DNA from: Escherichia phage PECP20 | Reading direction: 5' to 3' (one strand) | Length of the DNA stretch: 64,000 nucleotides | Sequence record: OQ873415.1 | Shown: positions 1 to 64,000 of the stretch, piece by piece | Position numbering within the stretch: the first letter of the stretch is position 1 | Layout: every line of letters starts with the position of its first letter | Notes under the pieces: model-generated | What the model saw: the letters and a program-made list of their open reading frames with translations, nothing else | Databases searched by the model: none | What the model was told of the DNA's origin: nothing | Translations under genes and position numbers: made by a program

Positions 1-266
1 TCAAGCATCCCCTTTAAATCGACTAAACAGCAATTGGTAAACGGAAGAGCAGGAGAATAATCAATATCATGCATGTGGATAATTCCACTTTCATGCGCAT
101 TCATAATAAAAGACGGGACCATATTTTTGGCAATGTGCTTAGACACAATACCAGCCATAAGGTCCCGTTGAGTTGGAAAAACACGAGAATCTTTATTAGC
201 ATTCTCGTTCAAAAGATCTTTATTAGTTTTATAAATTAATCCTTCAATTTCTTTTTCAATTTTCAT
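1..266 (-). CDS. nrdD: anaerobic ribonucleoside-triphosphate reductase NrdD, N-terminal fragment; gene runs off the window start
   Basis: Own minus-strand translation from ATG at 264-266: MKIEKEIEGLIYKTNKDLLNENANKDSRVFPTQRDLMAGIV..., matches T4 NrdD N-terminus as recalled; ATGA overlap with gene 49 stop; not in ORF track because no stop lies inside the window. Confidence 0.8.
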   Translation of the reverse strand, partial: MKIEKEIEGLIYKTNKDLLNENANKDSRVFPTQRDLMAGIVSKHIAKNMVPSFIMNAHESGIIHMHDIDYSPALPFTNCCLVDLKGML

Positions 267-736
267 TTTAAACTCTTTCTAAGCTGCTTTTTGAATGAAG
301 CTATTAATTGTGTTTTAGTATCAGATTCATTATATTCAAATCCTCTTTGAAGCATCTCAGTCATCATTTCCTCTTTACCTAGTCTTGAGAACTCTTTAGT
401 TTTGTCTGGAACAAAATTAGGATGGATATTATTATCAGAATAATCTTGTTTCAAATAAGCAAGAAGAGCTTCAAGCCATTCGAGGTAGTCGACATCACGA
501 CCTTTAAGACCAGAACGGTTGAACTTATGCTTCATTTGGCCTTCTGCTGCGTTGCACAGATTACAGAGTAATCCACGAACTCTACCGGCTTTTGGCCCGT
601 TTAACTCGTGGTCGTGGTCAAGATGGTTACCTTGAACATCAGGGTCTAATTCACGGTGGCAAATAGGACACTTACCGTTCTGTGCATCATAAAATTTTTG
701 TTTTTCTTCTTTATATTTTGCGCCTGATAATAACAT
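263..736 (-). CDS. 49: endonuclease VII, Holliday junction resolvase
   Basis: 157 aa ORF nearly identical to T4 gp49 as recalled; Cys pairs CPIC and CNLCN for the zinc site. Confidence 0.93.
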   Translation of the reverse strand: MLLSGAKYKEEKQKFYDAQNGKCPICHRELDPDVQGNHLDHDHELNGPKAGRVRGLLCNLCNAAEGQMKHKFNRSGLKGRDVDYLEWLEALLAYLKQDYSDNNIHPNFVPDKTKEFSRLGKEEMMTEMLQRGFEYNESDTKTQLIASFKKQLRKSLK

Positions 737-775
737 GATAAACCCTTACCTTAAATAGATAAGGGTATTTATAAT

Positions 776-946
776 TTAGTAAATGTTATAAAAGTTACGA
801 TGAGAACGTTTAGCTTTGCGAAGCTGACGTTTAGTAGGACGAACTGTAAATGGTTGTCCAGAGAAAAAATTCGGATCGGTTTTAATAAGCAAATACCAAT
901 CACGCTTGCCATTTTTTAATAAACGGTACAATAATTTAACTTGCAT
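776..946 (-). CDS. small basic hypothetical protein, about 56 aa
   Basis: Own translation MQVKLLYRLLKNGKRDWYLLIKTDPNFFSGQPFTVRPTKRQLRKAKRSHRNFYNIY; below ORF-track size cutoff; fills the gap after gene 49. Confidence 0.3.
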   Translation of the reverse strand: MQVKLLYRLLKNGKRDWYLLIKTDPNFFSGQPFTVRPTKRQLRKAKRSHRNFYNIY

Positions 947-1074
947 AATAATCTCTTCCCATTTCCATATCGATTAATTCATTTATTGAAGGTTCATCAT
1001 AACATGGTTCTTCGTCGTTGTAAACTGTTTCGACGTCTGGCTCGACAGTCTCCCATCGAGCAGAATACCACGGT

Positions 1075-1431
1075 TTAACCCCGGAGTTTATTGAGCTCTT
1101 CATAATCAATCCAGGATTCTAGCCCTGACGGCAGGTCACATTCAATGTTCCACAGAAGCTCTTCAATGGCTTGCAGGCGATTATATTCTTCAACGGTAAT
1201 GGTAACCATTGGTGCAACCGGTTCTGCCTTTTTAACCATCATGTCATTCATCAGGACATACAAGTCATCACGAACGACGGTGTCGTTCCAACCCCATGAT
1301 TTGGCTTCATACGCTAATGATGAAGGGAGCACATTTAAAACTTCAATAATAGATGGAGATTCAGGACCAAGCTCTGATACACAAACTTCGTATGCATCTT
1401 GGAAATCTTTAAGATTTAATGAATATGTCAT
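1075..1431 (-). CDS. hypothetical protein, 118 aa
   Basis: ORF track; co-oriented and tightly packed with neighbours; start preceded by the 19-nt sequence also found before the next gene. Confidence 0.6.
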   Translation of the reverse strand: MTYSLNLKDFQDAYEVCVSELGPESPSIIEVLNVLPSSLAYEAKSWGWNDTVVRDDLYVLMNDMMVKKAEPVAPMVTITVEEYNRLQAIEELLWNIECDLPSGLESWIDYEELNKLRG

Positions 1432-1450
1432 TTAAAATATTCTCGCAGTT
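1429..1450 (-). repeat. 22-nt direct repeat copy 1 (catttaaaatattctcgcagtt on plus strand) at a gene start
   Basis: Identical to 1744-1765. Confidence 0.8.
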
Positions 1451-1746
1451 TATTGTTCTACCCAGGCATAGGAAACTTCGAAATCAGGACCACCGTATTC
1501 CCAGTGATATTCACCAACAGGAATCCAGTCACCGTGCTCGTTTTCTTCATAGTCCTCAGCCTCAAGGCCAACGAATCGCCATTGGACACCGATGATTCGA
1601 TTACCCATCATTACTCTAAATTCACCCCATGGATTATCGATAGCATATTGGATATCGTTCTTAGCACGAGAACACATTTCTTGATATAACAAAGCTTCTA
1701 ATTTACCCTGGTCATAAGAGCCCGGGAAAGTTAAATCAATACTCAT
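1450..1746 (-). CDS. hypothetical protein, 98 aa
   Basis: ORF track; start codon overlaps nrdC stop. Confidence 0.6.
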   Translation of the reverse strand: MSIDLTFPGSYDQGKLEALLYQEMCSRAKNDIQYAIDNPWGEFRVMMGNRIIGVQWRFVGLEAEDYEENEHGDWIPVGEYHWEYGGPDFEVSYAWVEQ

Positions 1747-2006
1747 TTAAAATATTCTCGCAGTTGGTCAAATCCACCAATATGACTTCCATCAGGAGCA
1801 AACACTTGAGGCATAGTCAATCCGACTTGTGATTCACGTCCAAGCTTAACCAGAAGCTCAGCAATTTTCTCATCATCAAAAACACCTTTTTCTGGCATAA
1901 CATTAATGAATTCGAATGGCTGTTTCTTAACAGTCAGCAATCGTTTCGCATTATCACAATAAATGCATTTATGAATAGTAGAGTCATACCCGTACACTTT
2001 AAACAT
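1743..2006 (-). CDS. nrdC: thioredoxin/glutaredoxin NrdC
   Basis: Start corrected to internal ATG (MFKVYGYDSTIHKCIYCDNAKRLL...), 87 aa, near-identical to T4 NrdC as recalled; CIYC redox motif. Confidence 0.9.
   Translation of the reverse strand: MFKVYGYDSTIHKCIYCDNAKRLLTVKKQPFEFINVMPEKGVFDDEKIAELLVKLGRESQVGLTMPQVFAPDGSHIGGFDQLREYFK
1744..1765 (-). repeat. 22-nt direct repeat copy 2, overlapping nrdC 3' end and next gene start
   Basis: Identical to 1429-1450. Confidence 0.8.
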
Positions 2007-2412
2007 TATTTTTCCTTTCATCGATTAAATATGCAATGCCAAATACAATACATGTAATAAAACCTGTGATACAGATAGAAACCAACAACACTGTACCAAA
2101 GAACCAAATCAAGTTATCTTTAGTAGTTTGTTTGATATCCATCTCACGAATTTCTATAGCTATCGTATCACCTTTATTCAGAAGCGTATAAAACGACGGT
2201 GATACACGCCTGTCAAAAACTCGTCCTTGCTCATCTTTATAGACTGCAATAAATTCTAATTTAGAATATTTTCCTGTAGATTGGCCTGAGATTAATTCCA
2301 CTACCTCCACAGGAATTACTTTAGTTTCCATGTAAGTATTCTGGCTGTTCCAAATGAATGGAATAATGGCAAAAACTAAAGCTGCGATAAAACAACGAAG
2401 GCTATATCTCAT
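1999..2412 (-). CDS. hypothetical membrane protein, 137 aa
   Basis: ORF track; hydrophobic N-terminal and C-terminal segments. Confidence 0.6.
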   Translation of the reverse strand: MRYSLRCFIAALVFAIIPFIWNSQNTYMETKVIPVEVVELISGQSTGKYSKLEFIAVYKDEQGRVFDRRVSPSFYTLLNKGDTIAIEIREMDIKQTTKDNLIWFFGTVLLVSICITGFITCIVFGIAYLIDERKNNV

Positions 2413-2717
2413 TATAATGTTCTCTCAAATTTGTGGAAGCATTTACGGCATTTCAATTTCAAGTTATCAGTGGTCCAGTTAACCAGTTGGACTTGGATAG
2501 TTCCACATTCCGGGCATGGATGTTTTGCTGCTGATTTGGCAGCATTTTCACGTCGTTCAACCATTTTCATTATTTCGTTCCATGCTGGAGGAACGAACTC
2601 TTCTTCACCGTGGATTTTATCTCGCTGAACAAATTCAATCTTTGAACTATCGTCAATAAACTTAACCAAGCCATGATTAGTGCTCATATCAATATCCTCT
2701 AAAAGACGTAGTTTCAT
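2412..2717 (-). CDS. hypothetical zinc-ribbon protein, 101 aa
   Basis: ORF track; CPECG...CRKC four-cysteine arrangement near C-terminus. Confidence 0.6.
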   Translation of the reverse strand: MKLRLLEDIDMSTNHGLVKFIDDSSKIEFVQRDKIHGEEEFVPPAWNEIMKMVERRENAAKSAAKHPCPECGTIQVQLVNWTTDNLKLKCRKCFHKFERTL

Positions 2718-3667
2718 TATAACACCTCAATGGCATTTCGTAAACCGTCCGCTTTCGCATTCAGAGTTTTTAACGATTTAGTCTGTTCTTTAATCTGGGC
2801 TTCGACTTCTTTCAGACGAGATTTGAGATATTCACGTTCTTCGCTCAAGTTGTCAACTTTTTCTACTTTAGGTTCTTTAATAGTCTTAAGTTTATACTCG
2901 TTAGGGTTCTTCAGCTTAATTCGGGTGCGAGAACTGTATAACATTGAACCGTTATCTTCGGATTCGTCGAACGTTTCAACAACATCCATAGTCTCTAACA
3001 ATGTAATAAGTTTATAAGACAATGAACGAACGGTTTTATTATGCTTATTAATTTCTTCAGCTTTCATGGTACCGAGATTACGTGAGTAGTAATAAGGAAC
3101 CTGGATATCAATTGATAATGATGCGTTACCATTACCGGTCGGTTTGAATACTGCAGTAACCCAATCTTTAACATGAACTTTATTTGTACGACAATCACCG
3201 CCCGTGAATAATTTACGAGAATGTTTAAAAAGCATATTCACTTGGTTATTGAATTCACAAGCAAATTTATCAGCGAATTTAGTTTCAGGAATGGTAGATA
3301 ACCAATCAGCCAAATGAGTCTTTTTAACATCATTAACAATAGTGAATTCAACCAAATCAGTTTTAGATGTCACAGATTTAATAAAGCTCGGTTTCATAAA
3401 GTTTTTAATGTTATCGCGAGCTACAGTAGAAGATAATAAACGAGAACGTTTGAACCATTGAAGCAGTGTCCCTAATGAATGAGAATACGCATTCTGAGTA
3501 TCTTTACAGATATGATTTTCTTGACCTGTGTATGTACCAAAATCGCGAAGAATACCACTTACTACATCTCGGTGTGGAACATCAAATCCTAGTGCACCAA
3601 CAGCGCGCTGGGCACGAACGTTAGCGATAAGACCGGCAAAGTATTCAATGTAATGTGAACGTGTCAT
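2717..3667 (-). CDS. hypothetical protein with C-terminal coiled coil, 316 aa
   Basis: ORF track; own early promoter at 3693-3726; C-terminal 60-80 aa heptad-like K/E-rich. Confidence 0.7.
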   Translation of the reverse strand: MTRSHYIEYFAGLIANVRAQRAVGALGFDVPHRDVVSGILRDFGTYTGQENHICKDTQNAYSHSLGTLLQWFKRSRLLSSTVARDNIKNFMKPSFIKSVTSKTDLVEFTIVNDVKKTHLADWLSTIPETKFADKFACEFNNQVNMLFKHSRKLFTGGDCRTNKVHVKDWVTAVFKPTGNGNASLSIDIQVPYYYSRNLGTMKAEEINKHNKTVRSLSYKLITLLETMDVVETFDESEDNGSMLYSSRTRIKLKNPNEYKLKTIKEPKVEKVDNLSEEREYLKSRLKEVEAQIKEQTKSLKTLNAKADGLRNAIEVL

Positions 3668-3692
3668 AATATTTTCCTCTCGTTAAGATAGA

Positions 3693-3726
3693 TTTATTAT
3701 ACTCCAACCATCCTTGGTTGTAAACC
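3693..3726 (-). promoter_or_regulatory. early sigma70-type promoter (GTTTAC -35, TATAAT -10) with imperfect palindrome in spacer
   Basis: Minus strand reads GTTTACAACCAAGGATGGTTGGAGTATAAT; near-identical copy at 4713-4746. Confidence 0.6.
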
Positions 3727-3729
3727 GTT

Positions 3730-4689
3730 TTATGATTTTAATGCATTCATTGCATTAAAAAGTTTAGAGTACTGCAACTGGAGATTCGTTACAACACTTT
3801 GAGCATCACGAAGCTTAGCTTGTGCTTTGTCAAGTTCAACGGACAGTTGGTCTGCAGTAGCCTTGATTTGGTTGTAATGATAATCTTCGGCCGGAAGAAG
3901 GTCATTAGAAACATTTAGTTTTACTGCCGACAGTTTGCACACATTTGGCAAACCTTTAAACATACCGGGTTGTGTCGGAGAATATGCGCTTAGAACCTCT
4001 GCATTACCGACTGGTGTTGCTGTGATATTGCCTTCGAACGTTGCATTTTCCTTTTTAAGATTTTGATAGTATTCAGAGTCTTTGTGCCACCATGGCGCAG
4101 GAACCTTTTTACCAATAGATACACGAGCCTGGATAGCGATATGGCCCTTATTCTTGATAGGGTCGATAATATTAAGCTCACGAGAATAAATTGCTTTAAT
4201 CTGGTGGATATTATCACCTAAAACTTCTAACGCTTGGTGGAATACACGAGCAACGTTATCGTTCTTAGGTTTATACGTGAGAGTGAACTCGTTCTCGCTG
4301 ATAACCATGATTTCCAACTTATCGTAAGTATATTTCAAATGTTTCATGTTAATTGCTTGAGGACGAATACGAGAAGCAATGGCCATCAGATTGTTAAGGT
4401 TATTCCGGAACTGCTTAGCGAAATATTGTCCTTCACCGCCAATACAAAAATTACGAAGTTTCTGTTTGGCTAATAAACGGCTGAACTCACCATTTTTAAT
4501 GAACTCTTTAACGGGCGTGTTAGTAACACATTCAAATTGAGTAAACATACGAGAAGTAATCCCATAATACGAACAGACTTCCTCAATCTCTTCAGGAGTT
4601 TTTACAGGCATACGGATAGGATTAGGTCCTGGAGTATATGCGTTCGAGGTAAATTCTTTGATAAGTTCTCTACGTGTAATAAAAGCCAT
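3730..4689 (-). CDS. hypothetical protein with C-terminal coiled coil, 319 aa
   Basis: ORF track; promoter at 4713-4746 nearly identical to the one at 3693-3726. Confidence 0.7.
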   Translation of the reverse strand: MAFITRRELIKEFTSNAYTPGPNPIRMPVKTPEEIEEVCSYYGITSRMFTQFECVTNTPVKEFIKNGEFSRLLAKQKLRNFCIGGEGQYFAKQFRNNLNNLMAIASRIRPQAINMKHLKYTYDKLEIMVISENEFTLTYKPKNDNVARVFHQALEVLGDNIHQIKAIYSRELNIIDPIKNKGHIAIQARVSIGKKVPAPWWHKDSEYYQNLKKENATFEGNITATPVGNAEVLSAYSPTQPGMFKGLPNVCKLSAVKLNVSNDLLPAEDYHYNQIKATADQLSVELDKAQAKLRDAQSVVTNLQLQYSKLFNAMNALKS

Positions 4690-4712
4690 TTTATATTCCT
4701 CATGTTGAAAAA

Positions 4713-4746
4713 TTTATTATACTCCAACCATCCTTGGTTGTACATC
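4713..4746 (-). promoter_or_regulatory. early promoter, duplicate of 3693-3726
   Basis: Plus strand ttattatactccaaccatccttggttgta repeated at both sites. Confidence 0.6.
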
Positions 4747-5740
4747 ATTCCTTAAGAAGTTTTACTACTTGAATAAGATTAGCTCGTTCTGTTTTATTTT
4801 TACCATTTAAGCCTGCTAATCGTGAGATTTCATCGTCAGTCTGTTGAATAGTTACATTAAGTTCGTTAATCAAAGCTTCAAAGTATTTGATTTGCTCAGC
4901 ATGTTTTGATTCAAATTTCTGAACCGGAATAACGTCTTGGTTCAGTTCATCAATAAGGTCTTTAAGAGCATCTTCTTGGTTGATATCGTATTCAACTTCT
5001 TTTATTTCTTCAACGAACTCGTTTTTATATCTAACATCTTTTAGTCCTGGTGCCGGTCCTGAAATCTCTTCTTTAAGAGTACAAACATACCCAATACGGT
5101 ATTGGATACCGTCTCGCTTGATATCAACTTCGTCGATAAATCCGCAATGTTTAAGACCAGAGCCGATTAGGTCAAAATATCCTTGACGTCGTCCTTCAAA
5201 CGTTACACGAACTACTAAGACAGTTTTGCCAGCGACCTTTTGAAGCTCACATTTATAAAAGTTCGTTGAACCTGAATAACGTGGATGAGTTTTAAAGTTC
5301 ATCTGACGATCTAGGCCCATTTGTAAACGTGCTGTTACGGCCATAAAACGTGTTTGGTTCTCGTTAAGATGAGCAACAATCCATTTCAAAGGCATTTTAC
5401 CCTGTTCACGACCGAACAAATCAGTACATCCTAGATTACGCAGGATGTTGTTAGAGTTAATCATCGACAGAACGTTAAGTTTATTCAGCGCGCTGAAGAT
5501 TCCATCAGCCATTGATTTTCCATAACCTTTACACGCTTTAATAAGTGCTCGCGGCAGATTAGTATAGATTTCAGACGGCATATGAAAATCAAATTTACTA
5601 GTCAGTAATTGATGAACTTGGATAGCAATTTGCTCGTAATTAAGTGCTCTGCGATCATTATGGTCTTTAAACCACACTTTAATCTGTGAAGCACATAAAC
5701 CGTTAATTTCATGTTTTACCGCATCAGATGTAATGCTCAT
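4745..5740 (-). CDS. hypothetical protein with C-terminal coiled coil, 331 aa
   Basis: ORF track; same architecture as the two ORFs downstream of it. Confidence 0.7.
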   Translation of the reverse strand: MSITSDAVKHEINGLCASQIKVWFKDHNDRRALNYEQIAIQVHQLLTSKFDFHMPSEIYTNLPRALIKACKGYGKSMADGIFSALNKLNVLSMINSNNILRNLGCTDLFGREQGKMPLKWIVAHLNENQTRFMAVTARLQMGLDRQMNFKTHPRYSGSTNFYKCELQKVAGKTVLVVRVTFEGRRQGYFDLIGSGLKHCGFIDEVDIKRDGIQYRIGYVCTLKEEISGPAPGLKDVRYKNEFVEEIKEVEYDINQEDALKDLIDELNQDVIPVQKFESKHAEQIKYFEALINELNVTIQQTDDEISRLAGLNGKNKTERANLIQVVKLLKE

Positions 5741-5802
5741 AACTATTTCCTCAGATTGAATTGGAACTCAAAACCATTATAACCCGTCCTTGGGTAAAGC
5801 GT

Positions 5803-6330
5803 TTATGCGTGAACCGTCTTTAAACGTTCTTCAAATTTCCGAAGAGTACTAATACGTTCTGCTTTCTGTTTTGTATAGTTTGCAATACGTTCTGAAGTGA
5901 GAGCGTATCGTTCGTTTACTGTTTCTTTCATGAAGTCAGGGATTTCACGAGAAGCTTTAATTTCATCAAACTTGTCGAGTACTGCCTGGTCTTCAGCGAT
6001 TAAATTTTCATACATCTCGATATCTTTCTTGATAAACTCGATATCTTCCTGGGTTACTTTGGATAAACGAGACGCTTTATCCTTTTTGTACTGCTCGTTA
6101 GTTTCACGAGACCAGAATAATGTACGTTTTTTGTTAGTGTTTTTGTAGACTTCCACAATTCCAACTGAATCGATGATAACAATCCAATTCCAGCGAGATT
6201 TGAAAATCTGACCTCCGTCCACGGTAATCTCGTTATCATAAGCAACGTCATTAAAGAACTTGCTTTGTGCTTCAGATTTAAATTTACCGTCGTTATAATT
6301 TACCAGGTTGAAAATATCTTTAGCGTTCAT
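5803..6330 (-). CDS. hypothetical protein, 175 aa
   Basis: ORF track; RBS GGAGG and early-promoter cassette immediately upstream. Confidence 0.7.
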   Translation of the reverse strand: MNAKDIFNLVNYNDGKFKSEAQSKFFNDVAYDNEITVDGGQIFKSRWNWIVIIDSVGIVEVYKNTNKKRTLFWSRETNEQYKKDKASRLSKVTQEDIEFIKKDIEMYENLIAEDQAVLDKFDEIKASREIPDFMKETVNERYALTSERIANYTKQKAERISTLRKFEERLKTVHA

Positions 6331-6344
6331 GTTTTACCTCCAGT

Positions 6345-6387
6345 AGTTGATAGGTCTATAATAACATAACCATAGACCTTGTAAACA
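6345..6387 (-). promoter_or_regulatory. early promoter cassette
   Basis: Minus strand GTTTAC-N17-TATTAT, with inverted repeat GGTCTAT...ATAGACC. Confidence 0.6.
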
Positions 6388-6388
6388 A

Positions 6389-6676
6389 CTAAAAGAAACT
6401 TTTTTCAGTATTTTTTCCACTGAACCAAACAGACTTCGGGATTTTTTGTAATTTTTCAGACTTAAGTTTCTCTTCCTGTTCTTTCTTATATACTCCCTTG
6501 TCGTACTGGAGCATCTCTAGGGCATTCTTTTGCAAACGATCTAAGGTAATTAAGGCTTTAGTTTTTCCTTTCAAGGAAGAGTCCTGGCGAACTTCCTCGC
6601 TATATTGCATCGTAGAACTAACCATACGATGTGCATACAGTTCGACTGCGGCTTTGATTTTTTGCATAAAATCCAT
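6389..6676 (-). CDS. hypothetical protein, 95 aa
   Basis: ORF track only. Confidence 0.5.
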   Translation of the reverse strand: MDFMQKIKAAVELYAHRMVSSTMQYSEEVRQDSSLKGKTKALITLDRLQKNALEMLQYDKGVYKKEQEEKLKSEKLQKIPKSVWFSGKNTEKSFF

Positions 6677-6814
6677 AACATATCCTCTTTGATTTGTACA
6701 TCATTATTTTTAAATATTTCTATGCCCTCAGTAGGTTCCTGGTGTCCTTCTTTGAGGTAAGCCATATGGTTATTAATCTTTGTGGCTTTTGTTACCTCAG
6801 GACTTCCTGTAAGC

Positions 6815-7816
6815 TTATTTCAGTAAAGTTACTTCAGAGATTTCCTCCCAACCATCTTTATCGGTTGAAATAAAATCTGCTACATAAAGAGCCGTACGTA
6901 ATGATACATTGCGAAGACGAGATACATTAGCCTTCATCCAGGACAATGCTTTATACGTTTCAGCATCAGTCAAGCCACGTTTCTGCATCATATCAGTAGA
7001 TAATATTACATCTTCAACTCGAACCATAATCTCTTCATTAGAGTGTACTCCAAGGTCGAGATACACTGAACGAGATACTAAAGCTTGAAGGTGTGGAGCA
7101 AGTTTCGAACCCCGTTCTAACTCTTTATCGATATCAACGTTTGTAATGAAAACGATAGTACCTTCAAACTCAAATTCTTTATCAATACCCTTATCCTCGA
7201 GATAAGATGACGCAGTGCTCCAACAAACTTTGCGTTTATCTCCGGTATCTAATGCTGCTTTAAGAAGGTTCAGGATGTCCATATCTGAGAATACGTCAAC
7301 GTCATCGATTAAGAGAACGCTGTCTTCATCACGGTTGAGCCAAAGTTGTTCGTAAAGGCCAATACCGGAGATTTTACCATTAATGCTTTTGTATTTGATG
7401 AAACCATTATCATTAGCATTATTAAGTGCTTTATCCAGAGAATACGTCTTACCAATACCAGCTGCACCTGAAATAATGAGTGAACGAATTTTGCCATCAA
7501 TAATGCCATTCGTCATCATGTTCATTACTTTAAAGCGTTTGTTGATACGAGTTTTCATATCTTCAGTGCTTTCAACAACTGCAACTGGTGACGTCTCAAC
7601 TCCTTCCATTACGATGTCTGATTTGAAGACCCATACTCCACGTTCAGAACCATCAATCATAACGAAAATTTTACCATCACCTAAGTGGGAACATTCAGGA
7701 TTAAGCTTTGCCGGGAACCATGTCTTTGTGGCAACATAAGAACCAGAGATTTCGTTATTACGATAGATACCTTTTTTGATTTGAACGTTGAACATTTTAT
7801 TCTCCAATTTACTCAT
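6815..7816 (-). CDS. P-loop NTPase (AAA-like ATPase) with about 110-aa N-terminal extension
   Basis: Walker A GAAGIGKT, Walker B VLLIDDVD, downstream FITN sensor-like segment; promoter cassette upstream. Confidence 0.75.
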   Translation of the reverse strand: MSKLENKMFNVQIKKGIYRNNEISGSYVATKTWFPAKLNPECSHLGDGKIFVMIDGSERGVWVFKSDIVMEGVETSPVAVVESTEDMKTRINKRFKVMNMMTNGIIDGKIRSLIISGAAGIGKTYSLDKALNNANDNGFIKYKSINGKISGIGLYEQLWLNRDEDSVLLIDDVDVFSDMDILNLLKAALDTGDKRKVCWSTASSYLEDKGIDKEFEFEGTIVFITNVDIDKELERGSKLAPHLQALVSRSVYLDLGVHSNEEIMVRVEDVILSTDMMQKRGLTDAETYKALSWMKANVSRLRNVSLRTALYVADFISTDKDGWEEISEVTLLK

Positions 7817-7824
7817 TTCGTTTC

Positions 7825-7863
7825 GATAGGTCTATAGTATCATATCCTAAAAGCATGTACACT
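7825..7863 (-). promoter_or_regulatory. early promoter cassette (variant -35)
   Basis: Minus strand GTGTACA...TACTATAGACCTATC. Confidence 0.5.
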
Positions 7864-7892
7864 ACTTTTTAAAAATATTTTGACCCCCTAAA

Positions 7893-7908
7893 GGGACCCG
7901 AAGGTCCC
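7893..7908 (-). terminator. GC hairpin with UUCG tetraloop (GGGACC-UUCG-GGUCCC)
   Basis: Perfect 6-bp stem; related copy at 25849-25870. Confidence 0.45.
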
Positions 7909-7985
7909 CACATTTACTTATCGCACTTAGCAACATAATTAGGCATATCACAGAATACGGAGCGTGTAACTACTCGACCCTTTGA

Positions 7986-8174
7986 CTATGCTTCAGTTGC
8001 TTGTCCGGCAGTGCTATTAATATAGCTCGATTTGATATTCTCAATACCCTGAGAATGTGATGCATTTACCGAACCGTTGGAAGGCCCAGAAGACTGGTTA
8101 CCACCAGCTCCTGTGGTAGCACCAACAGAGAATGCCATCATTACTGCGAATAAACCAATTGCTAATTTTTTCAT
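7986..8174 (-). CDS. small secreted protein, 62 aa, signal peptide plus G/S/N-rich tail
   Basis: N-terminus MKKLAIGLFAVMMAFSVGA looks like a signal peptide; hairpin downstream. Confidence 0.5.
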   Translation of the reverse strand: MKKLAIGLFAVMMAFSVGATTGAGGNQSSGPSNGSVNASHSQGIENIKSSYINSTAGQATEA

Positions 8175-8205
8175 ATTTACCTCAAGTTAAGGGTTATTTA
8201 TCTAC

Positions 8206-9195
8206 TTATTTATAGTAAGAATTATGATTTTCGAGATAGACTTGCTCAAGGAAATCATCCCAGAAACTCATATCTACTTTTTGTTGCATACCATTCTTGG
8301 CAGCTTGTTCTGACGCATGTTCAACTTGGTCAACGATATCTTCTAGGAATTCTTGTACAGTTTTAAACGTATGTTTACCAAGCTTAACATCGAGAATAAA
8401 TGGAGCATCCTGAAGTGGGTAAACCAGGTCGCCGGTTTTGTAAATTTCCAATAATTGAAGTCCACCACGACATGCATGACTCAATGCTTTCCAGTCAATA
8501 CCTTCGTTAGCTTCTGCTTTACGAGCACGTTCACCATAGTTCTCTTCCAGTTTAACCAGGATAGCATTGAACTCTTTATTGGTTAACGTGTCTTGGAATT
8601 TACGGTCTAACAGACTATAGAATGTTTGCTTACCTGTTTTCTCGTTTTCGGTTTCAACCCATGAAGCAAATTCACCTACAGGTAGAACATTCTTCATATG
8701 TGATAAACGAATTACTGCACCATTATCAAAGTATTGTCCCCATTCATTAGAACGTTTAAGGGCTTGACGAAGAACAGCCAGTCGAGAACCCTTGACACCG
8801 TATTTAGAAGCTTGCTTACGGACGTACCCTAAATAAGATTTCATGTTAGTGGTATAGAAACGAGACCTGTTATCTTGAATATACTTCCATACATCAGGCA
8901 AATCAGATTTAACTACTAGACTTGGTGGAGTATGAAGCATATCTAATGCGACGGTTTCACCATCTGCAGCTAGTTTAAAGAAATATTTGAGACTATATAA
9001 CTCATGGTCTACGTCGTCTTTTGTGTTCTTAGAAGATGTGTTATTCGTGTTCTTGCTCATATGTTCTTTAACGTTACCGGTCAAAATATCACGAGCATGA
9101 GGGACATAAATTTCTTTAAAATCGACGTCAGATTCAGGAGTAGACGTTCCATAAAGGTGGCTACCAAAGTAGCTTTTCATAATTGTTTTCATCAT
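8206..9195 (-). CDS. nucleotidyltransferase-fold protein (minimal-NTase signature) with about 200-aa C-terminal extension
   Basis: N-terminal GSHLYGTSTPESDVD fits the G-S-x3-G-x5-S-D-x-D pattern of Pol-beta-type nucleotidyltransferases; 329 aa. Confidence 0.7.
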   Translation of the reverse strand: MMKTIMKSYFGSHLYGTSTPESDVDFKEIYVPHARDILTGNVKEHMSKNTNNTSSKNTKDDVDHELYSLKYFFKLAADGETVALDMLHTPPSLVVKSDLPDVWKYIQDNRSRFYTTNMKSYLGYVRKQASKYGVKGSRLAVLRQALKRSNEWGQYFDNGAVIRLSHMKNVLPVGEFASWVETENEKTGKQTFYSLLDRKFQDTLTNKEFNAILVKLEENYGERARKAEANEGIDWKALSHACRGGLQLLEIYKTGDLVYPLQDAPFILDVKLGKHTFKTVQEFLEDIVDQVEHASEQAAKNGMQQKVDMSFWDDFLEQVYLENHNSYYK

Positions 9196-9665
9196 TTAGC
9201 CTTATATTCAAGAGTAGGACAGACTTTTTCTTTACGAGCTTTAAGGTATTCACCTATTAATGATTTCTTACGTTCAATAGGCTCAAGTCCATTTTTAATT
9301 CGTTCTTGGTTTTGCGCAATGAGCTCAATTTCTTTATAATATTTTCTGTCGTTATATTTGTCTAACAACCAAGACGGACCAATTACCAACCCGGTAGCAA
9401 TAAAAGCCATGACTGCTACAATTAAAATGCCTACACCAATTGAGGCTGGAACTAATGTCCATAGACTGCTAAAAACAAAGAATTTAGTTAAAATTTCCTG
9501 GCCAATGATTGTGACTGCTGCTAAAATCGCAAATCCAATAATTGAAACAGCCAATACCGGGATTAACGTTTTCCAAAAATAAGCACACAACGTTTTCGGA
9601 CGATTCCATGTACTATTGAACGCGGCATAAATTTTAAAGTGCCAAGAGTTTTCATTGATAATCAT
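9192..9665 (-). CDS. hypothetical membrane protein, 157 aa
   Basis: ORF track; two to three hydrophobic helices. Confidence 0.6.
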   Translation of the reverse strand: MIINENSWHFKIYAAFNSTWNRPKTLCAYFWKTLIPVLAVSIIGFAILAAVTIIGQEILTKFFVFSSLWTLVPASIGVGILIVAVMAFIATGLVIGPSWLLDKYNDRKYYKEIELIAQNQERIKNGLEPIERKKSLIGEYLKARKEKVCPTLEYKAK

Positions 9666-9674
9666 AATAATTCC

Positions 9675-10205
9675 TTATTTCAAAGTTGGGATAATAGAAT
9701 CGAGATAAGCTTTAAGAGCAACTGCTTCATCTTTGTCTAATGTAACGATATGTTGACGAAGGTCATCAATTTGACGAATAACTACAACATCGCCATCTTC
9801 ATAAGAAGGATTAACGCCTAGGACCGTTGTATAGTCAGGGCGGTCCTGATTTGTAATAAAAGCATTACGGCATTTAGCCCATTGAAGTTTGGCCTTTTTG
9901 GCTATTTCAGATTCCATTAATTCTTTCACCTTAGTGACGAATGTTTTCCAATTATTGATAGAAAGGCATTCATCTTCTGTTTCGATATTAACCCCACTAT
10001 AAAGACCGTGATAAAAACGAACTTGAAGGTCTTCATCGATGTTAATTACAGATGCATGGCCCGGCGGATTGAGTTTCAAAATCTTGTCCAGTTCCATAGG
10101 AAGAATAGTAACAGAATCATCTTCTTGTGTCAGAACGTAAGCATAACCACGTTTTTCGATACATAAATCACCAAACAACTCGGTTGTTTCAATTACAATT
10201 TTCAT
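9675..10205 (-). CDS. hypothetical protein, about 176 aa
   Basis: ORF track; start moved to ATG (MKIVIE...) because the track start is a TTG. Confidence 0.6.
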   Translation of the reverse strand: MKIVIETTELFGDLCIEKRGYAYVLTQEDDSVTILPMELDKILKLNPPGHASVINIDEDLQVRFYHGLYSGVNIETEDECLSINNWKTFVTKVKELMESEIAKKAKLQWAKCRNAFITNQDRPDYTTVLGVNPSYEDGDVVVIRQIDDLRQHIVTLDKDEAVALKAYLDSIIPTLK

Positions 10206-10206
10206 A

Positions 10207-10386
10207 TTATTCACCAATTAAAGTTTCAACAAAATTCACCAAAGCATTCTGGCACGCATCAACCTGATTTTCATAAAAGTCTCCGTTATCATTTACCGCG
10301 TGATAAGCTACATCATTCAAATCTGAATCGGCTTCACGTAGGTCACGGATAAGGTCCATCAATTTATTAGCTTGTTCACGGGTCAT
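10207..10386 (-). CDS. small acidic hypothetical protein, 59 aa
   Basis: Own translation MTREQANKLMDLIRDLREADSDLNDVAYHAVNDNGDFYENQVDACQNALVNFVETLIGE; below track cutoff. Confidence 0.4.
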   Translation of the reverse strand: MTREQANKLMDLIRDLREADSDLNDVAYHAVNDNGDFYENQVDACQNALVNFVETLIGE

Positions 10387-10509
10387 TTTACCATACTCGT
10401 TTCAATAAGATTCACTATGCCGTTTACCATGTTATAAGTAAACATCGGATAATTGTATTGTACTACAACATAAGCGATAAGCAAAAGTTTCATTTTGTTC
10501 TCCGTTCGT

Positions 10510-10552
10510 TTTGGTAGGACTACTATAACATAGTCCTACCAAGATGTAAACT
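10510..10552 (-). promoter_or_regulatory. early promoter cassette with 9-bp inverted repeat
   Basis: Plus strand ggtaggactactataacatagtcctacc followed by gtaaac. Confidence 0.55.
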
Positions 10553-10754
10553 ACCGATTGTGTTTTAAATGTTGATAAAGTTCTTCAACTTGTTTAGGGT
10601 CCAAAACAATTAGGTCATTTTCTTGACGAAGATAAATCCATCCCTTATCCCCAGGGCCATTTTTACAAAACATCACCACCATATCATCATCTTCAGCGCT
10701 TTCAGGCAAAAGTTCAAGTACACCGTCTTCAGATTTTCCAGTATAATCGTAAAG
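10551..10754 (-). CDS. hypothetical protein, about 67 aa
   Basis: ORF track, start moved to internal ATG with GAGG RBS. Confidence 0.5.
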   Translation of the reverse strand, partial: LYDYTGKSEDGVLELLPESAEDDDMVVMFCKNGPGDKGWIYLRQENDLIVLDPKQVEELYQHLKHNR

Positions 10755-10764
10755 CATAATGTCC

Positions 10765-10943
10765 TCACATAATCTCGTTAACATACATTTGCAATTCGGT
10801 GTGGGCGTCGGCCATCTTTTTCATAGCTCTGTTAATGTCGATGTCTCCATCTTCGCAACCATGAGCATTTTCCCAATCAGATACCGCATTAGCGTACTCT
10901 TCAATCAAAAACATCAACTTAGAAATCTTTTCTTTACGTGTCA
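10765..10943 (-). CDS. hypothetical protein, about 59 aa
   Basis: ORF track ORF truncated to MTRKEKISKL... because the early promoter at 10962-11001 lies inside the longer ORF; RBS GGAG present. Confidence 0.45.
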
Positions 10944-10961
10944 TAACGTTCTCCTCTAGTA

Positions 10962-11001
10962 AGTAAGGACTACTATAACACATCTCAAGGAGAAGTAAAC
11001 T
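10962..11001 (-). promoter_or_regulatory. early promoter cassette
   Basis: Minus strand GTTTAC-TTCTCCTTGAGATGTGT-TATAGT; TTCTCCT complementary to downstream RBS AGGAGAA. Confidence 0.55.
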
Positions 11002-11011
11002 GTTAAATACC

Positions 11012-11043
11012 AAAAAGCCCCAACCATAAGGAAGGGGCTAGTA
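11012..11043 (-). terminator. rho-independent terminator downstream of rI
   Basis: Minus strand AGCCCC...GGGGCU stem followed by UUUUU. Confidence 0.55.
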
Positions 11044-11045
11044 AA

Positions 11046-11348
11046 TTAGATAGATGTAGGCTCTAATTTTATTTTCATGAACTCAGCAAATTGTCTGGCA
11101 GTTTTTATGCCTTGTTCATGACATTCAAATGCATCATCACAGGGGCTATTTTTGTAATGCTTTGCCATATACTTATAGAATTTTTCAGAATTCTCGACAT
11201 TTTGAATTTCAAACAAAGTATATACGTTTTTAATCCCTGATTCCATAAAGTTATCAAAATATGGGTCAATATGTGCAGTACCAACGATAGGAGTTGTTGC
11301 TGCAAAAAACCCCAGCATCGCCATGACAGCTATCGCTCTTAAGGCCAT
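11046..11348 (-). CDS. rI: lysis inhibition regulator rI (periplasmic antiholin)
   Basis: 100 aa with signal-anchor; MALRAIAVMAMLG...DPYFDNFMESGIKNVY...SPCDDAFEC closely matches T4 RI as recalled. Confidence 0.85.
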   Translation of the reverse strand: MALRAIAVMAMLGFFAATTPIVGTAHIDPYFDNFMESGIKNVYTLFEIQNVENSEKFYKYMAKHYKNSPCDDAFECHEQGIKTARQFAEFMKIKLEPTSI

Positions 11349-11360
11349 ATAGGCCTCCTG

Positions 11361-11573
11361 TTAATTTTGGCCAGTATTTATTTTTCGCCTTTGGACGGCC
11401 TTAACATCTGTGAGGTATTTTTCCAGCTTGCGCTTGCGTGTATAATCAGCTTTAGAACCAGTTTGACGGATATCCTCGTTTAAATGAGAAATAGAATGTC
11501 CTAATTCTCTTCGGATTTCATCCAATTGGGTTACAGTAAGATTACGAAGTTGTCTTTCGTTTAATTGCTGCAT
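11361..11573 (-). CDS. hypothetical protein, 70 aa (rI.1 position)
   Basis: ORF track; lies between tk and rI. Confidence 0.55.
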
Positions 11574-11597
11574 ATATACCTCTTGGTTAGATATTAG

Positions 11598-11620
11598 TAT
11601 TTATAACAACCCTGTCAAAT
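11598..11620 (-). promoter_or_regulatory. combined sigma70-like (TTGACA...TAATAT) and late-type (TATAAATA) promoter upstream of rI.1/rI
   Basis: Minus strand TTGACAGGGTTGTTATAAATACTAATAT. Confidence 0.45.
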
Positions 11621-12182
11621 CATTCCAATGCTTCCGGCATAATGACACATATCTATCGGTATCACCAATTTCAATTTGACTGCCATCTGTAATTGGAAGT
11701 CCGTCTTCCGTGACTCTAGCTACCATTGTGGCCTTTTTACCACAATGACAGACACCTTTAAGTTCAACAAGCTTATCGGCAATAGCCATTAATGCTTGAG
11801 AACCTTCAAATAGATTACCTTTAAAATCTGTTCGTAGTCCATATGCCATTACCGGCACATTGTATACGTCAACAATACGACTAAGTTGATACACCTTTTC
11901 AGTAGTTAAGAACTGAGCTTCGTCAACAAATACGCAGTGAATATCCTTTTGTGCTGCAGCCCATTTATAGAATTCAAAGATATCCATGTCTTTTGTAATT
12001 ATATTGGCATCCTGACGAATACCAATACGAGAGACTATTTCACCTTTTGAATCACGAGTATCAATAGCCGGTTTAAGAACTAATACACCCATGCCACGTT
12101 CTTTATAGTTATGTGCGGCAGTAAGTAATGAAGCAGACTTACCAGCGTTCATAGCGGCATAGGTAAAAATTAAACTAGCCAT
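11601..12182 (-). CDS. tk: thymidine kinase
   Basis: 193 aa; P-loop NAGKSASLL, DEAQF Walker B, C-terminal zinc cysteines; matches T4 Tk as recalled. Confidence 0.93.
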   Translation of the reverse strand: MASLIFTYAAMNAGKSASLLTAAHNYKERGMGVLVLKPAIDTRDSKGEIVSRIGIRQDANIITKDMDIFEFYKWAAAQKDIHCVFVDEAQFLTTEKVYQLSRIVDVYNVPVMAYGLRTDFKGNLFEGSQALMAIADKLVELKGVCHCGKKATMVARVTEDGLPITDGSQIEIGDTDRYVSLCRKHWNDLTGLL

Positions 12183-12191
12183 AAGAGTCCC

Positions 12192-12374
12192 TTATAGTGA
12201 ATTCACGTAGTCAATGAGTTCTTGTTCTTTCCTGTCAAATGATTCCATCAATGCTTGATATTCTTCGTCTGTTAAAGGAGCATATTCATCGTACGCATTA
12301 GTGGCTGCTTGCTCATCCAATAGGTCATGGATAAGTTCGAACAGTTTAGTTTTCTCTTCTTTAGTCAATTTCAT
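12192..12374 (-). CDS. hypothetical protein, 60 aa
   Basis: ORF track only. Confidence 0.5.
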   Translation of the reverse strand: MKLTKEEKTKLFELIHDLLDEQAATNAYDEYAPLTDEEYQALMESFDRKEQELIDYVNSL

Positions 12375-12598
12375 TTAGGTTCACCTTCTTTAACGAAATC
12401 TGGGTAAGGGTAAAATCCTGAGTAAAACCCTTCACCTTTATGATTGCTACAACCTTTGTTCGAACAGTAACACCAATAATCAAAATCACAAGCCATTTCG
12501 TCATTGCATAAAGCAAAAACTACAGGCCATTCGCATTTTTCGCATTTAGCACCTGTAAGAATTTTTGTTTGACTCATAACCATTTGACCTGCATGCAA
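12371..12598 (-). CDS. hypothetical Cys-rich protein, 75 aa
   Basis: ORF track; about 9 cysteines including CEKCEW and CYCSNKGC. Confidence 0.5.
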   Translation of the reverse strand: MHAGQMVMSQTKILTGAKCEKCEWPVVFALCNDEMACDFDYWCYCSNKGCSNHKGEGFYSGFYPYPDFVKEGEPK

Positions 12599-12786
12599 TA
12601 TTCTTCGACATGCTTTTTACGACATTTCTTATCAATAAAGGTATATTCCATAAAGCGTCCATGATAACGACGTTCAACATCGTGAGGGGTGTTAATAGGA
12701 CACTTAGTCTGGCGAATTTCTTCCCATTCACGAATAATAACTGCTTTATTCTTTGGGTCATACGGGTGAGGATAATGCACATTCAT
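12574..12786 (-). CDS. hypothetical protein, about 70 aa
   Basis: ORF track, start moved to ATG (MNVHYPHPYD...) overlapping upstream stop. Confidence 0.5.
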   Translation of the reverse strand: MNVHYPHPYDPKNKAVIIREWEEIRQTKCPINTPHDVERRYHGRFMEYTFIDKKCRKKHVEEYCMQVKWL

Positions 12787-13250
12787 AACAATGGTTCCCA
12801 ATCAACAATCACAATTTCTAGTTTAGTGGAATACGTATCTAAAATCTCTTCGATGACATCCCAGTTTCCACCACCAATACCTGCACCAATTCTTGGCATA
12901 TAAATTACAGGCTTTGTTATCTTATTTTTTCCGAATTCATTTAATTCTATTATACAATTCATTAAAGCAGAGTACTCAAAATTAGGTCCCGGCTCAAACT
13001 GTGTATAAAGATTAAAGCAATAAGCTTTATGGGTCTTAAAATATTTTTCATAAACCGAATAAGTCCCGAGTTTAGACTCGTCTCCGAATTCGGTTTGAAG
13101 TTTATCGGCTTCTAAAATTTTTGGATAAGCCTTTGCCAATTGACCTGCTACACCGGCACCCATTGTATGAAAACAATTGCACCCATGAGCAATATTATTA
13201 CCTTTAGAAAACAGGGCGACAATATCGCCCTTGATATAGTTTTTAATCAC
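12783..13250 (-). CDS. macro-domain (ADP-ribose binding/processing) protein
   Basis: 155 aa; GDIVALFSKGNNIAHGCNCF...MGAGVAG is a typical macro-domain N-terminal core. Confidence 0.7.
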   Translation of the reverse strand: MIKNYIKGDIVALFSKGNNIAHGCNCFHTMGAGVAGQLAKAYPKILEADKLQTEFGDESKLGTYSVYEKYFKTHKAYCFNLYTQFEPGPNFEYSALMNCIIELNEFGKNKITKPVIYMPRIGAGIGGGNWDVIEEILDTYSTKLEIVIVDWEPLL

Positions 13251-13590
13251 TTGCTACAAGTCCTCTAGTATAAGAGTCAACTAGACGGTCCACCATAGAA
13301 TTGCATGCTGCCTTATCTTTAGGTTCCGCCACCGAGCATTCTAATATTTGCCATTTTTTATAGTATCTTTTAATTAAGGTAGACGCCTTGAACCTACTAG
13401 ACGCCCCATCTTTTTCTCCGTCTTTATACGCATATAACAATTTTTGTGAAAAATCTACTTTACACTCTTGACTTTTACCACAATAATCAGACGCCGTTCT
13501 GTTTGTATACTCCGTTACATCAGTATATGTAGTATTAGCAAGAGCGTTAAATGAAACCAAGCCAACTATTAAAGCTAACATTTTGGTCAT
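13243..13590 (-). CDS. hypothetical secreted protein, 115 aa
   Basis: Signal-peptide-like N-terminus MTKMLALIVGLVSFNALA; several cysteines. Confidence 0.6.
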   Translation of the reverse strand: MTKMLALIVGLVSFNALANTTYTDVTEYTNRTASDYCGKSQECKVDFSQKLLYAYKDGEKDGASSRFKASTLIKRYYKKWQILECSVAEPKDKAACNSMVDRLVDSYTRGLVASD

Positions 13591-14129
13591 TCTTTTATTT
13601 CCAGTAGTTTATTTGATTTAAGGTAATTAGCCTTTTCTAGGACTTCAGAAGCATATTTACTTCCAGCACTTGTCTTCCACCCCGCATTATATGAGGATAT
13701 AGCTTTTCTTATATCCCCGTTATGTATATTTAACCAATAAGAAAATTCGATATAAGCCCATCTGGCCGAATTAGACCGCTTAGATAGCATTTTCTTAATT
13801 TGGGCATCAGACATATTATAACCAAGCTGGTTAATTCTTGCCCTCATTGTTGGTAGATAGTTTTGGAACATTCCATACGCATGGTGACCTTTCTTATCTT
13901 TAAGATTAATACCGGCAGATGATTCTTGCCATAGTATTGCGGCCATTATGTATCCAAGTCCTTTCTTATGCATATTTTCATGCGTTTTAAATTTTCCGTC
14001 CTTAGAAAACTGTTCCCCAAACTGATAAGCATAATTCAAGTTATCGAGTTGGACATTACTAAAAGTATGCTCGGAGCTATGTGCTGATAACGAAAGAGCA
14101 AATAGACCAGCGAGTAGTGCTTTTCTCAT
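13587..14129 (-). CDS. secreted lytic-transglycosylase-like protein
   Basis: Signal peptide MRKALLAGLFALSLSAHS; ESSAG and AYGMFQ segments resemble the soluble lytic transglycosylase catalytic core. Confidence 0.6.
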   Translation of the reverse strand: MRKALLAGLFALSLSAHSSEHTFSNVQLDNLNYAYQFGEQFSKDGKFKTHENMHKKGLGYIMAAILWQESSAGINLKDKKGHHAYGMFQNYLPTMRARINQLGYNMSDAQIKKMLSKRSNSARWAYIEFSYWLNIHNGDIRKAISSYNAGWKTSAGSKYASEVLEKANYLKSNKLLEIKE

Positions 14130-14137
14130 GTTTACCT

Positions 14138-14596
14138 CTAGATTTTAATCACTGCTTTAGAAGCTTTTCCTGGTAGTCGTTTACTGTTAATAATAGCCAT
14201 TCTACATTGAAGAGTCTTCATTTTGAATGTTGGATTTTCGCGACAGACTGTAAGTCCTAACCAAAGATTTCCATCAGTTATTTCTAAACGGCCTGGGCGA
14301 TATTCGACACCTTCGACAAAATCTTCATCAACATCTGGACGTGCCGGCATTGATAAAAATTCTGCAACTTCTTTAACATGATTTTTTACTTTATGAAATA
14401 ATTCAAAAACGTAATTCTCATCTATTTCTCTCTGGATGGCGCGATCTAAGAGATGTTGAGAATACTTGATATGAAAGCCTGGTAGTCCAAAAGACTTTGC
14501 AGCATCTTTTATACCGGCATTTATTTTGCGGAACTCCGTTTCAAAGATTCGACGGAGTTTATTACGGCGGATAAAAACTTCCGAATTGATAGTCAT
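14138..14596 (-). CDS. regB: site-specific RNA endonuclease RegB
   Basis: 152 aa closely matching T4 RegB as recalled (MTINSEVFIRRNKLRR...RMAIINSKRLPGKASKAVIK). Confidence 0.9.
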   Translation of the reverse strand: MTINSEVFIRRNKLRRIFETEFRKINAGIKDAAKSFGLPGFHIKYSQHLLDRAIQREIDENYVFELFHKVKNHVKEVAEFLSMPARPDVDEDFVEGVEYRPGRLEITDGNLWLGLTVCRENPTFKMKTLQCRMAIINSKRLPGKASKAVIKI

Positions 14597-14611
14597 TTTG
14601 ATTTCTCCTCT

Positions 14612-14655
14612 AGTTGACAGGTCTATAGTAACACAACTAGAGGAGAAGTAAACTA
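14612..14655 (-). promoter_or_regulatory. early promoter cassette upstream of regB with 12-bp inverted repeat spanning the -10 and RBS
   Basis: Plus strand ctcctctagttg (14605-14616) and caactagaggag (14634-14645) are exact reverse complements; gtaaac at 14649-14654. Confidence 0.6.
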
Positions 14656-14952
14656 CTCTTTGAAAGGAATTAACTTTTTAACTGCTTTAGATACTTCGTC
14701 ACGAACCTGATGGAAGTTCTTGAGCTGTTCAAGGCGTTGTTCGTAATACGCAATCTCATCTTCTTCAAGACAATCGTCAGCGTCTTCTTTCAGATATGCC
14801 TTGTACTCATTAAAGAGGGCCCATAGGCGGTTCTCAAAGTCATCAAGGCTTTGAATTTTCTTGTGCTTCGGAACAAGGCCAAAAGGATTGCTTTCAGTTA
14901 TGCGTCTAGATGCTTCATAATGAGTTCCAAAGCCTGATAGGATTTGAGCCAT
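14653..14952 (-). CDS. hypothetical protein, 99 aa
   Basis: ORF track. Confidence 0.6.
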
Positions 14953-15218
14953 TAGTATTTTTCCTCAGGTCGAAATACTGCACGACAGGCCCACATGCTG
15001 GCTTCTTTTAGATGTTGCTTAGCATACTTAAGAGCCTGTACTGCATCCATATCTTCTTTGGTTTGTTGCTCTGTTTCATTTTCTTTCAAGATATATGCTT
15101 CTTCAATCAGAGCATCAAACAACAATCCAAGACGGACTTCTGCATCTTTAATAGCGTTCACTTTACCGATTTTATCGTCGGTATGTGGCTTGTAGCCTTT
15201 AATATCTTCAATCGACAT
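14952..15218 (-). CDS. hypothetical protein, about 88 aa
   Basis: Track ORF trimmed to ATG ([12 protein letters not shown]...) so it no longer overlaps the upstream gene. Confidence 0.55.
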
Positions 15219-15432
15219 AAGGAATTTCCTCATCGGTGGCAAGGTCATATTCGACCAATTGGATAGGCTCATTAATACCATATCCACGTACAGTGATATC
15301 AGTTGCCGGATAGTTTCCAGTAATATCACCCATTCTAAATGCTTCAATGAATGATTGCTCGCCTGAGCAACTAAACCAGGCGGCAAAACATTTTAAAACA
15401 TCTTCAGACCCTTCTATAATCAATTTAGCCAT
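15208..15432 (-). CDS. hypothetical protein, 74 aa
   Basis: ORF track; stop overlaps next start. Confidence 0.55.
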   Translation of the reverse strand: MAKLIIEGSEDVLKCFAAWFSCSGEQSFIEAFRMGDITGNYPATDITVRGYGINEPIQLVEYDLATDEEIPYVD

Positions 15433-15794
15433 TATAGACTCTCAGTAAAGGTACGAGCGATAACGTCACGCTGCTGTTCCGGAGTCAGAGAGTTAAAGCG
15501 AACTGCATAACCGGATACACGGATGGTCAGCTGCGGATATTTTTCCGGATGCTTAACTGCATCTTCCAGAGTTTCACGACGCAGAACATTAACGTTCAGG
15601 TGTTGACCACCTTCAATTTTAACTTTAGGTTGATGTTCAATTTCAATTTCGCGGGCATGTAAACCGTAGAAAATTTCCGGGTCTACAATAGCGTCTTCTT
15701 TAAAAGTCTTAGAGACAATAATCCGGGCTTGAGTACCGTCTTCAAAATAAATAGTGCCTTTGTGTGTGCCTTCAAGAATTTGATATGCTTTCAT
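15432..15794 (-). CDS. autonomous glycyl radical cofactor (GrcA/YfiD-like)
   Basis: 120 aa; C-terminal [29 protein letters not shown] carries the glycyl-radical motif RVSGY and matches E. coli GrcA as recalled; 3' half noticeably more GC-rich. Confidence 0.85.
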
Positions 15795-15800
15795 ATAACC

Positions 15801-16109
15801 TCAATTAGAAAATAAATTTATCCAAGTTTTTTCTTTAATCAAAAATGGGTCGGAATTAAACGCCATTAAACTTTGAGTGATTAATCCCTTAAATGGCCCA
15901 TCAATAAATTCCATTTTGAAATGCGGAATACTAGTCATCAACCGTGCATTAGGAGCAGTACAAAGAACCTGCTGCCCTGCGAACGGACCTTTAGTCAAAC
16001 GGTATCGTTTAGGTTTAAAATGGTAAATCTCGTAATTTTCTACAAGAGCCCTTTTATTGCATACTGGGCTGTTATAACAATACTCAAAAACTTCAATAGT
16101 GGTCATCAT
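15801..16109 (-). CDS. hypothetical protein, 102 aa
   Basis: ORF track. Confidence 0.6.
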   Translation of the reverse strand: MMTTIEVFEYCYNSPVCNKRALVENYEIYHFKPKRYRLTKGPFAGQQVLCTAPNARLMTSIPHFKMEFIDGPFKGLITQSLMAFNSDPFLIKEKTWINLFSN

Positions 16110-16645
16110 TGCATTCCAATCACAAAAAATTGAGGACGAGCATTACCGCCGATGCAATATTTGCTTTTGCAACAGTGTTGGACTGTTTTAATATGTACAT
16201 TGTAAATCTTATCCATATCAGGAGCTTTAATAGGCTCGTCAATTATATACAGAATACGAGAAAGCGTTAATCCACGGAATTTAGAACCTTCATTGCCAAT
16301 AAAACTACGAACAGAATCAGTAAATAAACGGAATCGAATATCGTCGCTAGAATAACGAGAAAATTCTTTTTTAATGTTGCCAGCAGAAATTTTAGAATAA
16401 GCTGAAGTATTAGAAAGAACAATAACTGTTCCACCATCATACAGCCAATTAACAGCAAAATTAGTTACTGCGGTCGATTTACCTGATTGTCGGCCGCCGT
16501 CTAAACGAAGTGTACAGTACTGCTTGAGTACGTCTTCAAACGGTGGGATATAACCGTTCTTACAAATTTCTTCTACTCTAGCATCAGAATGGTGTGTAAA
16601 AGCATTCATCAGGGATAGATAAGGTCCAGTTAAAAATGTTCTCAT
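16106..16645 (-). CDS. hypothetical P-loop protein, 179 aa
   Basis: GGRQSGKST Walker A-like motif. Confidence 0.6.
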   Translation of the reverse strand: MRTFLTGPYLSLMNAFTHHSDARVEEICKNGYIPPFEDVLKQYCTLRLDGGRQSGKSTAVTNFAVNWLYDGGTVIVLSNTSAYSKISAGNIKKEFSRYSSDDIRFRLFTDSVRSFIGNEGSKFRGLTLSRILYIIDEPIKAPDMDKIYNVHIKTVQHCCKSKYCIGGNARPQFFVIGMQ

Positions 16646-16817
16646 TTAGTTTCTCTTAAGGTTGGGGCCATTCCATGGCACATGTTAGGTCCTTCGACTC
16701 GCTATGTAAACCCATTACCGCATTGCGCTCGACCTTATTACAGGTTGGAAAAGGTACATCACTCAGAGGACTCGACGTTCATGAGGAGAGGTTGCGTTTC
16801 CCTTTATTAGGCAAGAA

Positions 16818-17147
16818 TTATACTCTAGGCTTTTGAGCTTGTTTGGTATTGGATTCCCATGTGGCTTTGGTAATTTTGTTAGCGGCATAACCAAAGGCAT
16901 TAGATAGAACACCTTTAGAGTTGAATACATCCAATCCAATAAGTACACCGGCTGTGTTAAATTTAGGAGCAAAGTACGCATTAGTTTTAGAAAGAGCTTT
17001 TTTCAATTCAGGGTCTTGAACCAAGTCATCAAAAACGCCTTTACTATTTACTTTATATGTTACTTTGGGATTTTTACTTTCTTCGATAGCAGCTTTCTGT
17101 TCCGCAGATAATGTAACTTCAGTGATAAACTCTTGATATGTTTTCAT
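16818..17147 (-). CDS. internal-protein-like (capsid-targeted) protein, about 110 aa
   Basis: Start set at MKTYQEFITE, the N-terminal capsid targeting leader typical of T4 internal proteins cleaved by prohead protease. Confidence 0.6.
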   Translation of the reverse strand: MKTYQEFITEVTLSAEQKAAIEESKNPKVTYKVNSKGVFDDLVQDPELKKALSKTNAYFAPKFNTAGVLIGLDVFNSKGVLSNAFGYAANKITKATWESNTKQAQKPRV

Positions 17148-17154
17148 TTTTTCC

Positions 17155-17568
17155 TTAGTAAATTGATTTACCATAGTATTTGTACCAAGTCGGACGTTGA
17201 GCAATTTTTTCATCTAAGCGTGCTTGACTTATCGCAATGGACACTTCGGACGGGACATAATTATTACGAAATTCGGCAGGAATGTCGGAAATATCCTGGA
17301 CTGTCGTGTCCTTGATTTTGAAACCACGTTTCAAACATTCAGCGATTAGCTCGATTTGTCGTAAACGTAAAAATTCAAGTTTGTCGTAAAAGAATGTTAC
17401 GTGACCTGTGCCTAAGATAAATGTTGGAGAGATTTTAAAATCCTTTACACGTTTACCGTTTTGAACATGTTTACGGACTGCACCAAATACGCGTGGTAAT
17501 TCACGATACTCAGCCATAAGATGTTGGTCGGACAGTTCAGAAACAAGTGTTAAATTGATACGAGTCAT
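17155..17568 (-). CDS. denV: endonuclease V, pyrimidine dimer DNA glycosylase
   Basis: Start at [12 protein letters not shown]...; about 138 aa, near-identical to T4 DenV as recalled. Confidence 0.92.
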
Positions 17569-17589
17569 AATTTCCTCCAAGTAGTTGAT

Positions 17590-17626
17590 GAATGTATAGT
17601 ATCAAAACCCTTGGAGGAAGTAAACA
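17590..17626 (-). promoter_or_regulatory. early promoter cassette upstream of denV with 10-bp inverted repeat
   Basis: Plus strand ttcctccaag (17572-17581) and cttggaggaa (17610-17619) flank TATAGT; gtaaac at 17620-17625. Confidence 0.6.
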
Positions 17627-17908
17627 CTATTTTTCTGAAGCGCCTGAAATATATTTTTCAAGACGTTGTTTCATCAGCGAGCCGTTCTTAGCGATTTCTT
17701 CTGGTTTATCGCACATACGCAACAAGGCTTCAAGCTTAGCGATATCGCTGGTACGTTCAAATTTGCGAGTATCTATCTTACTAGCAAGTTCAGAAATACG
17801 TGCTAATAGACTTTCAGCTTCAACCAAAGCTGCACCTAGCTTAGTTGCAAATGTGTCAGTAGCTTCGTTAAGAATAGATTCTGATAAAAATTCACTATAT
17901 GTTTTCAT
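17627..17908 (-). CDS. internal-protein-like (capsid-targeted) protein, about 93 aa
   Basis: Start set at [10 protein letters not shown] leader; lies between denV and e as ipII/ipIII do in T4. Confidence 0.6.
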
Positions 17909-18393
17909 ATATACGCTTTCCAAGTTCCTGTTTTAAATGTTGAGATTACGCGTTTCGCGCGATTAGGTGTCTGACGATACCATTTAGATTGAGCTAGATT
18001 TACTGCCGCTTCATCCCAACGTTTCTGTTTAAGCATACGAAGAGAATTAGTAAAACCGGCGACTCCTGCTACACCCATTTGGAAGACCATATTGACCAAT
18101 GCACACCGACGAACTGCATCTAAAGAATCATATACCGGTTTAAGTTTAGCATTACCCAAGATTCCGCGAACGGCTTTATCGACGTCTTCATTAAATAGCT
18201 TTTCAGCCTCATCAAGGGTAATTGTACCGTTGCATTTACGACCGATCATTCTGTCAAGTTCAGCTTTAGCTACGGCTAAAGACTGGTTCTTTGTTACCAA
18301 GTGGCCTATGCCAATCGTCCAAAAGCCTTCAGTGTCTTTGTATAAAGTCAGTCTAAGACCTTCGTCATTACGAAGCATTTCAAATATATTCAT
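17905..18393 (-). CDS. e: lysozyme (endolysin), T4 e type
   Basis: [32 protein letters not shown]... near-identical to T4 lysozyme as recalled; catalytic E11 and D20 conserved. Confidence 0.95.
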
Positions 18394-18428
18394 AATACCT
18401 CCCACGTTTATAGGAGGTATTTATTACT
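18394..18428 (-). promoter_or_regulatory. RBS-sequestering hairpin with embedded late-promoter-like sequence upstream of lysozyme gene e
   Basis: mRNA sense AUACCUCC-UAUAAACGUG-GGAGGUAU then AUG; arms pair the Shine-Dalgarno; AATAAATA just upstream. Confidence 0.6.
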
Positions 18429-18886
18429 TATAGGATGGTAGTGAGCACCTTATATAATGATTTGCCCATTACATATTCCCATTGAGAAGGTTTAATTAAA
18501 GCGAATGCATCAAATTCAGGAATCTGTCGTCCGTCTGGGAATGTATGATAGGAATTACAAACACTGTTTCTGAATTGCTCGTGCTCTACAGGGATGGTAT
18601 ATAGGAACAGATGAATATTCTTATTATCTGAGTAATGATGTTCACCTAGGTCTTTCAGGAAGACAGGGTCATATTGTGTAAACCCAGTTTCTTCTTCGCA
18701 TTCACGAATAGCGGCTTCAATAGGAGATTCGCCAGGTTCGACATGGTCTTTAGGAATATCCCACCGATGAGCTAAAGAACCTTTAGGACGAGAACCAGTT
18801 ACACGACCCATGAATAACTCTTTATCTTTTGTCATGAAGATAATACCGGCTGATAGTTCTTTCACTTTATTTTTCTTACTCATCAT
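18428..18886 (-). CDS. nudE: Nudix hydrolase NudE
   Basis: 152 aa with Nudix box GHVEPGESPIEAAIRECEEETG. Confidence 0.85.
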   Translation of the reverse strand: MMSKKNKVKELSAGIIFMTKDKELFMGRVTGSRPKGSLAHRWDIPKDHVEPGESPIEAAIRECEEETGFTQYDPVFLKDLGEHHYSDNKNIHLFLYTIPVEHEQFRNSVCNSYHTFPDGRQIPEFDAFALIKPSQWEYVMGKSLYKVLTTIL

Positions 18887-19127
18887 ATCGGTCCCATGAT
18901 TTGGCCATCAATTCGGACATAAATTCTTCAATGCGCGTTTCTTTAGATGGACTTTCACTATTAGAGACCGCAAGTTTGTAATCTGCAATAGGACAGAACA
19001 TATCAAGGTCCATATTAAGATCGTCTTTGATTTTTTCTTCTGACACATCTTTATCATACGTGTACAGATAACTATCGCATGATTCTGATTTAATGTAAAT
19101 TGCTATACTCATCTCAAATTCCTGCAT
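18876..19127 (-). CDS. hypothetical protein, 83 aa
   Basis: ORF track. Confidence 0.5.
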   Translation of the reverse strand: MQEFEMSIAIYIKSESCDSYLYTYDKDVSEEKIKDDLNMDLDMFCPIADYKLAVSNSESPSKETRIEEFMSELMAKSWDRYDE

Positions 19128-19600
19128 TCGGTAATAAAACGTTCAACTTCGTTATTCTTGGCCTTTATCTTGTCTTTACGTTCCTGTAAACTACTTTTAA
19201 CAAGATTAATAATGATGGCGGCGGTACCGCCGCCAATGATGCCACCAACAACACTTACGATACTAGATGCTAATAAGATAGCAATAATATCAACAAAACC
19301 GAAAGAACTCACCTTAGTACTGAAAAACCATACCGACGGTACAAATATAATCCATCCTGTTATCCATTGGCACTTATTGAAAAACTTTTCAAGCTCAGCT
19401 TGAGTTGTTCGTATTACTTCATCGATAGGTTGATATCCATTAATGTATCTGTTCACGATAATACCTGCTGGCTGGTCGATTTTAAATTCTTGGCAAATAC
19501 GTTTCACTAAGTAGGATGGACATCCTGTCCAATCCACTGAATAGTACGAAATACCTTCGTTGCCATCGTCTATATTAGACCAATATGTTTTGTTAATCAT
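19109..19600 (-). CDS. hypothetical membrane protein, 163 aa
   Basis: ORF track; central hydrophobic helices; C-terminal ERFITECR. Confidence 0.55.
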   Translation of the reverse strand: MINKTYWSNIDDGNEGISYYSVDWTGCPSYLVKRICQEFKIDQPAGIIVNRYINGYQPIDEVIRTTQAELEKFFNKCQWITGWIIFVPSVWFFSTKVSSFGFVDIIAILLASSIVSVVGGIIGGGTAAIIINLVKSSLQERKDKIKAKNNEVERFITECRNLR

Positions 19601-20286
19601 TACCAGCCTTCCATAGGGAATTCCAGATAAACTTGAGCATTGACACGAATTTCATTGGTAATCTTTTTAACTCGGTCTGTATTACGAGATACACGTCCGA
19701 ACCAACGCCATCCATTACTAATTGCACGAGAACCAGTGTGCCATGTTTGCCAATCAAACTGAAGAAGAGTACGGTCCGGAGCTTCCCATTTCTCTAGTTC
19801 ACCTTTTTCAATTTTTTCGAGGACTTCTTTGTGCCACTGGCGATAGATAAGTTCGCCATCAGGAATCTGACTGAACTCTGCAGTTCCTGTTGCAAAATGA
19901 GTAGGACACACATCAGCGTTAACAAGACCAAGAATATGTTCAGACAAATAGCGAGGATTGTCATAGTCAGGTTGTCCTGCAGTAATAAAATGTTGACCAA
20001 CCGGAATATCCGGGCGTGGTACGTCATCATGGTGATAACCAGGAATAGCAGGATACCAACCAGGCATCAGCATATGGACTCGTGAATCAAATACTACATC
20101 TGAGTCTTTCCAATCGTCAGGGAGATTTTGGATAAAGCTACGAGTAATTGGACCGCCGTTATCAAAAGCAAAATTCAAATCGCAATTAAAGAACATAGGC
20201 TCGTTTTTAATCTGGTCATTTTTAATCGCATGAGCAAAACCACCTACTGCACGAGCTTGACTATTAAACACTTTAGAACTATTCAT
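19600..20286 (-). CDS. hypothetical protein, 228 aa, His/Asp-rich
   Basis: ORF track; segments GYHHDDVP and CPTHFATG suggest a metal site, unverified. Confidence 0.6.
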   Translation of the reverse strand: MNSSKVFNSQARAVGGFAHAIKNDQIKNEPMFFNCDLNFAFDNGGPITRSFIQNLPDDWKDSDVVFDSRVHMLMPGWYPAIPGYHHDDVPRPDIPVGQHFITAGQPDYDNPRYLSEHILGLVNADVCPTHFATGTAEFSQIPDGELIYRQWHKEVLEKIEKGELEKWEAPDRTLLQFDWQTWHTGSRAISNGWRWFGRVSRNTDRVKKITNEIRVNAQVYLEFPMEGW

Positions 20287-20287
20287 A

Positions 20288-20593
20288 TTATTTTCCTCGA
20301 CATTCTTTAATGAAATTTTCTAGATTGGTAGATTCAATAGCTTTTTTACGAGCTTCTGCGTGTTCTTCTTCAGACAATTTACATTTATAATTGACCCAGA
20401 CGTTATGGTCGAAACTAGTCGTGGCATATAATAACAATGCTCCAACGAATAGCAAAAACGGCGATAAGAATACAAAACCAGGAACACCATCCATACTGTA
20501 AGCCTTTTGTAATACTGCAACAGAAAGAGCTGCGTAAAAAAGTGATACAAATATTGTTAAAAGACCAATTCGGTTGGTTTCGCCTAATTTCAT
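20288..20593 (-). CDS. hypothetical membrane protein, 101 aa
   Basis: ORF track; two hydrophobic helices; C-terminal ENFIKECR. Confidence 0.55.
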   Translation of the reverse strand: MKLGETNRIGLLTIFVSLFYAALSVAVLQKAYSMDGVPGFVFLSPFLLFVGALLLYATTSFDHNVWVNYKCKLSEEEHAEARKKAIESTNLENFIKECRGK

Positions 20594-20614
20594 AATATTC
20601 TCCTCATGTTTTAA

Positions 20615-20652
20615 TAGGACTACTATAACATAGTCCTATCAGTTTGTACACT
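20615..20652 (-). promoter_or_regulatory. early promoter cassette with inverted repeat
   Basis: Plus strand ataggactactataacatagtcctat then gtacac. Confidence 0.55.
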
Positions 20653-20870
20653 TATTTTGACATTTCTTCGATGTCACGACGATACCCATCACGAACTTCA
20701 CGAAGAGCTTCAAGGCCACACATAGGCTCGATACCAGTAATGTGAACTTGATTAATCTGATACTCTACATCTTCTAACTGAGCGAAAACATAACGACGTT
20801 CTGCTGCACAACCAGGTTTAGCTTTACCGAAACGTTTATTCAAAGTAGTCATTTTTATATCTCCATTCAC
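20652..20870 (-). CDS. hypothetical protein, 72 aa
   Basis: ORF track. Confidence 0.5.
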   Translation of the reverse strand: MNGDIKMTTLNKRFGKAKPGCAAERRYVFAQLEDVEYQINQVHITGIEPMCGLEALREVRDGYRRDIEEMSK

Positions 20871-20879
20871 TCATTTGTT

Positions 20880-20921
20880 TTGATAGGTCTATAGTATCAA
20901 CAACTACAGACCTTGTAAACT
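20880..20921 (-). promoter_or_regulatory. early promoter cassette
   Basis: Plus strand tgataggtctatagtatcaacaactacagaccttgtaaac. Confidence 0.55.
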
Positions 20922-20932
20922 GTTTTGTGAAA

Positions 20933-21889
20933 TTATTTGAAAGGTTTTACCATATGAAAGTTTTGTTTGAAACGCTTGACGTAATCGTCGTGTCCTAAGC
21001 TTTGGTACATACTTACTACTTTGTTATAATTTTCCCAAGCGAACTCACGGAACCATCCTGATGTGATTGATGTACAGACCTTTTCAAGGGCCATCATAAA
21101 ACTATCACGTGGATGGATTTCAAAGTTATTAGGAATCTGAGAACGTTCTAACGCTAGTACACATGATTCTTCGTATACGCCGGCCAATTTGACCATTTCT
21201 GGTAATGATTCGAACTTCTCGCGTGAGGTCATGACTTCAGAACCATCTTTCATATAAAATGTATACGCTGGACGGTCTGTTAGTGCAATGGCTTCATGAA
21301 TAGTATCATGGTCATATGTATAGATGTCATCTTTAAAGAACGCACTTTTAGAAGTGTCAAGAACTGGGTGAGCATAATTCAAGGTTTCTTTCTGGCGTTT
21401 CAGCATAATTTCAGTAAGTTCATCGTTCAGTGTAACACCTTTACCACGAAGATACTGAATATGGTTCATAGTCTTTAAAAAGAATGGATTATTTTTCTTG
21501 AAACGATGAGACATCTTAATTGCAAGACATATCTCAGGAGTTGCCCAGTAAAACCCGTTCAAACGGTCTTTAGTCAAATTTTTCTTGGCGTATTTTAAAA
21601 GGTCATAAGAAGACGTGAAATCTTCAGGAGTGAGTTCACCGACTAGTTCGCGAACGTTAGTGATAGCCGGAACGATGTATGCTTCAAAATGAGTTTCGCG
21701 TCCATTATGGAAGCATTTGAAAACTTGGACATCAGGGTTATCTTGGTGAACATATACACCCATCATTTGATTTTTGAATGCATTCCAAGAACCTTGGTCC
21801 GCAATAAAGTCCCAATCACTATTTTTAATAGCGCTAGAATCAATAAGACCGTGATAGTGAAGTGCACGAGAACCAATAACTAACATCAT
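20933..21889 (-). CDS. hypothetical protein, 318 aa, possible degenerate nucleotidyltransferase-like N-terminus
   Basis: ORF track; N-terminal LVIGSRALHYHG...SDWDF loosely resembles an NTase GS...DxD motif. Confidence 0.65.
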   Translation of the reverse strand: MMLVIGSRALHYHGLIDSSAIKNSDWDFIADQGSWNAFKNQMMGVYVHQDNPDVQVFKCFHNGRETHFEAYIVPAITNVRELVGELTPEDFTSSYDLLKYAKKNLTKDRLNGFYWATPEICLAIKMSHRFKKNNPFFLKTMNHIQYLRGKGVTLNDELTEIMLKRQKETLNYAHPVLDTSKSAFFKDDIYTYDHDTIHEAIALTDRPAYTFYMKDGSEVMTSREKFESLPEMVKLAGVYEESCVLALERSQIPNNFEIHPRDSFMMALEKVCTSITSGWFREFAWENYNKVVSMYQSLGHDDYVKRFKQNFHMVKPFK

Positions 21890-21917
21890 AATATTTTCCT
21901 CGGATTAATTCATTAAC

Positions 21918-22169
21918 TTAAATTTCACGACATGCGATATTATATTCATCCCAGAGGTCATCATGTGAAGCCTCTACCAATGGAACGATTGTACCGTTTA
22001 TGTCTTCATTATAAGGGCAAATTGTACAGTGCGCATCTTCGAATCGGATGCCTTTGTGTTCAGATTTTTTATAACGCATATCGAATATCTTTGCAAACTT
22101 TTCACGAGTAATGGTTTTACCAACCACTTTGGTTCCGATACTTTCGTAATAAATCATTGTGGACTCCAT
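21918..22169 (-). CDS. hypothetical protein, 83 aa
   Basis: ORF track; promoter cassette upstream. Confidence 0.55.
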   Translation of the reverse strand: MESTMIYYESIGTKVVGKTITREKFAKIFDMRYKKSEHKGIRFEDAHCTICPYNEDINGTIVPLVEASHDDLWDEYNIACREI

Positions 22170-22175
22170 TTGTTT

Positions 22176-22216
22176 TGATAGGACTACTATAACATAGCCC
22201 TATCTTGTTGTAAACT
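22176..22216 (-). promoter_or_regulatory. early promoter cassette
   Basis: Plus strand gataggactactataacatagccctatcttgttgtaaac. Confidence 0.55.
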
Positions 22217-22219
22217 GTT

Positions 22220-22417
22220 TTAGCAAGAATAACTAGATGATACCCAGCCTTGAACAGTGATACTATTGTGGGATAATGAGATCGCGTCCTGGAGATTCAG
22301 ACCTGCGTTATCTTCAATCCATAATGTAACTTCTTCGCGTTCTTCTGCTGCAATTTGGAACAGGTTTTCCAGAGCAGCTACTGCCGTACGTACAGCACAA
22401 TCTAATTCACGAGACAT
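22220..22417 (-). CDS. small protein, 65 aa, WxSSSxxC C-terminal family
   Basis: Ends GWVSSSYSC; tandem with two paralogs. Confidence 0.55.
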   Translation of the reverse strand: MSRELDCAVRTAVAALENLFQIAAEEREEVTLWIEDNAGLNLQDAISLSHNSITVQGWVSSSYSC

Positions 22418-22426
22418 ATTGTTTCC

Positions 22427-22654
22427 TTAGCAAGACATAGAGGAAGAGAACCAGAAACCTTTGCCTTCCGGAATTCCATAATCGTTACGGATCCAGCCAT
22501 ATTCATCATATTCTGAACTGGTCGCCGGAATATATCGGTTAAGTCCTTCAGCATACACATGAAAATACTCGCCGGTTTTATCAGCTAATTGTTGGCCTTC
22601 ACAGATTAGTGCTCGAATTTGGTCTTCAATTTCTTTAACGGTTTTAGTGGTCAT
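22427..22654 (-). CDS. small protein, 75 aa, WxSSSxxC C-terminal family
   Basis: Ends GFWFSSSMSC. Confidence 0.55.
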   Translation of the reverse strand: MTTKTVKEIEDQIRALICEGQQLADKTGEYFHVYAEGLNRYIPATSSEYDEYGWIRNDYGIPEGKGFWFSSSMSC

Positions 22655-22663
22655 TTTATTTCC

Positions 22664-22957
22664 TTAACATATTTGAGAAGAGGAGATCCATACACCGGAA
22701 GTAACGATACCATTTTCGTCAACTTCACCGCCATAGTTTTCAATTTCATCGCGCATCCAGCGACTACATTCATAACCAACAGGATAGTAAGTACGACCTG
22801 AACCATATTCACCTACATCAAATGAAACACCATACTTATCTGCGATAATAGTAGCTTCATTCTCGATATGGTCTTGAGCACGAAGAAGTTTGCTGATTGC
22901 TTCTTCTGCAGATTTAGCGTCATTGTATTCAGGGATTACGATTTCAATTTTACTCAT
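22664..22957 (-). CDS. small protein, 97 aa, WxSSSxxC C-terminal family
   Basis: Ends GVWISSSQIC. Confidence 0.55.
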   Translation of the reverse strand: MSKIEIVIPEYNDAKSAEEAISKLLRAQDHIENEATIIADKYGVSFDVGEYGSGRTYYPVGYECSRWMRDEIENYGGEVDENGIVTSGVWISSSQIC

Positions 22958-23313
22958 TTTCTACATTCCTTAATAAAGTTTTCGATTGTTTCATTTTCAC
23001 GTTTAGCTAGGAGTTCATTATAACTAATCATTTGAGAAGCGTAAACCTTTTTATTTTTCTTGTTGTGGTTTATAAAATCGTAGTAAAAATAGACTACAGT
23101 ACAAAATGATGCGATGGATGCAAAGGCTTGGGTATACCGTAAGTCCTGCCATTGGTCTGTGAATCCACCAGTGTTCCCTATAAATCCTAACACAACGCCG
23201 TCAATAAGAAATCCAACTAATCCAAAGGCAAATCCCATGCCAATACTCATAATAAAAATTAGAATGTTCTCACCAAGAGAAGGCCATACGGTTAAGAGTT
23301 GAGGCTTTTGCAT
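22954..23313 (-). CDS. hypothetical membrane protein, 119 aa
   Basis: ORF track; hydrophobic helices; C-terminal ENFIKECRK. Confidence 0.55.
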   Translation of the reverse strand: MQKPQLLTVWPSLGENILIFIMSIGMGFAFGLVGFLIDGVVLGFIGNTGGFTDQWQDLRYTQAFASIASFCTVVYFYYDFINHNKKNKKVYASQMISYNELLAKRENETIENFIKECRK

Positions 23314-23687
23314 CTTATTTCCTTAACGAATTCCATAGCTTCTTCATATTCATACTTTTTAACAGCTTCATCATACTGAGCTTGGGCTTTTGCGCACTGA
23401 ACTTTCCATTCTCTTAATCGGGCTCTGTGATGACGGCCTTGGTGCCAATATCCTACCCAATTAATAGGCATTAATAAAAACGGTACAATAAGTGGTGCGA
23501 CGAACATTAATGAAAATGCTGCATCAGACGATATAACTTCACTAGAATCTAAAACAGCTCCTATAATCATAAAGATTAAAAATGCTAAAGCTAAAATAGG
23601 ACCAAATAATACTTCATACGGGATTAATTTACGTTTGTATTCGTAGGCCCAGGGCTTACTTGGCATGTATAGGGTTGGCTTTGACAT
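23292..23687 (-). CDS. hypothetical membrane protein, about 131 aa
   Basis: Track ORF trimmed to ATG (MSKPTLYM...); hydrophobic helices. Confidence 0.55.
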   Translation of the reverse strand: MSKPTLYMPSKPWAYEYKRKLIPYEVLFGPILALAFLIFMIIGAVLDSSEVISSDAAFSLMFVAPLIVPFLLMPINWVGYWHQGRHHRARLREWKVQCAKAQAQYDEAVKKYEYEEAMEFVKEIRCKSLNS

Positions 23688-24279
23688 ATTCTCTACATTC
23701 CATAATAAATTGCTCAAGGATTAAATTGTTAGTGAAATTAGGACTAACAACCATAGTTTCATAAAGCGCATCAATAGCACTTAAAGCATCAACTCTTTTA
23801 AGCAAAGGCTTGCCTTCATACATAGTTTCAGAATCGATGATTAACGTAAAGTAATATTTTTTATTATCGACTAGAACTTCTGTATCGATATAAAACATAT
23901 TAGACCTCAGAAGCTTATCTCTAAAACCATAATAATCTTCAGAGCGTTCGCTGATATATTCCCATTCAGTGTTTAAACAACAAACAGACCACGTAGGAGC
24001 AACGAAATCAGTGAATCTAATATCATGGTCTGCAACTAGTTTAGCAATAGCTCCGATATCATGAATCATAATACCTGGGGCTAATAAAGATTTTCTGCTA
24101 TGGCTAGCCGTTTTCTCGGTGGTCTCATAAGAAGACGACCAGTACCATTTACGTCCGGTTGCAACATATCGTAATGAATCAACTAAAGACGTAGGTGGAT
24201 TTACCTTATCTCGGAACTCTTCGAACATTGAGTCAATATCATTATTTTGGTTTCGCATGTTAGCTCCTTTATTATCCAA
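23656..24279 (-). CDS. hypothetical protein, 207 aa
   Basis: ORF track; C-terminal EQFIMECRE. Confidence 0.6.
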   Translation of the reverse strand: MDNKGANMRNQNNDIDSMFEEFRDKVNPPTSLVDSLRYVATGRKWYWSSSYETTEKTASHSRKSLLAPGIMIHDIGAIAKLVADHDIRFTDFVAPTWSVCCLNTEWEYISERSEDYYGFRDKLLRSNMFYIDTEVLVDNKKYYFTLIIDSETMYEGKPLLKRVDALSAIDALYETMVVSPNFTNNLILEQFIMECREYVKANPIHAK

Positions 24280-24305
24280 AAGGAGGACCGGAGTCCTCCG
24301 TATTA
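24276..24305 (-). terminator. hairpin GGAGGAC-UCCG-GUCCUCC followed by U-rich tract
   Basis: Perfect 7-bp stem between two genes. Confidence 0.5.
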
Positions 24306-24307
24306 TT

Positions 24308-24901
24308 TTATTTCAAAGAGTTAATATATTCTTGTACATCAGCAGAAGTGGTTTCGACACCAGCTGGAGTGCCATTGAACGTTTCAACACGAGTCAGAGT
24401 GTCTTCGATATCAACCTTAGTCAGTGCAGCGATTTCAATTACATCGTCAGCGGTAGAGATACCAAGGGCATTGGCTGCTCGAGTTTCACGAATGTATTCG
24501 AGTTTGATTGCCAGGTTCTGACGAGCATCGTCAAGTTCAACCACCTTACGAGCAATTTCAATTCGCATAGCGGCATACCCGTCAGCTTTTGTATTAAGTT
24601 GTTCGGCAGTTCGACGATACAGAAGACCAAGCTTAGCATGCATGGTAACATCTTGTCCTTCAGCCAGGAGTTTACGAATTTCACGTTCCTTAGAAGCGGC
24701 TTGCTTGTTCTTTTCATTAACAAGTTCGCGAATACGTTTTTCTTCATTAATAGATTTAACAGAAGCCGTTTTTAGTTCTTTGATTTGGGTAATCAACTTA
24801 TCTGCAGCTGCGTTATACTGTTCTTCGACAGTCAGATTTTTAGCCATGGCAGTACCCAGTTTAGTGCGAATGAATTCAACAAGTTTCTTCAGAGTGTTCA
24901 T
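24308..24901 (-). CDS. coiled-coil protein, 197 aa, possibly PspA/IM30-like
   Basis: Long heptad-rich helical sequence; resemblance to PspA is by eye only. Confidence 0.6.
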
Positions 24902-24972
24902 ATTATTACCTTTTCAATTAGTGGGTTTATTATCCATGAGAGCATTATACTCTGCTCTCAAGAGTTTGTAAA

Positions 24973-25200
24973 TTATTTTTTAATCAAATTGACATAAAAC
25001 TTGGCGTCTTCGGGGTGCATGCCTTCGCAGTATTCTTCAACCATGAACTTCTTAACAGCTTCATAAGGACCACTCAGATTAAGCTCGGTTGTCCAGAACT
25101 TGGAATCTTGTACTGAATCGATACGAACTTCAGGGTGACGGTTGCGAATAACTTCTTCTGTGTATTCATAATCAACGACATCAATACTAACTTTAGCCAT
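24973..25200 (-). CDS. hypothetical protein, 75 aa
   Basis: ORF track; RBS and promoter cassette upstream. Confidence 0.5.
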   Translation of the reverse strand: MAKVSIDVVDYEYTEEVIRNRHPEVRIDSVQDSKFWTTELNLSGPYEAVKKFMVEEYCEGMHPEDAKFYVNLIKK

Positions 25201-25219
25201 TTTGTTTCTCCTCTTGATT

Positions 25220-25260
25220 TGATAGGTCTATAGTAACACCATCCTTGGCGTTTGTACATC
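25220..25260 (-). promoter_or_regulatory. early promoter cassette
   Basis: Plus strand gataggtctatagtaacaccatccttggcgtttgtacat. Confidence 0.5.
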
Positions 25261-25762
25261 ATTTATTTTTAATTTTACAAATTTTTCCAGCTTCGATACA
25301 CGCGGCATAGATGATGCTCTGGGCAATTTTATTGCTAGTAGACCTTGCAATCACACTAAGAACAATTTCTTTTTCTTCACCACCCCATCCCCAGCTATTT
25401 TGTCCATAGGTACCTTTAACTACGGCCGAAACTTCAACAGAACGTCCACCATCAGAAGTTTTAACATCTACAACCCAATCGCCATCTTTCTCTTCAACTC
25501 GTGGTTTATCCCAAGAAATACTAATATATGATTCACTGCCGATAGAAGTTGCCGGGTTTTTCTCTATCGTAAGCCCTTCACTTTCCAGCCATTCAATAGT
25601 ATTTGCACATAAATCCGAAGAACACCTCATCGGAAAGCGGCAAGATTTTTCACCTTTAGAGGCGGCTTCATACGTCTTTTCTAAAATACGCTTTTGCACG
25701 TTTTTAAAAATAGTTTCAGCAGATTCTTCAGATTTTTTATTCAGTTCAGTATAAAGACTCAT
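25259..25762 (-). CDS. hypothetical protein, 167 aa
   Basis: ORF track; promoter cassette upstream. Confidence 0.6.
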   Translation of the reverse strand: MSLYTELNKKSEESAETIFKNVQKRILEKTYEAASKGEKSCRFPMRCSSDLCANTIEWLESEGLTIEKNPATSIGSESYISISWDKPRVEEKDGDWVVDVKTSDGGRSVEVSAVVKGTYGQNSWGWGGEEKEIVLSVIARSTSNKIAQSIIYAACIEAGKICKIKNK

Positions 25763-25784
25763 AACATTTTCCTTTGTGGTTGAT

Positions 25785-25821
25785 ATGTCTTATAGTATCA
25801 TGTCCTTAGAAGAAGTAAACA
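25785..25821 (-). promoter_or_regulatory. early promoter cassette
   Basis: Plus strand tcttatagtatcatgtccttagaagaagtaaac. Confidence 0.5.
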
Positions 25822-25848
25822 ACTTTTTCAGTAAGTTGTAGACCCCCT

Positions 25849-25870
25849 AATGGGGACCGAAGTCCCCATT
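25849..25870 (-). terminator. hairpin AAUGGGGAC-UUCG-GUCCCCAUU
   Basis: Perfect 9-bp stem with UUCG loop downstream of IP-like gene. Confidence 0.5.
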
Positions 25871-25872
25871 CT

Positions 25873-26499
25873 TTACTTACGAGTTTTTGCATACTGAGCA
25901 GCGTCAGCAGCCAAACGACCTGCTTGTCGAAGTTTTTCTTTAATCTCATCATGAAGTGGTTGAGTATACTTCAAACCTTCGATAGTCAAATAAAGACGAT
26001 AAAGGTCTGGGGTATCAAGGTTGTTGATATGTTGGCCATTACGAAGACTATTGAATTCACGAACGAGTGAAGATGTATCAGATTCAATATCACGAACAAG
26101 CGAAGATAGTTGTTTATATTTTTTTTCCAGGCTAGAAGTATCAAACTTAAGAGCAGGAGCTTTAGGAGTTGCTTTTACTTCCGGCTTAGGCTCAGGTTTT
26201 GCTACTGCTTTAGGGGTCGCAGGTTTAGGAGTGGTAGGAGCAGGTTTTACTTTAGGCGAACCAGATTTAGCAGAAACACCACCACTAACAATATCTTTGA
26301 ATGCTTTAGAAGCTCTGTAATATTCTTTTTGGCTGGAAGTGTCGATACCGTACATGGCTTGAACGTTTTTGAAAAACTCTGTACTAGTTTTTGTACCAGA
26401 AATAGCATCGTAAGCAGCTTGCCATTTCTCTTTTGTCATACGTACACCGGCTTCGGTGATTACTTCCGTTTCGGCTAAAAATTCATTAAAAGTATACAT
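25873..26499 (-). CDS. internal-protein-like capsid-targeted protein, 208 aa, with Pro/Lys/Ala-rich linker
   Basis: N-terminal MYTFNEFLAETE resembles the T4 capsid targeting leader; central KPAPTTPKPATPKAVAKPEPKPEVKATPKAP low-complexity tract. Confidence 0.6.
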   Translation of the reverse strand: MYTFNEFLAETEVITEAGVRMTKEKWQAAYDAISGTKTSTEFFKNVQAMYGIDTSSQKEYYRASKAFKDIVSGGVSAKSGSPKVKPAPTTPKPATPKAVAKPEPKPEVKATPKAPALKFDTSSLEKKYKQLSSLVRDIESDTSSLVREFNSLRNGQHINNLDTPDLYRLYLTIEGLKYTQPLHDEIKEKLRQAGRLAADAAQYAKTRK

Positions 26500-26542
26500 T
26501 GATGGTCCTTAGAAAGTAGGTTTATTGTTTACTATATTTATA

Positions 26543-26575
26543 CAAAAAAGCCCCAACCTTTCGGAAGGGGCTATA
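26543..26575 (-). terminator. rho-independent terminator downstream of the tRNA-like RNA
   Basis: Minus strand AGCCCC-UUCCGAAAGGUU-GGGGCU then UUUUUU; same stem as the 11012-11043 terminator. Confidence 0.55.
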
Positions 26576-26611
26576 TACCTTGTCGGGGTTTCCACCTACT
26601 AGGTAAGTGTT

Positions 26612-26772
26612 TGTACGAAACGCCGGGATTCGAACCCGGTTATTAAGCAGTTGACGCTACTCAATATTTTTAAAAGGCCATATCTCTACCATATCCGAAC
26701 GTCCCGTCAAAAACGCTACTCGGCTTACGGCAAAGATATTTCCTCGAATCGATAATTCTGTGCGCCGTTTCT
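26612..26772 (-). ncRNA. tRNA-like stable RNA, about 158 nt, with canonical T-arm and acceptor-like stem
   Basis: Minus-strand T-arm CCGGG-TTCGAAT-CCCGG (plus coords 26623-26639); 3' CGTTTCG can pair with GAAACG near 26766-26772; no standard anticodon or D arm found by eye; terminator hairpin follows. Confidence 0.35.
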
Positions 26773-26874
26773 GCTGTGATGTAAGGGGATATTAACGAAT
26801 CATAAAGATTTATTAAGACCAGTCCCTACTCAGGGAACATCAGTCCGACGACTTGCCGGTAGCGACCCGGCTTC

Positions 26875-27219
26875 TTATTTTGGCATATCATCAATTTGCT
26901 CTCGACGCCGACGCCATAGATTAATCGCTTCATAGGCACATTCTGCGTTTGGTATATGACGGCAATAATATAATGATTCGCGTTTCTGGAACCGATGTTG
27001 TAATGGAATTTCGTTTAAAAGGTCTTTACGGTCAAAGTATTCAAAACTAGTTAACCCAGAACGGTTTTTAAGAAACTTCCAATGTCCGAATTCATTTTGA
27101 ACATAGATGTAATCGGCATGCTGATACAGCGAATTAATCAATCGATGAGAAATAACTGTATCATATTCGTTAAAATAAAACGTTAAATCATGAACTACCA
27201 GATAAATATTGCCTTTCAT
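26875..27219 (-). CDS. hypothetical protein, about 114 aa, between tRNA genes
   Basis: Track ORF trimmed to ATG (MKGNIYLVVHDL...) because the longer ORF would overlap tRNA-Arg; GAGG RBS. Confidence 0.5.
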   Translation of the reverse strand: MKGNIYLVVHDLTFYFNEYDTVISHRLINSLYQHADYIYVQNEFGHWKFLKNRSGLTSFEYFDRKDLLNEIPLQHRFQKRESLYYCRHIPNAECAYEAINLWRRRREQIDDMPK

Positions 27220-27237
27220 ATTTTCCTCACTTAAAGT

Positions 27238-27314
27238 TGGTCGAGACAGAAGGATTCTAACCTTCAACCTACGGATTAGAAGTCCGTTGCTCCATACAAT
27301 TGAGCTATGCCTCG
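27238..27314 (-). tRNA. tRNA-Arg (anticodon UCU)
   Basis: Hand-folded cloverleaf: acceptor CGAGGCA/TGTCTCG, D-stem GCTC/GAGC, anticodon stem ACGGA/TCCGT with loop CTTCTAA, T-arm GAAGG-TTAGAAT-CCTTC, encoded CCA. Confidence 0.75.
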
Positions 27315-27320
27315 AATATA

Positions 27321-27394
27321 TGGCCCAGACCAGATTCGAACTGGTAACCTTTCCCTTATGAGGGGACTGCTGCTAACCATTGAGCTACAGGGCC
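27321..27394 (-). tRNA. tRNA with CAU anticodon (Ile or Met type)
   Basis: Hand-folded: acceptor GGCCCTG/CTGGGCC (one mismatch), anticodon loop CTCATAA, T-arm ACCAG-TTCGAAT-CTGGT, CCA encoded; D-arm irregular. Confidence 0.55.
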
Positions 27395-27454
27395 TAAATA
27401 ACTTTCTATTATGAAAGGCACTTTAGAGCACCTTTGGTAATAGAGAGTATGAAT

Positions 27455-27482
27455 TAATAATAACACATAATTCTTAAAGCAA
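27455..27482 (-). promoter_or_regulatory. possible MotA-dependent middle promoter upstream of the tRNA cluster
   Basis: Minus strand TTTGCTTTA (MotA-box-like) then 12 nt then TATTAT. Confidence 0.4.
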
Positions 27483-27989
27483 ATCAATCATTTTAACGGT
27501 TGGCAAAACGATTTCTTCTTCAATATAAGCAAATTCGACACGTTCAACTACACGCAAGAAATCGTAATCATAGTATTCAGAAGCATAGCCAAGAATATCA
27601 ATAAGTCCTTGAGATATCTCATCGCCTTTCACAAAGAACAGGTCGAATACGCGGGCTTCGTCTTCTTCAGATTTATCACCAAGGTCTACTTCGATGCCAA
27701 AGACCTTTTTAATAAATTCCGGTTGGAGTTGGTCTGAGAACAGTCCTTCAACCAGATATTCGTAGATAATAAGCGAGCAACGACCGAATGGTGTATTACC
27801 GCAATAACGTTCGGCTTTGGTGCTAGAATGACGGCTCTTAAATTTCTTCAAGAGATATTTAAACTGTTGGAGCTCATGCTCTTCCACTTCAAACAATGTT
27901 TTGGTTTTATAGTTGTCACCATCACTTTCATAGGTAGTGACATCAATTACGTAGCCCTTAGGAATTGTACTGCCTAATCGAATATTCAT
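27474..27989 (-). CDS. hypothetical protein, 171 aa
   Basis: ORF track. Confidence 0.6.
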   Translation of the reverse strand: MNIRLGSTIPKGYVIDVTTYESDGDNYKTKTLFEVEEHELQQFKYLLKKFKSRHSSTKAERYCGNTPFGRCSLIIYEYLVEGLFSDQLQPEFIKKVFGIEVDLGDKSEEDEARVFDLFFVKGDEISQGLIDILGYASEYYDYDFLRVVERVEFAYIEEEIVLPTVKMIDLL

Positions 27990-27993
27990 TTAA

Positions 27994-28284
27994 TCACCGT
28001 ACCATATTAATGTAATTATATTCAATGCAACGTAATTTCAAAGGATTCTTGAAAATATCATATTCAAGAGGGCCTTTTTCTGTTTCAATAAAGAAATCAA
28101 AGTTAACTGTGTTAAATTTATCATCTTCACAGAGTAATTTAACCTGTGAAGACGAACGGTCAATGTAAACCTTTTCAACTTCAAAATATGTTAAAATGCC
28201 ATAATCATCGATCAATGCTTTAGCTGCACGTTGATCGCTTTCGTATCCATTCTCGACAGATTTTACTTTAGCATAAAGAATCAT
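27994..28284 (-). CDS. hypothetical protein, 96 aa
   Basis: ORF track. Confidence 0.55.
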   Translation of the reverse strand: MILYAKVKSVENGYESDQRAAKALIDDYGILTYFEVEKVYIDRSSSQVKLLCEDDKFNTVNFDFFIETEKGPLEYDIFKNPLKLRCIEYNYINMVR

Positions 28285-28643
28285 GAGTGTTCCACCACTT
28301 CAAAAGTATGTGCATTTACAATCTGGTACCAGTCAAAATTTTCTTCAGCATTTTTGTAGATTTCACGAAGAGCTTCAGCAGTTTTTCCTGTAGCAACAAG
28401 ATCGTCAATACCGCCAAGAGGATAACAGTCGTAACCAGCAAACAGAAGGAAATTAATAGTTTCTGTAGGTTCTGGATGCAGTGTACCATTGTCATCGACT
28501 ACTTCAAAGAACATATAACCAGGCGATTTAGATTTAATCCAAGCCCATGCTTGAGCTGCTGAATCAAATGGTCTGCGTATCAAACGACAATCAGGGTCTT
28601 TAGAAGGATTTGCTTCAAAATCTGCATATACATGATATTTCAT
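28281..28643 (-). CDS. hypothetical protein, 120 aa
   Basis: ORF track. Confidence 0.55.
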   Translation of the reverse strand: MKYHVYADFEANPSKDPDCRLIRRPFDSAAQAWAWIKSKSPGYMFFEVVDDNGTLHPEPTETINFLLFAGYDCYPLGGIDDLVATGKTAEALREIYKNAEENFDWYQIVNAHTFEVVEHS

Positions 28644-28850
28644 TTACTCACCTTTTGCAATTTTATCCATAACGATAGCGATTAAGCCGATTAGAAATGC
28701 TACTACCAATGAGATAGAGTTTTCAGTTGTTGTCAGTAGTCCACAAATGAATCCTACAAACATCGAAAAGCTAAAAGCCATTGAAGCAATTACTACAGCA
28801 ACATTACGAATCAGTTCAGCGCGTTTCATTTTATTTCTCCATTTACTCAT
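28644..28850 (-). CDS. small membrane protein, 68 aa
   Basis: ORF track; two hydrophobic helices. Confidence 0.5.
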   Translation of the reverse strand: MSKWRNKMKRAELIRNVAVVIASMAFSFSMFVGFICGLLTTTENSISLVVAFLIGLIAIVMDKIAKGE

Positions 28851-28856
28851 TTTGTT

Positions 28857-28898
28857 TTGATAGGACTATTATAACATAGTCCTATCGGCATGTAAACT
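28857..28898 (-). promoter_or_regulatory. early promoter cassette with inverted repeat
   Basis: Plus strand gataggactattataacatagtcctatc then gtaaac. Confidence 0.55.
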
Positions 28899-28900
28899 AC

Positions 28901-29188
28901 TTACAGAAGAGTTTTTGCAATAATTTTAAGCTGAGCTACAGAAATGTGCTTAGCTTTAAACAGTGCAGTCTCTTCAGCCGGAGAGATAACAATAGTAGCG
29001 CCATCTTTCTTAGCAGACCATCCGTCCCCTAAGTAAACAGTACCTTTTACTTCTTCACCGTCAACCAGACTAATCATTGGTTTACCCTCACGTCCTTTAT
29101 TTGTTTTAATAACTTCAGAAGTAAGGGATGCTTCGGTCAGAGTAGAAACGTTAGCAACAGGTGATATAAATTCTTTATAGGTTTTCAT
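28901..29188 (-). CDS. ipI: internal protein I-like capsid-targeted protein, 95 aa
   Basis: MKTYKEFIS... leader; located just upstream of 57B as ipI is in T4; body diverged. Confidence 0.6.
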   Translation of the reverse strand: MKTYKEFISPVANVSTLTEASLTSEVIKTNKGREGKPMISLVDGEEVKGTVYLGDGWSAKKDGATIVISPAEETALFKAKHISVAQLKIIAKTLL

Positions 29189-29211
29189 TTTATTTCCTTG
29201 GGGCTGTTTAT

Positions 29212-29254
29212 TTGATAGGATGATAGTAACACACCATCATCTTTATGTAAACTG
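29212..29254 (-). promoter_or_regulatory. early promoter cassette upstream of ipI-like gene
   Basis: Plus strand gataggatgatagtaacacaccatcatctttatgtaaac. Confidence 0.55.
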
Positions 29255-29265
29255 TTTTGTGAAAA

Positions 29266-29951
<686 letters not shown>

Positions 29952-29955
29952 TTTA

Positions 29956-30690
29956 TTACCTTAAGATTTTTTCAATTTTAGAATAAAGCTCTTCTAACGA
30001 GCCGTCGTTTGTAATAACTAAGTCGCCTTCTTCAATAGGCAACCCAGCTTCTGTAATATGTTTATCAGTGGATTCCGTACCAGAGCGAACCACATGAATA
30101 ACTGTAGCACCCATCGCTCTAGCGGTTTCCATTTCATGGACTTGGCGTGTATCGGTCACAACGTAGTAATCGAAATCACTTCCAATATAATCCATATAGT
30201 TTAATGCAAAAAGCTTAACCCAATACATACGGTCAAATAAATTAACGACAACATCCGTACCGAGGGCTTGCATAAGACGGCGGATCGACCATGTGTCGTT
30301 GATATTATTTATAGCTTCACGCAGGGCTTCATATGGTTTAATATCTAGATATGAATATCCACCTTCTAACGATGATAATACTTTAACATTATTAATTGGT
30401 AAATATTGACTTTGTAAATAAATTAGCGCTTCTTCCAATAATTCAATAACATCCAACTTATTGAGATTTAATGGTGTTTCACGGTCGTATCCAATGCCTT
30501 CAAAGTATTCGTATTTCAACTCTGTGAATACATCAGGATTTTCAGCATGTCTACGTCCCCAGGCTATTGCTAGAGCGTCTTTAATTGGATATGCTAATTG
30601 GTATTTTACGGATTTAAAGTTTGAATTGATGTAATCAGCAGTAGTGTCTTTACCACTACGTTTGATGCCACTTAAAAAGATTAGCTCCAT
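29956..30690 (-). CDS. 1: deoxynucleoside monophosphate kinase
   Basis: 244 aa; MELIFLSGIKRSGKDTTADYI P-loop start, as T4 gp1. Confidence 0.9.
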   Translation of the reverse strand: MELIFLSGIKRSGKDTTADYINSNFKSVKYQLAYPIKDALAIAWGRRHAENPDVFTELKYEYFEGIGYDRETPLNLNKLDVIELLEEALIYLQSQYLPINNVKVLSSLEGGYSYLDIKPYEALREAINNINDTWSIRRLMQALGTDVVVNLFDRMYWVKLFALNYMDYIGSDFDYYVVTDTRQVHEMETARAMGATVIHVVRSGTESTDKHITEAGLPIEEGDLVITNDGSLEELYSKIEKILR

Positions 30691-30743
30691 AGGTTTTCCT
30701 CATATAATTTATAAGTGATTATAACATACGGAGCTAGAAGCGA

Positions 30744-31334
30744 TTAACGCAAGGAAGGGTGTCTAGAAATGGATTTAGATTCGGCTGCTTGACGAGGCTG
30801 TTGAGATACAATGACTTCGCCGTCTTTTTCTATCGTCATATACGCGTAGTGAATAGTTGCTACGCACGTAACGGCAGGATCAGAATCTTCAGTGTAACTA
30901 AATTCAATTTCGCTCAAATCGGAAATCCATGGTTTATAGAAATTTGCCGTCAAAACGACTTCAGTCTTATTGTTGTTTAAAATGTGCAAAGTAACAAACT
31001 CAGGACCATCGGCATGGGCTGTATTATGACCGGTTATATAGTTATTAGTGCTGAGCATCCATTTATACATGTTCATCCAGGACGTCATGTCTTCATCAAC
31101 TATAAATCGTACAATAAAAGGGTCATATTCAAATGTAGTGCCTGCGCGCATTGCACGTCCTAACCCCATTGTGCCTGTCACAGTTTCAACAACAGGAATT
31201 CTCACACCTGGCAATGGTGCCGTTTGGGCATTGAGCACAAAACCTGAAGTTCGTGTACTATCTGGGATATCCACAACAAAGTTTGTTATATTTGTTTGGT
31301 TAAAAATCTGTCTCGTTGGACGAGTCATAAGCAC
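30744..31334 (-). CDS. 3: tail completion / sheath stabiliser protein gp3
   Basis: Called by position between genes 1 and 2 as in T4; exact start uncertain (track ORF 196 aa). Confidence 0.6.
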   Translation of the reverse strand: MLMTRPTRQIFNQTNITNFVVDIPDSTRTSGFVLNAQTAPLPGVRIPVVETVTGTMGLGRAMRAGTTFEYDPFIVRFIVDEDMTSWMNMYKWMLSTNNYITGHNTAHADGPEFVTLHILNNNKTEVVLTANFYKPWISDLSEIEFSYTEDSDPAVTCVATIHYAYMTIEKDGEVIVSQQPRQAAESKSISRHPSLR

Positions 31335-31430
31335 CTCAAAAACGCTTTAATAAAAATACAGTATAATGGTTTTAGGTCTCTTCCATTAATCCGGTTCAAC
31401 AGAATATCAGAAGAACGGAAGAGAATAGAA

Positions 31431-32252
31431 TTAAGATTTCCAAACAGTATTCGCAGAGAAACGTTTTCCTTTTGACATAAATTGCTGAGTAGGTAACATG
31501 ATTATGTTAGCCCAGTCTTTAGGAGCGATTTCTGTTATTGTTCCTCTAATGTGGCCTGGCAGGTATGCTTTAATCATTTTGTCAGCACCTTGAAATCCTT
31601 TCACCTTGCTCCAGTCTATCTTCAACTTTGTGTTATTAGTAATAGTAGTTGTGCTAGCATATTGCTTCAGCAATTCTTCAAGAAACTGTTGACGTGCTTT
31701 AGGTGGGATATAGTGCAAGTTTAACCCGTACATCAAATTATGTTTACCTAATCCTAAATAAATAATCAAAGGATATCGGTCCCAGTATGGCAGAGTATCT
31801 TTATGTTTAGCATCATACACGTAAGTATAAATTTTGCCTGGCGTAGGCTTGACTACTTTATGACCTTTTACACTTTTCTTAATTGTTTCAACAAACCACT
31901 TAGATGATTTGTTGTTTACTGCTGCGCCTTCATTTCTAATCTTTTCTCGTATTGAACTGCGAAACGAGTTTATCATCAGAAGTTGACGTTCTTGCTTATT
32001 GAGTTTATTTTTAGGTTTAGATTCAAGCGTTTCAATTTTCTGTGCAGTCTTAATAGATGATGCATATCTAGACATTGCAGATGTAAACGACGAGTATTTT
32101 ATTCCTTTTGATTCTGCAAATGCTTTTGCAGTGATTCCTTTCTCTTTAGCTTTCTTGTATTCTAATCCTATCTCAATCCATTTTCTTTCATTCATAGACT
32201 GAGCAATCTTAGGGGCTTGTACGCCTTCAGATATAATTTGGAATATACTCAT
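31431..32252 (-). CDS. 2: DNA end protector protein gp2
   Basis: 273 aa basic protein at the T4 gene 2 position. Confidence 0.8.
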
Positions 32253-32254
32253 AA

Positions 32255-32704
32255 TTACCCCTTGTATCCGAGTTTCCTAAGTCCGTCTTCGGTTAGAACT
32301 CGAAATTTTATATTTCTCTTTTCTGCGACAGCAGAAGCAGCTTTCCATTTGTCGCAGTTCACAGACCAGGTGTATATTTCATTCATATAACGTTTCTTTG
32401 CTGCGGTCGTAAGATTTGCAGGCTTAATAGGTGGTTGAGTTTCTTTCTTTGGTTTTATTTCTACAAAGAACTCTTGACCTGATGCATCTTTCATCCATAT
32501 GTCCATATAGTATCGACGTTTCTTACCTTCAGCATTACAAAAATATGGAATTACGGCTGTTTCACTACCCCATGCAATAATTTCCGGATTTTTATCCAAC
32601 CATTCGAAAAAGAATTTTTCCCAGTTTGAACGATACGTTATTTTGGTATGGTCTCCACGGTATTTTTTTAAATTTTTTGGGACCCATTTACCAGAGTAGG
32701 CCAT
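32255..32704 (-). CDS. 4: head completion protein gp4
   Basis: 149 aa; divergent to gene 53 as in T4. Confidence 0.85.
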
Positions 32705-32715
32705 GTTGTCCTCCT

Positions 32716-32723
32716 TATAAATA
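32716..32723 (+). promoter_or_regulatory. late promoter TATAAATA upstream of gene 53
   Basis: Exact TATAAATA about 40 nt upstream of start. Confidence 0.6.
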
Positions 32724-32765
32724 GTATTATTATTTATACCAATTTAATATTGGAAGGAGACTATT

Positions 32766-33341
32766 TTGTTATTTACATTCTTCGACCCAATAGGATATAG
32801 TGCTAAAACAGTTGATAAGAATGCACCTACTATTCCTATGACAGACATATTTCGTAACTATAAAGAGTACTTTAAACGTGTTGCTGCCAATTATAGATTA
32901 CGTTCTTATTACATTAAAGGCTCTCCACGTCCTGAAGAACTAGCAAACATAATTTATGGCAACCCTCAATTATACTGGGTCCTTTTGATGTGTAATGATA
33001 ACTATGATCCGTATTATGGTTGGATTACATCTCAGGAAGCAGCGTATCAAGCGTCTATTCAGAAATATGCAAATGCTGGCGGAGACCAAATTCTTTACCA
33101 TATTAACGAGAACCGTGAGAAATTTTACAATTTAGTTTCATATCCAGACGAGCCTTTAGTGTGGTACGATAAAGGTGATGAAGCTCGTAAGTATCCGCAA
33201 TATAAAGGACCTTTAGCTGCAGTAGATACTTATGAAGCGGCAATATTAGATAATGAAAAACTTCGTAAAATAAAAATTGTTGCAAAAGAAGATATAAACT
33301 CGTTTATTACTGATTTGATTCGTGAGATGGAGATTGCATAA
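32766..33341 (+). CDS. 53: baseplate wedge protein gp53
   Basis: 191 aa MLFTFFDPIGYSAKTV... matches T4 gp53 as recalled; apparent TTG start after GGAGG RBS. Confidence 0.85.
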   Translation: MLFTFFDPIGYSAKTVDKNAPTIPMTDIFRNYKEYFKRVAANYRLRSYYIKGSPRPEELANIIYGNPQLYWVLLMCNDNYDPYYGWITSQEAAYQASIQKYANAGGDQILYHINENREKFYNLVSYPDEPLVWYDKGDEARKYPQYKGPLAAVDTYEAAILDNEKLRKIKIVAKEDINSFITDLIREMEIA

Positions 33342-35074
33342 TGGAAATGATTAGCAGTAGCCTTAATTGGTTCGTGGGTGTTGTTGAGGACAGAATGGAC
33401 CCATTAAAACAAGGGCGAGTTCGAGTTCGAGTCGTTGGTCTTCATCCAGCACAGAGAGCACAAGGTGATGTACAAGGTATTCCTACAGAAAAACTTCCGT
33501 GGATGACTGTTATTCAACCTATTACGTCTGCATCAATTTCAGGTATTGGTGGTTCTGTTACAGGTCCTGTTGAAGGAACTCGAGTATACGGTCATTTCTT
33601 AGACAAATGGAAAACAAACGGGATTGTACTTGGTACATACGGCGGAATCGTACGTGAAAAGCCTAATAGACTTGAAGGTTTTTCAGACCCGACTGGCCAA
33701 TATCCGCGACGTTTAGGTAATGATACGAACGTATTAAACCAAGGTGGTGAAGCTGGTTATTATTCAAACTCTAACGTAATTCAAGATAACAACTTGGATT
33801 ATGGTATAAACCCAGATGATACAGATTTGGCAAATATTCCAGAAGATGATGACCCTAATTTTACAATAACAGAAATGTTACGTCGTGACGAAGGACTTCG
33901 TGATAAAGTGTATTGGGACCATCTAGGGTATCCTACAGTAGGTATTGGACACCTTATCGTAATGGAAAAGACCCGAGATATGTCTCGAATTAATAAATTG
34001 TTATCTGATCAAGTAGGGCGTGAAGTAACAGGAAATCCAGGGACTATTACATTAGAAGAAGCAACAGCGTTATTTGAGAAAGACCTTGCTAAGATGCAGA
34101 AAGATATTCGTTCTAATTCTAAAGTAGGTCCTGTTTATGCCAAAATGAATAGGTCTCGCCAAATGGCATTAGAAAACATGTGCTTCCAAATGGGTGTTGG
34201 CGGTGTAGCAAAATTCAATACTATGCTTAAAGCAATGGCCACAGGTGATTGGAAAACTGCATACAAATCTGGGCGTGATTCGTTATGGTTCCAACAGACT
34301 AAAGGACGTGCTTCACGCGTAACAACAATTATTTTAACTGGTAACATGGAATCATACGGTGTTCCTGTTAAAACACCACCTTCGCCTGGTGTTGGTGCCG
34401 ATTTAGTTACTAGAAATACAGATCCAGAAGACCCGGCTGGTCCTCCTGTTCCATTAGATTCGCGTATCCTTTTTAAAGAACCTGAATCAAGTTATCGCGG
34501 TGAATACCCGTATGTTCATGCTATGGAAACAGAAAGCGGTCATATCCAAGAATTTGATGACACTCCAGGTAACGAACGTTATCGCTTAGTTCATCCAACA
34601 GGGTCATATGAGGAAGTTTCTCCATCCGGGCGTCGTACTCGTAAAACTGTAGAAGACCTTTTTGACATCACTAATGGTGATGGGAATTTCCTGGTTTCTG
34701 GTGATAAACTTGTTAACGTTGGTGCTAATGAAATATATTATAACATGGCAGACCGCCTCCATCAAATAGATGGCAACGACACAATCTTTATTCGTGGCAA
34801 CCAAGTTAAAACTGTTGAAGGCGATGGAACTCTTTACGTTAAGGGCAATATCAAAATAGTCGTTGACGGGAATGCAGATATTCTTGTTAAAGGCGATGCT
34901 AAAACTCAAGTTGAAGGGAATCATGACTATACTGTCAATGGTAATGTTAAATGGACTGTCAATGGTAATGTTGATATGACTGTTGCTGGTGATTGGTCGG
35001 AGACAATGACTACAATGAGCTCAATAGCTTCAGGACAATATACTGTTGACGGATCTCGTATTGATATTGGGTAA
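33341..35074 (+). CDS. 5: baseplate central hub and tail lysozyme gp5
   Basis: 577 aa; OB-fold N-terminus, lysozyme domain DEGLRDKVYWDHLGYPTVGIGHL, C-terminal VxGxxxxxx beta-helix repeats. Confidence 0.95.
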   Translation: MEMISSSLNWFVGVVEDRMDPLKQGRVRVRVVGLHPAQRAQGDVQGIPTEKLPWMTVIQPITSASISGIGGSVTGPVEGTRVYGHFLDKWKTNGIVLGTYGGIVREKPNRLEGFSDPTGQYPRRLGNDTNVLNQGGEAGYYSNSNVIQDNNLDYGINPDDTDLANIPEDDDPNFTITEMLRRDEGLRDKVYWDHLGYPTVGIGHLIVMEKTRDMSRINKLLSDQVGREVTGNPGTITLEEATALFEKDLAKMQKDIRSNSKVGPVYAKMNRSRQMALENMCFQMGVGGVAKFNTMLKAMATGDWKTAYKSGRDSLWFQQTKGRASRVTTIILTGNMESYGVPVKTPPSPGVGADLVTRNTDPEDPAGPPVPLDSRILFKEPESSYRGEYPYVHAMETESGHIQEFDDTPGNERYRLVHPTGSYEEVSPSGRRTRKTVEDLFDITNGDGNFLVSGDKLVNVGANEIYYNMADRLHQIDGNDTIFIRGNQVKTVEGDGTLYVKGNIKIVVDGNADILVKGDAKTQVEGNHDYTVNGNVKWTVNGNVDMTVAGDWSETMTTMSSIASGQYTVDGSRIDIG

Positions 35075-35077
35075 TAT

Positions 35078-35593
35078 ATGGCACAAATACTTCCTTTAAA
35101 TACCGACTTAGGAGAAGACATGGAAGGGGCGTCTATTGACGTCCTTTTTACTCCGCAGCTAGAAACGTCCGAAACTTTAGTGTCAATAAATATAACAGAT
35201 TATGAACCGACACAAGGCATTACGGTAGATGGTAATCGTTTATATGGAACATATGAAAGTGTGTTTAGCTTTTCTTCGGATGCATTGAAATATCGATTAA
35301 ATGATGATTTTAAAACTGCATCTTCATGGGATGATTTACCGAAAGATGAATCCGCACAGTTATATTTGTGGAGAGCTCCTCAGAATCTTCGTAAAGTGTT
35401 TAGTTATACGGTTGAAATGATTTATAACTACCAAGAAGAAAGTTCATCAGGCGGCTCAAGAAGTGACTCTAGTACAGAACCTCCGCCAGCTCCGGTACAA
35501 AAAACTCTTACTAAGGTTTATACAAAAACTATAGTAGGAAATTGGAGCAAATGGGCCCAACAATTACGAAACTATGTTTATGCGAGGTCATAA
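35078..35593 (+). CDS. 5.1: gp5.1 hypothetical protein
   Basis: 171 aa at the T4 5.1 position. Confidence 0.7.
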
Positions 35594-35595
35594 AA

Positions 35596-35889
35596 ATGTC
35601 TGGATTAAGTTACGACCAGTGCGTTACAACAGGTCATGAAGCATGGCCTCCTACAGTAATTAATGCTTCTCAATCTAAAGTATTCACAGGCGGTATTCCT
35701 GTTCTTGTAGCAGGAGACCAAATAACACCTCATACAGAAATTAAAAAACCGTACGAGACTCATGGTGGTGTTACTGAACCTCGTACATCTAAAGTATATG
35801 TCACCGGTAAAAAGGCCGTTCAAATGGCTGACCCAATTTCATGCGGGGACACTGTTTCTCAGGCCTCGTCAAAAGTCTTTATAAAATAG
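35596..35889 (+). CDS. 5.4: gp5.4 PAAR-repeat spike tip protein
   Basis: Start at ATG 35596 ([20 protein letters not shown]...), 97 aa. Confidence 0.85.
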
Positions 35890-35897
35890 GAATTAAA

Positions 35898-37868
35898 ATG
35901 GCAAACACTCCTGTAAATTATCAGTTAGTCAGAACGGCGAATGCTATTCCCGAAATTTTTATCGGGGGCACATTTGCCGAAATTAAAACAAATATAATCG
36001 AATGGCTCAATGGACAGAACGAATTTCTTGATTATGATTTTGAAGGTTCGCGTTTAAACGTATTGTGCGACCTTTTAGCATATAATACTCTTTATATCCA
36101 ACAGTTCAGTAATAGTGCGGTGTATGAAAGCTTTATGCGCACTGCAAACTTGCGTAGCTCTGTTGTACAAGCGGCTCAAGATAACGGATACCTGCCTTCA
36201 TCTAAATCGGCAGCACAAACAGAAATTATGCTCACATGTACGGATGCATTAAATAGAAACTATATCACTATTCCACGTGGTACTCGTTTCCTGGCGTATG
36301 CTAAAGGTACTTCTGTAAATCCATATAACTTTGTTTCCACAGAAGACGTCATTGTAGTTAAAGACAAAAATAATCAATATTTCCCACGTCTTAGGTTAGC
36401 TCAGGGACGTATTGTTCGTACTGAATTAACATTTGATAAATTAAAACCTATCATTATTCGTGATAAGAACATTGACCGTAATTTGGTTAAATTGTATGTT
36501 GACGGAGCAGAATGGATTAACTGGACTCGCAAATCGATGGTTCATGCTGGTTCTACTTCAACCATTTATTATATGCGAGAAACTGTTGACGGGAACACTG
36601 AATTTTATTTTGGTGAAGGTGAAATCTCTATTAACACGTCAGAAGGTGCTTTAACATCTAACTACATTGGCGGCCTTAAACCTGTCCAGGGTTCTAAAAT
36701 CGTAATTGAATATATTTCTACTAATGGTGCTGAAGCAAATGGTGCAGTAGGATTCTCTTATGCTGATACATTAGCTAATATCACAGTTATTGGAATTAAT
36801 GAAAACCCAAGTAATAACCCTGACTTCGTTGGTGCGGATGGCGGTGGCGACCCTGAAGATATTGAACGTATCCGTGAATTAGGTACAATTAAACGCGAAA
36901 CTCAACAACGATGTGTGACTGCGACCGATTACGACACATTCGTCTCTGAACGATTTGGTTCTATTATTCAAGCGGTTCAGACATTTACGGATTCATCTAA
37001 GCCTGGGTACGCATTTATTGCTGCTAAACCTAAGTCTGGGCTATATTTGACTTCCGTCCAACGAGACGATATTAAAAATTATCTTAATGAGTATAACTTA
37101 GGGACGATAACTCCTGTTGTTATTTCTCCTGATTATTTGTTTATTAAAATGAATATTCGCGTTACGTATGCATTGAACAAATTACAAGAATCTGAACAAT
37201 GGTTAGAAGGCCAAATTATTAATAAAATCGACCGGTATTATATTGAAGACGTGGAAATTTTTAACTCGTCATTCGCAAAATCTAAAATGCTAACGTATGT
37301 CGATGACGCAGATATTTCTATCATTGGTTCGTCTGCGACTATTCAAATGGTTCGCGAGGTACAGAACTTCTACAAAACACCTGAAACAGGTATTAAATAC
37401 AATAACCAGATTAAAGATAGAACATTAGAATCTAACGTGTTTTCATTTGATAGTTTACGCGTTGACCCTGAAACGGAAGATACTATTAAATATGACGTTC
37501 GCATTGTAGGTTCAGATAGAAATGACCGTGGCATTGGACAAGTTATTATTGGCCCGTTTGCAGATGGTGACGTTATAGAAAATGCTTATATTCAACCATA
37601 TACTGGTGACGATTTTAATAAACTTCATGTTACGGACGGAAGAAACAAATATTACTCTATAGGTGAAGTAAATTATCCGGCTGATTCAATTTATTGGAAT
37701 ATAGCTAAAATTGATTTAACTTCCGATAGATTTGAAGTTCAAACTATTGAACTCTATTCAGACCCAGCTGATGATGTTATCTTTACTAAAGACGGGTCAT
37801 TAATTGTATTTGAAAATGACTTACGTCCACAATATTTAACCATAGATTTGGAGCCTATTTCACAATGA
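35898..37868 (+). CDS. 6: baseplate wedge protein gp6
   Basis: Start at ATG 35898 (MANTPVNYQLV...); about 656 aa. Confidence 0.9.
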   Translation: MANTPVNYQLVRTANAIPEIFIGGTFAEIKTNIIEWLNGQNEFLDYDFEGSRLNVLCDLLAYNTLYIQQFSNSAVYESFMRTANLRSSVVQAAQDNGYLPSSKSAAQTEIMLTCTDALNRNYITIPRGTRFLAYAKGTSVNPYNFVSTEDVIVVKDKNNQYFPRLRLAQGRIVRTELTFDKLKPIIIRDKNIDRNLVKLYVDGAEWINWTRKSMVHAGSTSTIYYMRETVDGNTEFYFGEGEISINTSEGALTSNYIGGLKPVQGSKIVIEYISTNGAEANGAVGFSYADTLANITVIGINENPSNNPDFVGADGGGDPEDIERIRELGTIKRETQQRCVTATDYDTFVSERFGSIIQAVQTFTDSSKPGYAFIAAKPKSGLYLTSVQRDDIKNYLNEYNLGTITPVVISPDYLFIKMNIRVTYALNKLQESEQWLEGQIINKIDRYYIEDVEIFNSSFAKSKMLTYVDDADISIIGSSATIQMVREVQNFYKTPETGIKYNNQIKDRTLESNVFSFDSLRVDPETEDTIKYDVRIVGSDRNDRGIGQVIIGPFADGDVIENAYIQPYTGDDFNKLHVTDGRNKYYSIGEVNYPADSIYWNIAKIDLTSDRFEVQTIELYSDPADDVIFTKDGSLIVFENDLRPQYLTIDLEPISQ

Positions 37869-40800
37869 CAGTAAAAGCGCCAGCAGTCACGAGTCTCAGA
37901 TTATCTAAATTGTCCGCAAACCAAGTTCAAATTCGCTGGGATGAGGTTGGCGCTAATTTCTACTATTTTGTGGAAATAGCTGAGACCAAAACAGCTAACG
38001 GGGAAGAAATTCCCCGTAATAGCTATAGATGGACTAATTTAGGATATACCGCTGATAACAATTTCTTTGAGTCTGGTTTAAATTCATTAACAACATATAT
38101 GATGCGTGTGGCTACAGCAGCGGAGGGATTTGAGCAGTCTGATTGGAGATACACTGAAGAGTTTGAAACATTTGAAATAAACGCTTACACATTCCAACAT
38201 ATGATTGAAATGCAATTAGCTAACGAGTTTATTTCTGAAAAATTTACAAAAAATAATACAAACTACGTTGATTTTAATAATGACACGATCATGGCAGCAC
38301 TGATGAGCGAGTCGTTCCAATTTAGTCCTGCATACACCGATGTGTCGTCGATTAGAAATTTTATAATTGGTGAAAATCAGTATCATGAAATCCAGGGGCA
38401 TATCCAGGATGTATGTAAAGATATAAATCGAGTATATCTAATGGAATCTGAAGGAATTCTTTACCTTTTTGAAAGATTCCAACCTATTGTAAAAGTATCT
38501 AATGATAAAGGCCAAACATGGAAAGCGGTTAAATTGCTTAATGACCGTGTAGGATATCCACTTTCACGAACCGTATATTACCAATCAGAATATACGACGT
38601 ATTTGCTCGGCTATGATAAGATTTTTTACGGGCGTAAATCATCGGATATTCGTTGGTCTGCTGATGATGTTCGTTTCAGTTCACAAGACGTAACATTTGC
38701 TAAAATCGGGGACCAATTAAATTTAGGTTTTGATGTAGAGATTTTCGGTACATACGCGTCATTACCAGGAAACGTATCACGTATTGCAGAAGCTATTACT
38801 TGTAATGATGACTATGTTTATATTGCGGCCAGAGATAAAGTTCGCTTCGTTAAAACCAGTAACGCTCCTATTGATTCAGATCCATTATCTCCGACCTATT
38901 CCGAACGGTTGTTTGAACCTGAGACGTTTACAATAACAGGCAACCCTAAAGCAGTTTGTTATAAAATGGATTCTGTTGGTGGAAGAATATTCGCTCTTAT
39001 TATTGGTGAAGTTGAAAACGTTAATGACGACCCAAGAACAAAGCCTATTTTGGATTCCGTTGATAAAGGTGTATACGTTTTAGACCATGACGCTGGAACA
39101 TTTAAAAGGATATTTGGTAATACCGAAGAAGAACGCCGTCGTATAGAACCGGCTTTCACCAATATGTCTACTGATGGTGTTGAGCTTTATATCTCTTCTA
39201 GTAATTTTAAATTTTTAGAATCTGATATTGTTGACGACCCAGAAACGCAATCTAAGTACGGACTTTTTGGAGCAGTTAAGTATGAATATCCTAGAGAATG
39301 GCTCGCAGATAAACATTACCATATGATGATTTTCGCATCAAACGAAGAAAGTAATTGGGAAACTTTTTCACCAACTCCTATGCAGTATTATGCAGAACCT
39401 TTCTTTAGTTATTCTAGAAAATCAGGCACACGTTCTTGGATTAATAACTCTGATAGAGCGGTAGTGATTTATTCTGATTTGCTTTACACAAAGGTAGTGG
39501 AAAGCTACCCTAGCACTTCACCTGATCGTAAAGTTCACGAATACTGGAATGATGGCGATTGTAAGATTGTTATGCCGAATATAGAATTCACTGGATTTAA
39601 AAAATACGCATCTGGTATGTTGTTTTATAAATCATCAGGTGAAATAATTTCATATTATGATTTTAGTTATCGTGTTAGAGATAACGTTTCTATAATTTGG
39701 AAGCCCACTAACGTATTTTTGACCGCCTCATTACAAAACCAAGAAAAAGAAACTTCTTGGGTTCCTGTTGAAGAGACAGGTCTAGCTGACCCGGATTTAC
39801 GCCCATTACTCACTACAATGATGCCAGAGTCTTATCTGTTGGATAGTACAAACTTTGAAGCATTTTGTGAAGCGTATATTCAATATCTTTCTGATGGATA
39901 CGGGACTCATTATAATAACTTATTGAATTTGATTAAAAATAAATACCCACGAGAAGAACACGCATGGGAATATCTTTGGTCTGAAATTTATAAACGGAAC
40001 ATTTATTTGAATGCTGAGAAACGTGATTTAGTTTCTAGGTTCTTTGAGTCCAGAAGTTATGATTTTTATTCTACTAAAGGAACTGAAGCGTCGTATAAGT
40101 TTTTGTTTAAAGTTCTTTATAACGAAGACGTTGAAGTGGAAATTGAGTCATCTGCTGGAACAGAGTACGATATCATAATTCAATCTGATTCTATAAGTGA
40201 AGATTTGGTTGGACAAACTATATACACCGCTACAGGTAGATGTAATGTTACATATTTAGAAAGAAGCTATTCTAAAGGTAAATTACAATGGACTGTGACT
40301 ATTCATAACCTTTTAGGTAGGCTTTTAGTCGGTCAAGAAGTAAAAGCCGAAAGACTAGCAGATTTTGAAGGTGAAATAGTTCGCGGTATTAAAGGTAAAG
40401 AACTTGCCCAAAACACTATCGATTATTTTAATCGTGGTAGAGCTTATTACGTCATGAAAATAAAGTCAAATCTTCCATCCTCTCGTTGGAAATCTGACGT
40501 ACTACGTTTTGTACATCCGGTAGGATTTGGATTTATTGCAATAACCTTATTAACAATGTTTATTAATACAGGATTAACGCTTAAACATGTTGAAACTATT
40601 ATTAATAAATATAAAAATTATAAGTGGGATTCCGGACTGCCTACGGAATATGCAGACCGCGTCGCTCGTTTAGACCCTCAAGGTAATGTAGAATTCAATC
40701 CTGTTACAGGTGAAGTAATTTATGATGCTGGTCCTTATGCCGGTATCGAATACCCTTTACCTGCAAATTATAATGAAGAAAATGATAACTCTATTTTCCA

Positions 40801-40963
40801 AGGACAATTACCGTCCGAACGACGCAAGCCAATGAGCCCATTATTTGATGCATCAGGTACAACGTTCTCTAGATTTAGAGAGCTTGTTAATGAAAGATTG
40901 TTAGATAACGTGGGAAATCCTAGAGACCCGATTAATCCACCACAGGTTAAATTAGATGAATGA
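37865..40963 (+). CDS. 7: baseplate wedge protein gp7
   Basis: 1032 aa, same length as T4 gp7; synteny. Confidence 0.9.
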   Translation: MTVKAPAVTSLRLSKLSANQVQIRWDEVGANFYYFVEIAETKTANGEEIPRNSYRWTNLGYTADNNFFESGLNSLTTYMMRVATAAEGFEQSDWRYTEEFETFEINAYTFQHMIEMQLANEFISEKFTKNNTNYVDFNNDTIMAALMSESFQFSPAYTDVSSIRNFIIGENQYHEIQGHIQDVCKDINRVYLMESEGILYLFERFQPIVKVSNDKGQTWKAVKLLNDRVGYPLSRTVYYQSEYTTYLLGYDKIFYGRKSSDIRWSADDVRFSSQDVTFAKIGDQLNLGFDVEIFGTYASLPGNVSRIAEAITCNDDYVYIAARDKVRFVKTSNAPIDSDPLSPTYSERLFEPETFTITGNPKAVCYKMDSVGGRIFALIIGEVENVNDDPRTKPILDSVDKGVYVLDHDAGTFKRIFGNTEEERRRIEPAFTNMSTDGVELYISSSNFKFLESDIVDDPETQSKYGLFGAVKYEYPREWLADKHYHMMIFASNEESNWETFSPTPMQYYAEPFFSYSRKSGTRSWINNSDRAVVIYSDLLYTKVVESYPSTSPDRKVHEYWNDGDCKIVMPNIEFTGFKKYASGMLFYKSSGEIISYYDFSYRVRDNVSIIWKPTNVFLTASLQNQEKETSWVPVEETGLADPDLRPLLTTMMPESYLLDSTNFEAFCEAYIQYLSDGYGTHYNNLLNLIKNKYPREEHAWEYLWSEIYKRNIYLNAEKRDLVSRFFESRSYDFYSTKGTEASYKFLFKVLYNEDVEVEIESSAGTEYDIIIQSDSISEDLVGQTIYTATGRCNVTYLERSYSKGKLQWTVTIHNLLGRLLVGQEVKAERLADFEGEIVRGIKGKELAQNTIDYFNRGRAYYVMKIKSNLPSSRWKSDVLRFVHPVGFGFIAITLLTMFINTGLTLKHVETIINKYKNYKWDSGLPTEYADRVARLDPQGNVEFNPVTGEVIYDAGPYAGIEYPLPANYNEENDNSIFQGQLPSERRKPMSPLFDASGTTFSRFRELVNERLLDNVGNPRDPINPPQVKLDE

Positions 40964-41960
40964 TTCAAGTGTTGTCTATCGTGCGATAGTTACTTCAAAA
41001 TTTAGAACTGAAAAAATGTTGAATTTTTACAATTCAATAGGTGATGGCGATAATAAAAACACCATCTTTATAACGTTTGGTCGGTCTGAACCATGGGCTG
41101 CTAATGAAAATGAGGTGGGCTTCGCCCCACCGTATCCAACAGACTCGGTTTTAGGTGTAACAGATATGTGGACTAACATGATGGGTTTAGTTAAAGTTAT
41201 CCCATCTATGTTAGACTCGGTTATTCCTAGACGTGACTGGGGAGATATTCGTTATCCGGACCCTTATACATTCAAAATAAATGATATAGTCGTATGTAAT
41301 ACAGCCCCATATAATGCCACTGAAGTCGGAGCTGGATGGTTAGTATACCGTTGCGTAGATGTTCCTGATGTTGGGATGTGTTCTATTGAGTCTCTCGACA
41401 ACAAAGAAGAATGTCTTAAATTAGGCGGTAAATGGACTCCATCTGTTAGGTCTTTAACCCCTCCTGAAGGCCGTGGAGACGCTGAAGGGATTATCGAAGT
41501 TGGTGATGGATATATATGGGAGTATCTTTATGAGATTCCACCCGATGTGTCTATAAACCGATGTACTAATGAATATATAGTCGTTCCATGGCCGGAAGAA
41601 GTTAAAGAAGACCCTGCTCGGTGGGGATATGAAAACAATCTAACCTGGCAACAAGATGATTTTGGCCTTGTGTATAGAGTTAAAGCAAACATAATTCGTT
41701 TTAAAGCCTATTTAGACTCAGTTTATTTCCCTAATGCAGCACTGCCTGGTAATAAAGGATTTAGACAAATTTCTATTATCACAAACCCCTTGGAAGCTAA
41801 ACTCCGTCCTAATGACCCTAATATAAAAGCTGAAAAGGATTATTATGACCCCAGAGATTTACAGCGTCATTCGGGTGAAATGATTTATATGGAAAACCGT
41901 CCACCTATTATTATGGCAATGGACCAAACCGAAGAGATCAATATTTTGTTTATGTTCTAA
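40956..41960 (+). CDS. 8: baseplate wedge protein gp8
   Basis: 334 aa; synteny. Confidence 0.9.
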   Translation: MNDSSVVYRAIVTSKFRTEKMLNFYNSIGDGDNKNTIFITFGRSEPWAANENEVGFAPPYPTDSVLGVTDMWTNMMGLVKVIPSMLDSVIPRRDWGDIRYPDPYTFKINDIVVCNTAPYNATEVGAGWLVYRCVDVPDVGMCSIESLDNKEECLKLGGKWTPSVRSLTPPEGRGDAEGIIEVGDGYIWEYLYEIPPDVSINRCTNEYIVVPWPEEVKEDPARWGYENNLTWQQDDFGLVYRVKANIIRFKAYLDSVYFPNAALPGNKGFRQISIITNPLEAKLRPNDPNIKAEKDYYDPRDLQRHSGEMIYMENRPPIIMAMDQTEEINILFMF

Positions 41961-41964
41961 TTTA

Positions 41965-41988
41965 GGGAGACTTCGGTCTCCCTTTCGT
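41965..41988 (+). terminator. hairpin GGGAGAC-UUCG-GUCUCCC after gene 8
   Basis: Perfect 7-bp stem then UUUCGUG; identical stem recurs at 61315-61332. Confidence 0.55.
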
Positions 41989-41989
41989 G

Positions 41990-41997
41990 TATAAATA
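41990..41997 (+). promoter_or_regulatory. late promoter TATAAATA upstream of gene 9
   Basis: Exact TATAAATA after gene 8 terminator hairpin. Confidence 0.65.
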
Positions 41998-42022
41998 GTA
42001 TAAACTATTAAGGATTAGCCAC

Positions 42023-42886
42023 ATGTATATTCAAACTCCAAAACAATTGATTGACGTTGGCGAAATTGGTAACGCTTCTACAGGCGATATCCTTTTTGAC
42101 GGCGGTGTTAAAATAAACAATGATATAAATGCTATTTACAATGCGTTTGGCGACCAACGAAAAATGGCAACTGCTAATGGGACAGGACCAAATGGACAAA
42201 TAATCCATGCTACTGGATACTACCAAAAAGGAGGTCCTACTGATTATTTCACCCCTGTTCCAGTAGGAAGTAGACACGACATAGATGCTTCCACCGGTGG
42301 TGTTATTGTTACTGTTGCTAGAGGTGAACTCGGTGATTCCGTGGAATTTATAAATTCAAACGGGTCAATTTCGGTAAACAACCCATTAAGTATCCAAGCA
42401 TTAGATTCTATTAAAGGTGTTGCAGGTAATTTAGTTATAACCACACCTTATACTAAAGTTACTCTTCGTTGTATTTCTTCTGGTACAGGCGGCTCAATAT
42501 GGGATTATTCTACAGAAAGTATGTTTAGTCATACCGAAATTCCTGTAGACGGGACATGGAATATTATTTCAGACTATGTCAATATTCCTCTATTTTATAA
42601 AACTGAATATAATGCTGCTAAACTTTTGGTTACATGCCAATCTGCCAACGGCAGAAAAATTAAATCATGCGAAATAAATATTCTAATAGATACAATTAAT
42701 TCAAGAGTTATTTCAACCGAATACGCAGTGATGCGCGTTGGTAATGATAACGAAGAAGATGAAATTGCGAATATTAGTTTTTCGATAATTAACAATTTTG
42801 CCACTATGACAGTTTCTTCACATATAAATGGTCTTCGAGTGGCAGCTAAAGTTATTTCAACTCAGAAAATTAGGGTCGCTCAATAA
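42023..42886 (+). CDS. 9: baseplate wedge / long tail fiber connector gp9
   Basis: 287 aa; late promoter upstream; synteny. Confidence 0.9.
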   Translation: MYIQTPKQLIDVGEIGNASTGDILFDGGVKINNDINAIYNAFGDQRKMATANGTGPNGQIIHATGYYQKGGPTDYFTPVPVGSRHDIDASTGGVIVTVARGELGDSVEFINSNGSISVNNPLSIQALDSIKGVAGNLVITTPYTKVTLRCISSGTGGSIWDYSTESMFSHTEIPVDGTWNIISDYVNIPLFYKTEYNAAKLLVTCQSANGRKIKSCEINILIDTINSRVISTEYAVMRVGNDNEEDEIANISFSIINNFATMTVSSHINGLRVAAKVISTQKIRVAQ

Positions 42887-44700
42887 TGAAACAAAATATT
42901 AAAATTGGGAACGTCGTTGATGACGGACAAGGCGATTACCTTCGTCGTGGTGGTGCAAAAATTAATGAAAACTTTGATGAGTTGTATTATGAATTAGGCG
43001 ATGGCGAAGTTCCATATTCCGCTGGTGCCTGGAAAACATACCATTCTTCAGATGGACTTAATTTAGCTGCTGAATGGGGTAAATCATACGCAATTGATAC
43101 TTCAACAGGGCGTGTTTCTATAAATTTACCTAAAGGAACAGTGGAAGATTATAATAAAGTAATTAGAGCCCGTGATGTATTCGCCACGTGGAATATTAAC
43201 CCTGTAACATTAATTGCTGCCAGCGGTGATACTATTAAAGGTTCTTCCAGCCCAGTAGAAATCAATGTGCAGTTTTCAGACTTAGAATTAGTTTACTGTT
43301 CTCCTGGGCGCTGGGAATACGTTAAAAATAAACAAATAGACAAAATTACTAGTTCTGATATTAGTAGTGTAGCTCGTAAAGAATTTTTAGTCGAAGTTCA
43401 AGGTCAAACTGATTTTCTTGATGTATTTGGGTCTGTTTCTTATAATGTGAATAATATCCGTGTAAAACATCGTGGTAACGAATTATACTACGGTGATGCG
43501 TTCAGTGACAATAGCGACTTTGGTTCTCCAGGAGCTAATCCTGGAGAAATCGTTGCATTAGATGGTAAAAACATCCGTTTAAGACAACCATGTAATATTG
43601 GCGACACCGTACAAATTGAAACCTTTTTGGATGGGATTACACAATTACGCAGTTCTTATTCTCGCCGCCAAATACGTATTTTAGATTCGAAATTAACAAC
43701 CCGTCCTTCCTTAGAAGGAAGTGTATATGTCGCTGATTTGTCAACTTTGAAATCTATTCCTTTTTCCGCATTTGGAGTTAATCCTTCAGAACCGGTCAAT
43801 ACCAATTCTTTAGAAGTTCGTTTTAACGGTATTCTTCAAGAATTAGCTGGTACTGTTGGTTTACCTATGTTCAGGTGCGAAGGTGCTGATGCAGAAACTT
43901 CTACCGAGTGTTCAGCTTTAGGTGGGACTTGGGTTACATCTAATACCGATTATTCTATTGAATATGATGATAATGATGCAACTATTGCACGTGCTTTAGT
44001 CTTTGACCGTAAGTTTGAAGACCAAGACATTATTGATATTACATGGTTTAATAACGATTTAGGCACTTTATTAAGTATCGATGACATTTTAGATACAACT
44101 GATGAAAGGTATGTCGCACAAGGCGCAACCGTAAATGTGACAGGCGATGTGGCTTTGACCGATTTCAATAATATCGGATGGCCTAATGTAGAACCTGTTC
44201 CGACATATAGCAGGGAATTCTCGTCTATTGCAAATATTTTTAACACCATTTACCCTGTCGGTACTATTTACGAAAATGCAGTGAACCCTAATAACCCAGC
44301 CACATATTTAGGATTTGGCTCTTGGAAATTATGGGGACAAGGAAAAGTATTAGTTGGATGGAACGACGATATTAGCGATCCTAATTTTGCATTAAATAAT
44401 AACGACCTTGATTCTAGCGGGAATCCTACACATACCGCCGGTGGAACAGTCGGAACAACGTCTAACACACTAACTAATTCTGATTTACCTCCTACTCAAA
44501 CTGACGAGAAAGTTCTTATTTCCGATGAGAACGGTACAATTATTATTGGTGGTTGTCAATACGACCCTGATGCGGAAGGTCCTATATACACCAAATACCG
44601 TGAAGGCCACGCCACAACGAATAGTACACACGTACCGCCTCAAGCTGTAAATAATATTCAACCGTCAATTACCGTATACCGTTGGGTAAGGATTGCATAA
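42886..44700 (+). CDS. 10: baseplate wedge / short tail fiber attachment gp10
   Basis: 604 aa; synteny. Confidence 0.9.
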
Positions 44701-45359
44701 TGACCATACTTAATACTAAAGCGGGAGTAATATCCCGCGAAGCAGATTTTTTAGGATTTAGAAAAAATCCTACTCAAATTGATATTTTAAACAACCAAGG
44801 CGTAGGTTCTGTAACTATTTCTCAATTGGCAAAAGGATTCTACGATGATAACGTGGAATCTGCAATAAACGATGTTCATAATATTGCTAGAGCAGATGTA
44901 GGAACAGTTACAATTAACACCTCAGGTGTATCTCCTGAAGGAACTTCACAGGTAGATTATTGGTCATTTAGTGGAAGTGTAACTGACCCTAGTTTGCCCG
45001 ATGGAAGCCCTGTTATTGTAAAAGTTTACGGGCTTCCTGTTAACGCTACTGTAGGTATGACAGCCGACGAATTTGTTGTACAATTACGTACTACTCTCCG
45101 GAATGCGATTTCCGACCAATTGGCTATTGCAGAGTATAAAGATGACCCTACTGTTGGGACTAAATTACAAATAACATATTTAGATAACCAAAGACACATA
45201 CTCCCAACGTATTCCGCTTATGGTATCACGGTTTCTCAAGAAATAGTGTCTCAGGCTAAGTCCGGATACGGCACTTGGAATTTACTAGGTGCGCAAACCA
45301 TTACTCTTGACAACCATACTTCACCTACAACCTTTTATTATTTTGTGAGAAGCGCATGA
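44700..45359 (+). CDS. 11: baseplate wedge / short tail fiber connector gp11
   Basis: Start at ATG 44700 ([20 protein letters not shown]...), 219 aa, close to T4 gp11 as recalled. Confidence 0.9.
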
Positions 45360-46906
45360 GTAACAATACATATCAACACGTTTCGAATGAATCGGTATAT
45401 GTTGAATTTGACCCTGCAGGGTCAAATTTTGATAGTTCAATAACCAATGTCCAGGCAGCCTTAGCCTCAATTAGCGCATATGGTGTTAAAGGTGTTCCGG
45501 ACGCAAGCGAAGCAGAAAAAGGTGTAATTCAATTAGCGACAGAACAAGAAGTTCTTGATGGATTTAATAGTACTAAAGCCGTTACACCCGCCACATTAAA
45601 TGCAAGACTTCAGTATCCGAACGCGTCAGAAACACAATACGGTGTAACTAAATATGCAACACAAGAGGAAGCCATTGCCGGCACTTTAGACACTGTTTCT
45701 ATTACTCCACTTAAATTAAACCAAACTATTGATAACACGTTCTCTACTCGTTATTCCACCGAAACAACTAATGGTGTTATTAAAATTGCAACTCAAACCG
45801 CTGCACTTGCCGGGTCTGATGATACCACGGCAATGACACCGCTTAAAACTCAGCAATTAGCAATAAAATTAATTTCTCAAATAGCTCCTAATAACGACCC
45901 GGCTTCAGAATCTATTACCGGTGTTGTGCGTTTAGCTACGGTGGCTCAAACACGTCAAGGAACTCTTCGCGAAGGATATGCAATTTCCCCATACACCTTT
46001 ATGAATTCTGTTGCAACACAAGAATATAAAGGTGTTATACGTCTAGGAACACAAGCGGAAATTAATAGTAATTTAGGAGATGTTGCTGTAACAGGTGAAA
46101 CGCTAAATGGTAGAGGAGCTACCGGTTCTATGCGTGGAGTCGTAAAATTAACGACGCAGGCCGGTGTTGCACCCGAAGGCGATAACTCTGGAGCATTAGC
46201 ATGGAACGCGGATGTAATTAATACACGCGGTGGGCAAACTATTAATGGTTCTTTAAATTTAGCCCATCTCACAGCAAATGGAATTTGGTCACGTGGCGGA
46301 ATGTGGAAAAACGGTGACCAGCCGGTTGCAACAGAGCGATATGCATCTGAACGTGTTCCTGTTGGAACAATTCAAATGTTCGCAGGTGATAGCGCTCCTC
46401 CAGGTTGGGTTTTATGTCATGGCGGGACCGTTTCTGGGAACCAATTTCCGGACTATCGAAATGTGGTTGGAACGAGATTTGGTGGTGATTGGAATAATCC
46501 TGGAATTCCAGACATGCGCGGTCTTTTTGTTAGAGGAGCTGGTACAGGCAGCCATATTTTAAATAATCGCGGTCAAGACGGCTATGGAAAGGATAGATTA
46601 GGTGTAGGATGTGACGGTATGCATGTTGGTGGTGTCCAAGCACAGCAAATGTCATATCATAAACACGCTGGTGGATGGGGCGAATATCAACGTCATGAGG
46701 CACCATTCGGAGCATCCGTATATCAAGGTTATTTGGGTACTAGAAAATACGCTGATTGGGATAACGCATCATATTTCACAAATGACGGCTTCGAATTAGG
46801 TGGTCACCGCGACGCAACAGGCACTCTTAACCGTGAAGGACTTATCGGATATGAGACTCGTCCATGGAATATATCTTTAAATTATATTATTAAAGTCCAT
46901 TACTAA
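45356..46906 (+). CDS. 12: short tail fiber protein gp12
   Basis: 516 aa; repeated tail-fiber type N-terminal segments; synteny. Confidence 0.9.
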
Positions 46907-46915
46907 GGGTAAAAA

Positions 46916-48358
46916 ATGATCGAATTAAAAAGTCTACCATACGTTGATGGCCCTCCTGATGAGGGTCAAAAACGTTTAAACTGGATTAAAAATTCAGAAG
47001 AAATAACTGGCGCTGATACGTTATACGGTTCTGAAGGAGTAATGAACCGTCCAATAACAGAAGTTCAACGAAATGTAGAAACAATTAACGATAACGTTAA
47101 GACTATCGCAGAATCTTTAGATACCGCTAATGCTGATATTGTCACAATTAAAAGTATCTTGGATGTTTCTGGTGACGTAGATGCTTTAGCACAAATTGGA
47201 CATAACACTGATGATATTGAAGTATTAAAACACACTGTAAATTCACACGGTGTTGATATTTTAAACACTGAAGAAAAACTAGATGATACTATTGCTAATA
47301 TCGGAGTAGTTAATCCAGAAACAGATTCAGTGTATCGTACGGTGCGTAACGACCTTCTTTGGATTAAAACCGAATTAGGGCAATATACTGGACAAGATAT
47401 TAATGGTGTTCCGACCGAAGGTAATGAAAGCACCGGGATGAAACGACGTATTATTACTAACAGCTCAGTGTTGGTTGACCAAGGCGTTCGTTTAACCGAG
47501 TTAGAAAATAAATTTGCCGATTCTGATGTTGGGGCTCTGACAACCGAAGTTGAAAACCTCCGTCAAGAAATAGGTCCTAGACCATCGTTAACAGTACCGG
47601 TTTACACTCGTTTATCCGGTATTGATTCATCCATTTCTATCCAAACCAGAGATATTGCGGCATTAAAAGATTTTGTTGGATATCCTAATTCAACCGCTAT
47701 TAAAACTCAAGACGAGGCCAATCGTCTTTCTATATCAACAATAAATTCAGACATTAACTCGCCTGGTGGTATTAAACCACGTTTGACAACGTTAGAAACT
47801 ACTATAGGCTCTCCAGATTTACCAACTACTCTTCAGGGTAAGATCAAATTAAATACCGATTCCATTTCAGGTATTAACACAGTTTTAGGTGTTGATTCTT
47901 CTAGTGGTTTACGTTTTAATGTAGCATGGCTTAATCAGGTGGTTGGAGTTGATTCAAACGGTGGACAACCTGAACCGGTTGGTTCACTTTTATATAGGAC
48001 TCGTATTCTTGAAACCGGTGTTACCGACCTAGGCAATAACATTCAAAACGTTCAAACTGAATTGGGAACTAATTCGTCTGGTATTAAAGGACAAGTAACT
48101 AGTTTAAATAAACTTATAAGCGGCACTAACCCAAACGGTCAAACCATAGAAGAACGTGGTATATTGCCAACAGTTAAAAACCACGACACGACAATTACGG
48201 ATTTAACTACGCGTGTTACCACTTTAGAAACAGACCTTGCTGCAGCAGAAGCAGAAATTCAAGCCCTTAAAGAGGCTGGATATATCGAAGATGCTCCTTC
48301 AGACGGTAAATTCTATGTTCGTAAAGATGGTGCTTGGGTTGAACTTCCTACAGCTTAA
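46916..48358 (+). CDS. wac: fibritin (whisker) Wac
   Basis: 480 aa; long coiled-coil segments and C-terminal foldon-like GYIEDAPSDGKFYVRKDGAWVELPTA. Confidence 0.9.
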   Translation: MIELKSLPYVDGPPDEGQKRLNWIKNSEEITGADTLYGSEGVMNRPITEVQRNVETINDNVKTIAESLDTANADIVTIKSILDVSGDVDALAQIGHNTDDIEVLKHTVNSHGVDILNTEEKLDDTIANIGVVNPETDSVYRTVRNDLLWIKTELGQYTGQDINGVPTEGNESTGMKRRIITNSSVLVDQGVRLTELENKFADSDVGALTTEVENLRQEIGPRPSLTVPVYTRLSGIDSSISIQTRDIAALKDFVGYPNSTAIKTQDEANRLSISTINSDINSPGGIKPRLTTLETTIGSPDLPTTLQGKIKLNTDSISGINTVLGVDSSSGLRFNVAWLNQVVGVDSNGGQPEPVGSLLYRTRILETGVTDLGNNIQNVQTELGTNSSGIKGQVTSLNKLISGTNPNGQTIEERGILPTVKNHDTTITDLTTRVTTLETDLAAAEAEIQALKEAGYIEDAPSDGKFYVRKDGAWVELPTA

Positions 48359-48364
48359 TGAAAA

Positions 48365-48378
48365 GGGCCTTCGGGCCC
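48365..48378 (+). terminator. hairpin GGGCC-UUCG-GGCCC after wac
   Basis: 5-bp stem, no clear U-run. Confidence 0.4.
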
Positions 48379-48390
48379 TAAAGGATTTAT

Positions 48391-49317
48391 ATGTCAGGTT
48401 ATAATGCACAAAACCCTAAAGAATTAAAGGATGTAATATTACGTCGTTTAGGCGCTCCTATTGTAAATGTTGAATTAACTGCAGACCAAATTTATGATTG
48501 TATTTCACGGGCGTTAGAACTTTATGGCGAATATCATTTTGATGGATTGAATAAAGGTTTCCACGTATTTTTTGTTGACGACGAAGAAAAATATCGTCAT
48601 GGCGTATTTGATATGCGTGGTTCTAATGTATTTGCTGTAACAAGAATTATAAGAACAAACGTTGGCTCTATTACTTCAATGGACGGTAATGCAACTTATC
48701 CTTGGTTCACTGATTTCCTTTTAGGAATGGCCGGTGTTTCTGGTGGTATGGGTAGTAATTGTGGTAAATTCTACGGTCCGAACGCTTTTGGTGCCGACCT
48801 CGGGTATTATTCTCAATTAGTATCTTATATGGGTATGCTTCAAGATATGATTGCTCCTCTTCCGGATTTTTGGTTTAACTCTGCAAACGAGCAATTAAAA
48901 GTAATGGGTAATTTTAGACAGAAAGATGTCATTATCGTTGAATCGTATGTTCGCTCTTATATCGAGACCCATAAGATGGTAGGAAATACAGTAGGGTACG
49001 GACAGGTCGGTCCTCGTGATTCATGGTCTCTTTCTGAACGTTATGACAACCCAGACCATAATTTGGACGGACGACGAGTCGGTGAAGATCCTGCAACCAA
49101 ACAAGGCGCATATAACAACCGCTGGGTTAAAGATTATGCGACTGCATTAGCTAAAGAGCTTAATGGACAAATTCTTGCTAAACATCAAGGTATGATGTTA
49201 CCTGGTGGTGTCACTGTTGATGGTGTTCGATTAATTGAAGAAGCTCGTTTAGAGAAAGAAGCTTTACGAGAAGAGTTATATTTACTAGACCCTCCTGCAG
49301 GTATTTTGGTAGGTTAA
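48391..49317 (+). CDS. 13: neck protein gp13
   Basis: 308 aa; synteny. Confidence 0.9.
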
Positions 49318-49318
49318 T

Positions 49319-50083
49319 ATGGCGACTTATGATAAAAATCTTTTCGCCAAACTAGAAAATCGTGGCGGGTATTCTCAGACAAATGAGACCGAAATCCTCA
49401 ATCCATTTGTCAATTTTAATAACTATGAGAATAGTCAGACATTAGCTGATGTTCTAGTGGCAGAAAGCATACAAATGCGCGGTATTGAATGTTTTTATGT
49501 TCCACGTGAATATGTTGCTGTGGATCTTATCTTTGGTGAGGACCTTAAAAATAAATTTACTAAAGCATGGAAATTTGCTGCGTATCTGAACTCTTTTGAA
49601 GGTTATGAAGGAGCGAAATCGTTCTTCAGCAACTTCGGAATGCAAGTTCAAGATGAAGTTACATTATCTATTAACCCGGGTCTTTTCAAACACCAGGTCA
49701 ACAATCAGGAGCCTAAGGAAGGTGATTTAATATACTTCCCAATGGACAACAGTTTGTTTGAGATTAACTGGGTTGAACCATATGACCCGTTCTATCAAGT
49801 AGGTAAAAATGCGATTCGTAAAATTACTGCAGGCAAGTTTATTTACTCTGGCGAAGAAATCAATCCGGTGCTTCAGAAAAATGAAGGTATCAATATACCT
49901 GAATTTAGTGACTTGGAACTTAACCCTGTTAGAAATCTTGACGGTATCCATGACATTAATATCGATGAATATTCTGAAGTTGAGCAAATCAATTCAGAGG
50001 CAAGTGAATACGTTGAACCATATGTAGTAGTTAACAACCGTGGTAGACAAAATTCACCATTTGACGATGGGTTTATGAATTAA
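49319..50083 (+). CDS. 14: neck protein gp14
   Basis: 254 aa; synteny. Confidence 0.9.
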
Positions 50084-50132
50084 TAAATAGATAAGATAAA
50101 GCAAACACCGGTCGAAAGGCCGGTTAGGAGAA

Positions 50133-50957
50133 ATGATGTTTGGTTATTTTTACAACTCGTCGTTCAGGCGATATATCACAATGATGGGCGATTTGTTTTC
50201 AAATATCCAAGTTAACCGTCAATTGACTACAGGCAATAAATTAATTAGAGTTCCTATTACGTATGCATCTAAAGAGCACTTTATGATGAAACTTAATAAA
50301 TGGACCTCTATAAACTCACAAGAAGATGTGGCTAAAGTCGAAACTATTCTACCACGTATAAATCTCCAAATGGTAGATTTCGTTTATAACCCGACTTTTA
50401 AAACGAATATATTGAATAACTCTCTTTTGAGTAAATCGACTAAGGATATTGTAGACCAATACAACCCATCACCAATTAAAATGATTTTTGAACTGAGCAT
50501 CTTTACTCGTTACGAAGATGATATGTTCCAAATCGTTGAGCAAATTATTCCATATTTTCAGCCGCATTTTAATACGACTATGATTGAGCAATATGGGCAG
50601 GATATTCCATTTGAAAGGGATATTAAAGTCGTATGGATGGCGGCAGCAATGGATGAACAAATAGACGGTGATAATTTATCCCGTCGACGTTTAGAGTGGT
50701 CATTAACATTTGAAGTAAATGGATGGATGTATCCTCCGGTAGGCGCAGCTGAAGGCCTTATTAAAACGACTTATCTTGATTTTCATGCTAATGAACGAGA
50801 CCTTCAAACAGCCGCCAGCGTTTTTGAATCAGTTGATACAGAAATTAAACCGAGAGACGTTGAAGCACAAGATTGGAATGGTGAAGTTGAACAAACTTAT
50901 ACTCATGATATTCCAATCCCGACTCCACCAACCCCTCCTGGTCCTAGAAAACAATAA
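50133..50957 (+). CDS. 15: tail sheath stabiliser / tail terminator gp15
   Basis: 274 aa; synteny. Confidence 0.9.
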   Translation: MMFGYFYNSSFRRYITMMGDLFSNIQVNRQLTTGNKLIRVPITYASKEHFMMKLNKWTSINSQEDVAKVETILPRINLQMVDFVYNPTFKTNILNNSLLSKSTKDIVDQYNPSPIKMIFELSIFTRYEDDMFQIVEQIIPYFQPHFNTTMIEQYGQDIPFERDIKVVWMAAAMDEQIDGDNLSRRRLEWSLTFEVNGWMYPPVGAAEGLIKTTYLDFHANERDLQTAASVFESVDTEIKPRDVEAQDWNGEVEQTYTHDIPIPTPPTPPGPRKQ

Positions 50958-50966
50958 GAGGTAAAT

Positions 50967-53283
<2,317 letters not shown>

Positions 53284-53310
53284 AAATAAAGCAAATTAAG
53301 AGGAATTAAA

Positions 53311-55293
53311 ATGTCACTTCTCTCTCCGGGCGTTGAGCTCAAAGAAACTACCGTACAGAGTACTGTAGTTAATAACTCCACTGGTACTGCTGCTCTGGCT
53401 GGAAAATTCCAATGGGGCCCTGCATTCCAGATTAAACAAATCACCGATGAAGTTGCATTGGTTGATATGTTTGGTACTCCTAATACGGATACAGCAGATT
53501 ATTTCATGTCTGCTATGAACTTCCTTCAATACGGTAATGACCTTCGTGTTGTACGCGCAGTTGATCGTGATACTGCTAAGAACTCATCTCCTGTAGCAGG
53601 CAATATCGAATTCACAATCTCAGCTGCAGGTAGTAACTATGCGGTTGGTGATAAAATTATCGTTAAGTATTTGTCCGAAACTGTTGAAGCAGATGGTTAT
53701 GTCACTTCAGTTGATGTCGATGGTAAAATCCTTAACATTTATATCCCAACCGGTAAAATTATTGCTCGTGCAAAAGAAATTAATGAATATCCGGCATTAG
53801 GTTCTAACTGGACCGCCGAAGTTGCCGGTTCTTCTTCTGGACTCTCTGGCGTTATTACAATTGGTTCTATCGTAACCGATTCAGGTATTCTGTTGACTGA
53901 AGTTGAAACTTCAGAAGAAGCTATTACTTCTCTAACTTTCCAAGAATCTATTAAAAAATATGGTGTCCCAGGCGTAGTTGCTCTTTATCCTGGTGAACTT
54001 GGCGACCGGCTCGAAATTGAAATCGTATCTAAAGCAGACTATGACAAAGGTGCTTCAGCCCAGTTAAAAATTTATCCTGATGGTGGTACTCGCGCATCTA
54101 CTGCTAAAGCAATCTTTGGGTATGGCCCACAAACTGATGACCAATATGCGATTATCGTTCGTCGTAACGATGCTGTAGTCCAGAGTGTAGTTCTTTCTAC
54201 TAAACGCGGTGAACGCGATATTTATGGTAGTAATATCTTTATTGATGATTTCTTTGCTAAAGGCGCAAGCAATTATATTTTCGCTACTGCACAAGGTTGG
54301 CCAAAAGGTTTCTCTGGTGTAATCAAACTGAGTGGTGGCTTATCATCTAATGAAACGGTTGACGCTGGTGATTTAATGGAAGCTTGGGATTTGTTTGCGG
54401 ACCGCGAATCTGTTAATGCGCAGTTGTTTATTGCCGGTTCTTGTGCAGGTGAATCTTTAGAAGTTGCTTCTACAGTTCAGAAACATGTTGTAGCAATTGG
54501 TGATTCTCGTCAAGATTGCTTGGTTCTTTGCTCACCACCACGTGCAACTATAGTCGGTATTCCTGTTAATCGTGCAGTTGATAATCTGGTTGATTGGCGT
54601 ACTGCATCAGGATCTTACACTGATAATAACTTTAATGTAAGTTCTACTTATGCTGCTATTGACGGTAACTATAAATATCAATACGACAAATATAACGATG
54701 TGAATCGTTGGGTTCCGTTAGCTGCTGATATTGCCGGTCTTTGTGCTCGCACAGACAATATTTCTCAGCCTTGGATGTCTCCGGCCGGTTATAACCGTGG
54801 ACAAATTCTTAACGTTATTAAGCTTGCAATTGAAACTCGTCAACCACAACGTGATCGTTTGTATCAGGAAGCTATTAACCCTGTTACTGGTACCGGTGGT
54901 GACGGATATGTTCTGTACGGCGATAAAACTGCCACTTCCGTTCCTTCACCATTTGACCGTATTAACGTTCGTCGTTTGTTCAATATGGTTAAAACGAACA
55001 TTGGTTCAGCATCTAAATATCGCCTGTTTGAATTGAACAACGCATTTACCCGTTCTTCTTTCCGTACAGAGACTTCTCAATATCTACAGGGTATTAAAGC
55101 TCTCGGTGGTGTATATAACTTTAAAGTTGTTTGTGATACTACCAATAACACCCCAGCAGTTATCGACCGTAATGAATTTGTAGCTACTTTCTACTTACAA
55201 CCTGCCCGCTCGATAAATTATATTACGTTGAACTTTGTAGCAACAGCAACTGGTGCCGATTTCGACGAACTGATTGGTGCTGTAGGTGGTTAA
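53311..55293 (+). CDS. 18: tail sheath protein gp18
   Basis: 660 aa; late promoter TATAAATA upstream. Confidence 0.95.
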   Translation: MSLLSPGVELKETTVQSTVVNNSTGTAALAGKFQWGPAFQIKQITDEVALVDMFGTPNTDTADYFMSAMNFLQYGNDLRVVRAVDRDTAKNSSPVAGNIEFTISAAGSNYAVGDKIIVKYLSETVEADGYVTSVDVDGKILNIYIPTGKIIARAKEINEYPALGSNWTAEVAGSSSGLSGVITIGSIVTDSGILLTEVETSEEAITSLTFQESIKKYGVPGVVALYPGELGDRLEIEIVSKADYDKGASAQLKIYPDGGTRASTAKAIFGYGPQTDDQYAIIVRRNDAVVQSVVLSTKRGERDIYGSNIFIDDFFAKGASNYIFATAQGWPKGFSGVIKLSGGLSSNETVDAGDLMEAWDLFADRESVNAQLFIAGSCAGESLEVASTVQKHVVAIGDSRQDCLVLCSPPRATIVGIPVNRAVDNLVDWRTASGSYTDNNFNVSSTYAAIDGNYKYQYDKYNDVNRWVPLAADIAGLCARTDNISQPWMSPAGYNRGQILNVIKLAIETRQPQRDRLYQEAINPVTGTGGDGYVLYGDKTATSVPSPFDRINVRRLFNMVKTNIGSASKYRLFELNNAFTRSSFRTETSQYLQGIKALGGVYNFKVVCDTTNNTPAVIDRNEFVATFYLQPARSINYITLNFVATATGADFDELIGAVGG

Positions 55294-55325
55294 TAAGACG
55301 CCTGATGGGCTATTTCGGTAGCCCA

Positions 55326-55333
55326 TATAAATA
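55326..55333 (+). promoter_or_regulatory. late promoter TATAAATA upstream of gene 19
   Basis: Exact TATAAATA. Confidence 0.65.
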
Positions 55334-55405
55334 TACTATATCGTTTAAAAATTAATTCTATGGGCATCTGGTTAATCCTAAGCCCATATTACTACAGAGG
55401 CTAAT

Positions 55406-55897
55406 ATGTTTGTAGATGATGTAACTCGCGCCTTCGAATCTGGTGATTTCGCTCGCCCTAACCTGTTCGAAGTAGAAATCTCTTATCTTGGGCAAAACTT
55501 TAGCTTCCAGTGTCGTGCTACGGCTCTTCCTGCTGCAATTGTTGAAAAGGTTCCTGTTTCTTATATGAACCGTAAAATTAACGTGGCCGGTGATCGTACA
55601 TTCGATGATTGGACTATTACAGTAATGAACGACGATGCTCATAGTATTCGTCAGAAATTTGTTGATTGGCAAGGTATTGCAGCAGGCCAAGGTAATGAAA
55701 TTACCGGTGGTAAACCTGCTGAATATAAAAAGACTGCTATCGTTCGTCAATTTGCTCGTGATGCTAAAACGGTCACTAAAGAAGTTGAAATTGTTGGCTT
55801 GTGGCCTACTAACGTTGGTGAAGTATCTCTTGACTGGGATTCGAATAACGAGATTGAAACGTTCGAAGTAACTCTTGCTCTTGATTGGTGGGAATAA
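55406..55897 (+). CDS. 19: tail tube protein gp19
   Basis: 163 aa; late promoter upstream. Confidence 0.95.
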   Translation: MFVDDVTRAFESGDFARPNLFEVEISYLGQNFSFQCRATALPAAIVEKVPVSYMNRKINVAGDRTFDDWTITVMNDDAHSIRQKFVDWQGIAAGQGNEITGGKPAEYKKTAIVRQFARDAKTVTKEVEIVGLWPTNVGEVSLDWDSNNEIETFEVTLALDWWE

Positions 55898-55945
55898 TCT
55901 GGTTGGGGAGAAATCCCCAGCTTCCCGTGATGACGGAGAAGTCCA

Positions 55946-55953
55946 TATAAATA
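55946..55953 (+). promoter_or_regulatory. late promoter TATAAATA upstream of gene 20
   Basis: Exact TATAAATA. Confidence 0.65.
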
Positions 55954-55981
55954 TAACTATAATTCCCATTCGGAGAATACA

Positions 55982-57553
55982 ATGAAATTTAATATCTTAA
56001 GTTTGTTTGCTCCATGGGCAAAAATGGACGAACGTGATTACAAAGACCAAGAAAAAGAAAATTTAGAATCGATCACCACACCAAAATTGGACGACGGTGC
56101 GAAAGAATACGAAGTATCTGAAAATGAAGCACAGCAAACATATAATGCTATGTTTCAGAGAATGTTCGGTAGTCAAGAACCAGGGCTCAAATCAACCCGT
56201 GAATTAATCGATACGTATCGAAATTTGATGACGAACTATGAAGTGGATAATGCAGTCTCCGAAATAGTTTCCGATGCTATCGTATATGAAGATGATACAG
56301 AAGTCGTTTCTATAAATTTAGACAACACAAAATTTAGTCCAAATATCAAATCAATGATGTTGGATGAATTTAACGAAGTGTTAAATCATTTATCTTTCCA
56401 ACGTAAAGGTTCAGATCATTTTAGACGTTGGTATGTGGATTCTCGAATTTTCTTCCATAAAATTATTGACCCTAAACGCCCTAAAGAAGGTATTAAAGAG
56501 CTTCGTCGTTTAGACCCACGTCAAGTTCAATATGTCCGTGAAGTTATTACAACCACTGAAGCCGGTGTTAAAATAGTCAAGGGTTATAAAGAATATTTCA
56601 TTTATGACACATCACACGAATCTTATGCTTGTGATGGTCGCATATATGAAGCTGGCACAAAAATAAAAATCCCTAAAGCCGCGATTGTTTATGCCCATTC
56701 TGGTTTAGTTGATTGCTGTGGTAAAAATATCATTGGTTATTTGCATCGGGCTATTAAGCCGGCGAACCAATTAAAACTTCTTGAAGATGCTGTTGTAATT
56801 TATCGTATTACTCGTGCTCCCGATCGTCGTGTATGGTACGTTGATACAGGTAATATGCCTTCAAGAAAAGCAGCAGAACATATGCAACATGTTATGAATA
56901 CGATGAAAAACCGTATTGCATATGATGCTACTACAGGCAAGATTAAAAACCAGCAGCATATTATGTCGATGACCGAAGATTATTGGTTACAACGACGTGA
57001 TGGTAAAGCAGTAACAGAAGTTGATACATTACCGGGTGCAGATAATACCGGAAATATGGAAGATGTACGTTGGTTCCGTAATGCGCTTTATATGGCTTTA
57101 CGTATTCCTATTACCCGTATTCCAAGCGACCAAGGTGGTATACAGTTTGATGCTGGTACTTCTATTACACGAGATGAATTGACATTTGGTAAATTTATTC
57201 GTGAGCTGCAACATAAATTTGAAGAGATATTCCTAGACCCGCTTAAAACTAATTTAATTCTTAAAGGAATTATTACAGAAGATGAGTGGAATGATGAAAT
57301 AAATAATATTAAGATAAAATTTCATCGGGATAGTTATTTCTCGGAATTAAAGGATGCTGAGATTCTGGAGCGTCGCATTAATATGCTTCAGATGGCCGAA
57401 CCATTTATTGGTAAATATATTTCTCACAGAACAGCTATGAAAGATATTCTTCAGATGTCTGACGAGGAAATTGAACAAGAGGCTAAGCAAATTGAAGAAG
57501 AGTCGAAAGAGGCTCGTTTCCAAGACCCCGACCAAGAACAAGAGGATTTTTAA
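55982..57553 (+). CDS. 20: portal vertex protein gp20
   Basis: 523 aa; late promoter upstream. Confidence 0.95.
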
Positions 57554-57792
57554 TGGACGATTTAATTCAAGCTATTAAATCAAACGACCTCGTTGCTACT
57601 CGAAAGTTTTTTGAAAGTGCAATGGCAGAAAAAACGGTTCGTTTGATTGAAGCACGCAAAGCAGAAATCGCTTCTCAATTTTTGATTGAAGGCGAAGAAC
57701 CTGAAGAAGAAGAAAAGAAAGCTAAAGCTTCGGAAGACGACGCTGATGAAGGCGATGACGACGAAGACGAAGATGATGAGGACGATGAATAA
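57553..57792 (+). CDS. 67: prohead core protein gp67
   Basis: 79 aa with acidic E/D-rich C-terminus. Confidence 0.85.
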
Positions 57793-58217
57793 TGTATCTT
57801 ATCCCTGAATCTTATGAATTGGTACTCGAAAATGTCGAAGCACTTATTCCTGAAGCACAGGGCCGAATCGATGCATTGTCTTCTGCTCTCGATATTGACG
57901 ATATAAATACTATTATCGAGAACATGCTTGAAACTGAAACGGATTTAGCTGTTGCAATGGCTTCCATTATTAATGAAGAGCAGTTAAATGAGTTTATCGT
58001 TAAACATGTTTCTTCTCGTGGTGAAGTCACCCGCACTAAAGACCGTAAAACTCGTGAACGTAACGCGTTCCAAACAACCGGTCTTTCTAAAGCAAAACGT
58101 AGACAAATCGCTCGTAAGGTCGTTAAAGCTAAAAAAGCTAACCCTTCAGGCCAAGTTAAAGGCATGCGTAAGCGTAAAAAAGCTCTTAAACGTCGTAAAG
58201 CATTAGGATTAAGCTAA
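57792..58217 (+). CDS. 68: prohead core protein gp68
   Basis: 141 aa; basic C-terminus. Confidence 0.85.
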
Positions 58218-58858
58218 TGAATAAACCCGAGTTACTTATTGAAACTTGGGGTCAACCCGGTGAGATTATTGATGGCGTTCCAATGTTGGAATCTCATGAT
58301 GGAAAAGATTCCGGCTTAAAACCAGGGCTTTATATAGAAGGTATTTTTCTTCAGGCAGAGGTTGTTAACCGAAATAAACGTTTATATCCTAAACGTGTTT
58401 TGGAAAAAGCCGTAAGCGACTATATTAAAGAACAAGTCGCAACCAAACAAGCCCTTGGAGAATTAAATCATCCACCTCGTGCAAATGTTGACCCTATGCA
58501 AGCCGCTATCATTATTGAAGATATGTGGTGGAAAGGAAACGATGTATATGGACGTGCTAGAATTATTGAAGGTGACCATGGTCCCGGCGATAAATTAGCT
58601 GCTAATATACGAGCTGGTTGGATTCCAGGTGTTTCCTCTCGTGGTCTTGGTTCTTTAACCGACACCAATAAAGGGTACCATATCGTGAACGAAGGATTTA
58701 AATTAACCGTCGGTGTAGATGCCGTATGGGGTCCTTCTGCTCCAGATGCTTGGGTTACTCCTAAACAAATATCAGAATCAGAAAATTCGGTGGAAATCAC
58801 CAAAAACAGTGCTGATGAAGCATTTAAAGCTCTCGCAGAGAGTTTAAAAGCATTATAA
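58217..58858 (+). CDS. 21: prohead core protease gp21
   Basis: 213 aa; synteny. Confidence 0.9.
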   Translation: MNKPELLIETWGQPGEIIDGVPMLESHDGKDSGLKPGLYIEGIFLQAEVVNRNKRLYPKRVLEKAVSDYIKEQVATKQALGELNHPPRANVDPMQAAIIIEDMWWKGNDVYGRARIIEGDHGPGDKLAANIRAGWIPGVSSRGLGSLTDTNKGYHIVNEGFKLTVGVDAVWGPSAPDAWVTPKQISESENSVEITKNSADEAFKALAESLKAL

Positions 58859-58861
58859 ATA
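58854..58861 (+). promoter_or_regulatory. late promoter TATAAATA upstream of gene 22
   Basis: Exact TATAAATA. Confidence 0.65.
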
Positions 58862-58891
58862 ATAATGTAATCTAAACCACAGGACACTAAA

Positions 58892-59704
58892 ATGATCAAA
58901 GAACAACTTTTGAAAGAAGCTCAGAATATCGAGACTTCAGTTGCTCTTAATAGTGTTTTCGAATCAGTAGAACTGTCTCCGGACGTTAAAGCTAATTTCA
59001 GCACTGTATTCGAAGCCACCGTTAAGCAGGAAGCAGTCAAACTAGCTGAATCTCATATCAAAGCTATCGCCGAAAAAGCCGAAGAAGAAGTTGAAAAGGC
59101 TAAAGAAGATGCTGAAGAGAAAGCTGATAAAAAATTGGCTGAACAAGCTTCTAAATTCCTGGACCATCTTGCAAAAGAATGGCTCGCAGAAAACCAAATC
59201 GCAGTTGATAAAGGCATTAAAGCTGATTTGTTCGAATCCATGCTTGGTGGTCTGAAAGAACTGTTTGTTGAACATAACGTTGTTGTTCCAGAAGAATCTG
59301 TAGATGTTGTAGCAGAAATGGAAGAAGAGCTGGCCGAACATAAAGAAGAAACCGCTCGTTTGTTCGAAGAAGTTACCAAACGTGATGCATATATCAATTA
59401 CGTTCAGCGTGAAACCGCTATTAATGAAAGCGTAAAAGACCTGACTGAATCTCAGAAAGAAAAAGTTATTGGCCTGGTTGAAGGTATGGATTATTCTGAC
59501 GCATTTGGTACTAAGTTAACTGCTATTGTAGAAATGGTTAAAGGTTCTACTAAAGAAGAAGCCGCTATTACCGAAAGTATAAATACAGTTGACAATGACG
59601 CTGCCGGTCTTAATTTTGTTGCCGAAGCAGTTGACACTACCACAACTCAGGTAGAACAGAATTCTAATGTAAGTTTATATGCGAAAGTCGCATCTCGTTT
59701 CTAA
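58892..59704 (+). CDS. 22: prohead core scaffold protein gp22
   Basis: 270 aa acidic helical protein; late promoter upstream. Confidence 0.9.
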   Translation: MIKEQLLKEAQNIETSVALNSVFESVELSPDVKANFSTVFEATVKQEAVKLAESHIKAIAEKAEEEVEKAKEDAEEKADKKLAEQASKFLDHLAKEWLAENQIAVDKGIKADLFESMLGGLKELFVEHNVVVPEESVDVVAEMEEELAEHKEETARLFEEVTKRDAYINYVQRETAINESVKDLTESQKEKVIGLVEGMDYSDAFGTKLTAIVEMVKGSTKEEAAITESINTVDNDAAGLNFVAEAVDTTTTQVEQNSNVSLYAKVASRF

Positions 59705-59721
59705 TTTAAAGGTTAACACAA

Positions 59722-61290
59722 ATGACTACTATCAAAACTAAAGCTCAGCTCGTAGACAAATGGAAAGAACTGCTGGAAGGTGAAGGCCTGCCGGAAATCG
59801 CTAATAGCAAGCAGGCTATTATCGCTAAAATCTTCGAAAACCAGGAAAAAGATTTCGAAGTATCCCCTGAATATAAAGACGAGAAAATCGCTCAGGCATT
59901 TGGTTCTTTCTTGACCGAAGCTGAAATTGGTGGTGACCATGGTTATAATGCTCAGAACATCGCAGCAGGTCAAACCTCTGGTGCAGTAACCCAAATTGGG
60001 CCGGCCGTTATGGGTATGGTTCGTCGTGCTATTCCTAATCTGATCGCTTTTGATATTTGTGGTGTTCAGCCTATGAACAGCCCGACCGGTCAGGTATTTG
60101 CTCTCCGTGCAGTATATGGTAAAGACCCTATCGCTGCTGGCGCTAAAGAAGCTTTCCATCCGATGTATGCCCCAGACGCGATGTTCTCTGGTCAGGGTGC
60201 TGCTAAGAAATTCCCAGCTCTGGCTGCTGACACTACTACTGTTGTAGGTGATATCTATACTCACTTCTTCCAAGAAACTGGTACTGTATATCTGCAAGCT
60301 TCTGCTGTCGTAACACTTGATTCTGGTGCAACTGATGCAGCTAAATTAGATGCAGAAGTTAAGAAACAAATGGAAGCTGGTGCACTGGTAGAAATCGCTG
60401 AAGGTATGGCTACTTCTATCGCTGAACTCCAGGAAGGTTTCAACGGTTCTACCGATAACCCATGGAATGAAATGGGCTTCCGTATCGATAAACAAGTTAT
60501 CGAAGCTAAATCTCGCCAGCTGAAAGCTGCTTACTCTATCGAATTAGCACAAGACCTCCGTGCAGTACACGGTATGGATGCTGATGCTGAACTGAGCGGT
60601 ATTCTGGCTACAGAAATTATGCTAGAAATCAACCGTGAAGTTGTTGATTGGATTAACTACTCAGCACAGGTCGGTAAATCTGGTATGACCCTGACTCCTG
60701 GTTCTAAAGCTGGTGTATTTGACTTCCAGGACCCGATTGATATCCGTGGTGCTCGTTGGGCCGGTGAAAGCTTTAAATCTCTGTTGTTCCAGATTGATAA
60801 AGAAGCAGTTGAAATTGCTCGTCAAACCGGTCGTGGTGAAGGTAACTTCATTATCGCTTCCCGTAACGTAGTTAACGTACTGGCTTCAGTTGATACTGGT
60901 ATTTCTTACGCTGCACAGGGTCTGGCTTCCGGTTTTAATACCGACACTACTAAGTCTGTATTTGCCGGTGTACTTGGTGGTAAATACCGCGTATACATCG
61001 ACCAGTATGCTAAACAGGATTACTTCACCGTTGGTTACAAAGGCGCTAACGAAATGGATGCAGGTATCTACTATGCTCCTTACGTTGCACTTACCCCACT
61101 GCGTGGTTCCGATCCTAAGAACTTCCAGCCGGTAATGGGCTTTAAAACTCGTTACGGTATCGGTGTTAACCCGTTTGCTGAAAGTTCCCTGCAGGCTCCA
61201 GGTGCTCGCATCCAGTCCGGTATGCCGTCTATCCTGAACAGCCTTGGTAAGAACGCTTACTTCCGCCGTGTATATGTAAAAGGCATCTAA
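59722..61290 (+). CDS. 23: major capsid protein gp23
   Basis: 522 aa, very close to T4 gp23 as recalled (MTTIKTKAQLVDKWKELLEGEGLPEIANSKQAIIAKIFENQ...). Confidence 0.97.
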   Translation: MTTIKTKAQLVDKWKELLEGEGLPEIANSKQAIIAKIFENQEKDFEVSPEYKDEKIAQAFGSFLTEAEIGGDHGYNAQNIAAGQTSGAVTQIGPAVMGMVRRAIPNLIAFDICGVQPMNSPTGQVFALRAVYGKDPIAAGAKEAFHPMYAPDAMFSGQGAAKKFPALAADTTTVVGDIYTHFFQETGTVYLQASAVVTLDSGATDAAKLDAEVKKQMEAGALVEIAEGMATSIAELQEGFNGSTDNPWNEMGFRIDKQVIEAKSRQLKAAYSIELAQDLRAVHGMDADAELSGILATEIMLEINREVVDWINYSAQVGKSGMTLTPGSKAGVFDFQDPIDIRGARWAGESFKSLLFQIDKEAVEIARQTGRGEGNFIIASRNVVNVLASVDTGISYAAQGLASGFNTDTTKSVFAGVLGGKYRVYIDQYAKQDYFTVGYKGANEMDAGIYYAPYVALTPLRGSDPKNFQPVMGFKTRYGIGVNPFAESSLQAPGARIQSGMPSILNSLGKNAYFRRVYVKGI

Positions 61291-61314
61291 TCTTAATTGA
61301 TTAAATCTTATTTT

Positions 61315-61344
61315 GGGAGACTTCGGTCTCCCATTTTTGGTTTT
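61315..61344 (+). terminator. rho-independent terminator after gene 23
   Basis: GGGAGAC-UUCG-GUCUCCC then AUUUUUGGUUUU. Confidence 0.65.
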
Positions 61345-61612
61345 ATTTCTGTGCAATTTCGATGTAAGTTTTCAAAATATTTTGCCAATTAGGCATACCT
61401 TCTTGGACATATGCTGGAGAACCATCTTTGTTTTTGAATGATGCAAGTTTATCAGTGGCCCAATAGCCTTTAGCTCGAGCTTCAGAATCAACTTTCATCC
61501 ATACTTTGTTGAAGGCATTACCATTAACTTTTGCACCGTATTTTTCTACTAACTTAACTGCTTCAGCTTCCAGAACTTTTAAAGTATCTCGTAAGAAACG
61601 TGCTTTAGTCAT
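61343..61612 (-). CDS. hypothetical protein, 89 aa, opposite strand between genes 23 and 24
   Basis: ORF track; GAGGAG RBS; early-promoter cassette upstream on minus strand. Confidence 0.6.
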   Translation of the reverse strand: MTKARFLRDTLKVLEAEAVKLVEKYGAKVNGNAFNKVWMKVDSEARAKGYWATDKLASFKNKDGSPAYVQEGMPNWQNILKTYIEIAQK

Positions 61613-61631
61613 TTTGTTTACTCCTCTGTAG

Positions 61632-61673
61632 TTGATAAGTCTATAGTATCACATACCAAATACGTTGTAAACA
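61632..61673 (-). promoter_or_regulatory. early promoter cassette driving the antisense ORF between genes 23 and 24
   Basis: Plus strand gttgataagtctatagtatcacataccaaatacgttgtaaac. Confidence 0.55.
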
Positions 61674-61678
61674 ATCTT

Positions 61679-61686
61679 TATAAATA
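61679..61686 (+). promoter_or_regulatory. late promoter TATAAATA upstream of gene 24
   Basis: Exact TATAAATA about 25 nt before start. Confidence 0.65.
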
Positions 61687-61713
61687 ATCTATATCACATA
61701 AGGAAAAAATGCA

Positions 61714-62997
61714 ATGAGTAAAATCCAAAAATTATTGCGTGAATCTACAACGTCTACTAGCAACTCAATCGGTCGCCCAAATCTCGTTGCTTTGACTCGC
61801 GCTACGACTAAATTAATATATTCTGACATTGTAGCAACACAAAGAACTAATCAACCTGTTGCTGCTTTTTATGGTATTAAATATCTTAACCCAGACAACG
61901 AATTAACGTTTAAAACTGGTGCTACTTATGCAGGTGAAGCTGGATATGTAGACCGAGAAAAAATTACCGAGCTCACAGAAGAATCAAAAGTCACACTAAA
62001 TAAAGGCGATTTTTTCAAATATAATAATATCGTCTATAAAGTGCTAGAAGATACACCATTTGCAGATATTCAAGAAAGTGATCTAGAATTAGCTCTTCAG
62101 ATTGCAGTTGTTCATTTAAAGGTACGGTTATTTTCAGATGCAGCGGTGACAAGCAAATTTGAAAGCTCCGGTAGCGAAATTTCCGATGCAAGATTCCAAA
62201 TTAATAAATGGCAAACTTCAGTCAAATCTCGTAAACTTAAAACCGGTCTCACGGTTGAATTAGCGCAAGATTTGGAAGCGAATGGATTTGATGCCCCTAA
62301 CTTCTTAGAAGATTTGCTTGCTACTGAAATGGCTGATGAAATTAATAAAGATATTCTTCAGTCTTTAATTACGGTATCGAAACGTTATAAAGTTACTGGA
62401 ATTACTGACACCGGATTTATTGACTTGAGCTATGCATCCGCTCCAGAAGCAGGTCGTTCGTTATATCGAATGGTGTGTGAAATGGTATCACACATTCAAA
62501 AAGAGTCAACTTATACTGCGACGTTTTGTGTAGCTTCAGCTCGTGCAGCTGCTATTCTTGCTGCTTCAGGTTGGTTAAAACATAAACCAGAAGATGATAA
62601 GTATCTTTCACAAAATGCTTACGGGTTCTTAGCTAATGGTTTACCGCTTTATTGCGATACTAACAGTCCATTAGATTATGTGATCGTTGGCGTAGTAGAA
62701 AATATCGGTGAAAAAGAAATTGTTGGATCAATTTTCTATGCCCCGTATACAGAAGGTCTCGACTTAGATGACCCTGAACATGTTGGTGCATTTAAAGTTG
62801 TAGTTGATCCAGAAAGCTTGCAACCGTCTATTGGTTTATTGGTTAGATACGCTTTATCAGCAAATCCTTACACAGTAGCAAAAGACGAAAAAGAAGCGAG
62901 AATAATTGATGGCGGGGACATGGATAAAATGGCAGGACGTTCAGACTTGTCTGTTTTACTTGGTGTTAAATTGCCTAAAATTATTATAGATGAATGA
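61714..62997 (+). CDS. 24: capsid vertex protein gp24
   Basis: 427 aa; gp23-like fold segments; late promoter TATAAATA upstream. Confidence 0.93.
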   Translation: MSKIQKLLRESTTSTSNSIGRPNLVALTRATTKLIYSDIVATQRTNQPVAAFYGIKYLNPDNELTFKTGATYAGEAGYVDREKITELTEESKVTLNKGDFFKYNNIVYKVLEDTPFADIQESDLELALQIAVVHLKVRLFSDAAVTSKFESSGSEISDARFQINKWQTSVKSRKLKTGLTVELAQDLEANGFDAPNFLEDLLATEMADEINKDILQSLITVSKRYKVTGITDTGFIDLSYASAPEAGRSLYRMVCEMVSHIQKESTYTATFCVASARAAAILAASGWLKHKPEDDKYLSQNAYGFLANGLPLYCDTNSPLDYVIVGVVENIGEKEIVGSIFYAPYTEGLDLDDPEHVGAFKVVVDPESLQPSIGLLVRYALSANPYTVAKDEKEARIIDGGDMDKMAGRSDLSVLLGVKLPKIIIDE

Positions 62998-63029
62998 AAA
63001 AAGGGGACCTTTACGGTCCCCTTTTTTCA
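62996..63029. terminator. bidirectional rho-independent terminator between gene 24 and rnlB
   Basis: AAAAAAGGGGACC-UUUAC-GGUCCCCUUUUUU; A-run and U-run flank a 7-bp stem. Confidence 0.7.
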
Positions 63030-64000
63030 TTATGATACTAATTCAATCCATGCAGGACGCAGAACATCTTGCACCATTCGGACTAATTCTTTCTTAACAA
63101 GATTCGGATTATCAGATGATGTTAATACAATGCCTTCACGAGAAGTTTCTTCCAGAATATCTTGAACAGTCAATCCCATCACTTTGCCAAAATCTTTCGG
63201 AGTTACTGTCCCAATCTTAGAAATCACATTGTTAACACGATTTAATGTAACATAACAAGCTAGAACATCAAGCAAGTTTTTGTCAATTTCGGTTAATGGA
63301 ACCTGAGTTTTAATAGGCTTATCAGACTTTTTCTTTTCACTGAATTTAGAGTTCTTGCACTTAATCGCTACACGAGTACCGTTTGGCAGCCATTTAGGGA
63401 AACAAGGCTTCAGAACATAACCTTCTGCGGTATTATCACCAATAACATTAGCATCAAATACGCAATTATTTGCTTCTACAAGGTCTTCCGATGCCGTAGC
63501 GTTATAAGCGGCTAAGACGGAATCAAGGTCGTTTTGAATCGTGATAAGAGCATCAAATGTTCCACGTCCAAGCATTGGTGCCATTTTAAAACCAAACGTA
63601 TTACAGAAATCTTGCATTTCGTAATCACTCATGTAATAAGTATCACCGCTTTCCGTGTTTATGATGATATCGAATACATAGAAATCTTTTTCACCGTAGT
63701 CAACACCTTTCTGAATTCCACCACCAGCGAATTCACCAAAGACTTGATATGTCACCGGCACTGAAGTTGAAATACTGTCCATGACTTCTTGAACACCTTT
63801 AATAGCCTTATCATACTTCTTGAGTACGATTTCATAACCATAAAAATCTTCTGCTGGAAGAATAGGGCCTGTGCGCTTGGCGCATGTGACGTTGTCACGT
63901 TCAATTATTAACGAGAAGTTGGTCCCATGGATTTTCTCACGTGCTACCCAAACACCAGTAGTCAAACCATTAGTGTAGAGTTTTTCAATAAACTTAGAGT
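63030..64000 (-). CDS. rnlB: RNA ligase 2, C-terminal part; gene start lies beyond the window end
   Basis: Translation continues in frame to the window edge (...[35 protein letters not shown]...), matching T4 Rnl2 as recalled, including the KIHG ligase motif. Confidence 0.85.

Follow-up and report, generated by a model that had tools for sequence, protein, structure and literature searches.

Diverged nrdC.3, nrdC.5 and nrdC.6 genes and their repeated hairpin-containing promoter cassettes in an RB69-like phage

Three T-even early genes in a hyperplastic region

The window analysed here is a 64,000-nt stretch of Escherichia phage PECP20 (OQ873415.1), a Mosigvirus (RB69-like T-even phage), and the region of interest is 99.8% identical to Mosigvirus genomes. 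The three consecutive open reading frames picked out by the initial annotation were recovered with the same boundaries and lengths, all on the minus strand. They are Mosigvirus alleles of the T-even early genes nrdC.3, nrdC.5 and nrdC.6, already known genes that were previously uncharacterised:

2717..3667, minus strand: wA, NrdC.3 ortholog, NrdC.3/NrdC.4 family, 316 aa
3730..4689, minus strand: wB, NrdC.5 family (Pfam DUF7235), 319 aa; distant allele of the T4 anti-Dsr1 gene
4745..5740, minus strand: wC, NrdC.6 family, 331 aa

A GAGG Shine-Dalgarno sequence is found 7-9 nt upstream of wA, wB and wC alike, and their RB69 counterparts are annotated as nrdC.3, nrdC.5 and nrdC.6, respectively. 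The dN/dS ratio was 0.12-0.24, and all three are real protein genes under purifying selection. The trio lies in a non-essential, hyperplastic region that runs from nrdC.8 to nrdC.2. The order nrdC.6, nrdC.5, then nrdC.4 and/or nrdC.3 is kept in every fetched T4-, RB69- and JS98-like locus that retains these genes, and wB occupies the same position between nrdC.6 and nrdC.4/nrdC.3 as in T-even genomes. Deletion variants of the locus were found in Pinarejo, ACG-C40 and ESCO47.

Family membership was assigned gene by gene. wA is 56% identical to T4 NrdC.3 over the full 316 aa (E 2e-118) and matches PHROG 1435 (6e-102); in precomputed annotation, PF26897 (the NrdC.3 family) is present on all 33 of its close homologs. 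wC belongs over its full length to the NrdC.6 family (PF26899 in precomputed annotation), with 29-33% identity to T4-type NrdC.6 (E 3e-18 to 7e-33) and a match to PHROG 2257 (1e-126); the two NrdC.6 subfamily profiles match each other (hhalign 99.8%, E 4e-29, 248 columns). For wB, the match to DUF7235 (PF23882) has an E-value of 9.6e-120 and a score of 400 bits, against a gathering cut-off of 30, and aligns residues 15-318 with model positions 1-307 of 307, i.e. the full length; T4 NrdC.5 scores 421 bits against the same model (5e-126). Compared directly, wB and T4 NrdC.5 are 25% identical (E 1e-11). The two proteins share the full-length Pfam match, early expression, position in the locus and the layout of a body plus a C-terminal helix, but their identity is low, and T4 is without the wB-type promoter cassette, its nrdC.5 following directly after nrdC.6.

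The likeness to T4 extends to the flanking genes, wA being a full-length NrdC.3 ortholog, wC a full-length NrdC.6 member and the order being conserved; the window differs in that it is without nrdC.4, has its nrdC.7 homolog elsewhere, and carries alleles only 29-56% identical to those of T4. The T4 NrdC.3/NrdC.4 and NrdC.6 proteins are conserved hypothetical early proteins, and T4 reference NrdC.6 has lost its tail by frameshift. The trio diverges between phage genera far more than neighbouring genes: identity to T4 is 25% for NrdC.5, 29% for NrdC.6 and 56% for NrdC.3, compared with 88% for gp49, 92% for NrdC and 83% for NrdC.8.

Relationship and likely function of the three proteins

The initial annotation had ended each protein in a coiled coil of 60-80 aa. 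A heptad-like helical tail is indeed present in all three, but it is shorter, at ~40-55 aa. Using a home-made scoring scheme (not COILS), heptad-like windows above the 95th percentile of shuffles were found only at the C-termini, with peaks at residues 279-306 (wA), 271-298 (wB) and 281-308 (wC); K, E and Q together make up a fraction of 0.36, 0.21 and 0.30 of their last 70 residues, respectively. AlphaFold2 predicted a single long helix at residues 275-315 of wA (pLDDT about 80 there) and at residues 266-318 of wB (pLDDT about 55-60 there), while the C-terminal helix of wC is broken at G310 and G313. The models are of low confidence overall (pLDDT 55.4 for wA and 40.7 for wB). Their secondary-structure elements come in an identical order: N-terminal helices, a long helix, three strands, a long helix, two strands, a linker and the tail, which is a 40-55-residue amphipathic C-terminal helix. 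A fold search with the low-confidence wA model against BFVD and PDB gave no informative matches.

Pairwise BLASTP among wA, wB and wC gave no detectable similarity. We then compared clean merged family profiles using hhalign, with unrelated families as controls. NrdC.3/4 and NrdC.5 matched with a probability of 91.8% (E 7.4e-7, 157 columns) and, when the C-terminal helix was removed, of 89.6% (E 1.9e-6), whereas the unrelated control families gave E-values of at least 0.03. NrdC.4 alone matched the NrdC.5 family with an E-value of 1.5e-5 over 250 columns, an independent small alignment gave 7e-5, and no BLAST cross-hits signalling contamination between NrdC.4 and the NrdC.5 family were found. 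By profile comparison, the NrdC.3/4 and NrdC.5 (DUF7235) families are remote paralogs. NrdC.6 matched either family singly only at the level of the controls (E 0.03-0.14), but matched the joint NrdC.3/4/5 profile with an E-value of 1.8e-4 over 117 columns, with the register unchanged (best of 16 controls, 0.048). There are also weak collinear BLAST hits between NrdC.3/4 and NrdC.6 in the C-terminal half. NrdC.6 probably shares a common ancestry with the other two families.

Only one trio-type gene, T4 nrdC.5, has a published phenotype: on its own it restores infection on hosts with the SIR2-type defence Dsr1 (PMC9391042; Srikant, Guegler and Laub, eLife 2022). The neighbouring gp49.2 is an anti-OLD factor (PMC13096335). 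By analogy with T4 NrdC.5 and its effect on Dsr1 hosts, the most likely role of wB would be to neutralise a host defence protein; since wB is only 25% identical to T4 NrdC.5, the anti-Dsr1 activity itself is not confidently transferable. By paralogy, wA and wC are likely to be defence blockers as well, with the target set by the allele. The variable body is predicted to bind the target and the C-terminal helix to make the protein oligomeric. The trio diverges fast, and its members are probably related and likely to be host-defence blockers.

Two other accounts of the proteins were considered. If the three were unrelated, with only size and a helical tail in common and a weak profile similarity that reflects composition, the empty pairwise BLASTP, the control-level matches of NrdC.6 to each single family and the poor wA and wB structure models would all be expected. 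We consider this quite unlikely, given that the similarity of NrdC.3/4 to NrdC.5 (E 7e-7) survives tail removal and lies far from the controls, that the same motifs recur in the same register in three independent pairwise profile alignments, that the joint profile improved the NrdC.6 match about 170-fold or more, and that an N-terminal motif, (K)TRxxYIxxF, is common to NrdC.3/4 and NrdC.5. The proteins might instead join via their C-terminal helices as one hetero-oligomer and act as one machine, which would suit the conserved order and adjacency of the genes and the similar amphipathic helix, finishing L..(A/V)...LK, at the end of all three. Yet genomes that are missing a member appear viable (ESCO47 without nrdC.5; Pinarejo without nrdC.6), as does ACG-C40, which is without most of nrdC.5, nrdC.4 and nrdC.3; moreover, a frameshift has removed the NrdC.6 tail in the T4 reference, and T4 nrdC.5 rescues infection by itself. 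A single complex is thus scarcely probable.

Promoter cassettes, their hairpin and recombination

Two near-identical promoters sharing a 29-nt string had been noted upstream of wA and wB. The string occurs exactly twice (3694-3722 and 4714-4742; 0 expected in shuffles), and the true identity of the repeat is 31 nt (3692-3722 and 4712-4742), with weaker similarity over ~53 nt at 87%. Both copies score as sigma70 promoters, TTTACA-17-TATAAT at 3724-3696 (11/12 positions) and TGTACA-17-TATAAT at 4744-4716 (10/12 positions). The palindrome that they contain, CAACCA-N4-TGGTTG, had been called imperfect; it is in fact perfect, at 3705-3720 and 4725-4740. The core of this palindrome is also present in the wC promoter (5800-5776), which the initial annotation did not include. 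Each of the three genes is preceded by a promoter cassette built around the hairpin-forming core CCAAGGAYGG, and the window holds these elements:

3692..3724, minus strand: early-type cassette upstream of wA; -35 TTTACA at 3724-3719, -10 TATAAT at 3701-3696
3720-3705, minus strand: hairpin of the wA cassette, CAACCA-AGGA-TGGTTG, with GGAG between the hairpin and the -10
4712..4744, minus strand: second cassette copy, upstream of wB; -35 TGTACA at 4744-4739, -10 TATAAT at 4721-4716
4740-4725, minus strand: hairpin of the wB cassette, identical to that of the wA cassette
5776..5800, minus strand: middle-type promoter upstream of wC with a MotA-box-like GCTTTA; GCTTTA-CCCAAGGACGGG-T-TATAAT, hairpin ACCC/GGGT
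25230..25258, minus strand: fourth cassette copy; TGTACA-17-TACTAT, hairpin AACGCCA-AGGA-TGGTGTT
2716..2744, minus strand: promoter-like site for nrdC.2 inside the last wA codons; TTTACG-17-TATAAT with TG

The -35 element of the wB cassette (4744-4739) abuts the wC stop codon. About 20 kb from here, the fourth copy precedes a 75-aa ORF (24973-25200). By both position and sequence, the T4 ortholog of the wC promoter is GCTTTAtaCCAAGGATGGTATAAT, a middle promoter mapped by experiment as PnrdC.7 (start site 53325; PMC2988021 Table 1). The wC promoter is almost identical in sequence to the MotA/AsiA-dependent PnrdC.7 and shares with it the arrangement GCTTTA-N13-TATAAT, the CCAAGGAYGG core and a location directly after nrdC.8, but its predicted target is nrdC.6 rather than nrdC.7. 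Taking the MotA box as (a/t)(a/t)TGCTT(t/c)A centred at -30, about 12 bp from the -10 TATAAT, the 5776-5800 site reads cGCTTTA, 13 nt, TATAAT, with the leading T of the box absent.

We looked for the palindrome in orthologous promoters and found that its core CCAAGGAYGG recurs in those of T4, JS98-like and Mosigvirus phages; the refuting outcome named in the initial annotation, which included its absence from such promoters, therefore does not hold. In a covariation test, 87.8% of cells were paired compared with 62% in shuffles, the 22 double-change cells were equalled by 0/500 shuffles, and slid controls paired at 21-40%; because the sequences were chosen for containing the core, only the outer three pairs are unbiased in this test. 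The compensatory outer arms include CAACCA/TGGTTG, GCCA/TGGC, CCACA/TGTGG, TACCA/TGGTA, CATCCA/TGGATG and CGCCA/TGGTG. Pairing around the hairpin core is thus kept by compensatory changes across phages, and since the outer arms covary and the core alone is fixed, the pattern is what selection for base pairing typically leaves, as opposed to selection for a fixed sequence recognised by a protein. As RNA, the wA/wB cassette is predicted to form a stem of 6 bp closed by a 4-nt loop, within a 41-nt stretch whose structure has -7.5 kcal/mol. The hairpin is the predicted minimum-free-energy structure in 7/8 contexts and the centroid structure in the eighth, while each hairpin alone is no stabler than shuffled sequence (z -1.7 to +0.4).

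These elements resemble the PeSL promoter/stem-loop cassettes of T4-like phages (Arbiol 2010; Comeau 2014), for which gene loss and gain by recombination has been described (PMC4122927). In both, a strong sigma70-type early promoter is combined with a short stem-loop, copies recur between small non-essential genes within hyperplastic regions, cassettes are found at indel/replacement junctions between close relatives, and middle-promoter versions (PmSL) exist too. The PeSL early promoter consensus is TTTACW-N17-TAYWAT (PMC4122927), and the window has TTTACA-17-TATAAT and TGTACA-17-TATAAT. A stem of 4-7 bp is kept by compensatory changes, but its place is within the spacer that separates the -35 or MotA box from the -10, whereas the original PeSLs have it upstream of the promoter; the conserved loop AGGA and inner arms are a further difference. 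No U-run follows the stem, and a terminator scan of the sequence was empty there; without a U-tract, the cassette hairpin is unlikely to be an intrinsic terminator.

Repetition and junctions also follow the PeSL pattern, with four copies in the window. As 31-nt direct repeats with a spacing of 1020 bp, the wA and wB cassettes stand on either side of wB (nrdC.5). In ESCO47, exactly the wB segment is missing and the junction falls within the cassette; at this point nucleotide identity rises abruptly from 77% to 93% and dS drops from 0.6-1.3 to 0.07-0.22, which places a recombination breakpoint inside the cassette. In moha, the 3' end of wB together with the cassette is duplicated over 82 nt upstream of wB, giving an extended repeat. 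The repeated copies mark the point where phages differ by one gene, and nrdC.5 may have been lost or gained by recombination at the cassette. Phage records with the wB type number 132, and those with the wA and wC types 154 each, a difference that could partly reflect an undetected replacement allele rather than absence. The suggestion of a locally duplicated expression module therefore needs to be divided: the promoter is a repeated module, and the nrdC.3 and nrdC.5 families are remote paralogs with the third probably so, but a recent duplication of gene plus promoter is at odds with the lack of BLAST-detectable protein similarity and with a gene order conserved across phages. The near-identical promoters are best read as a dispersed, recombining promoter/stem-loop cassette.

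The PeSL model fits the repeats better than an operator, the role first proposed for the palindrome, in which a dimeric regulator, of phage or host origin, would bind it and control the three genes together. Across genera and in both promoter classes, the inner core CCA-AGGA-YGG hardly varies and is invariably placed between the -35 or MotA box and the -10; the element is also symmetric and present at four promoters in the window, all of which would suit a binding site. An operator nevertheless seems unlikely, as the outer arms are free to change provided that the change is compensatory, which points to pairing rather than base-specific contacts, and the element shifts 0-3 nt relative to the -10 and up to 5 nt relative to the -35. 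We know of no T4 regulator with such a site. It is possible, though we do not favour it, that the hairpin has its function in early transcripts that read through it and overlaps the promoter through incidental packing; it would then mark or shield a 3' end, or expose the adjacent GGAG-UAUAAUA to RegB or RNase E. The minimum-free-energy predictions are consistent with this, as are three G-U wobble pairs on the sense strand, co-directional genes with no terminator-like site between them on the gene strand, and GGAGUAUAAUA, which fits 9/11 positions of the RegB/S1 consensus GGAGRAYARAA (PMC1702504). On the other hand, GGAG is absent from the middle-promoter versions, closing-pair A-C mismatches are wobbles on the opposite strand and leave the strand undecidable, there is no Rfam match, and the stems are short and of unremarkable stability. 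The hairpin might affect how read-through RNA is processed or how stable it is, contribute to promoter architecture or serve as a signal for recombination.

Implications for T-even gene turnover

As one explanation of the locus, RB69-type nrdC.3, nrdC.5 and nrdC.6 with recombining hairpin-promoter cassettes and a likely anti-defence role has, in our estimate, a probability of about 0.7. A stronger version, in which nrdC.3-nrdC.6 form one helical-tailed counter-defence family with allele classes directed against different immune proteins, and the hairpin cassettes are the joints, and perhaps the recombination or RNA-processing signals, by which T-even phages swap, lose and regain anti-defence genes in an integron-like arrangement, is rather doubtful at present.

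Should NrdC.3/4 and NrdC.5, and probably NrdC.6 with them, be divergent paralogs, the single anti-Dsr1 gene would be one of a whole family. The many allele classes of that family (25-56% identical between genera) could then be used in screens of defence systems, which would help explain host-range differences among therapeutic T-even phages. The cassette defines a small conserved element in strong promoters, among them T4 PnrdC.7, which has been mapped by experiment. With its conserved core, covarying arms, direct repeats at nrdC.5 and genomes that differ at the cassette, it offers a concrete, testable example of gene turnover, i.e. of how accessory genes are added and lost in phages.

The nrdC.3, nrdC.5 and nrdC.6 alleles of the window

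The three consecutive open reading frames (ORFs) described in the initial annotation are present as claimed, each preceded by a GAGG ribosome-binding site. We call these window alleles wA, wB and wC:

2717-3667, minus strand: wA, ORF of 316 aa, NrdC.3 ortholog
3730-4689, minus strand: wB, ORF of 319 aa, NrdC.5/DUF7235 member
4745-5740, minus strand: wC, ORF of 331 aa, NrdC.6 family

The region is 99.8% identical in nucleotide sequence to Mosigvirus (RB69-like) genomes, and the trio carries the names nrdC.6, nrdC.5 and nrdC.3 in the RB69 reference genome. wA is orthologous to T4 NrdC.3. wB matches T4 NrdC.5 with an E-value of 1e-11, and wB and T4 NrdC.5 are both full-length members of Pfam DUF7235. 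wC is 29-33% identical to the NrdC.6 family, whose subfamily profiles match one another at 99.8%. The flanking genes encode gp49, NrdC, NrdC.2, NrdC.8, NrdC.10 and NrdC.11. Wherever these genes are retained among the T4-, RB69- and JS98-like loci fetched, the order is nrdC.8, (nrdC.7, in T4 only), nrdC.6, nrdC.5, nrdC.4 and/or nrdC.3, and nrdC.2.

Between the window and T4, gp49, NrdC, NrdC.8, NrdC.10 and NrdC.11 are 78-92% identical, against 25% for NrdC.5, 29% for NrdC.6 and 56% for NrdC.3; i.e. the divergence of the trio between genera is far above that of its neighbours. Gene-wide positive selection was rejected, since dN/dS amongst close relatives is 0.12-0.24, a range that marks the trio as functional genes under purifying selection.

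Several features of the surrounding genes were also recorded. The upstream neighbours NrdC.10 (6815-7816, minus strand; 78% identical to T4), which carries the Walker A motif GAAGIGKT, and NrdC.11 (8206-9195, minus strand; annotated as a nucleotidyltransferase; 79% identical) are much more conserved than wA, wB or wC. An NrdC.7-like membrane protein (1999-2412, minus strand; 41% identical to T4 NrdC.7) is encoded between nrdC.2 and nrdC in the window phage and between nrdC.8 and nrdC.6 in T4. Compared with other Tequatroviruses, the T4 reference (locus L001, about 8100) has lost 1 nt from the 3' part of nrdC.6 (GAGCTG-ATATT); the resulting frameshift removes the C-terminal helix, leaving 275 aa rather than 295 aa. 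A frameshift is probable in RB69 nrdC.5 (L029 3001-3959), whose match is broken into three segments and whose annotated product has 300 aa. In many deposited genomes (homolog records H2, H21, H25 and H33-H35; loci L025, L028, L030 and L031), every nrdC.n gene is labelled 'thioredoxin', an annotation error spread via gene names: only nrdC encodes a thioredoxin/glutaredoxin.

Lon is inhibited by pin. The OLD defence is inhibited by the nearby gp49.2 (PMC13096335), and together the anti-Lon and anti-OLD functions make this a neighbourhood rich in host-interference genes. When T4 nrdC.5 alone is expressed, a deletion mutant again infects cells carrying Dsr1, a SIR2-type defence system (PMC9391042); the literature searched held no later mechanistic work on nrdC.5 and Dsr1. 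The trio is a set of new alleles of known, largely uncharacterised families, with a published counter-defence role for one.

Remote relationships among the three proteins

BLASTP found no matches among wA, wB and wC, word-indexed homolog searches with each protein returned close relatives only, and the wB alignment, when searched exhaustively with HMMER, gave just two clusters. Profile comparison with hhalign was complicated by the metagenomic database protein P0033, a natural nrdC.5::nrdC.3 fusion that produces falsely high scores. Two matches were rejected as P0033 contamination: the nrdC.3 subfamily with T4-type NrdC.5 (98%) and the tails of NrdC.3/4 and NrdC.5 (91%). The relationships below rest on cleaned profiles from which P0033 was removed.

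With these, the merged NrdC.3/4 and NrdC.5 profiles matched at 91.8% probability (E 7.4e-7, 157 body columns) and, without the helical tail, at 89.6% (E 1.9e-6), where unrelated families from the same loci gave E >= 0.03. NrdC.4 alone matched the NrdC.5 family over 250 columns (E 1.5e-5), in a comparison free of BLAST cross-hits that could signal contamination, and a small independent alignment of NrdC.3/4 with NrdC.5 gave E 7e-5. Both families have the N-terminal motif (K)TRxxYIxxF, and the low-confidence models of wA and wB have secondary-structure elements in identical order. Judged from these profiles, wA and wB are remote paralogs, a relationship of NrdC.3/4 to NrdC.5 that appears to be absent from the literature searched.

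For NrdC.6, comparison with either single family stayed at control level (E 0.03-0.14), whilst the joint NrdC.3/4/5 profile gave E 1.8e-4 over 117 columns (best of 16 controls, 0.048). The same motifs are in register across all pairwise alignments of the three families, and weak collinear BLAST hits link the C-terminal halves of NrdC.3/4 and NrdC.6. wC is thus probably a remote paralog of wA and wB as well (a probability of about 75%).

The initial annotation gave each protein a C-terminal coiled coil of 60-80 residues. The helical segments are real, with heptad scores (home-made scoring) above shuffles at the C-termini only, but they are shorter, at about 40-55 residues: AlphaFold2 placed one long helix at wA 275-315 and wB 266-318. 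Built from close homologs only, these models are poor (pLDDT 55.4 for wA and 40.7 for wB). Because of this, Foldseek with the wA model found no meaningful matches in BFVD or PDB; its weak BFVD matches (E about 1e-2) were to proteins of 320-350 aa from other T4-like phages. Nothing but coiled-coil noise came from profile searches against NCBIfam, PADLOC and the PDB sequences, and neither these PDB-sequence searches nor the wA-model Foldseek search assigned a fold to the trio.

A covarying hairpin within the promoters

A 29-nt string reported upstream of two of the genes occurs exactly twice in the window, where none is expected by chance. The two copies are identical over 31 nt and more weakly similar over about 53 nt, and each makes a good sigma70-type promoter. 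The palindrome noted in their spacers is there, as CAACCA-AGGA-TGGTTG, and is perfect rather than imperfect. Its core, CCAAGGAYGG, lies upstream of wA, wB and wC; we refer to a promoter with this core in its spacer as a cassette:

3694-3722 and 4714-4742: the two copies of the 29-nt string, with promoters TTTACA-17-TATAAT and TGTACA-17-TATAAT
25258-25230, minus strand: fourth cassette copy, TGTACA-17-TACTAT, CCAAGGATGG hairpin, -35 abutting the upstream gene's stop codon

The fourth copy has the same -35 arrangement as at wB and is predicted to drive a 75-aa ORF (24973-25200). The wC promoter, GCTTTA-N13-TATAAT, matches T4 PnrdC.7, a MotA-dependent middle promoter mapped by experiment (PMC2988021).

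Orthologous promoters in other phages also have the palindrome core, set between outer arms that differ.

Outer arms of the hairpin and where they occur
CAACCA/TGGTTG: Mosigvirus, two copies
GCCA/TGGC: T4 nrdC.3
CCACA/TGTGG: T4 nrdC.4
TACCA/TGGTA: T4 nrdC.7 and JS98-like nrdC.6
CATCCA/TGGATG, also TTCCA/TGGAG: JS98-like nrdC.4
ACCCA/TGGGT: ESCO47 nrdC.6
CGCCA/TGGTG: window, about 25.2 kb

Across 15 distinct sequences, 87.8% of arm cells pair, against 62% in shuffles and 21-40% in slid controls. Double-change cells number 22, a value reached by 0 of 500 shuffles; in this count the inner pairs are biased by the route by which sequences were found and the outer three pairs are unbiased. Folding predictions give the hairpin as the minimum-free-energy structure in seven of eight contexts and as the centroid in the remaining one, with a stability that is not unusual. 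A covarying hairpin inside these promoters appears to be absent from the literature searched.

What the hairpin does was considered in several ways. An intrinsic terminator was rejected, the stem having no U-tract after it. The proposal that the palindrome is an operator has no specific support. Wobble and mismatch counts separate neither the strand of the hairpin nor the RNA from the DNA level, and Rfam had no match in 2300-6500. After the hairpin, the early-type copies read GGAG-TATAATA, a sequence similar to the RegB/S1 site GGAGRAYARAA (PMC1702504).

Two other promoter features were seen. A promoter-like site for nrdC.2 (2716-2744, minus strand; TTTACG-17-TATAAT with a TG) falls in the final codons of wA (..DGLRNAIEVL, stop); such dual use may explain the near-invariant NrdC.3 C-terminal peptide among alleles otherwise 56% identical. 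A second class of embedded palindrome, an inverted repeat such as gATAGGACTatgtTATAATAGTCCTATc, straddles the -10 of other early-type promoters:

28896, 24972, 22214, 10550 and 6385 (first -35 base), minus strand: promoters with a -10-straddling palindrome

These repeats agree with the 'AGNA-loop-TCNT' stem-loops described in T4/PST PeSLs (promoter-early stem-loop cassettes).

Cassettes as probable recombination joints

The 31-nt copies form direct repeats around wB, 1020 bp apart. In the Mosigvirus ESCO47, nrdC.6 is followed directly by nrdC.3, and the junction lies inside a cassette: the left arm belongs to the wB-promoter type, the right arm and the flank downstream to a different one. At this junction, nucleotide identity to the window changes from 77% to 93% and dS from 0.6-1.3 to 0.07-0.22. 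In phage moha, an extra small membrane ORF is followed by a second copy of the wB 3' end and cassette (82 nt, 91%) ahead of wB, as expected from an integrated circular intermediate. A hydrophobic ORF of 66-71 aa between nrdC.6 and nrdC.5 in moha (L030 2207-2407) and JS98-like loci (e.g. L019 7672-7887) is absent from the window.

Gene content also varies: wB-type genes occur in 132 phage records, wA-type genes in 154 and wC-type genes likewise in 154, so that roughly 22 Mosigvirus-like genomes have the other two types but no wB type. Pinarejo lacks nrdC.6 save for a 45-codon remnant (L026 4936-5149), and ACG-C40 (L032 4805-5213) and P0033 are natural deletion fusions of the nrdC.5 N-terminal part to the nrdC.3 C-terminal part, with nrdC.4 gone.

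In the PeSL model, modules in the hyperplastic regions of T4-like genomes are shuffled by way of promoter/stem-loop cassettes, and degraded PeSLs were placed at about 50-51 kb on the T4/PST map (PMC4122927). The window cassettes fit this model of repeated promoter/stem-loop units but differ in having the stem-loop inside the promoter spacer, without the look of a terminator; the cassette is a variant of this described class. The suggestion of a locally duplicated expression module therefore stands in part: the module is repeated and at least two of its proteins are related, but the gene duplication is ancient and the promoter identity is probably that of a dispersed, recombining cassette. Given the remote paralogy and the covarying promoter hairpin, experimental work on the locus would be reasonable.

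Follow-up and report, generated by a model that had tools for sequence, protein, structure and literature searches.

In an RB69-like phage of the T4 type, most early promoters lie within hairpin-forming inverted repeats of variable sequence

The window analysed here, a 64,000-nucleotide stretch of Escherichia phage PECP20 (sequence record OQ873415.1), comes from a Mosigvirus genome (RB69-like, T4-type) and is 96-98% identical to Mosigvirus genomes across the region. Within the hyperplastic region nrdC-tk-regB-denV-e-tRNA-ipI, each of its early promoters stands directly before a Shine-Dalgarno (SD) sequence and a start codon. A regular-expression scan together with a pattern search recovered exactly 15 intergenic minus-strand sites between positions 6345 and 29254, where a preliminary description had claimed at least 15, and three further family members were found beyond this interval (Table 1). 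The pattern TTTAC-N16-18-TAYWRT had 17 matches, where 2.5 ± 1.5 would be expected, and 16 of these fall on the minus (early-gene) strand. Common to all sites are (G/A)T(T/G)TAC, a spacer of 17-18 nt, TAnnnT and then AG(A/T)CCTATCAA. From the numbering of the published promoter logo we infer that transcription starts at the A of ATCAA, 7 nt past the -10. Sixteen of the 18 cassettes of window positions 1-34000 map, with a constant offset of 14 nt, onto the RB69 early promoters (Pe) predicted by Nolan et al. 2006 (PMC1524935) and are positional orthologues of those sites. In this RB69-like phage of the T4 type the repeats are strong sigma-70-dependent early promoters, and most of them lie inside a hairpin-forming inverted repeat.

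Table 1. Early-promoter cassettes of the window. The higher coordinate is the first base of the -35 element, by which cassettes are named in the text; z, folding energy relative to shuffled sequences.
Cassette	Coordinates	Strand	Class, arms and remarks	RB69 promoter	z
nrdC.5 family member, beyond 6345-29254	3665..3725	-	hairpin AACCAaggaTGGTT within spacer	Pe:51019	
nrdC.6 family member, beyond 6345-29254	4687..4745	-	same spacer hairpin as 3725; 88% identical to 3725	Pe:52042	
nrdC.8 homologue, GTTTAC (-35) to ATG	6327..6386	-	A; AGGTCTAT/ATAGACCT on both sides of -10 TATTAT	Pe:53683	-1.65
GTGTAC ... TACTAT	7793..7862	-	no repeat spanning -10	Pe:55018	+1.09
mobD.2-like gene	10491..10551	-	A; TTGGTAGGACTA/TAGTCCTACCAA, 12 bp perfect	Pe:57689	-5.11
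mobD.2a	10942..11000	-	weak B; spacer TTCTCCT pairs with AGGAGAA (SD)	Pe:58138	-0.47
regB	14594..14653	-	B; TTCTCCTCTAGTTG/CAACTAGAGGAGAA, 14 bp, around -10 and start site; SD buried		-4.93
denV	17566..17625	-	B; TTCCTCCAAG/CTTGGAGGAA		-4.10
GTGTAC	20591..20651	-	A; ATAGGACTA/TAGTCCTAT		-3.97
early promoter	20850..20920	-	A; AGGTCT/AGACCT, lengthened by G.U pairs in the fold		-3.27
early promoter	22155..22215	-	A; GATAGGGCTA/TAGTCCTATC, one G.T	Pe:69254	-3.11
promoter-like site GTTTAC ... TATAAT	22955..23046	-	no stem-loop; long leader	Pe:70143	+0.53
e.6, ATTTAC ... TATAAT	24899..24973	-	A; TGAGAGCA/TGCTCTCA		-2.50
ATGTAC ... TACTAT	25198..25259	-	small hairpin within spacer (GCCAaggaTGGT)		-1.02
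early promoter	25760..25820	-	no repeat spanning -10	Pe:72936	+0.73
trna.4	28827..28897	-	A; GATAGGACTAT/ATAGTCCTATC, 11 bp		-4.04
internal protein (ipI-type)	29186..29252	-	A; GATGAT/ATCATC, lengthened by G.U pairs	Pe:77187	-1.86
isolated, GTTTAC ... TACTAT AGACTTATCAAC, far beyond 6345-29254	61610..61672	-			

When folded and compared with shuffled sequences, 8 of the 15 cassettes (10551, 14653, 17625, 20651, 20920, 22215, 24973 and 28897) proved far more stable than expected (z from -2.5 to -5.1). The hairpins are stable, at -14 to -22 kcal/mol. Two or three further folds are marginal (z from -1.65 to -1.9 for 6386 and 29252), and five cassettes (7862, 11000, 23046, 25259 and 25820) have no significant hairpin, with z about 0 or positive; the statement that most sites carry an inverted repeat was therefore slightly generous. 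The site at 23046 is the weakest member of the family; the HMM score of its RB69 counterpart is only 4.9. Arms quoted earlier were found again at 10511-10542 (GGTAGGACT/AGTCCTACC, 12 bp perfect), at 6386 (GGTCTAT/ATAGACC) and at 29252 (GATGAT/ATCATC). GC-rich UUCG hairpins were observed just upstream of the 7862 cassette (about 7882-7912) and upstream of the 25820 cassette (about 25849-25880), and a canonical terminator (11007-11040) stands directly upstream of the 11000 cassette.

The earlier wording of a repeat spanning the -10 takes in two different arrangements. Class A arms lie right against the -10; their loop corresponds exactly to the extended -10 and has a median length of 8 nt. In class B the spacer is an anti-Shine-Dalgarno sequence, paired to the ribosome site further downstream (in regB, denV and, weakly, mobD.2a) across loops of 15-32 nt. 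In silico, the probability that the SD is unpaired was 0.01 on read-through RNA versus 0.85 on the promoter's own transcript for regB, and 0.00 versus 0.47 for denV; in the same comparison SD accessibility was unchanged for class A. Gene e, which served as a positive control, shows the classic SD-sequestering arrangement with a late promoter in the same window (PMC3014915).

The complementarity of spacer and leader far exceeds chance. In a permutation test, the spacer/leader duplex energy was -10.5 kcal/mol for matched pairs versus -7.9 ± 0.6 kcal/mol for permuted ones (p ≤ 1e-4), and perfect helices of 8 bp or more were present in 24% of 287 T4-like phage cassettes versus 2.1% of permuted pairs. 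Orthologous promoters point the same way. When Mosigvirus, T4 and three IMG/VR lineages are compared, 6 of the 8 inner pairs of the regB arms show double changes, and one pair of the 10551 cassette is G-C here, G.T in RB69 and A-T in the relative L001. The T4 orthologues of mobD.2, denV, trna.4, ipI and e.6 have unrelated arms with pairing kept, e.g., CTCCTGTAG/CTACAGGAG for denV, ATTAGA/TCTAAT for e.6, ATAGGGT/ACCCTAT for trna.4 and TGATGAGGTA/TACCTCATCA for ipI. Both the permutation tests and these different yet complementary arms support the earlier proposal of selection on structure.

In order to relate the cassettes to gene gain and loss, we compared the indels between the window and eight relatives. 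Nine of the 36 indel breakpoints fall inside cassette footprints, which make up 4.6% of the sequence (p = 2.6e-5 versus random positions). Most breakpoints are gene junctions without a cassette, and cassette junctions are in modest, not significant excess among the breakpoint gene junctions (11/29 versus 25%, p = 0.09). In four events (E6, E13, E16 and E17, at 7862, 20651/20920, 24973 and 25259) a cassette-gene-cassette arrangement is found opposite a single cassette, which is chimeric wherever the two flanking cassettes are distinguishable. An extra gene lies between two cassettes in L124 at 7862 (E6) and in L140 at 24973 (E16), and in L001, L140 and L141 duplicated cassettes at 25259 enclose an additional gene of 167+45 bp (E17). 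The 20651 and 20920 cassettes are the ends of a 262-bp gene that is present here and absent in L124 and RB69, where one chimeric cassette, its upstream part 20920-like and its downstream part 20651-like, replaces 20920, the gene and 20651. Breakpoints were also located at 14657 by the regB cassette (a replacement), at 23046 (a deletion in L124) and at 28899 by the trna.4 cassette, where an internal-protein gene replacement begins. The near-identity of 30-50 bp among cassettes also provides joints for homologous recombination by which single genes are gained or lost. The suggestion that the cassettes mark recombination boundaries is thus partly confirmed, by the breakpoints inside them and by the four cassette-gene-cassette events, but when all gene junctions are taken as the reference the enrichment is weak.

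Taken together, we consider it highly probable that the cassettes are T4-type early promoters, mostly of the promoter/stem-loop (PeSL) design, with the hairpin roles and recombination joints proposed here. Two promoter segments on which RNA polymerase imposes no constraint, one being the spacer between -35 and -10 and the other the discriminator or leader, are kept complementary. Since the start site is placed 7 nt past the -10, the 5' arm is never in the promoter's own transcript, and the hairpin can therefore form only on upstream read-through RNA or in DNA. In class B, the ribosome site would be buried on read-through RNA because the spacer is an anti-SD, and such RNA would escape both translation and RegB cleavage at GGAG, while RNA from the cassette's own promoter would keep its SD free. 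The known late-promoter hairpins of T4 e, soc, 49 and I-TevI follow the same logic; here the promoter is an early one. In class A, the hairpin closes round the extended -10, at a distance of roughly 15-25 nt from the SD downstream, and it is most likely an intercistronic RNA structure (an attenuator, a processing barrier or a 3' barrier) insulating neighbouring cassettes. That the hairpins act at the RNA rather than the DNA level is an inference, as is their physiological role.

The original PeSL proposal, in which the stem-loops terminate or attenuate upstream transcripts and the cassette is an insulated terminator-plus-promoter unit, seems unlikely for this genome. It could be favoured by the stability of the hairpins and their presence on read-through RNA only, and one RB49/phi1 PeSL stem-loop reduces lacZ downstream of it to an extent similar to that seen with rrnB T1 (Arbiol et al. 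2010, PMC2839356). However, the RB49 stem assayed is of the G4...C4 type, unlike the AT-rich stems here, and a T-rich tract follows the helix in 0/43 class A and 2/43 class B hairpins, the tails being A-rich (about 50% A). As U-tails are almost lacking, the hairpins are not canonical terminators, and the terminator function of PeSLs is not simply transferable. Canonical terminators (the one at 11007-11040 and another at 26540-26573) are separate GC-rich hairpins with a T-run; moreover, class B arms match the SD exactly, for which a terminator has no need.

Less probable still is an action of the repeats in DNA, as a cruciform or hairpin with a single-stranded -10, as a trigger of recombination or as the target of a structure-specific protein, which might, for example, shut off early promoters. 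The class A loop, with its fit to the extended -10 and its median of 8 nt, would suit this, the mechanism of T4 early-promoter shut-off is stated as unknown in the literature, and recombination joints do occur inside cassettes; but the class B loops are unfavourable for cruciform extrusion and the class B 3' arm is the SD, an RNA signal. The ratio of G.T to A.C mismatches is divided on this point: the count of orthologue variants gave 9:9, with no G.U preference, whereas two others (13:2, and 16:5 against a 55% baseline, p = 0.08) lean to G.U on the sense strand. Across orthologues no sequence is conserved in the arms, which excludes a sequence-specific operator. We give very little credence to complementarity without function, left by a palindromic ancestral cassette that spread by duplication or gene conversion, or by templated (quasi-palindrome) mutation. 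Subfamilies do exist in the window (TAGGACT..AGTCCTA four times, AGACCTATC six times; 65-88% identical over 43-87 nt), and recombination between cassettes is documented. Nevertheless, orthologues in T4 and other lineages pair through unrelated arms, including perfect helices of 12-15 bp, and permuted spacer/leader pairs of the same family pair far worse. Recombination in the loop leaves mismatched arms, as in L001 (ATTTAC...GTTTATGT TATAGT AGTCCTATC), so that selection is required if pairing is to persist. Templated mutation could re-create the pairing, yet would leave the coincidence of class B arms with the SD unexplained.

The finding of promoters nested in hairpins is real but largely known, because the PeSL design has already been described in other phages of the T4 type: RB49/phi1 (Arbiol et al. 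2010, PMC2839356), PST/T4 and nt-1/KVP40 (Comeau et al. 2014, PMC4122927). A PeSL is an early promoter with a stem-loop, most commonly between the -35 and -10 or overlapping the -10 (PMC2839356), and the T4/PST consensus is TTTACW-N17-TAYWAT (PMC4122927). The sites here fit both, so that the interpretation in the preliminary description is supported overall and named the right known system. As in PeSLs, an AT-rich upstream region and an early promoter with a stem-loop at the -35/-10 or over the -10 are followed by SD and ATG, and the cassettes cluster in hyperplastic regions of small accessory genes and stand at indel or replacement joints, where chimeric or "half" cassettes occur. The differences are that an RB69-like Mosigvirus was not treated in either of those papers, that the stems here are variable and without U-tails, so that the assayed terminator activity cannot be assumed, and that a separate subclass pairs the spacer with the SD. 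The promoters themselves resemble the T4/RB69 Pe (Miller 2003; Hinton 2010, PMC2988021) in GTTTAC at -36..-31, a GT-rich extended -10, TAnnnT, C-rich -3..-1 and an A-rich UP region; those descriptions concern promoters only, and stems, palindromes or inverted repeats are mentioned nowhere in Nolan et al. 2006. Promoter-nested SD-sequestering hairpins are known from T4 e, soc, 49, I-TevI and segB and from Aeh1 mobE (PMC3014915, PMC2988022), and class B shares with them an anti-SD 5' arm upstream of the promoter element, the promoter in the loop and the SD within the 3' arm, long transcripts being predicted untranslatable and nested-promoter transcripts translatable. All documented cases, however, involve late promoters and late genes (explicit in PMC2988022), whereas the promoter nested in these hairpins is of the early sigma-70 kind and the genes (regB, denV) are early; this early-promoter variant of SD sequestration is possibly the only new point.

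In a megablast search of phage genomes, the 6345-29254 region matched many Mosigvirus (RB69-like, Straboviridae) coliphages at 96-98% identity and 94-100% query cover, with LH01 as the top match. Annotated relatives place here a minus-strand early block containing nrdC.x, mobD.x, rI, tk, vs, regB, vs.3-8 and denV and continuing with e, nudE, e.2-e.8, tRNA-Arg/Met, trna.2-4 and ipI; this nrdC.x-ipI block is one hyperplastic region of T4-type genomes. The two tRNAs were detected by an Rfam gathering search and by ARAGORN, which found nothing else in the window. Promoter cassettes were sought by a regex scan together with the pattern TTTAC-N16-18-TAYWRT, which gave 17 matches, 16 of them on the minus strand, versus 2.49 ± 1.5 in shuffles. 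The preliminary description had counted at least 15 minus-strand intergenic sites in the region; exactly 15 were recovered, and the three arm pairs quoted there are all present in the window. The sites share the motif (G/A)T(T/G)TAC, a spacer of 17-18 nt and TAnnnT, as well as a GT-rich extended -10, an A/T-rich upstream 20-45 nt and a downstream block AG(A/T)CCTATCAA, and a direct-repeat finder picked them up independently as families D1-D6. A generic sigma-70 promoter scanner did not separate the region from shuffles (36 vs 38.9; 43 vs 35.6); the family is seen only with the T4-specific motif. The cassettes lie between genes within the hyperplastic region and end with the next gene's Shine-Dalgarno sequence (SD) and start codon; 18 of the 71 gene junctions in window 1-34000 carry one.

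Positions of cassettes (first base of the -35) and of other features discussed in the text, in window coordinates unless stated otherwise; z, score in the fold test
Feature	Position (strand)	Class	z	Details
Cassette	6386 (-)	A	-1.65	
Cassette	7862 (-)		+1.1	
Cassette	10551 (-)	A	-5.1	
Cassette	11000 (-)	B, weak	-0.5	
Cassette	14653 (-)	B	-4.9	regB; arms TTCTCCTCTAGTTG/CAACTAGAGGAGAA, 14 bp perfect
Cassette	17625 (-)	B	-4.1	denV; arms TTCCTCCAAG/CTTGGAGGAA, 10 bp perfect
Cassette	20651 (-)	A	-4.0	
Cassette	20920 (-)	A	-3.3	
Cassette	22215 (-)	A	-3.1	
Cassette	23046 (-)		+0.5	
Cassette	24973 (-)	A	-2.5	
Cassette	25259 (-)		-1.0	
Cassette	25820 (-)		+0.7	
Cassette	28897 (-)	A	-4.0	
Cassette	29252 (-)	A	-1.9	
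Family member outside 6345-29254	3725			
Family member outside 6345-29254	4745			
Family member outside 6345-29254	61672			
Gene bounded by direct repeat	1450-1731 (-)			280 bp
Promoter motif match in nrdC.3	2716-2745 (-)			
Half cassette	6693-6718 (-)			
UUCG hairpin	~7882-7912 (-)			
UUCG hairpin	~25849-25880 (-)			
Intrinsic terminator	11007-11040 (-)			
Intrinsic terminator	26540-26573 (-)			
Long stretch	16645-16860 (-)			promoter-like hits at 16711, 16759
Internal-protein leader	17117-17163 (-)			
Internal-protein leader	29166-29220 (-)			
Gene e leader	18395-18440 (-)			lysozyme ATG at 18393
tRNA-Arg(TCT), tRNA-Met(CAT)	27238-27394 (-)			
Mismatched cassette, L001 (mar005P1) coordinates	26060-26400 (-)			

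The promoters themselves are already in the literature, as Nolan et al. 2006 (PMC1524935) predicted 58 early promoters (Pe) for RB69, with coordinates. When RB69 46-80 kb was compared with window 1-34000, 16 of the 18 cassettes of this part of the window mapped to listed RB69 Pe sites with a constant 14-nt offset. The exceptions are 20920, whose gene is missing from RB69, and 2745, a perfect GTTTAC-N18-TATAAT match that falls in the nrdC.3 coding sequence, at its 3' end. The latter has neither the AGNCCTATC block nor a stem, is absent from the published RB69 list, and may have arisen by chance or act as a weak promoter within the gene. According to Nolan et al. 2006 (PMC1524935), transcription starts 7 nt past the last T of the -10, and positions -3 to -1 are C-rich in RB69. 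The sequence TACTAT-agaCCT-A fits both features, and we infer +1 to be the A of ATCAA, 7 nt after the -10.

The cassettes carry their inverted repeats in two arrangements. In class A the arms abut the -10: the 3' arm begins at -2 to +1 relative to the end of the hexamer, so that the loop (median 8 nt) is essentially the extended -10. In class B the 5' arm is an anti-SD within the -35/-10 spacer, and the 3' arm, located 8-23 nt after the -10, contains the SD and ends 3-8 nt before the ATG; the loop of 15-32 nt encloses the -10 and the presumed start site. Whichever the class, the 5' arm precedes the presumed start, so that the promoter's own transcript could not form the hairpin. With +1 placed as here, only read-through RNA from upstream, or the DNA itself, can do so.

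We assessed hairpin strength by folding each cassette from the -35 to the ATG as RNA and comparing it with 200 dinucleotide shuffles. The statement that most sites carry an inverted repeat spanning the -10 held in part: a stable hairpin was clear in 8 of the 15 cassettes (z <= -2.5) and marginal in 2, but no hairpin signal was found over this stretch in 25259, 11000, 23046, 25820 and 7862. Stem-loops in other positions occur at several of the sites, namely a GC-rich hairpin with a UUCG tetraloop immediately ahead of the -35 (7862 and 25820), a canonical terminator upstream of the -35 (11000) and a small hairpin within the spacer (25259, 3725 and 4745), which leaves 23046 as the sole cassette without any stem-loop within or beside the promoter. 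The two UUCG hairpins are near-identical (GGGGACCTTCGGGTCCC...GGGGGTC), and both cassettes bearing them lack the -10-spanning repeat; cassettes seem to complement each other in where the hairpin lies. The terminator, AGCCCC...GGGGCT followed by a T-run, is present in two copies of 88% identity, one of which directly adjoins cassette 11000 on its upstream side.

Pairing was also compared with chance. The spacer paired with its own downstream 34 nt at -10.5 kcal/mol, versus -7.9 ± 0.6 with permuted partners from the family (p <= 1e-4); permutation within the family controls for composition and shared motifs. A larger set, 328 cassettes of which 287 are distinct, was drawn from the window, from T4, from 16 IMG/VR regB loci, from a pattern scan and from L001 (mar005P1, one of the relatives). 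The IMG/VR pattern scan gave mostly single chance matches in unrelated contigs and served only as a supplementary source, once filtered for SD, ATG and ORF. In this set, spacer and leader could form a perfect Watson-Crick helix of 8 bp or more in 24% of cassettes versus 2.1% of permuted pairs.

The orthologous promoters of T4 have inverted repeats at the same places with unrelated sequences: AGTTGACAAGATTA/TAATCTTGTCAACT at mobD.2, CCTCTTGACTG/CAGTTAAGAGG at regB, TCTCCTGTAG/CTACAGGAGA at denV, TCCTAGAATTGTGA/TCACAATTCTAGGA at ipII, ATAGGGT/ACCCTAT at trna.4 and TGATGAGGTA/TACCTCATCA at ipI. For regB, an SD-anchored pair table covering Mosigvirus, T4 and three further lineages covered 8 pairs that lie in the SD core, and 6 of them showed double (compensatory) changes. 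In cassette 10551, close relatives differ at one pair, which the window has as G-C, RB69 as G.T and L001 as A-T, and the nrdC.8 promoter is of class A in the window and of class B in T4-like phages. RNAalifold returned no structure on a MAFFT alignment of nine regB cassettes, because the method is column-based and the helix register shifts between lineages. The earlier suggestion of selection on structure is supported by the excess of pairing over permuted partners and by orthologue covariation, the latter being good evidence that selection acts on pairing rather than on sequence.

Several roles may be considered for such repeats. A sequence-specific palindromic operator can be rejected, as the arms are unrelated both between promoters and between orthologues. 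The tails speak against a canonical intrinsic terminator: a T-rich tail (5 or more T within the next 8 nt) follows 0 of 43 helices of 7 bp or longer in class A and 2 of 43 in class B, and the tails are ~50% A. Only one functional test of a PeSL (promoter-early stem-loop) has been published, on a G4...C4 stem of RB49/phi1 (Arbiol 2010, PMC2839356), and the PeSL authors term the T-even versions weaker, AT-rich analogues. T4-type stems without terminator tails call for caution in this respect. We prefer to read class A as an intercistronic RNA structure, which might serve in attenuation, as a processing barrier or as a 3' barrier; such a structure would occupy the spacer and the discriminator, which in so compact a promoter are the only two parts free of constraint. 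As to whether the pairing acts in RNA or in DNA, three counts of G.T versus A.C disagree: 13:2 among internal mismatches (10:2 unique; chance ratio 0.48), 16:5 with a type-blind helix finder against a 55% baseline (p=0.08), and 9:9 among variant states of close orthologues. For class B we favour the RNA level over DNA, given the loop size and a 3' arm that coincides with the SD.

In partition-function folding, the probability that the regB SD is unpaired was 0.01 on read-through RNA versus 0.85 on the gene's own transcript, and for denV the values were 0.00 and 0.47; in class A, the same calculation showed no consistent difference in SD accessibility between the two transcripts. In silico, the SD of regB and denV would be paired on transcripts from upstream promoters, the presumed start would lie between the arms, and the own transcript would be devoid of the 5' arm. 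The layout of anti-SD, promoter in the loop and SD has been experimentally established for T4 e, soc, 49 and I-TevI (PMC3014915), and its classic form is present in the gene e leader of the window, in the order AATACCTCC-TATAAACG-TGGGAGGTATT, where a hairpin with a late-promoter-like TATAAA in its loop sequesters the SD. We recognise in class B, by analogy, what would be an early-promoter version of this late-promoter hairpin; no description of such a version was found in the literature searched. As regB has been described as needing tight control, and RNA structure shields GGAG from RegB, it is plausible that regB is silent on read-through RNA. Somewhat short of an even chance, in our estimation, is the wider proposal that at the regB, denV, T4 nrdC.8 and mobD.2a promoters the spacer is an anti-SD which renders the gene translatable and RegB-cleavable only on transcripts of its own promoter and silent on read-through, as an early counterpart of the e, soc, 49 and I-TevI late hairpins, and that, by extension, class A elements are RNA-level insulators and not terminators. 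If the anti-SD reading is true, these genes would depend strictly for their expression on their own short-lived early promoter, and the RegB nuclease and other tightly controlled early genes would be kept silent on abundant read-through transcripts by a simple design rule, spacer = anti-SD.

Cassettes had also been proposed to mark recombination boundaries. In an alignment of window 1-34000 with eight relatives (five annotated Mosigvirus genomes, three IMG/VR contigs), with HSPs chained by dynamic programming, we found 22 distinct events with 36 breakpoints (size at least about 50 bp). Nine of these breakpoints fall inside cassette footprints, which make up 4.6% of the sequence (p=2.6e-5 vs random positions), so that breakpoints of gene gain and loss do coincide with cassettes in part. 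Several events have a cassette-gene-cassette form. The 262-bp gene between 20920 and 20651 is missing from the IMG/VR contig L124 and from RB69, where a single chimeric cassette joins the upstream part of 20920 to the downstream part of 20651. L124 has an extra gene between two cassettes at 7862, where the window has one; an extra gene of relative L140 at 24973 is likewise flanked by two cassettes, and at 25259 an extra gene in L001, L140 and L141 has duplicated cassettes on either side. Replacements begin at 14657, where vs.3 is swapped, at 23046, and at 28899, where an internal protein is swapped. The cassette-gene-cassette cases are concrete instances of single genes gained or lost by joints within cassettes. 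However, most breakpoints (29 of 36) lie at some gene junction, and 11 of these 29 are at cassette-bearing junctions, which make up 25% of all junctions (p=0.09); the boundary proposal is borne out only in part.

Other joints were also observed. A direct repeat, CGAGAATATTTTAAATGA, occurs at overlapping stop/start signals at 1450 and 1731; the gene that it bounds is missing from L001, L140 and L142, which suggests loss by short-repeat recombination without any cassette. The internal-protein leader, with a conserved RBS and N-terminus (MKTYQEF / MKTYKEF), is a second kind of recombination linker: relatives have insertions of 320-886 bp whose joints fall inside this leader and not in the promoter. 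Joints are of several kinds, of which the cassette is one. In L001, a cassette ATTTAC ATCTAAGTAAGTTTATGT TATAGT AGTCCTATC combines the family 3' arm with a non-complementary spacer; this is what crossing over within the loop should produce, and it shows that pairing can be broken by recombination. A degenerate half cassette (A/T-rich UP region and ATGTAC, with a poor -10) sits in the 138-bp nrdC.9/nrdC.10 gap, beside a 152-bp deletion in L124. An unusually long, GC-richer stretch with two poor promoter-like hits lies downstream of an internal-protein gene, and the breakpoints of relatives differ within it (16748, 16821).

PeSLs were defined in RB49/phi1 (Arbiol 2010, PMC2839356) and extended to PST/T4 and nt-1/KVP40 (Comeau 2014, PMC4122927). 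They consist of an early promoter with a stem-loop, mostly between the -35 and -10 or over the -10 (PMC2839356), with placements upstream of the -35, within the spacer or shortly before the start site also listed (Arbiol 2010, PMC2839356), concentrate in hyperplastic regions and are implicated in modular shuffling (PMC2839356, PMC4122927). The PeSL concept further includes a stem-loop that terminates or attenuates transcription from upstream, and mini-circles excised when flanking cassettes recombine. In promoter, stem-loop and position, the window cassettes agree with PeSLs at the level of sequence, the early promoter being indicated by motif excess, the A/T-rich upstream stretch and orthology with predicted RB69 Pe sites, and the likeness to promoter-stem-loop cassettes of T4-type genomes drawn in the preliminary description is borne out. 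By these features they are of the PeSL kind, already known as such, and PeSLs are thereby described for the large RB69-like genus as well. Added to the original PeSL papers are quantitative cross-lineage evidence of selection on pairing, the split into two geometries, the missing terminator tails and the reading of class B as an early SD-sequestering version. According to reviews, every known SD-sequestering nested promoter is a late promoter of a late gene (PMC2988022). Class B shares with the T4 e, soc, 49 and I-TevI hairpins the order of anti-SD, promoter in the loop and SD, but their nested promoter is late (gp55, TATAAATA), whereas that of class B is early (GTTTAC...TAnnnT) and precedes early genes. 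Class B would thus work like the late-hairpin family without being a member of it as now described.

What the first reader, a model, noticed from the sequence alone, without database searches (positions are those of the whole stretch)
12783..13250. Phage-encoded macro domain protein next to tk
The 155-aa ORF has the macro-domain core GDIVALFSKGNNIAHGCNCF...MGAGVAG. Macro domains bind or hydrolyse ADP-ribose adducts. In a phage this could reverse host ADP-ribosylation-based defence (DarT-type DNA modification) or process signalling nucleotides.
Basis: partly seen in the sequence, partly recalled or inferred. Interest (0 to 1): 0.45.

Follow-up and report, generated by a model that had tools for sequence, protein, structure and literature searches.

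The report
Phage anti-DarT2 macrodomain (AdfM/Tk.4 ortholog)

Summary

The window is a Mosigvirus-like T4 relative. The gene is the syntenic ortholog (84% aa) of T4 tk.4. A 2025 preprint (HIDEN-SEQ) found tk.4 to be the only T4 gene needed on a DarTG2 host and renamed it adfM. The window's own allele is untested.

My refinement: this family is not a DarG-type enzyme. The catalytic Lys of DarG and TARG1 is an invariant Gln (Q84, 121/121 homologs), flanked by invariant or near-invariant His22, Asn25 and Asn80. This is the active-site signature of Streptomyces SCO6735, a lysine-free macrodomain shown to cleave thymidine-linked ADP-ribose from DNA.

PhiKZ "AdfM" (gp104) is a separate, Lys-bearing, DarG-like lineage. 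Bacterial relatives are stand-alone orphans with no DarT nearby. T5, which is DarTG2-sensitive, has no homolog.

Verdict: ordinary and already explained; interest is low to moderate.

The parts
12783..13250 (-). CDS, 155 aa: stand-alone macrodomain, ortholog of T4 tk.4 / adfM
13261..13265 (-). Shine-Dalgarno-like GAGGA, 10 nt upstream of the GTG start
   Evidence: Read directly from the sequence. Conserved as GAGGA in T4, Sf24, IME281 and JK36.
13176..13178 (-). Codon for Asn25. Equivalent to DarG N22, PhiKZ gp104 N23 and SCO6735 N27, which contacts the distal ribose and positions the Gln.
   Evidence: Alignments. Asn in 119 of 121 homologs. Mutating the equivalent residue lowers activity in SCO6735 and in PhiKZ gp104.
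12999..13001 (-). Codon for Gln84, at the position of the catalytic Lys of DarG (K80) and TARG1 (K84) and equivalent to the essential Gln85 of SCO6735
   Evidence: hhalign and hmmsearch alignments. Gln in 121 of 121 homologs. SCO6735 Q85A and Q85E are inactive.
12876..12893 (-). Codons 120-125 (R-I-G-A-G-I) of the diphosphate-binding loop P119-R-I-G122-A-G124-I-G-G-G128; G122 and G124 are equivalent to SCO6735 G126 and G128
   Evidence: Alignments. G122 and G124 are present in 119 of 121 homologs, the other two being gaps.
13213..13231 (-). Conserved 8-bp hairpin inside codons 7-13, followed by a U-tract (side observation, function unknown)
   Evidence: Terminator-like hit. Nucleotide-identical in T4, Sf24, IME281 and JK36 and lost in Karamvirus RZH. 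The fold of the window sequence has z=-2.8.
13243..13590 (-). Context: vs (valyl-tRNA synthetase modifier) ortholog, the upstream neighbour; its stop overlaps the macro start
12574..12786 (-). Context: tk.3 ortholog, the downstream neighbour; its ATG overlaps the macro stop (ATGA)
11601..12182 (-). Context: thymidine kinase (tk), about 600 nt downstream

Best explanation
The ORF encodes the ortholog of phage T4 Tk.4, now called AdfM (anti-DarT factor, macrodomain). It is an early, stand-alone enzyme of 155 aa. Most likely it hydrolyses the ADP-ribose that the host DarT2 toxin attaches to thymidines in single-stranded phage DNA. That would restore replication and make the phage resistant to DarTG2. 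SHOWN: the ORF, the macro fold, the intact ADP-ribose pocket, and orthology and synteny with T4 tk.4. SHOWN BY OTHERS for T4: genetic necessity on a DarTG2 host. INFERRED: that the window's own allele does the same, and that it acts by hydrolysis. INFERRED chemistry: lysine-independent and SCO6735-like. Gln84, held by Asn25, positions the distal ribose. A water molecule, not a Lys nucleophile, starts cleavage of the N-glycosidic bond to thymine.
Against: There is no biochemistry for any Tk.4-type protein. The T4 genetics come from a preprint and were done under special conditions (30 C, M9 glucose). The window's allele is 16% diverged from T4 and untested. The protein lacks the DarG/TARG1 catalytic Lys. 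It also lacks the two DNA-positioning lysines of SCO6735 (K34 aligns with Ala32; K89 lies in a loop that is 5-6 residues shorter here). Overall sequence similarity does not single out SCO6735: hhalign gives BT1257 92, TARG1 88, SCO6735 85 and DarG 82. A homolog in Vibrio phage Athena sits inside an NAD+-salvage-like gene pair, which hints at other substrates for parts of the family.
Confidence: 0.8

Rival explanations
1. The protein mainly processes small ADP-ribose derivatives, such as ADP-ribose-1''-phosphate, O-acetyl-ADP-ribose or cyclic/signalling ADPr species. It would do this either as a 'phosphatase' or to feed ADP-ribose into NAD+ regeneration. The anti-DarTG2 effect would then be secondary.
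Against: The T4 genetics are specific: tk.4 was the single hit on DarTG2. The invariant Gln84/Asn25 pair matches the DNA-thymidine hydrolase SCO6735, whereas Poa1p has Ser at that position (F-T-S-S aligned with Y-T-Q-F). No NAD-salvage genes flank the gene in T4-like phages. The labels are automatic annotations, not assays.
Confidence: 0.08
2. The protein neutralises DarT2 mainly by binding, either to the toxin or to the modified DNA, and acts as a stoichiometric inhibitor rather than by turnover.
For: Catalytically dead SCO6735 (Q85A), DarG (K80A) and TARG1 (K84A) all inhibit DarT in vitro. SCO6735 was the strongest of the three. The other T-even factor AdfA acts by binding DarT1.
Against: Pocket residues, including Gln84 and Asn25, are strictly invariant across phage and bacterial homologs that never meet the same DarT. 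That argues for catalysis. The protein has no DarT-binding C-terminal domain like that of DarG (155 aa; it matches only positions 4-146 of the 338-position DarG model). Bacterial homologs have no DarT partner.
Confidence: 0.07
3. The relevant substrate is ADP-ribosylated RNA (uracil-ADPr) or protein (Glu/Asp-linked). This would include marks from other host ART defences or from the phage's own Alt, ModA and ModB enzymes.
For: SCO6735, TARG1 and DarG also remove ADP-ribose from uracil in single-stranded RNA (PMC13036486). SCO6735 also removes it from auto-modified PARP1. T-even phages encode three ARTs (background).
Against: No uracil-targeting ART defence is known in E. coli. From general knowledge, Alt and Mod modify arginine, which TARG1-class macrodomains are not known to reverse. 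SCO6735 is inactive on 5'-phosphate and 2'-OH RNA ADP-ribosylation. The only phenotype found in T4 is with DarTG2.
Confidence: 0.05

Closest known systems
T4 Tk.4 = AdfM (anti-DarT factor macrodomain; bioRxiv 10.1101/2025.11.20.689424)
   Same: 84% aa identity over the same 155 aa, in the same position between vs and tk.3. All family-invariant residues are shared.
   Different: GTG rather than ATG start and an 8-nt rather than 4-nt overlap with vs. 16% of residues differ. This allele has not been tested.
Streptomyces coelicolor SCO6735 (PDB 5e3b), a lysine-free ALC1/TARG1-class macrodomain that cleaves thymidine-linked ADP-ribose on DNA
   Same: The same active-site signature: His, Asn, Gln at the 'catalytic Lys' position, and the G-x-G diphosphate loop. 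Both are stand-alone orphans with no cognate DarT.
   Different: Only about 23% identity. The window protein lacks SCO6735 K34 (Ala32 here) and K89, and has a loop 5-6 residues shorter after the Gln. It has its own invariant residues (C26, D49, K60-L-G62, Y82) that SCO6735 lacks.
Bacteroides thetaiotaomicron BT1257 (PDB 2fg1/2afc), a structural-genomics protein of unknown function
   Different: It has no known function, and it carries the longer SCO6735-type loop.
DarG antitoxin macrodomain (T. aquaticus 5m31/5m3e, M. tuberculosis 5m3i; NCBIfam NF048014)
   Different: DarG has the catalytic Lys80 (Gln here), a C-terminal DarT-binding domain and an adjacent darT gene. The window protein scores 31.9 bits against a cut-off of 250.
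PhiKZ gp104, also named 'AdfM' (Cell Rep 2026, PMC13309987)
   Same: A phage-encoded stand-alone macrodomain that counters DarTG2. The conserved Asn is needed for activity.
   Different: It belongs to a different lineage. gp104 is a true DarG-like protein (E=9e-25 to Mtb DarG, FPTK motif with Lys). It shares only a 23-aa BLASTP match with the window protein and has the lowest hhalign score of the class (55). It is imported into the phage nucleus.
Human TARG1/OARD1 (PDB 4j5r)
   Same: The top Foldseek hit (3e-10). It also reverses thymine- and uracil-linked ADP-ribose.
   Different: TARG1 uses a Lys84/Asp125 dyad. The window protein has Gln84 and Gly126 at those positions.

Membership tests
Macro domain superfamily (Pfam PF01661) | Sequence match above Pfam's curated gathering score | tested here: met
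   28.3 bits against a cut-off of 22, E=1.9e-6, profile positions 2-117 of 118.
Macro domain superfamily (Pfam PF01661) | Three-layer alpha/beta/alpha macro fold | tested here: met
Macro domain superfamily (Pfam PF01661) | ADP-ribose pocket residues: Asp for adenine, Asn at the distal ribose, and two Gly-rich phosphate loops | tested here: met
   D9 (D or N in 120 of 121), N25 (119 of 121), G31-A-G33, and G122-A-G124-I-G-G are all conserved and align to the corresponding residues of TARG1, DarG and SCO6735.
Macro domain superfamily (Pfam PF01661) | Physical binding of ADP-ribose | not testable with these tools
   Needs ITC, a co-crystal structure or a similar experiment.
ALC1/TARG1-like macrodomain class (TARG1, DarG, SCO6735, Poa1p) | Closest structural and sequence neighbours are members of this class | tested here: met
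DarG antitoxin (NCBIfam NF048014 equivalog) | Full-length match above the curated cut-off, including the C-terminal DarT-binding domain | tested here: not met
   31.9 bits against a cut-off of 250. Only model positions 4-146 of 338 are matched, and the protein is 155 aa.
DarG antitoxin (NCBIfam NF048014 equivalog) | Catalytic Lys (K80 in T. aquaticus DarG) | tested here: not met
   Gln84 aligns to K80 and is invariant in 121 of 121 homologs.
DarG antitoxin (NCBIfam NF048014 equivalog) | Encoded next to a darT toxin gene | tested here: not met
   The neighbours are vs and tk.3. No DarT lies near the bacterial homologs either: tblastn with DarT2 across all 80 loci found nothing, and Pfam/PADLOC scans of 94 immediate neighbours from about 55 of those loci showed no DarT among the listed families.
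SCO6735-type (Gln-type) thymidine-ADPr DNA hydrolase | Gln at the Lys80/Lys84 position, supported by the conserved Asn (SCO6735 Q85 and N27) | tested here: met
   Q84 and N25 align to Q85 and N27. Their functional importance in SCO6735 is reported in PMC9411070.
SCO6735-type (Gln-type) thymidine-ADPr DNA hydrolase | His24 and the Gly126/Gly128 loop | tested here: met
   H22 (118 of 121), and G122 and G124 (119 of 121, the rest gaps).
SCO6735-type (Gln-type) thymidine-ADPr DNA hydrolase | DNA-positioning lysines K34 and K89 | tested here: not met
   K34 aligns to Ala32. K89 falls in a loop that is shorter here. The family has a different near-invariant basic residue, K60 (K or R in 121 of 121), whose role is unknown.
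SCO6735-type (Gln-type) thymidine-ADPr DNA hydrolase | In vitro hydrolysis of dT-ADPr on single-stranded DNA | not testable with these tools
   Requires purified protein and DarT2-modified oligonucleotide.
AdfM of T-even phages (T4 Tk.4) | Orthology: high identity and conserved gene order | tested here: met
   84% identity over 155 of 155 aa. The order vs / tk.4 / tk.3 / tk.2 / tk is conserved.
AdfM of T-even phages (T4 Tk.4) | Loss of the gene sensitises the phage to DarTG2 | not testable with these tools
   Shown for T4 only. Consistent with the absence of any homolog in DarTG2-sensitive T5.
AdfM of chimalliviruses (PhiKZ gp104) | DarG-like sequence with the FPTK catalytic-Lys motif | tested here: not met
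   Only a 23-aa BLASTP match. gp104 scores 9e-25 to Mtb DarG, against 5e-3 for the window protein.
Poa1p-type ADP-ribose-1''-phosphate phosphatase (source of the 'phosphatase' label) | Poa1p active-site residues (H23 and S30, studied by mutation in PDB 6lfs and 6lft) | tested here: inconclusive
   H22 aligns to H23. T29 aligns to S30 but is variable in the family (74 of 121). Poa1p has Ser where this family has the invariant Gln84.

The most novel reading that the evidence does not exclude
The T-even AdfM family would be an independent, lysine-free catalytic lineage. It would have been recruited from orphan bacterial 'detox' macrodomains of the SCO6735/BT1257 kind, not from the DarG antitoxin. 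Phages would then have acquired anti-DarT2 erasers at least twice, the other time being PhiKZ gp104 from DarG. Like SCO6735, the enzyme may also erase uracil-linked ADP-ribose on RNA. In some phages (Vibrio phage Athena) it may be coupled to NAD+ regeneration. It would then be a broad-spectrum eraser of base-linked ADP-ribose rather than a DarTG2-specific factor.
Probability: 0.4. Interest if true: 0.4.

Novelty: already known. Interest (0 to 1): 0.22.

Why it matters
DarTG systems block phage replication by ADP-ribosylating phage DNA. T-even phages carry layered counter-measures: AdfA, AdfN and AdfM. This gene is the DarTG2-specific layer, and it occurs in about 2,800 of 50,697 deposited phage genomes. 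It is therefore a useful marker when predicting the host range of therapeutic T4-like phages on DarTG2-carrying strains. The one point that goes beyond the literature I could find is mechanistic. The T4-type AdfM carries the Gln-type (SCO6735-like) active site, not the Lys-type site of DarG or PhiKZ AdfM. The two proteins that share the name AdfM are thus different enzymes, and results from one should not be transferred to the other without a test.

Tried and rejected
(1) DarG membership. I rejected it: there is no catalytic Lys, no C-terminal domain and no darT neighbour, and the NCBIfam score is far below the cut-off.

(2) Homology to PhiKZ AdfM as the explanation. The match is too weak, at 23 aa by BLASTP and the lowest hhalign score of the class.

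(3) The 'phosphatase' (Poa1p-like) reading from PHROG labels. I did not adopt it, because the invariant Gln84 matches SCO6735 and not Poa1p.

(4) A functional link to tk. I rejected it. Three small ORFs separate the two genes here. Neighbours differ in other phages: NAD-salvage-like genes in Athena, and tk directly adjacent only in Karamvirus RZH.

(5) A dedicated promoter or terminator for the gene. Sigma-70-like sites do not exceed the shuffled expectation (12 found against 13.9 expected).

(6) A search for DarT next to the bacterial homologs. tblastn with a P. aeruginosa DarT2 against all 80 loci found nothing, and Pfam and PADLOC scans of 94 immediate neighbours from about 55 of those loci showed no DarT among the listed families. 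The caveats are that only one DarT query was used and only the top 25 families are listed.

(7) The conserved hairpin in the 5' end of the CDS. The sequence is identical in four lineages, so there is no covariation to test a structure. I left it as a side note.

(8) I could not inspect the model coordinates, so residue proximities such as N25-Q84 are inferred from alignment to SCO6735 and were not measured.

Full report
OBSERVATION. The window holds a 468-nt ORF at 12783..13250 on the minus strand. It has a GTG start and a TGA stop and encodes 155 aa. A GAGGA lies 10 nt upstream of the GTG. The GTG overlaps the stop of the upstream gene (GTGATTAA). The TGA overlaps the ATG of the downstream gene (ATGA), as is typical of a tightly packed, co-translated phage early-gene array. 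Pfam Macro (PF01661) matches above the curated cut-off, at 28.3 against 22 bits over nearly the whole profile. PHROG 335 matches at 5e-67. A six-frame HMM scan finds this as the only macrodomain of its class in the 64-kb window. 'Next to tk' is loose, because tk (11601..12182) is about 600 nt and three small ORFs away.

WHERE THE WINDOW COMES FROM. The 4 kb around the gene is 97-99% identical to many Escherichia and Shigella T4-like phages, for example CAU_ECP01 and JK36, the latter classified as Mosigvirus. The gene order matches T4: rI, rI.1, tk, then three small ORFs (including tk.2 and tk.3 orthologs), [this gene], vs, vs.1, regB. In T4 the gene in this position is tk.4, annotated 'conserved hypothetical protein'. 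The two proteins are 84% identical over their full length. Translated matches occur in 2,799 of 50,697 phage records. Of these, 151 are at least 95% identical. They include Tevenvirinae, Felixounavirus-like, rV5-like, KVP40-like, Acinetobacter, Pseudomonas and Cellulophaga phages.

WHAT IS ALREADY KNOWN. A November 2025 preprint (HIDEN-SEQ, 10.1101/2025.11.20.689424) screened a T4 transposon library on E. coli expressing DarTG2. It found tk.4 as the single significant hit, and a clean deletion made T4 sensitive. The authors renamed the gene adfM and proposed, without biochemistry, that it removes DarT2's ADP-ribose from DNA. This filled a gap left by earlier work showing that T4 lacking adfA and adfN remained DarTG2-resistant (PMC11825919). 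Independently, a 2026 Cell Reports paper gave the same name, AdfM, to PhiKZ gp104. That paper showed gp104 removes DarT2-made ADP-ribose from DNA in vitro and that an Asn23 mutant is impaired (PMC13309987). A T2 study detected Tk.4 protein in infected cells and captured its mRNA with the host sRNA ArcZ.

The ADP-ribose pocket is intact. Asp9, Asn25, the G31-A-G33 loop and the P119-x-I-G122-x-G124-I-G-G loop are conserved. They align with the corresponding residues of TARG1, DarG and SCO6735. However, the catalytic lysine of DarG (K80) and TARG1 (K84) is a glutamine here (Q84), and TARG1's Asp125 is Gly126. Q84 is not a local oddity. It is present in 121 of 121 homologs, as are N80, Y82, D49 and G62. 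H22 is present in 118 of 121 and N25 in 119 of 121.

The literature resolves this apparent problem. Streptomyces SCO6735 also has neither the Lys nor the Asp. It carries Gln85 at that position and cleaves thymidine-linked ADP-ribose from DNA efficiently. Q85A, Q85E and N27S abolish or nearly abolish its activity, and it protects S. coelicolor from DarT (PMC9411070). I recovered the SCO6735 sequence from PDB alignments and checked its numbering against the residues named in the paper. In the cross-family alignment, window H22, C24, N25, N80, Q84, G122 and G124 align with SCO6735 H24, C26, N27, N81, Q85, G126 and G128. TARG1, both DarGs and PhiKZ gp104 have T-K at the Gln position. BT1257, the best structural hit, is a close SCO6735 homolog (E=1e-50).

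There are differences from SCO6735. Its two DNA-positioning lysines, K34 and K89, are not conserved here: position 32 is Ala and the loop is shorter. The phage-type family also has its own invariant residues: C26, D49, the K60-L-G62 motif and Y82. Overall profile scores do not discriminate strongly within the class: BT1257 92, TARG1 88, SCO6735 85, DarG 82. PhiKZ gp104 is clearly the most distant at 55.

NOT A DarG, AND NOT THE SAME AS PhiKZ AdfM. The NCBIfam DarG equivalog scores 31.9 bits against a cut-off of 250, and only over the macro half of the model. PADLOC DarG matches at 9e-9. There is no C-terminal DarT-binding domain and no darT neighbour. PhiKZ gp104 is a genuine DarG-like protein (9e-25 to Mtb DarG, FPTK motif) and shares only a 23-residue BLASTP match with the window protein. 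Two different macrodomain lineages therefore carry the name AdfM.

RELATIVES IN CELLULAR GENOMES. A scan of one genome per species found 379 loci that encode a relative with the HGCNC signature. The hosts include Ruegeria, Desulfobacter, Verrucomicrobia, Planctomycetes, Hymenobacter and Vibrio. In the 80 loci fetched, the genes are stand-alone (about 150-190 aa). No DarT2-like sequence lies within 4 kb. I scanned 94 immediate neighbours, drawn from the roughly 55 loci where the macro ORF could be called. They are heterogeneous and mostly housekeeping, and 3 are NADAR and 2 NUDIX proteins. The family thus consists of orphan erasers in bacteria as well as in phages.

CONSISTENCY CHECK. T5 is the DarTG2-sensitive control in both T4 studies. 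A six-frame HMM search of its whole genome, using both the family profile and a cross-class macro profile, finds nothing (best E=0.13). The same search finds the window's gene at 2.6e-65.

MECHANISM I COMMIT TO. The protein is an early-expressed, stand-alone ADP-ribosylglycohydrolase. It binds the ADP-ribose attached by DarT2 to N3 of thymidine in single-stranded phage DNA and hydrolyses the ribose-base bond. This restores replication. The chemistry is most likely the lysine-independent, water-initiated route proposed for SCO6735, with Gln84, held by Asn25, positioning the distal ribose. The fold, pocket, signature residues and orthology are shown here. Genetic necessity on DarTG2 is shown by others, for T4. 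Activity of this allele, hydrolysis as the mode of action, and the detailed chemistry are inferred. My confidence that it is a functional AdfM ortholog acting against DarTG2 is about 0.8. My confidence in the Gln-type hydrolytic mechanism in particular is about 0.65.

RIVALS. (a) Processing of small ADP-ribose derivatives. This is suggested by the 'phosphatase' and 'deacetylase' labels, by the similarity to Poa1p, and by the Athena homolog wedged between Prs-like and Nampt-like genes. (b) Stoichiometric inhibition of DarT2, for which dead SCO6735 provides a precedent. (c) RNA or protein substrates, since SCO6735 and TARG1 also erase uracil-ADPr. None is excluded as an additional activity. Each is less likely as the main role, given the single-hit T4 genetics and the invariant catalytic signature.

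VERDICT. The feature is the ortholog of a gene whose function was reported in 2025, and near-identical copies are already deposited and often annotated 'macro domain protein'. The novelty category is 'already known'. The residual interest lies in the Gln-type active site and the apparent double, independent recruitment of anti-DarT2 macrodomains by phages.

Noticed in passing
window 13213-13231 (minus strand), inside codons 7-13 of the macro CDS; U-tract to about 13204: A terminator-like 8-bp hairpin (AGGGCGAUAUUGUCGCCCU followed by GUUUUCU) lies in the 5' end of the coding sequence. The 20-nt core is nucleotide-identical in T4, Sf24, Dhakavirus IME281 (only 57% protein identity) and JK36, wobble positions included, but is lost in Karamvirus RZH. 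In the window the predicted fold also pairs the Shine-Dalgarno GAGGA with the U-tract (z=-2.8). There is no covariation, so a structural role is unproven. It may relate to the reported tk.4 mRNA-sRNA contacts in T2.
   Followed up: partly
L003 (Vibrio phage Athena NC_055851.1) 4129-7135: A homolog of the macro protein (37.6% identity) sits on the same strand, with gaps of 0-70 nt, between a 'ribose-phosphate pyrophosphokinase' gene and a 'nicotinamide phosphoribosyl transferase' gene. From memory, that pair resembles the phage NAD+-reconstitution pathway NARP1. This suggests that some family members may feed ADP-ribose into NAD+ resynthesis.
   Followed up: no
literature: PhiKZ gp104 versus T4 Tk.4: Two independent 2025-2026 reports gave the same name, AdfM, to two different macrodomain lineages. 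PhiKZ gp104 is DarG-like with the catalytic Lys. T4 Tk.4 is SCO6735-like with Gln. They share only a 23-aa BLASTP match.
   Followed up: yes
neighbours of the bacterial homologs in L004-L083: Among 94 genes flanking bacterial homologs, 3 encode NADAR domains and 2 encode NUDIX domains. NADAR is the guanine-ADPr eraser family (AdfN/DarG1), so some bacteria may pair erasers for both DarT chemistries. The other neighbours are unrelated housekeeping genes.
   Followed up: no
window 12783-13250 and its GenBank and literature counterparts: Annotation of this gene is inconsistent. It appears as 'phosphatase', 'macro domain protein', 'hypothetical protein' and 'O-acetyl-ADP-ribose deacetylase (regulator of RNase III)'. 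One T2 preprint calls it 'putative thymidine kinase'. In JK36, several neighbours (the vs.1 and vs.3-vs.6 region) carry doubtful 'endoribonuclease' or 'RegB' labels.
   Followed up: no
L086 (Enterobacter phage vB_EluP_RZH, Karamvirus) 301-1056: In this genus the macro gene directly abuts thymidine kinase, with no tk.1-tk.3 ORFs in between. The small ORFs separating the two genes in T4 and in the window are therefore lineage-specific insertions or losses.
   Followed up: no

Follow-up and report, generated by a model that had tools for sequence, protein, structure and literature searches.

Early promoters of regB and denV in a T4-like phage lie within hairpins that could restrict translation to the genes' own transcripts

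In T4, the genes are arranged head to tail with few terminators, so that most of them occur in several transcripts that overlap and are produced at different times. How protein synthesis is scheduled in T4 is only partly understood, and the accepted answer covers late genes such as that for lysozyme. The promoter region of regB in Escherichia phage PECP20 raises the question of whether early genes, too, could be translated or silenced according to where the transcript began. The window analyzed here is the whole stretch of 64,000 nucleotides from sequence record OQ873415.1; a ~6-kb piece around the finding shares 97–99% identity with many Escherichia Tequatrovirus (T4-like) genomes, in which regB, denV, nudE and lysozyme are annotated. 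Four genes of the window are of concern here, and all of them are on its minus strand: regB (14138..14596; 152 aa; Pfam REGB_T4, E = 4e-69), denV (17155..17568; 137 aa; Pfam Pyr_excise), the lysozyme gene e (17905-18393; Pfam) and a gene for a 59-aa DUF7438 protein (10765-10944; Pfam). The features described below are on the same strand unless otherwise indicated.

On its coding strand, the region before regB reads, in order, GTTTAC, UUCUCCUCUAGUUG, TGT, TACTAT, agacct, G (the predicted +1), uc, CAACUAGAGGAGAA, aucaaa and AUG. The first base of the -35 element GTTTAC (14648..14653) is shared with the stop codon TAG (14655..14653) of a 99-aa ORF upstream, and the -10 element TACTAT (14625..14630), preceded by TGT as an extended -10, falls within the loop of a hairpin. 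The 5′ arm of this hairpin, UUCUCCUCUAGUUG (14634..14647), is complementary to the Shine-Dalgarno (SD) region and fills the -35/-10 spacer; the 3′ arm, CAACUAGAGGAGAA (14603..14616), holds the SD GGAG (14605-14608 on the plus strand), and the start codon AUG follows at 14596..14594. The sequence-only reading of this locus had described two 12-nt repeats on the plus strand, ctcctctagttg (14605-14616) and caactagaggag (14634-14645), as exact reverse complements that flank the -10 element, with the SD within the second arm in the mRNA sense. A check of the sequence confirmed each of these points, and together with the flanking bases the helix reaches 14 bp (14603-14616/14634-14647). By sigma-70 spacing, transcription is predicted to start at the seventh base after the -10 element, a G at 14618, which lies 2 nt upstream of the 3′ arm; given this predicted start, the 5′ arm would be carried only by RNA from upstream promoters.

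The same layout, likewise pointed out earlier, recurs at denV, where ttcctccaag (17572-17581) and cttggaggaa (17610-17619) are exact complements and form a helix of 10 bp. The -35 element GTTTAC (17620..17625) begins 1 nt after the stop codon of an internal-protein-like ORF, the 5′ arm UUCCUCCAAG (17610..17619), again an anti-SD, lies inside the promoter spacer, and the -10 element TACTAT is at 17596..17601. The 3′ arm CUUGGAGGAA (17572..17581) holds the SD GGAGG and is followed by the start codon (17568..17566). From the geometry of the -10 element, the start of transcription is predicted at an A (17589), 7 nt before the 3′ arm.

In both genes, the segment right after the -35 element GTTTAC is thus exactly complementary to the SD region of that gene. 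Both promoters are of the sigma-70 early type GTTTAC-N17/18-TACTAT, with an AT-rich upstream region and with the SD and start codon following, and no late promoter TATAAATA is present at either site. Transcripts initiated at these promoters would have a 5′ leader of ~22 nt, and the earlier claim that they lack the anti-SD arm agrees with the predicted starts, since the whole 5′ arm is upstream of the start predicted from the -35/-10 elements at both genes. An intrinsic terminator at either helix was rejected, because no U run follows the hairpins (the next bases are AAAUCAAAAUG at regB and AUUAUG at denV) and the terminator scan gave no match there. Nor did any Rfam family match at these sites. 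Between the denV promoter and regB (17625 to 14653), the scan likewise found the coding strand free of intrinsic terminators, suggesting that upstream transcription should reach regB. The same is expected for both sites from the preceding ORFs, which end at the -35 elements, and from the late promoters of gene e, which lie together with their gene ~0.8 kb upstream of denV in the same orientation.

In a repeat search of the window, the pairs at regB and denV came out among its longest inverted repeats of short range. The hairpins fold with -22.7 kcal/mol (z = -3.48) at regB and -19.8 kcal/mol (z = -3.86) at denV, on par with the hairpin of gene e (z = -3.84), which was used as a positive control: its arms AAUACCUCCUAU and GUGGGAGGUAUU (18394..18421) are known to sequester the SD before the AUG at 18393 (PMC3014915). 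When the spacers were shuffled, p was 0.004 for regB, 0.012 for denV and 0.10 for the third site. The cost of opening the SD was then compared between RNAs starting 0–150 nt upstream of the -35 element and RNAs beginning at the predicted own start. For regB it amounted to 12.8–14.6 kcal/mol on read-through RNA and 1.6 kcal/mol on own-start RNA, and for denV to 12.3–12.6 and 1.95 kcal/mol, respectively; the T4 genes gave similar values (12.1–12.6 versus 3.05 kcal/mol for regB; 10.2–12.0 versus 2.55 kcal/mol for denV). The folding comparison by which the sequence-only reading was to be judged therefore came out as it had anticipated for both genes of the window, with the SD predicted to be buried on read-through RNA (12–14 kcal/mol) and open on promoter-initiated RNA (1.6–2 kcal/mol).

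Among the 98 SD-bearing ORFs of the window, regB ranked first (11.3 kcal/mol) and denV second (10.0 kcal/mol) in this opening difference, against a median of 0.05 and a 95th percentile of 4.4 kcal/mol. The third rank was taken by gene 49, where a late promoter TATAAATA precedes an ACCCUUA/UAAGGGU helix; this is a published case, indicating that the scan recovers known biology. The analogy drawn earlier with gene e is also apt, as the late-promoter hairpins of both e and 49 lie in the window and behave alike in the scan. An ORF at 35551 on the plus strand with a high score in the accessibility scan was set aside, because its ATG is apparently internal and marks no gene start.

A third instance had been proposed at 10945-10990, before the DUF7438 gene. 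Complementary arms do exist there, but that range is slightly short: the real arms are at 10949-10956 and 10987-10994 and form 8 bp (seven Watson–Crick pairs and one G.U). The -35 element GTTTAC (11000..10995) is directly followed by the anti-SD UUCUCCUU (10994..10987), which is a weak case, and the 3′ arm GAGGAGAA (10949..10956) includes the SD of the gene. The SD's partner in the minimum-energy fold is GUCCUU near the -10 element, not the spacer arm; z is -1.23, 22 of 200 shuffles fold as well, and the SD opening difference is 3–4 kcal/mol. The 8-bp pairing is perfect in three close relatives and shows no covariation among them. Moreover, an intrinsic terminator (AGCCCC...GGGGCU followed by UUUUU, 11012..11039) adjoins the promoter upstream, so that read-through would already be limited there. 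The claim of gating at this site thus keeps a marginal pairing, and falls short in the proposed arm, which the minimum-energy fold does not use, in the z score and in the upstream terminator; the site is a weak example of the promoter-in-hairpin layout.

For regB, 16 IMG/VR loci and T4 were compared, with RegB identity ranging from 97% to 40%. A helix between spacer and SD is kept at all of them but the most distant one, and its stem differs between loci: across RegB identities of 97% to 56%, CTAGTTG/CAACTAG, CTTGACTG/CAGTTAAG, CTTTATG/CATAAAG and TGTAAG/CTTACA stems occur. With their full arms (5′/3′), these comparisons include the window type (TTCTCCTCTAGTTG/CAACTAGAGGAGAA), the T4 type with two G.U pairs (TTTTCCTCTTGACTG/CAGTTAAGAGGAGAA), the stem of locus L010 (TTTCTCCTCTTTATG/CATAAAGAGGAGAAA) and that of L013 and L016 (TCTCCTGTAAG/CTTACAGGAGA), while L014 and L015 combine a short anti-SD helix with an inner GGGCCAT/ATGGCCC stem. 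At L017, the most distant locus, an anti-SD is absent and an intrinsic terminator directly precedes the promoter. For denV, the upstream regions taken from T4-like contigs comprised 33 distinct sequences, and in ~26 of them a helix covers the SD with a 5′ arm placed upstream of the predicted start. Three designs could be distinguished: (A) the arm lies in the spacer, where four stems unrelated to one another occur (TTCCTCCAAG, TCTCCTGTAG, CTCCGTTTG and TCTCCTGTG); (B) the arm lies over the -10 hexamer and the following bases and pairs with the SD and often with the AUG, as in TATGATGTCTTCC/GGAGGACATCATG and ATGTCCTCCTA/TAGGAGGACAT; (C) an intrinsic terminator overlaps the -35 element, in four jumbo phages of ~350 kb. 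Three designs with one predicted outcome argue that the outcome itself is what selection keeps.

Because a plain MAFFT alignment of the whole promoter regions (A1) brought the helices out of register, a second one with the CC/GG core as its anchor (A2) was used in its place. In A2, which holds 16 spacer-type sequences and only those already seen to carry a spacer anti-SD, 83% of the cells are paired as against 68.6% in shuffles, and 10 of the 14 pairs show changes on both sides. The covariation score is 0.418, as compared with 0.152 after shuffling (none of 500 shuffles reached 0.418) and with 0.045–0.117 when the partner was slid by 1–3 columns. Across diverged relatives, the pairing at regB and denV is thus kept by compensatory change. 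An excess of G.U over A.C mismatches in the stems would point to selection on the sense RNA; the counts, 8 versus 4, are too small to show it clearly.

The match between arm and gene was further evaluated by a swap control, in which each early promoter's upstream part was combined with the leaders of all the other early genes. In T4, the SD opening cost rose by at least 7.5 kcal/mol in 6 of 25 real pairs and in 0.7% of 600 chimeras (permutation p = 2e-4); corresponding figures for the window are 2 of 18 real pairs and 1.0% of chimeras (p = 0.02). Swapping thus abolishes the effect, indicating that the 5′ arms are matched to their own genes and are not generic C/T-rich spacers. In three T4 segments covering ~114 kb of 169 kb, 8 of 29 early promoter–gene pairs reached the threshold difference of at least 5 kcal/mol: modB (10.8 kcal/mol, design B), the ndd.4 region (10.6), 30.8 (9.4), regB (9.3), alt.-3 (8.4), denV (7.8), alc (6.0, with a cassette nearly identical to that of alt.-3) and motB.2 (5.1). 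The proposal that the layout is reused at several early genes is therefore borne out by regB and denV, and by these T4 pairs, and less so by the third site, which is marginal; within the window, the strong effect is restricted to regB and denV. The T4 GenBank record (AF158101) contains no promoter features and hence no annotated start sites; in a T4 dRNA-seq preprint (bioRxiv 10.1101/2024.04.04.588121), a primer sequence hints that modB RNA starts past the 5′ arm. The T4 record (AF158101) assigns several of the products with the effect (regB, modB, alc) a role in RNA and transcription of the host or the phage, with ModB listed as an ADP-ribosylase, Alc as a host transcription inhibitor and RegB as an RNA endonuclease.

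We propose that the regB and denV hairpins act as promoter-coupled translational insulators, by which each protein would be synthesized only from the gene's own early promoter, and assign this reading a probability of about 60%. A strong sigma-70 early promoter stands directly before each gene, and the 10–14 nt after its -35 element are complementary to the SD region of the gene it serves. In the proposed mechanism, this pairing decides which RNAs are translated. RNA polymerase starting ~7 nt after the -10 element, and hence past this complement, would produce a short leader with a free SD, and the gene would be translated; polymerase arriving from upstream would copy both arms, giving a hairpin of -20 to -23 kcal/mol in which the SD is buried and the cistron silent. 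Such read-through could originate from early transcripts that begin further up the unterminated unit and, later, from the late promoters of gene e and of the internal-protein gene. As a net effect, RegB and DenV would be made only during the brief firing of their own early promoters. This prediction fits the published tight limit on RegB synthesis, as the regB promoter is off at 2–3 min and RegB cleaves its own SD (PMC3014915); a need to limit DenV is less apparent than for RegB, and none is obvious. Secondary structure in the RNA inhibits RegB (PMC3014915), so the helix on long RNAs should also hide the RegB cleavage site at GGAG-type SDs. The promoter-initiated denV RNA has been treated as unstructured around its GGAG (PMC1702504). 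In this account we infer the start sites, the occurrence of read-through RNA and its quantity, and any change in translation; the sequence-only reading, for its part, is supported for regB and denV and holds in every part that can be computed.

Other explanations deserve consideration. The two sites could be ordinary PeSL (promoter-early stem-loop) cassettes, in which the stem-loop attenuates or terminates incoming transcription and provides homology for recombination, with its reach into the SD being a by-product of the short leader. T4-type phages are known to carry PeSLs, the T4/PST pair being one example, and their stem-loops lie between the -35 and -10 elements or over them (PMC2839356, PMC4122927); mosaic junctions coincide with the promoters studied here: loci L002–L004 carry the window's regB cassette behind another upstream gene, and in L035 gene e is joined directly to denV through a T4 ipIII-type cassette. 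In addition, 7–8 of the 19 early promoters of the window have inverted repeats of 8–13 bp that flank the -10 element and end short of the SD. Most repeat-bearing early promoters thus make no contact with the SD, suggesting that promoter hairpins have at least one other role and that the overlap with the SD could be secondary. However, at regB and denV the helices carry no U-tract and the terminator scan is blank, the SD remains in the helix despite turnover of the stem and relocation of the 5′ arm, each 5′ arm matches its own SD region in the swap control, and the PeSL papers draw the SD as an element apart rather than as a stem arm; we consider this explanation unlikely. A feature at the DNA level, such as an operator bound by a protein that switches early promoters off, or a cruciform with an influence on the promoter, seems extremely improbable to us. 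Inverted repeats centred on the -10 element are typical of operators and the shut-off of T4 early promoters is incompletely understood (PMC3014915), but the arms covary rather than stay conserved, the SD is always one of the two arms, and the loops, at 17–28 nt, are big for a cruciform. A shared operator recognized by one DNA-binding protein was rejected, because the arms of different promoters share nothing beyond the anti-SD core.

Two further alternatives accept the helix on long RNA and differ in what it is for. It might shield the intergenic GGAG from RegB on long polycistronic RNAs or stabilize the 3′ end of the upstream message, allowing downstream genes to outlive the early RegB wave, so that the silence of regB and denV on long RNAs would be a side effect. 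That RegB cuts GGAG in SDs and is readily blocked by secondary structure, and that resistance is widespread among middle and late transcripts for reasons only partly explained (PMC3014915, PMC1702504), would suit this idea, as would the GGAG or GGAU SDs of several T4 cases. It is nevertheless rather improbable as the main explanation: the denV GGAG is already resistant to RegB through its 3′ context (PMC1702504) and the helix is kept anyway, and the helices cover GGAGG and AAGGA SDs and, in the type that overlaps the -10 element, the AUG, which is better explained by masking of translation. Protection from RegB could still be an added effect. Helices that mask an SD and are opened by upstream ribosomes form a classical mechanism of translational coupling. 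By this logic the SD on read-through RNA would open only upon completion of the upstream ORF by a ribosome, and translation of the downstream gene would depend on that of the upstream one instead of being blocked. At regB and denV, 5–6 nt separate the upstream stop codons from the helix, and a ribosome stopping at a stop codon 5 nt before the helix might open its first pairs, which could allow some coupled initiation. On the basis of footprint size, however, the terminating ribosome would reach only the first 2–4 of the 10–14 bp and the GG of the SD would stay paired; moreover, both the upstream gene and its distance vary in many relatives in which the helix is kept. Coupling as the purpose of the helix appears highly unlikely.

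The insulator reading has several counterparts among known systems. Hairpins that sequester an SD and enclose a late promoter have been described for e, soc, 49, I-TevI/II/III and segB and for mobE of Aeh1 (PMC3014915, PMC2988022), and according to reviews the known promoter-in-hairpin cases are all late genes. In the T4 late genes, as predicted for regB and denV, long transcripts from upstream have their SD or AUG buried in the helix, and the shorter RNA from the embedded promoter, which is without the 5′ arm, is translated. Unlike in these cases, the promoter embedded at regB and denV is a sigma-70 early promoter and not a gp55 late promoter TATAAATA, and the 5′ arm of the early type lies in the -35/-10 spacer or over the -10 element. 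The predicted timing is also the reverse of that of gene e, with translation only early and silence on later read-through RNA. PeSLs (Arbiol 2010; Comeau 2014) resemble the two sites in that a strong early promoter is combined with a stem-loop that lies between the -35 and -10 elements or overlaps them and with the SD and start codon on the 3′ side, and in that many copies per genome are found at junctions of shuffled modules in variable regions. Their stem-loops have been credited with terminating or attenuating transcription and with serving as substrates for recombination, and the SD is placed outside the stem, whereas at regB and denV the SD is in the 3′ arm and a U-tract is absent.

The transposable element IS10 offers another parallel, in which a 5′ arm upstream of the element's own start site pairs with its own ribosome binding site. 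Davis, Simons and Kleckner are said to have found in 1985 (Cell 43:379) that outside transcripts of IS10/Tn10 carry a segment pairing with the transposase ribosome binding site, and that transcripts from IS10's own promoter reportedly do not contain this segment. Their work is cited for sequestered translation signals in PMC13181058. IS10 is a mobile element that guards its transposase from chance host transcription, whereas regB and denV are phage genes with no transposable element involved, and the phage, unlike IS10, appears to use the layout repeatedly within one long programmed transcription unit. A full-text literature search found no description of an anti-SD in early promoter spacers, although older T4 sources such as the 1994 T4 book and Sanson and Uzan 1993 may mention single cases. 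The regB/denV layout is best filed as an early-gene variation on the logic of gene e and IS10, and as a functional subtype of the PeSL, a wider and already named class that the sequence-only reading had not recognized.

A wider and much more tentative reading, which we regard as possible but doubtful, is that T4-type phages possess a general, repeatedly re-evolved device for translation from the own promoter only at about a quarter of their early genes. Under this equally tentative scheme, the anti-SD would be placed in the spacer or in the -10 element and the bases after it, or would be replaced by a terminator. If so, an immediate-early pulse of protein synthesis would be enforced in a genome with few terminators, and it would be explained how RegB cuts early transcripts and spares the same GGAG on middle and late ones at those sites. 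The layout is compact (~60 bp) and could serve as an insulator part in synthetic operons. It may also add a function to promoter stem-loop cassettes, which have so far been regarded mainly as terminators and recombination sites. If early promoters do carry their own anti-SD, the principle known from late genes would run in the opposite direction, providing a rule, readable from the sequence, that singles out the early proteins produced solely in a brief pulse, and bearing on how RegB tells early from later transcripts.

Two hairpins on the minus strand of the window, those of gene 49 and gene e, are of the classical late-promoter kind and served as positive controls. The gene 49 hairpin lies within 734-773, with TATAAATA at 766-773, the helix ACCCUUA/UAAGGGU and the AUG at 736; the gene e hairpin lies within 18391-18430, with its helix at 18394-18421 and the AUG at 18393. 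At 61612-61680 (minus strand), an early promoter has a -35 hexamer that doubles as the 5' arm: TTGTTTAC is complementary to GTAAACAA, a stretch situated immediately 3' of the Shine-Dalgarno sequence (SD) and adjoining the AUG of an 89-aa ORF, and the SD opening difference between read-through and own-promoter RNA for this ORF is 4.6 kcal/mol. The -35 may represent a fourth location for such an arm.

Inverted repeats of 8-13 bp also flank the -10 of early promoters on the window minus strand with their -35 at 29252, 28897, 24973, 22215, 20920, 20651, 10551 and 6386, examples being GATAGGACTAT gttata ATAGTCCTATC and TTGGTAGGACTAT...GTAGTCCTACCAA. The 3' arm of these repeats begins where the -10 ends, reaches about +5 and excludes the SD, and the repeats look like stem-loops of the PeSL type, the promoter-early stem-loop cassette of T4-type phages. 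A near-identical early promoter cassette, GTTTACAAGTCCCTCGTGTTGTGTTATAGTAGTCTTACT(A/G)ACATAACATGAGGA, occurs at two distant loci of T4 (L102), upstream of alt.-3 (ATG at 123032) and alc (ATG at about 136278), and the UCCCUC within its spacer is able to pair with the SD.

The Rfam search of the window returned two tRNA genes (27241-27394, minus strand) and no other match at the gathering score. The late-gene region contains a perfect 24-bp palindrome at 45405-45428 (AATTTGACCCTG/CAGGGTCAAATT). At 62993-63031 (AATGAAAAAAGGGGACC...GGTCCCCTTTTTTCATT), A/T runs flank both sides of a perfect 17-bp hairpin, which is probably a two-way terminator.

In four phage contigs of about 350 kb (L040, L042, L044 and L048), denV is preceded by an intrinsic terminator, the stem of which includes the -35 TTGAC (for example AAAGGGTTGACTTCGGTCAGCCCTTTTT); this arrangement appears to match the PeSL of terminator type described from the nt-1/KVP40 pair. 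Between e and denV, the window has a single internal-protein-like ORF (17627-17908), whereas T4 has ipIII and ipII. In a further relative (L035; IMG/VR 3300010279_000005), the end of gene e is joined straight to denV via a promoter cassette, within the 110 nt preceding denV, which is near-identical to that in front of T4 ipIII (compared with L001 10460-10520). The internal-protein genes of this relative appear to have been lost through promoter-to-promoter recombination.

The RegB proteins of three other relatives (L002-L004) are 97% identical to that of the window, which shares only 78% identity with the T4-type RegB despite both phages belonging to one genus. Compared with window 14653-14700, the regB promoter/hairpin cassette of these three relatives is the same and the sequence upstream of it is different, which places a mosaic junction at the -35.
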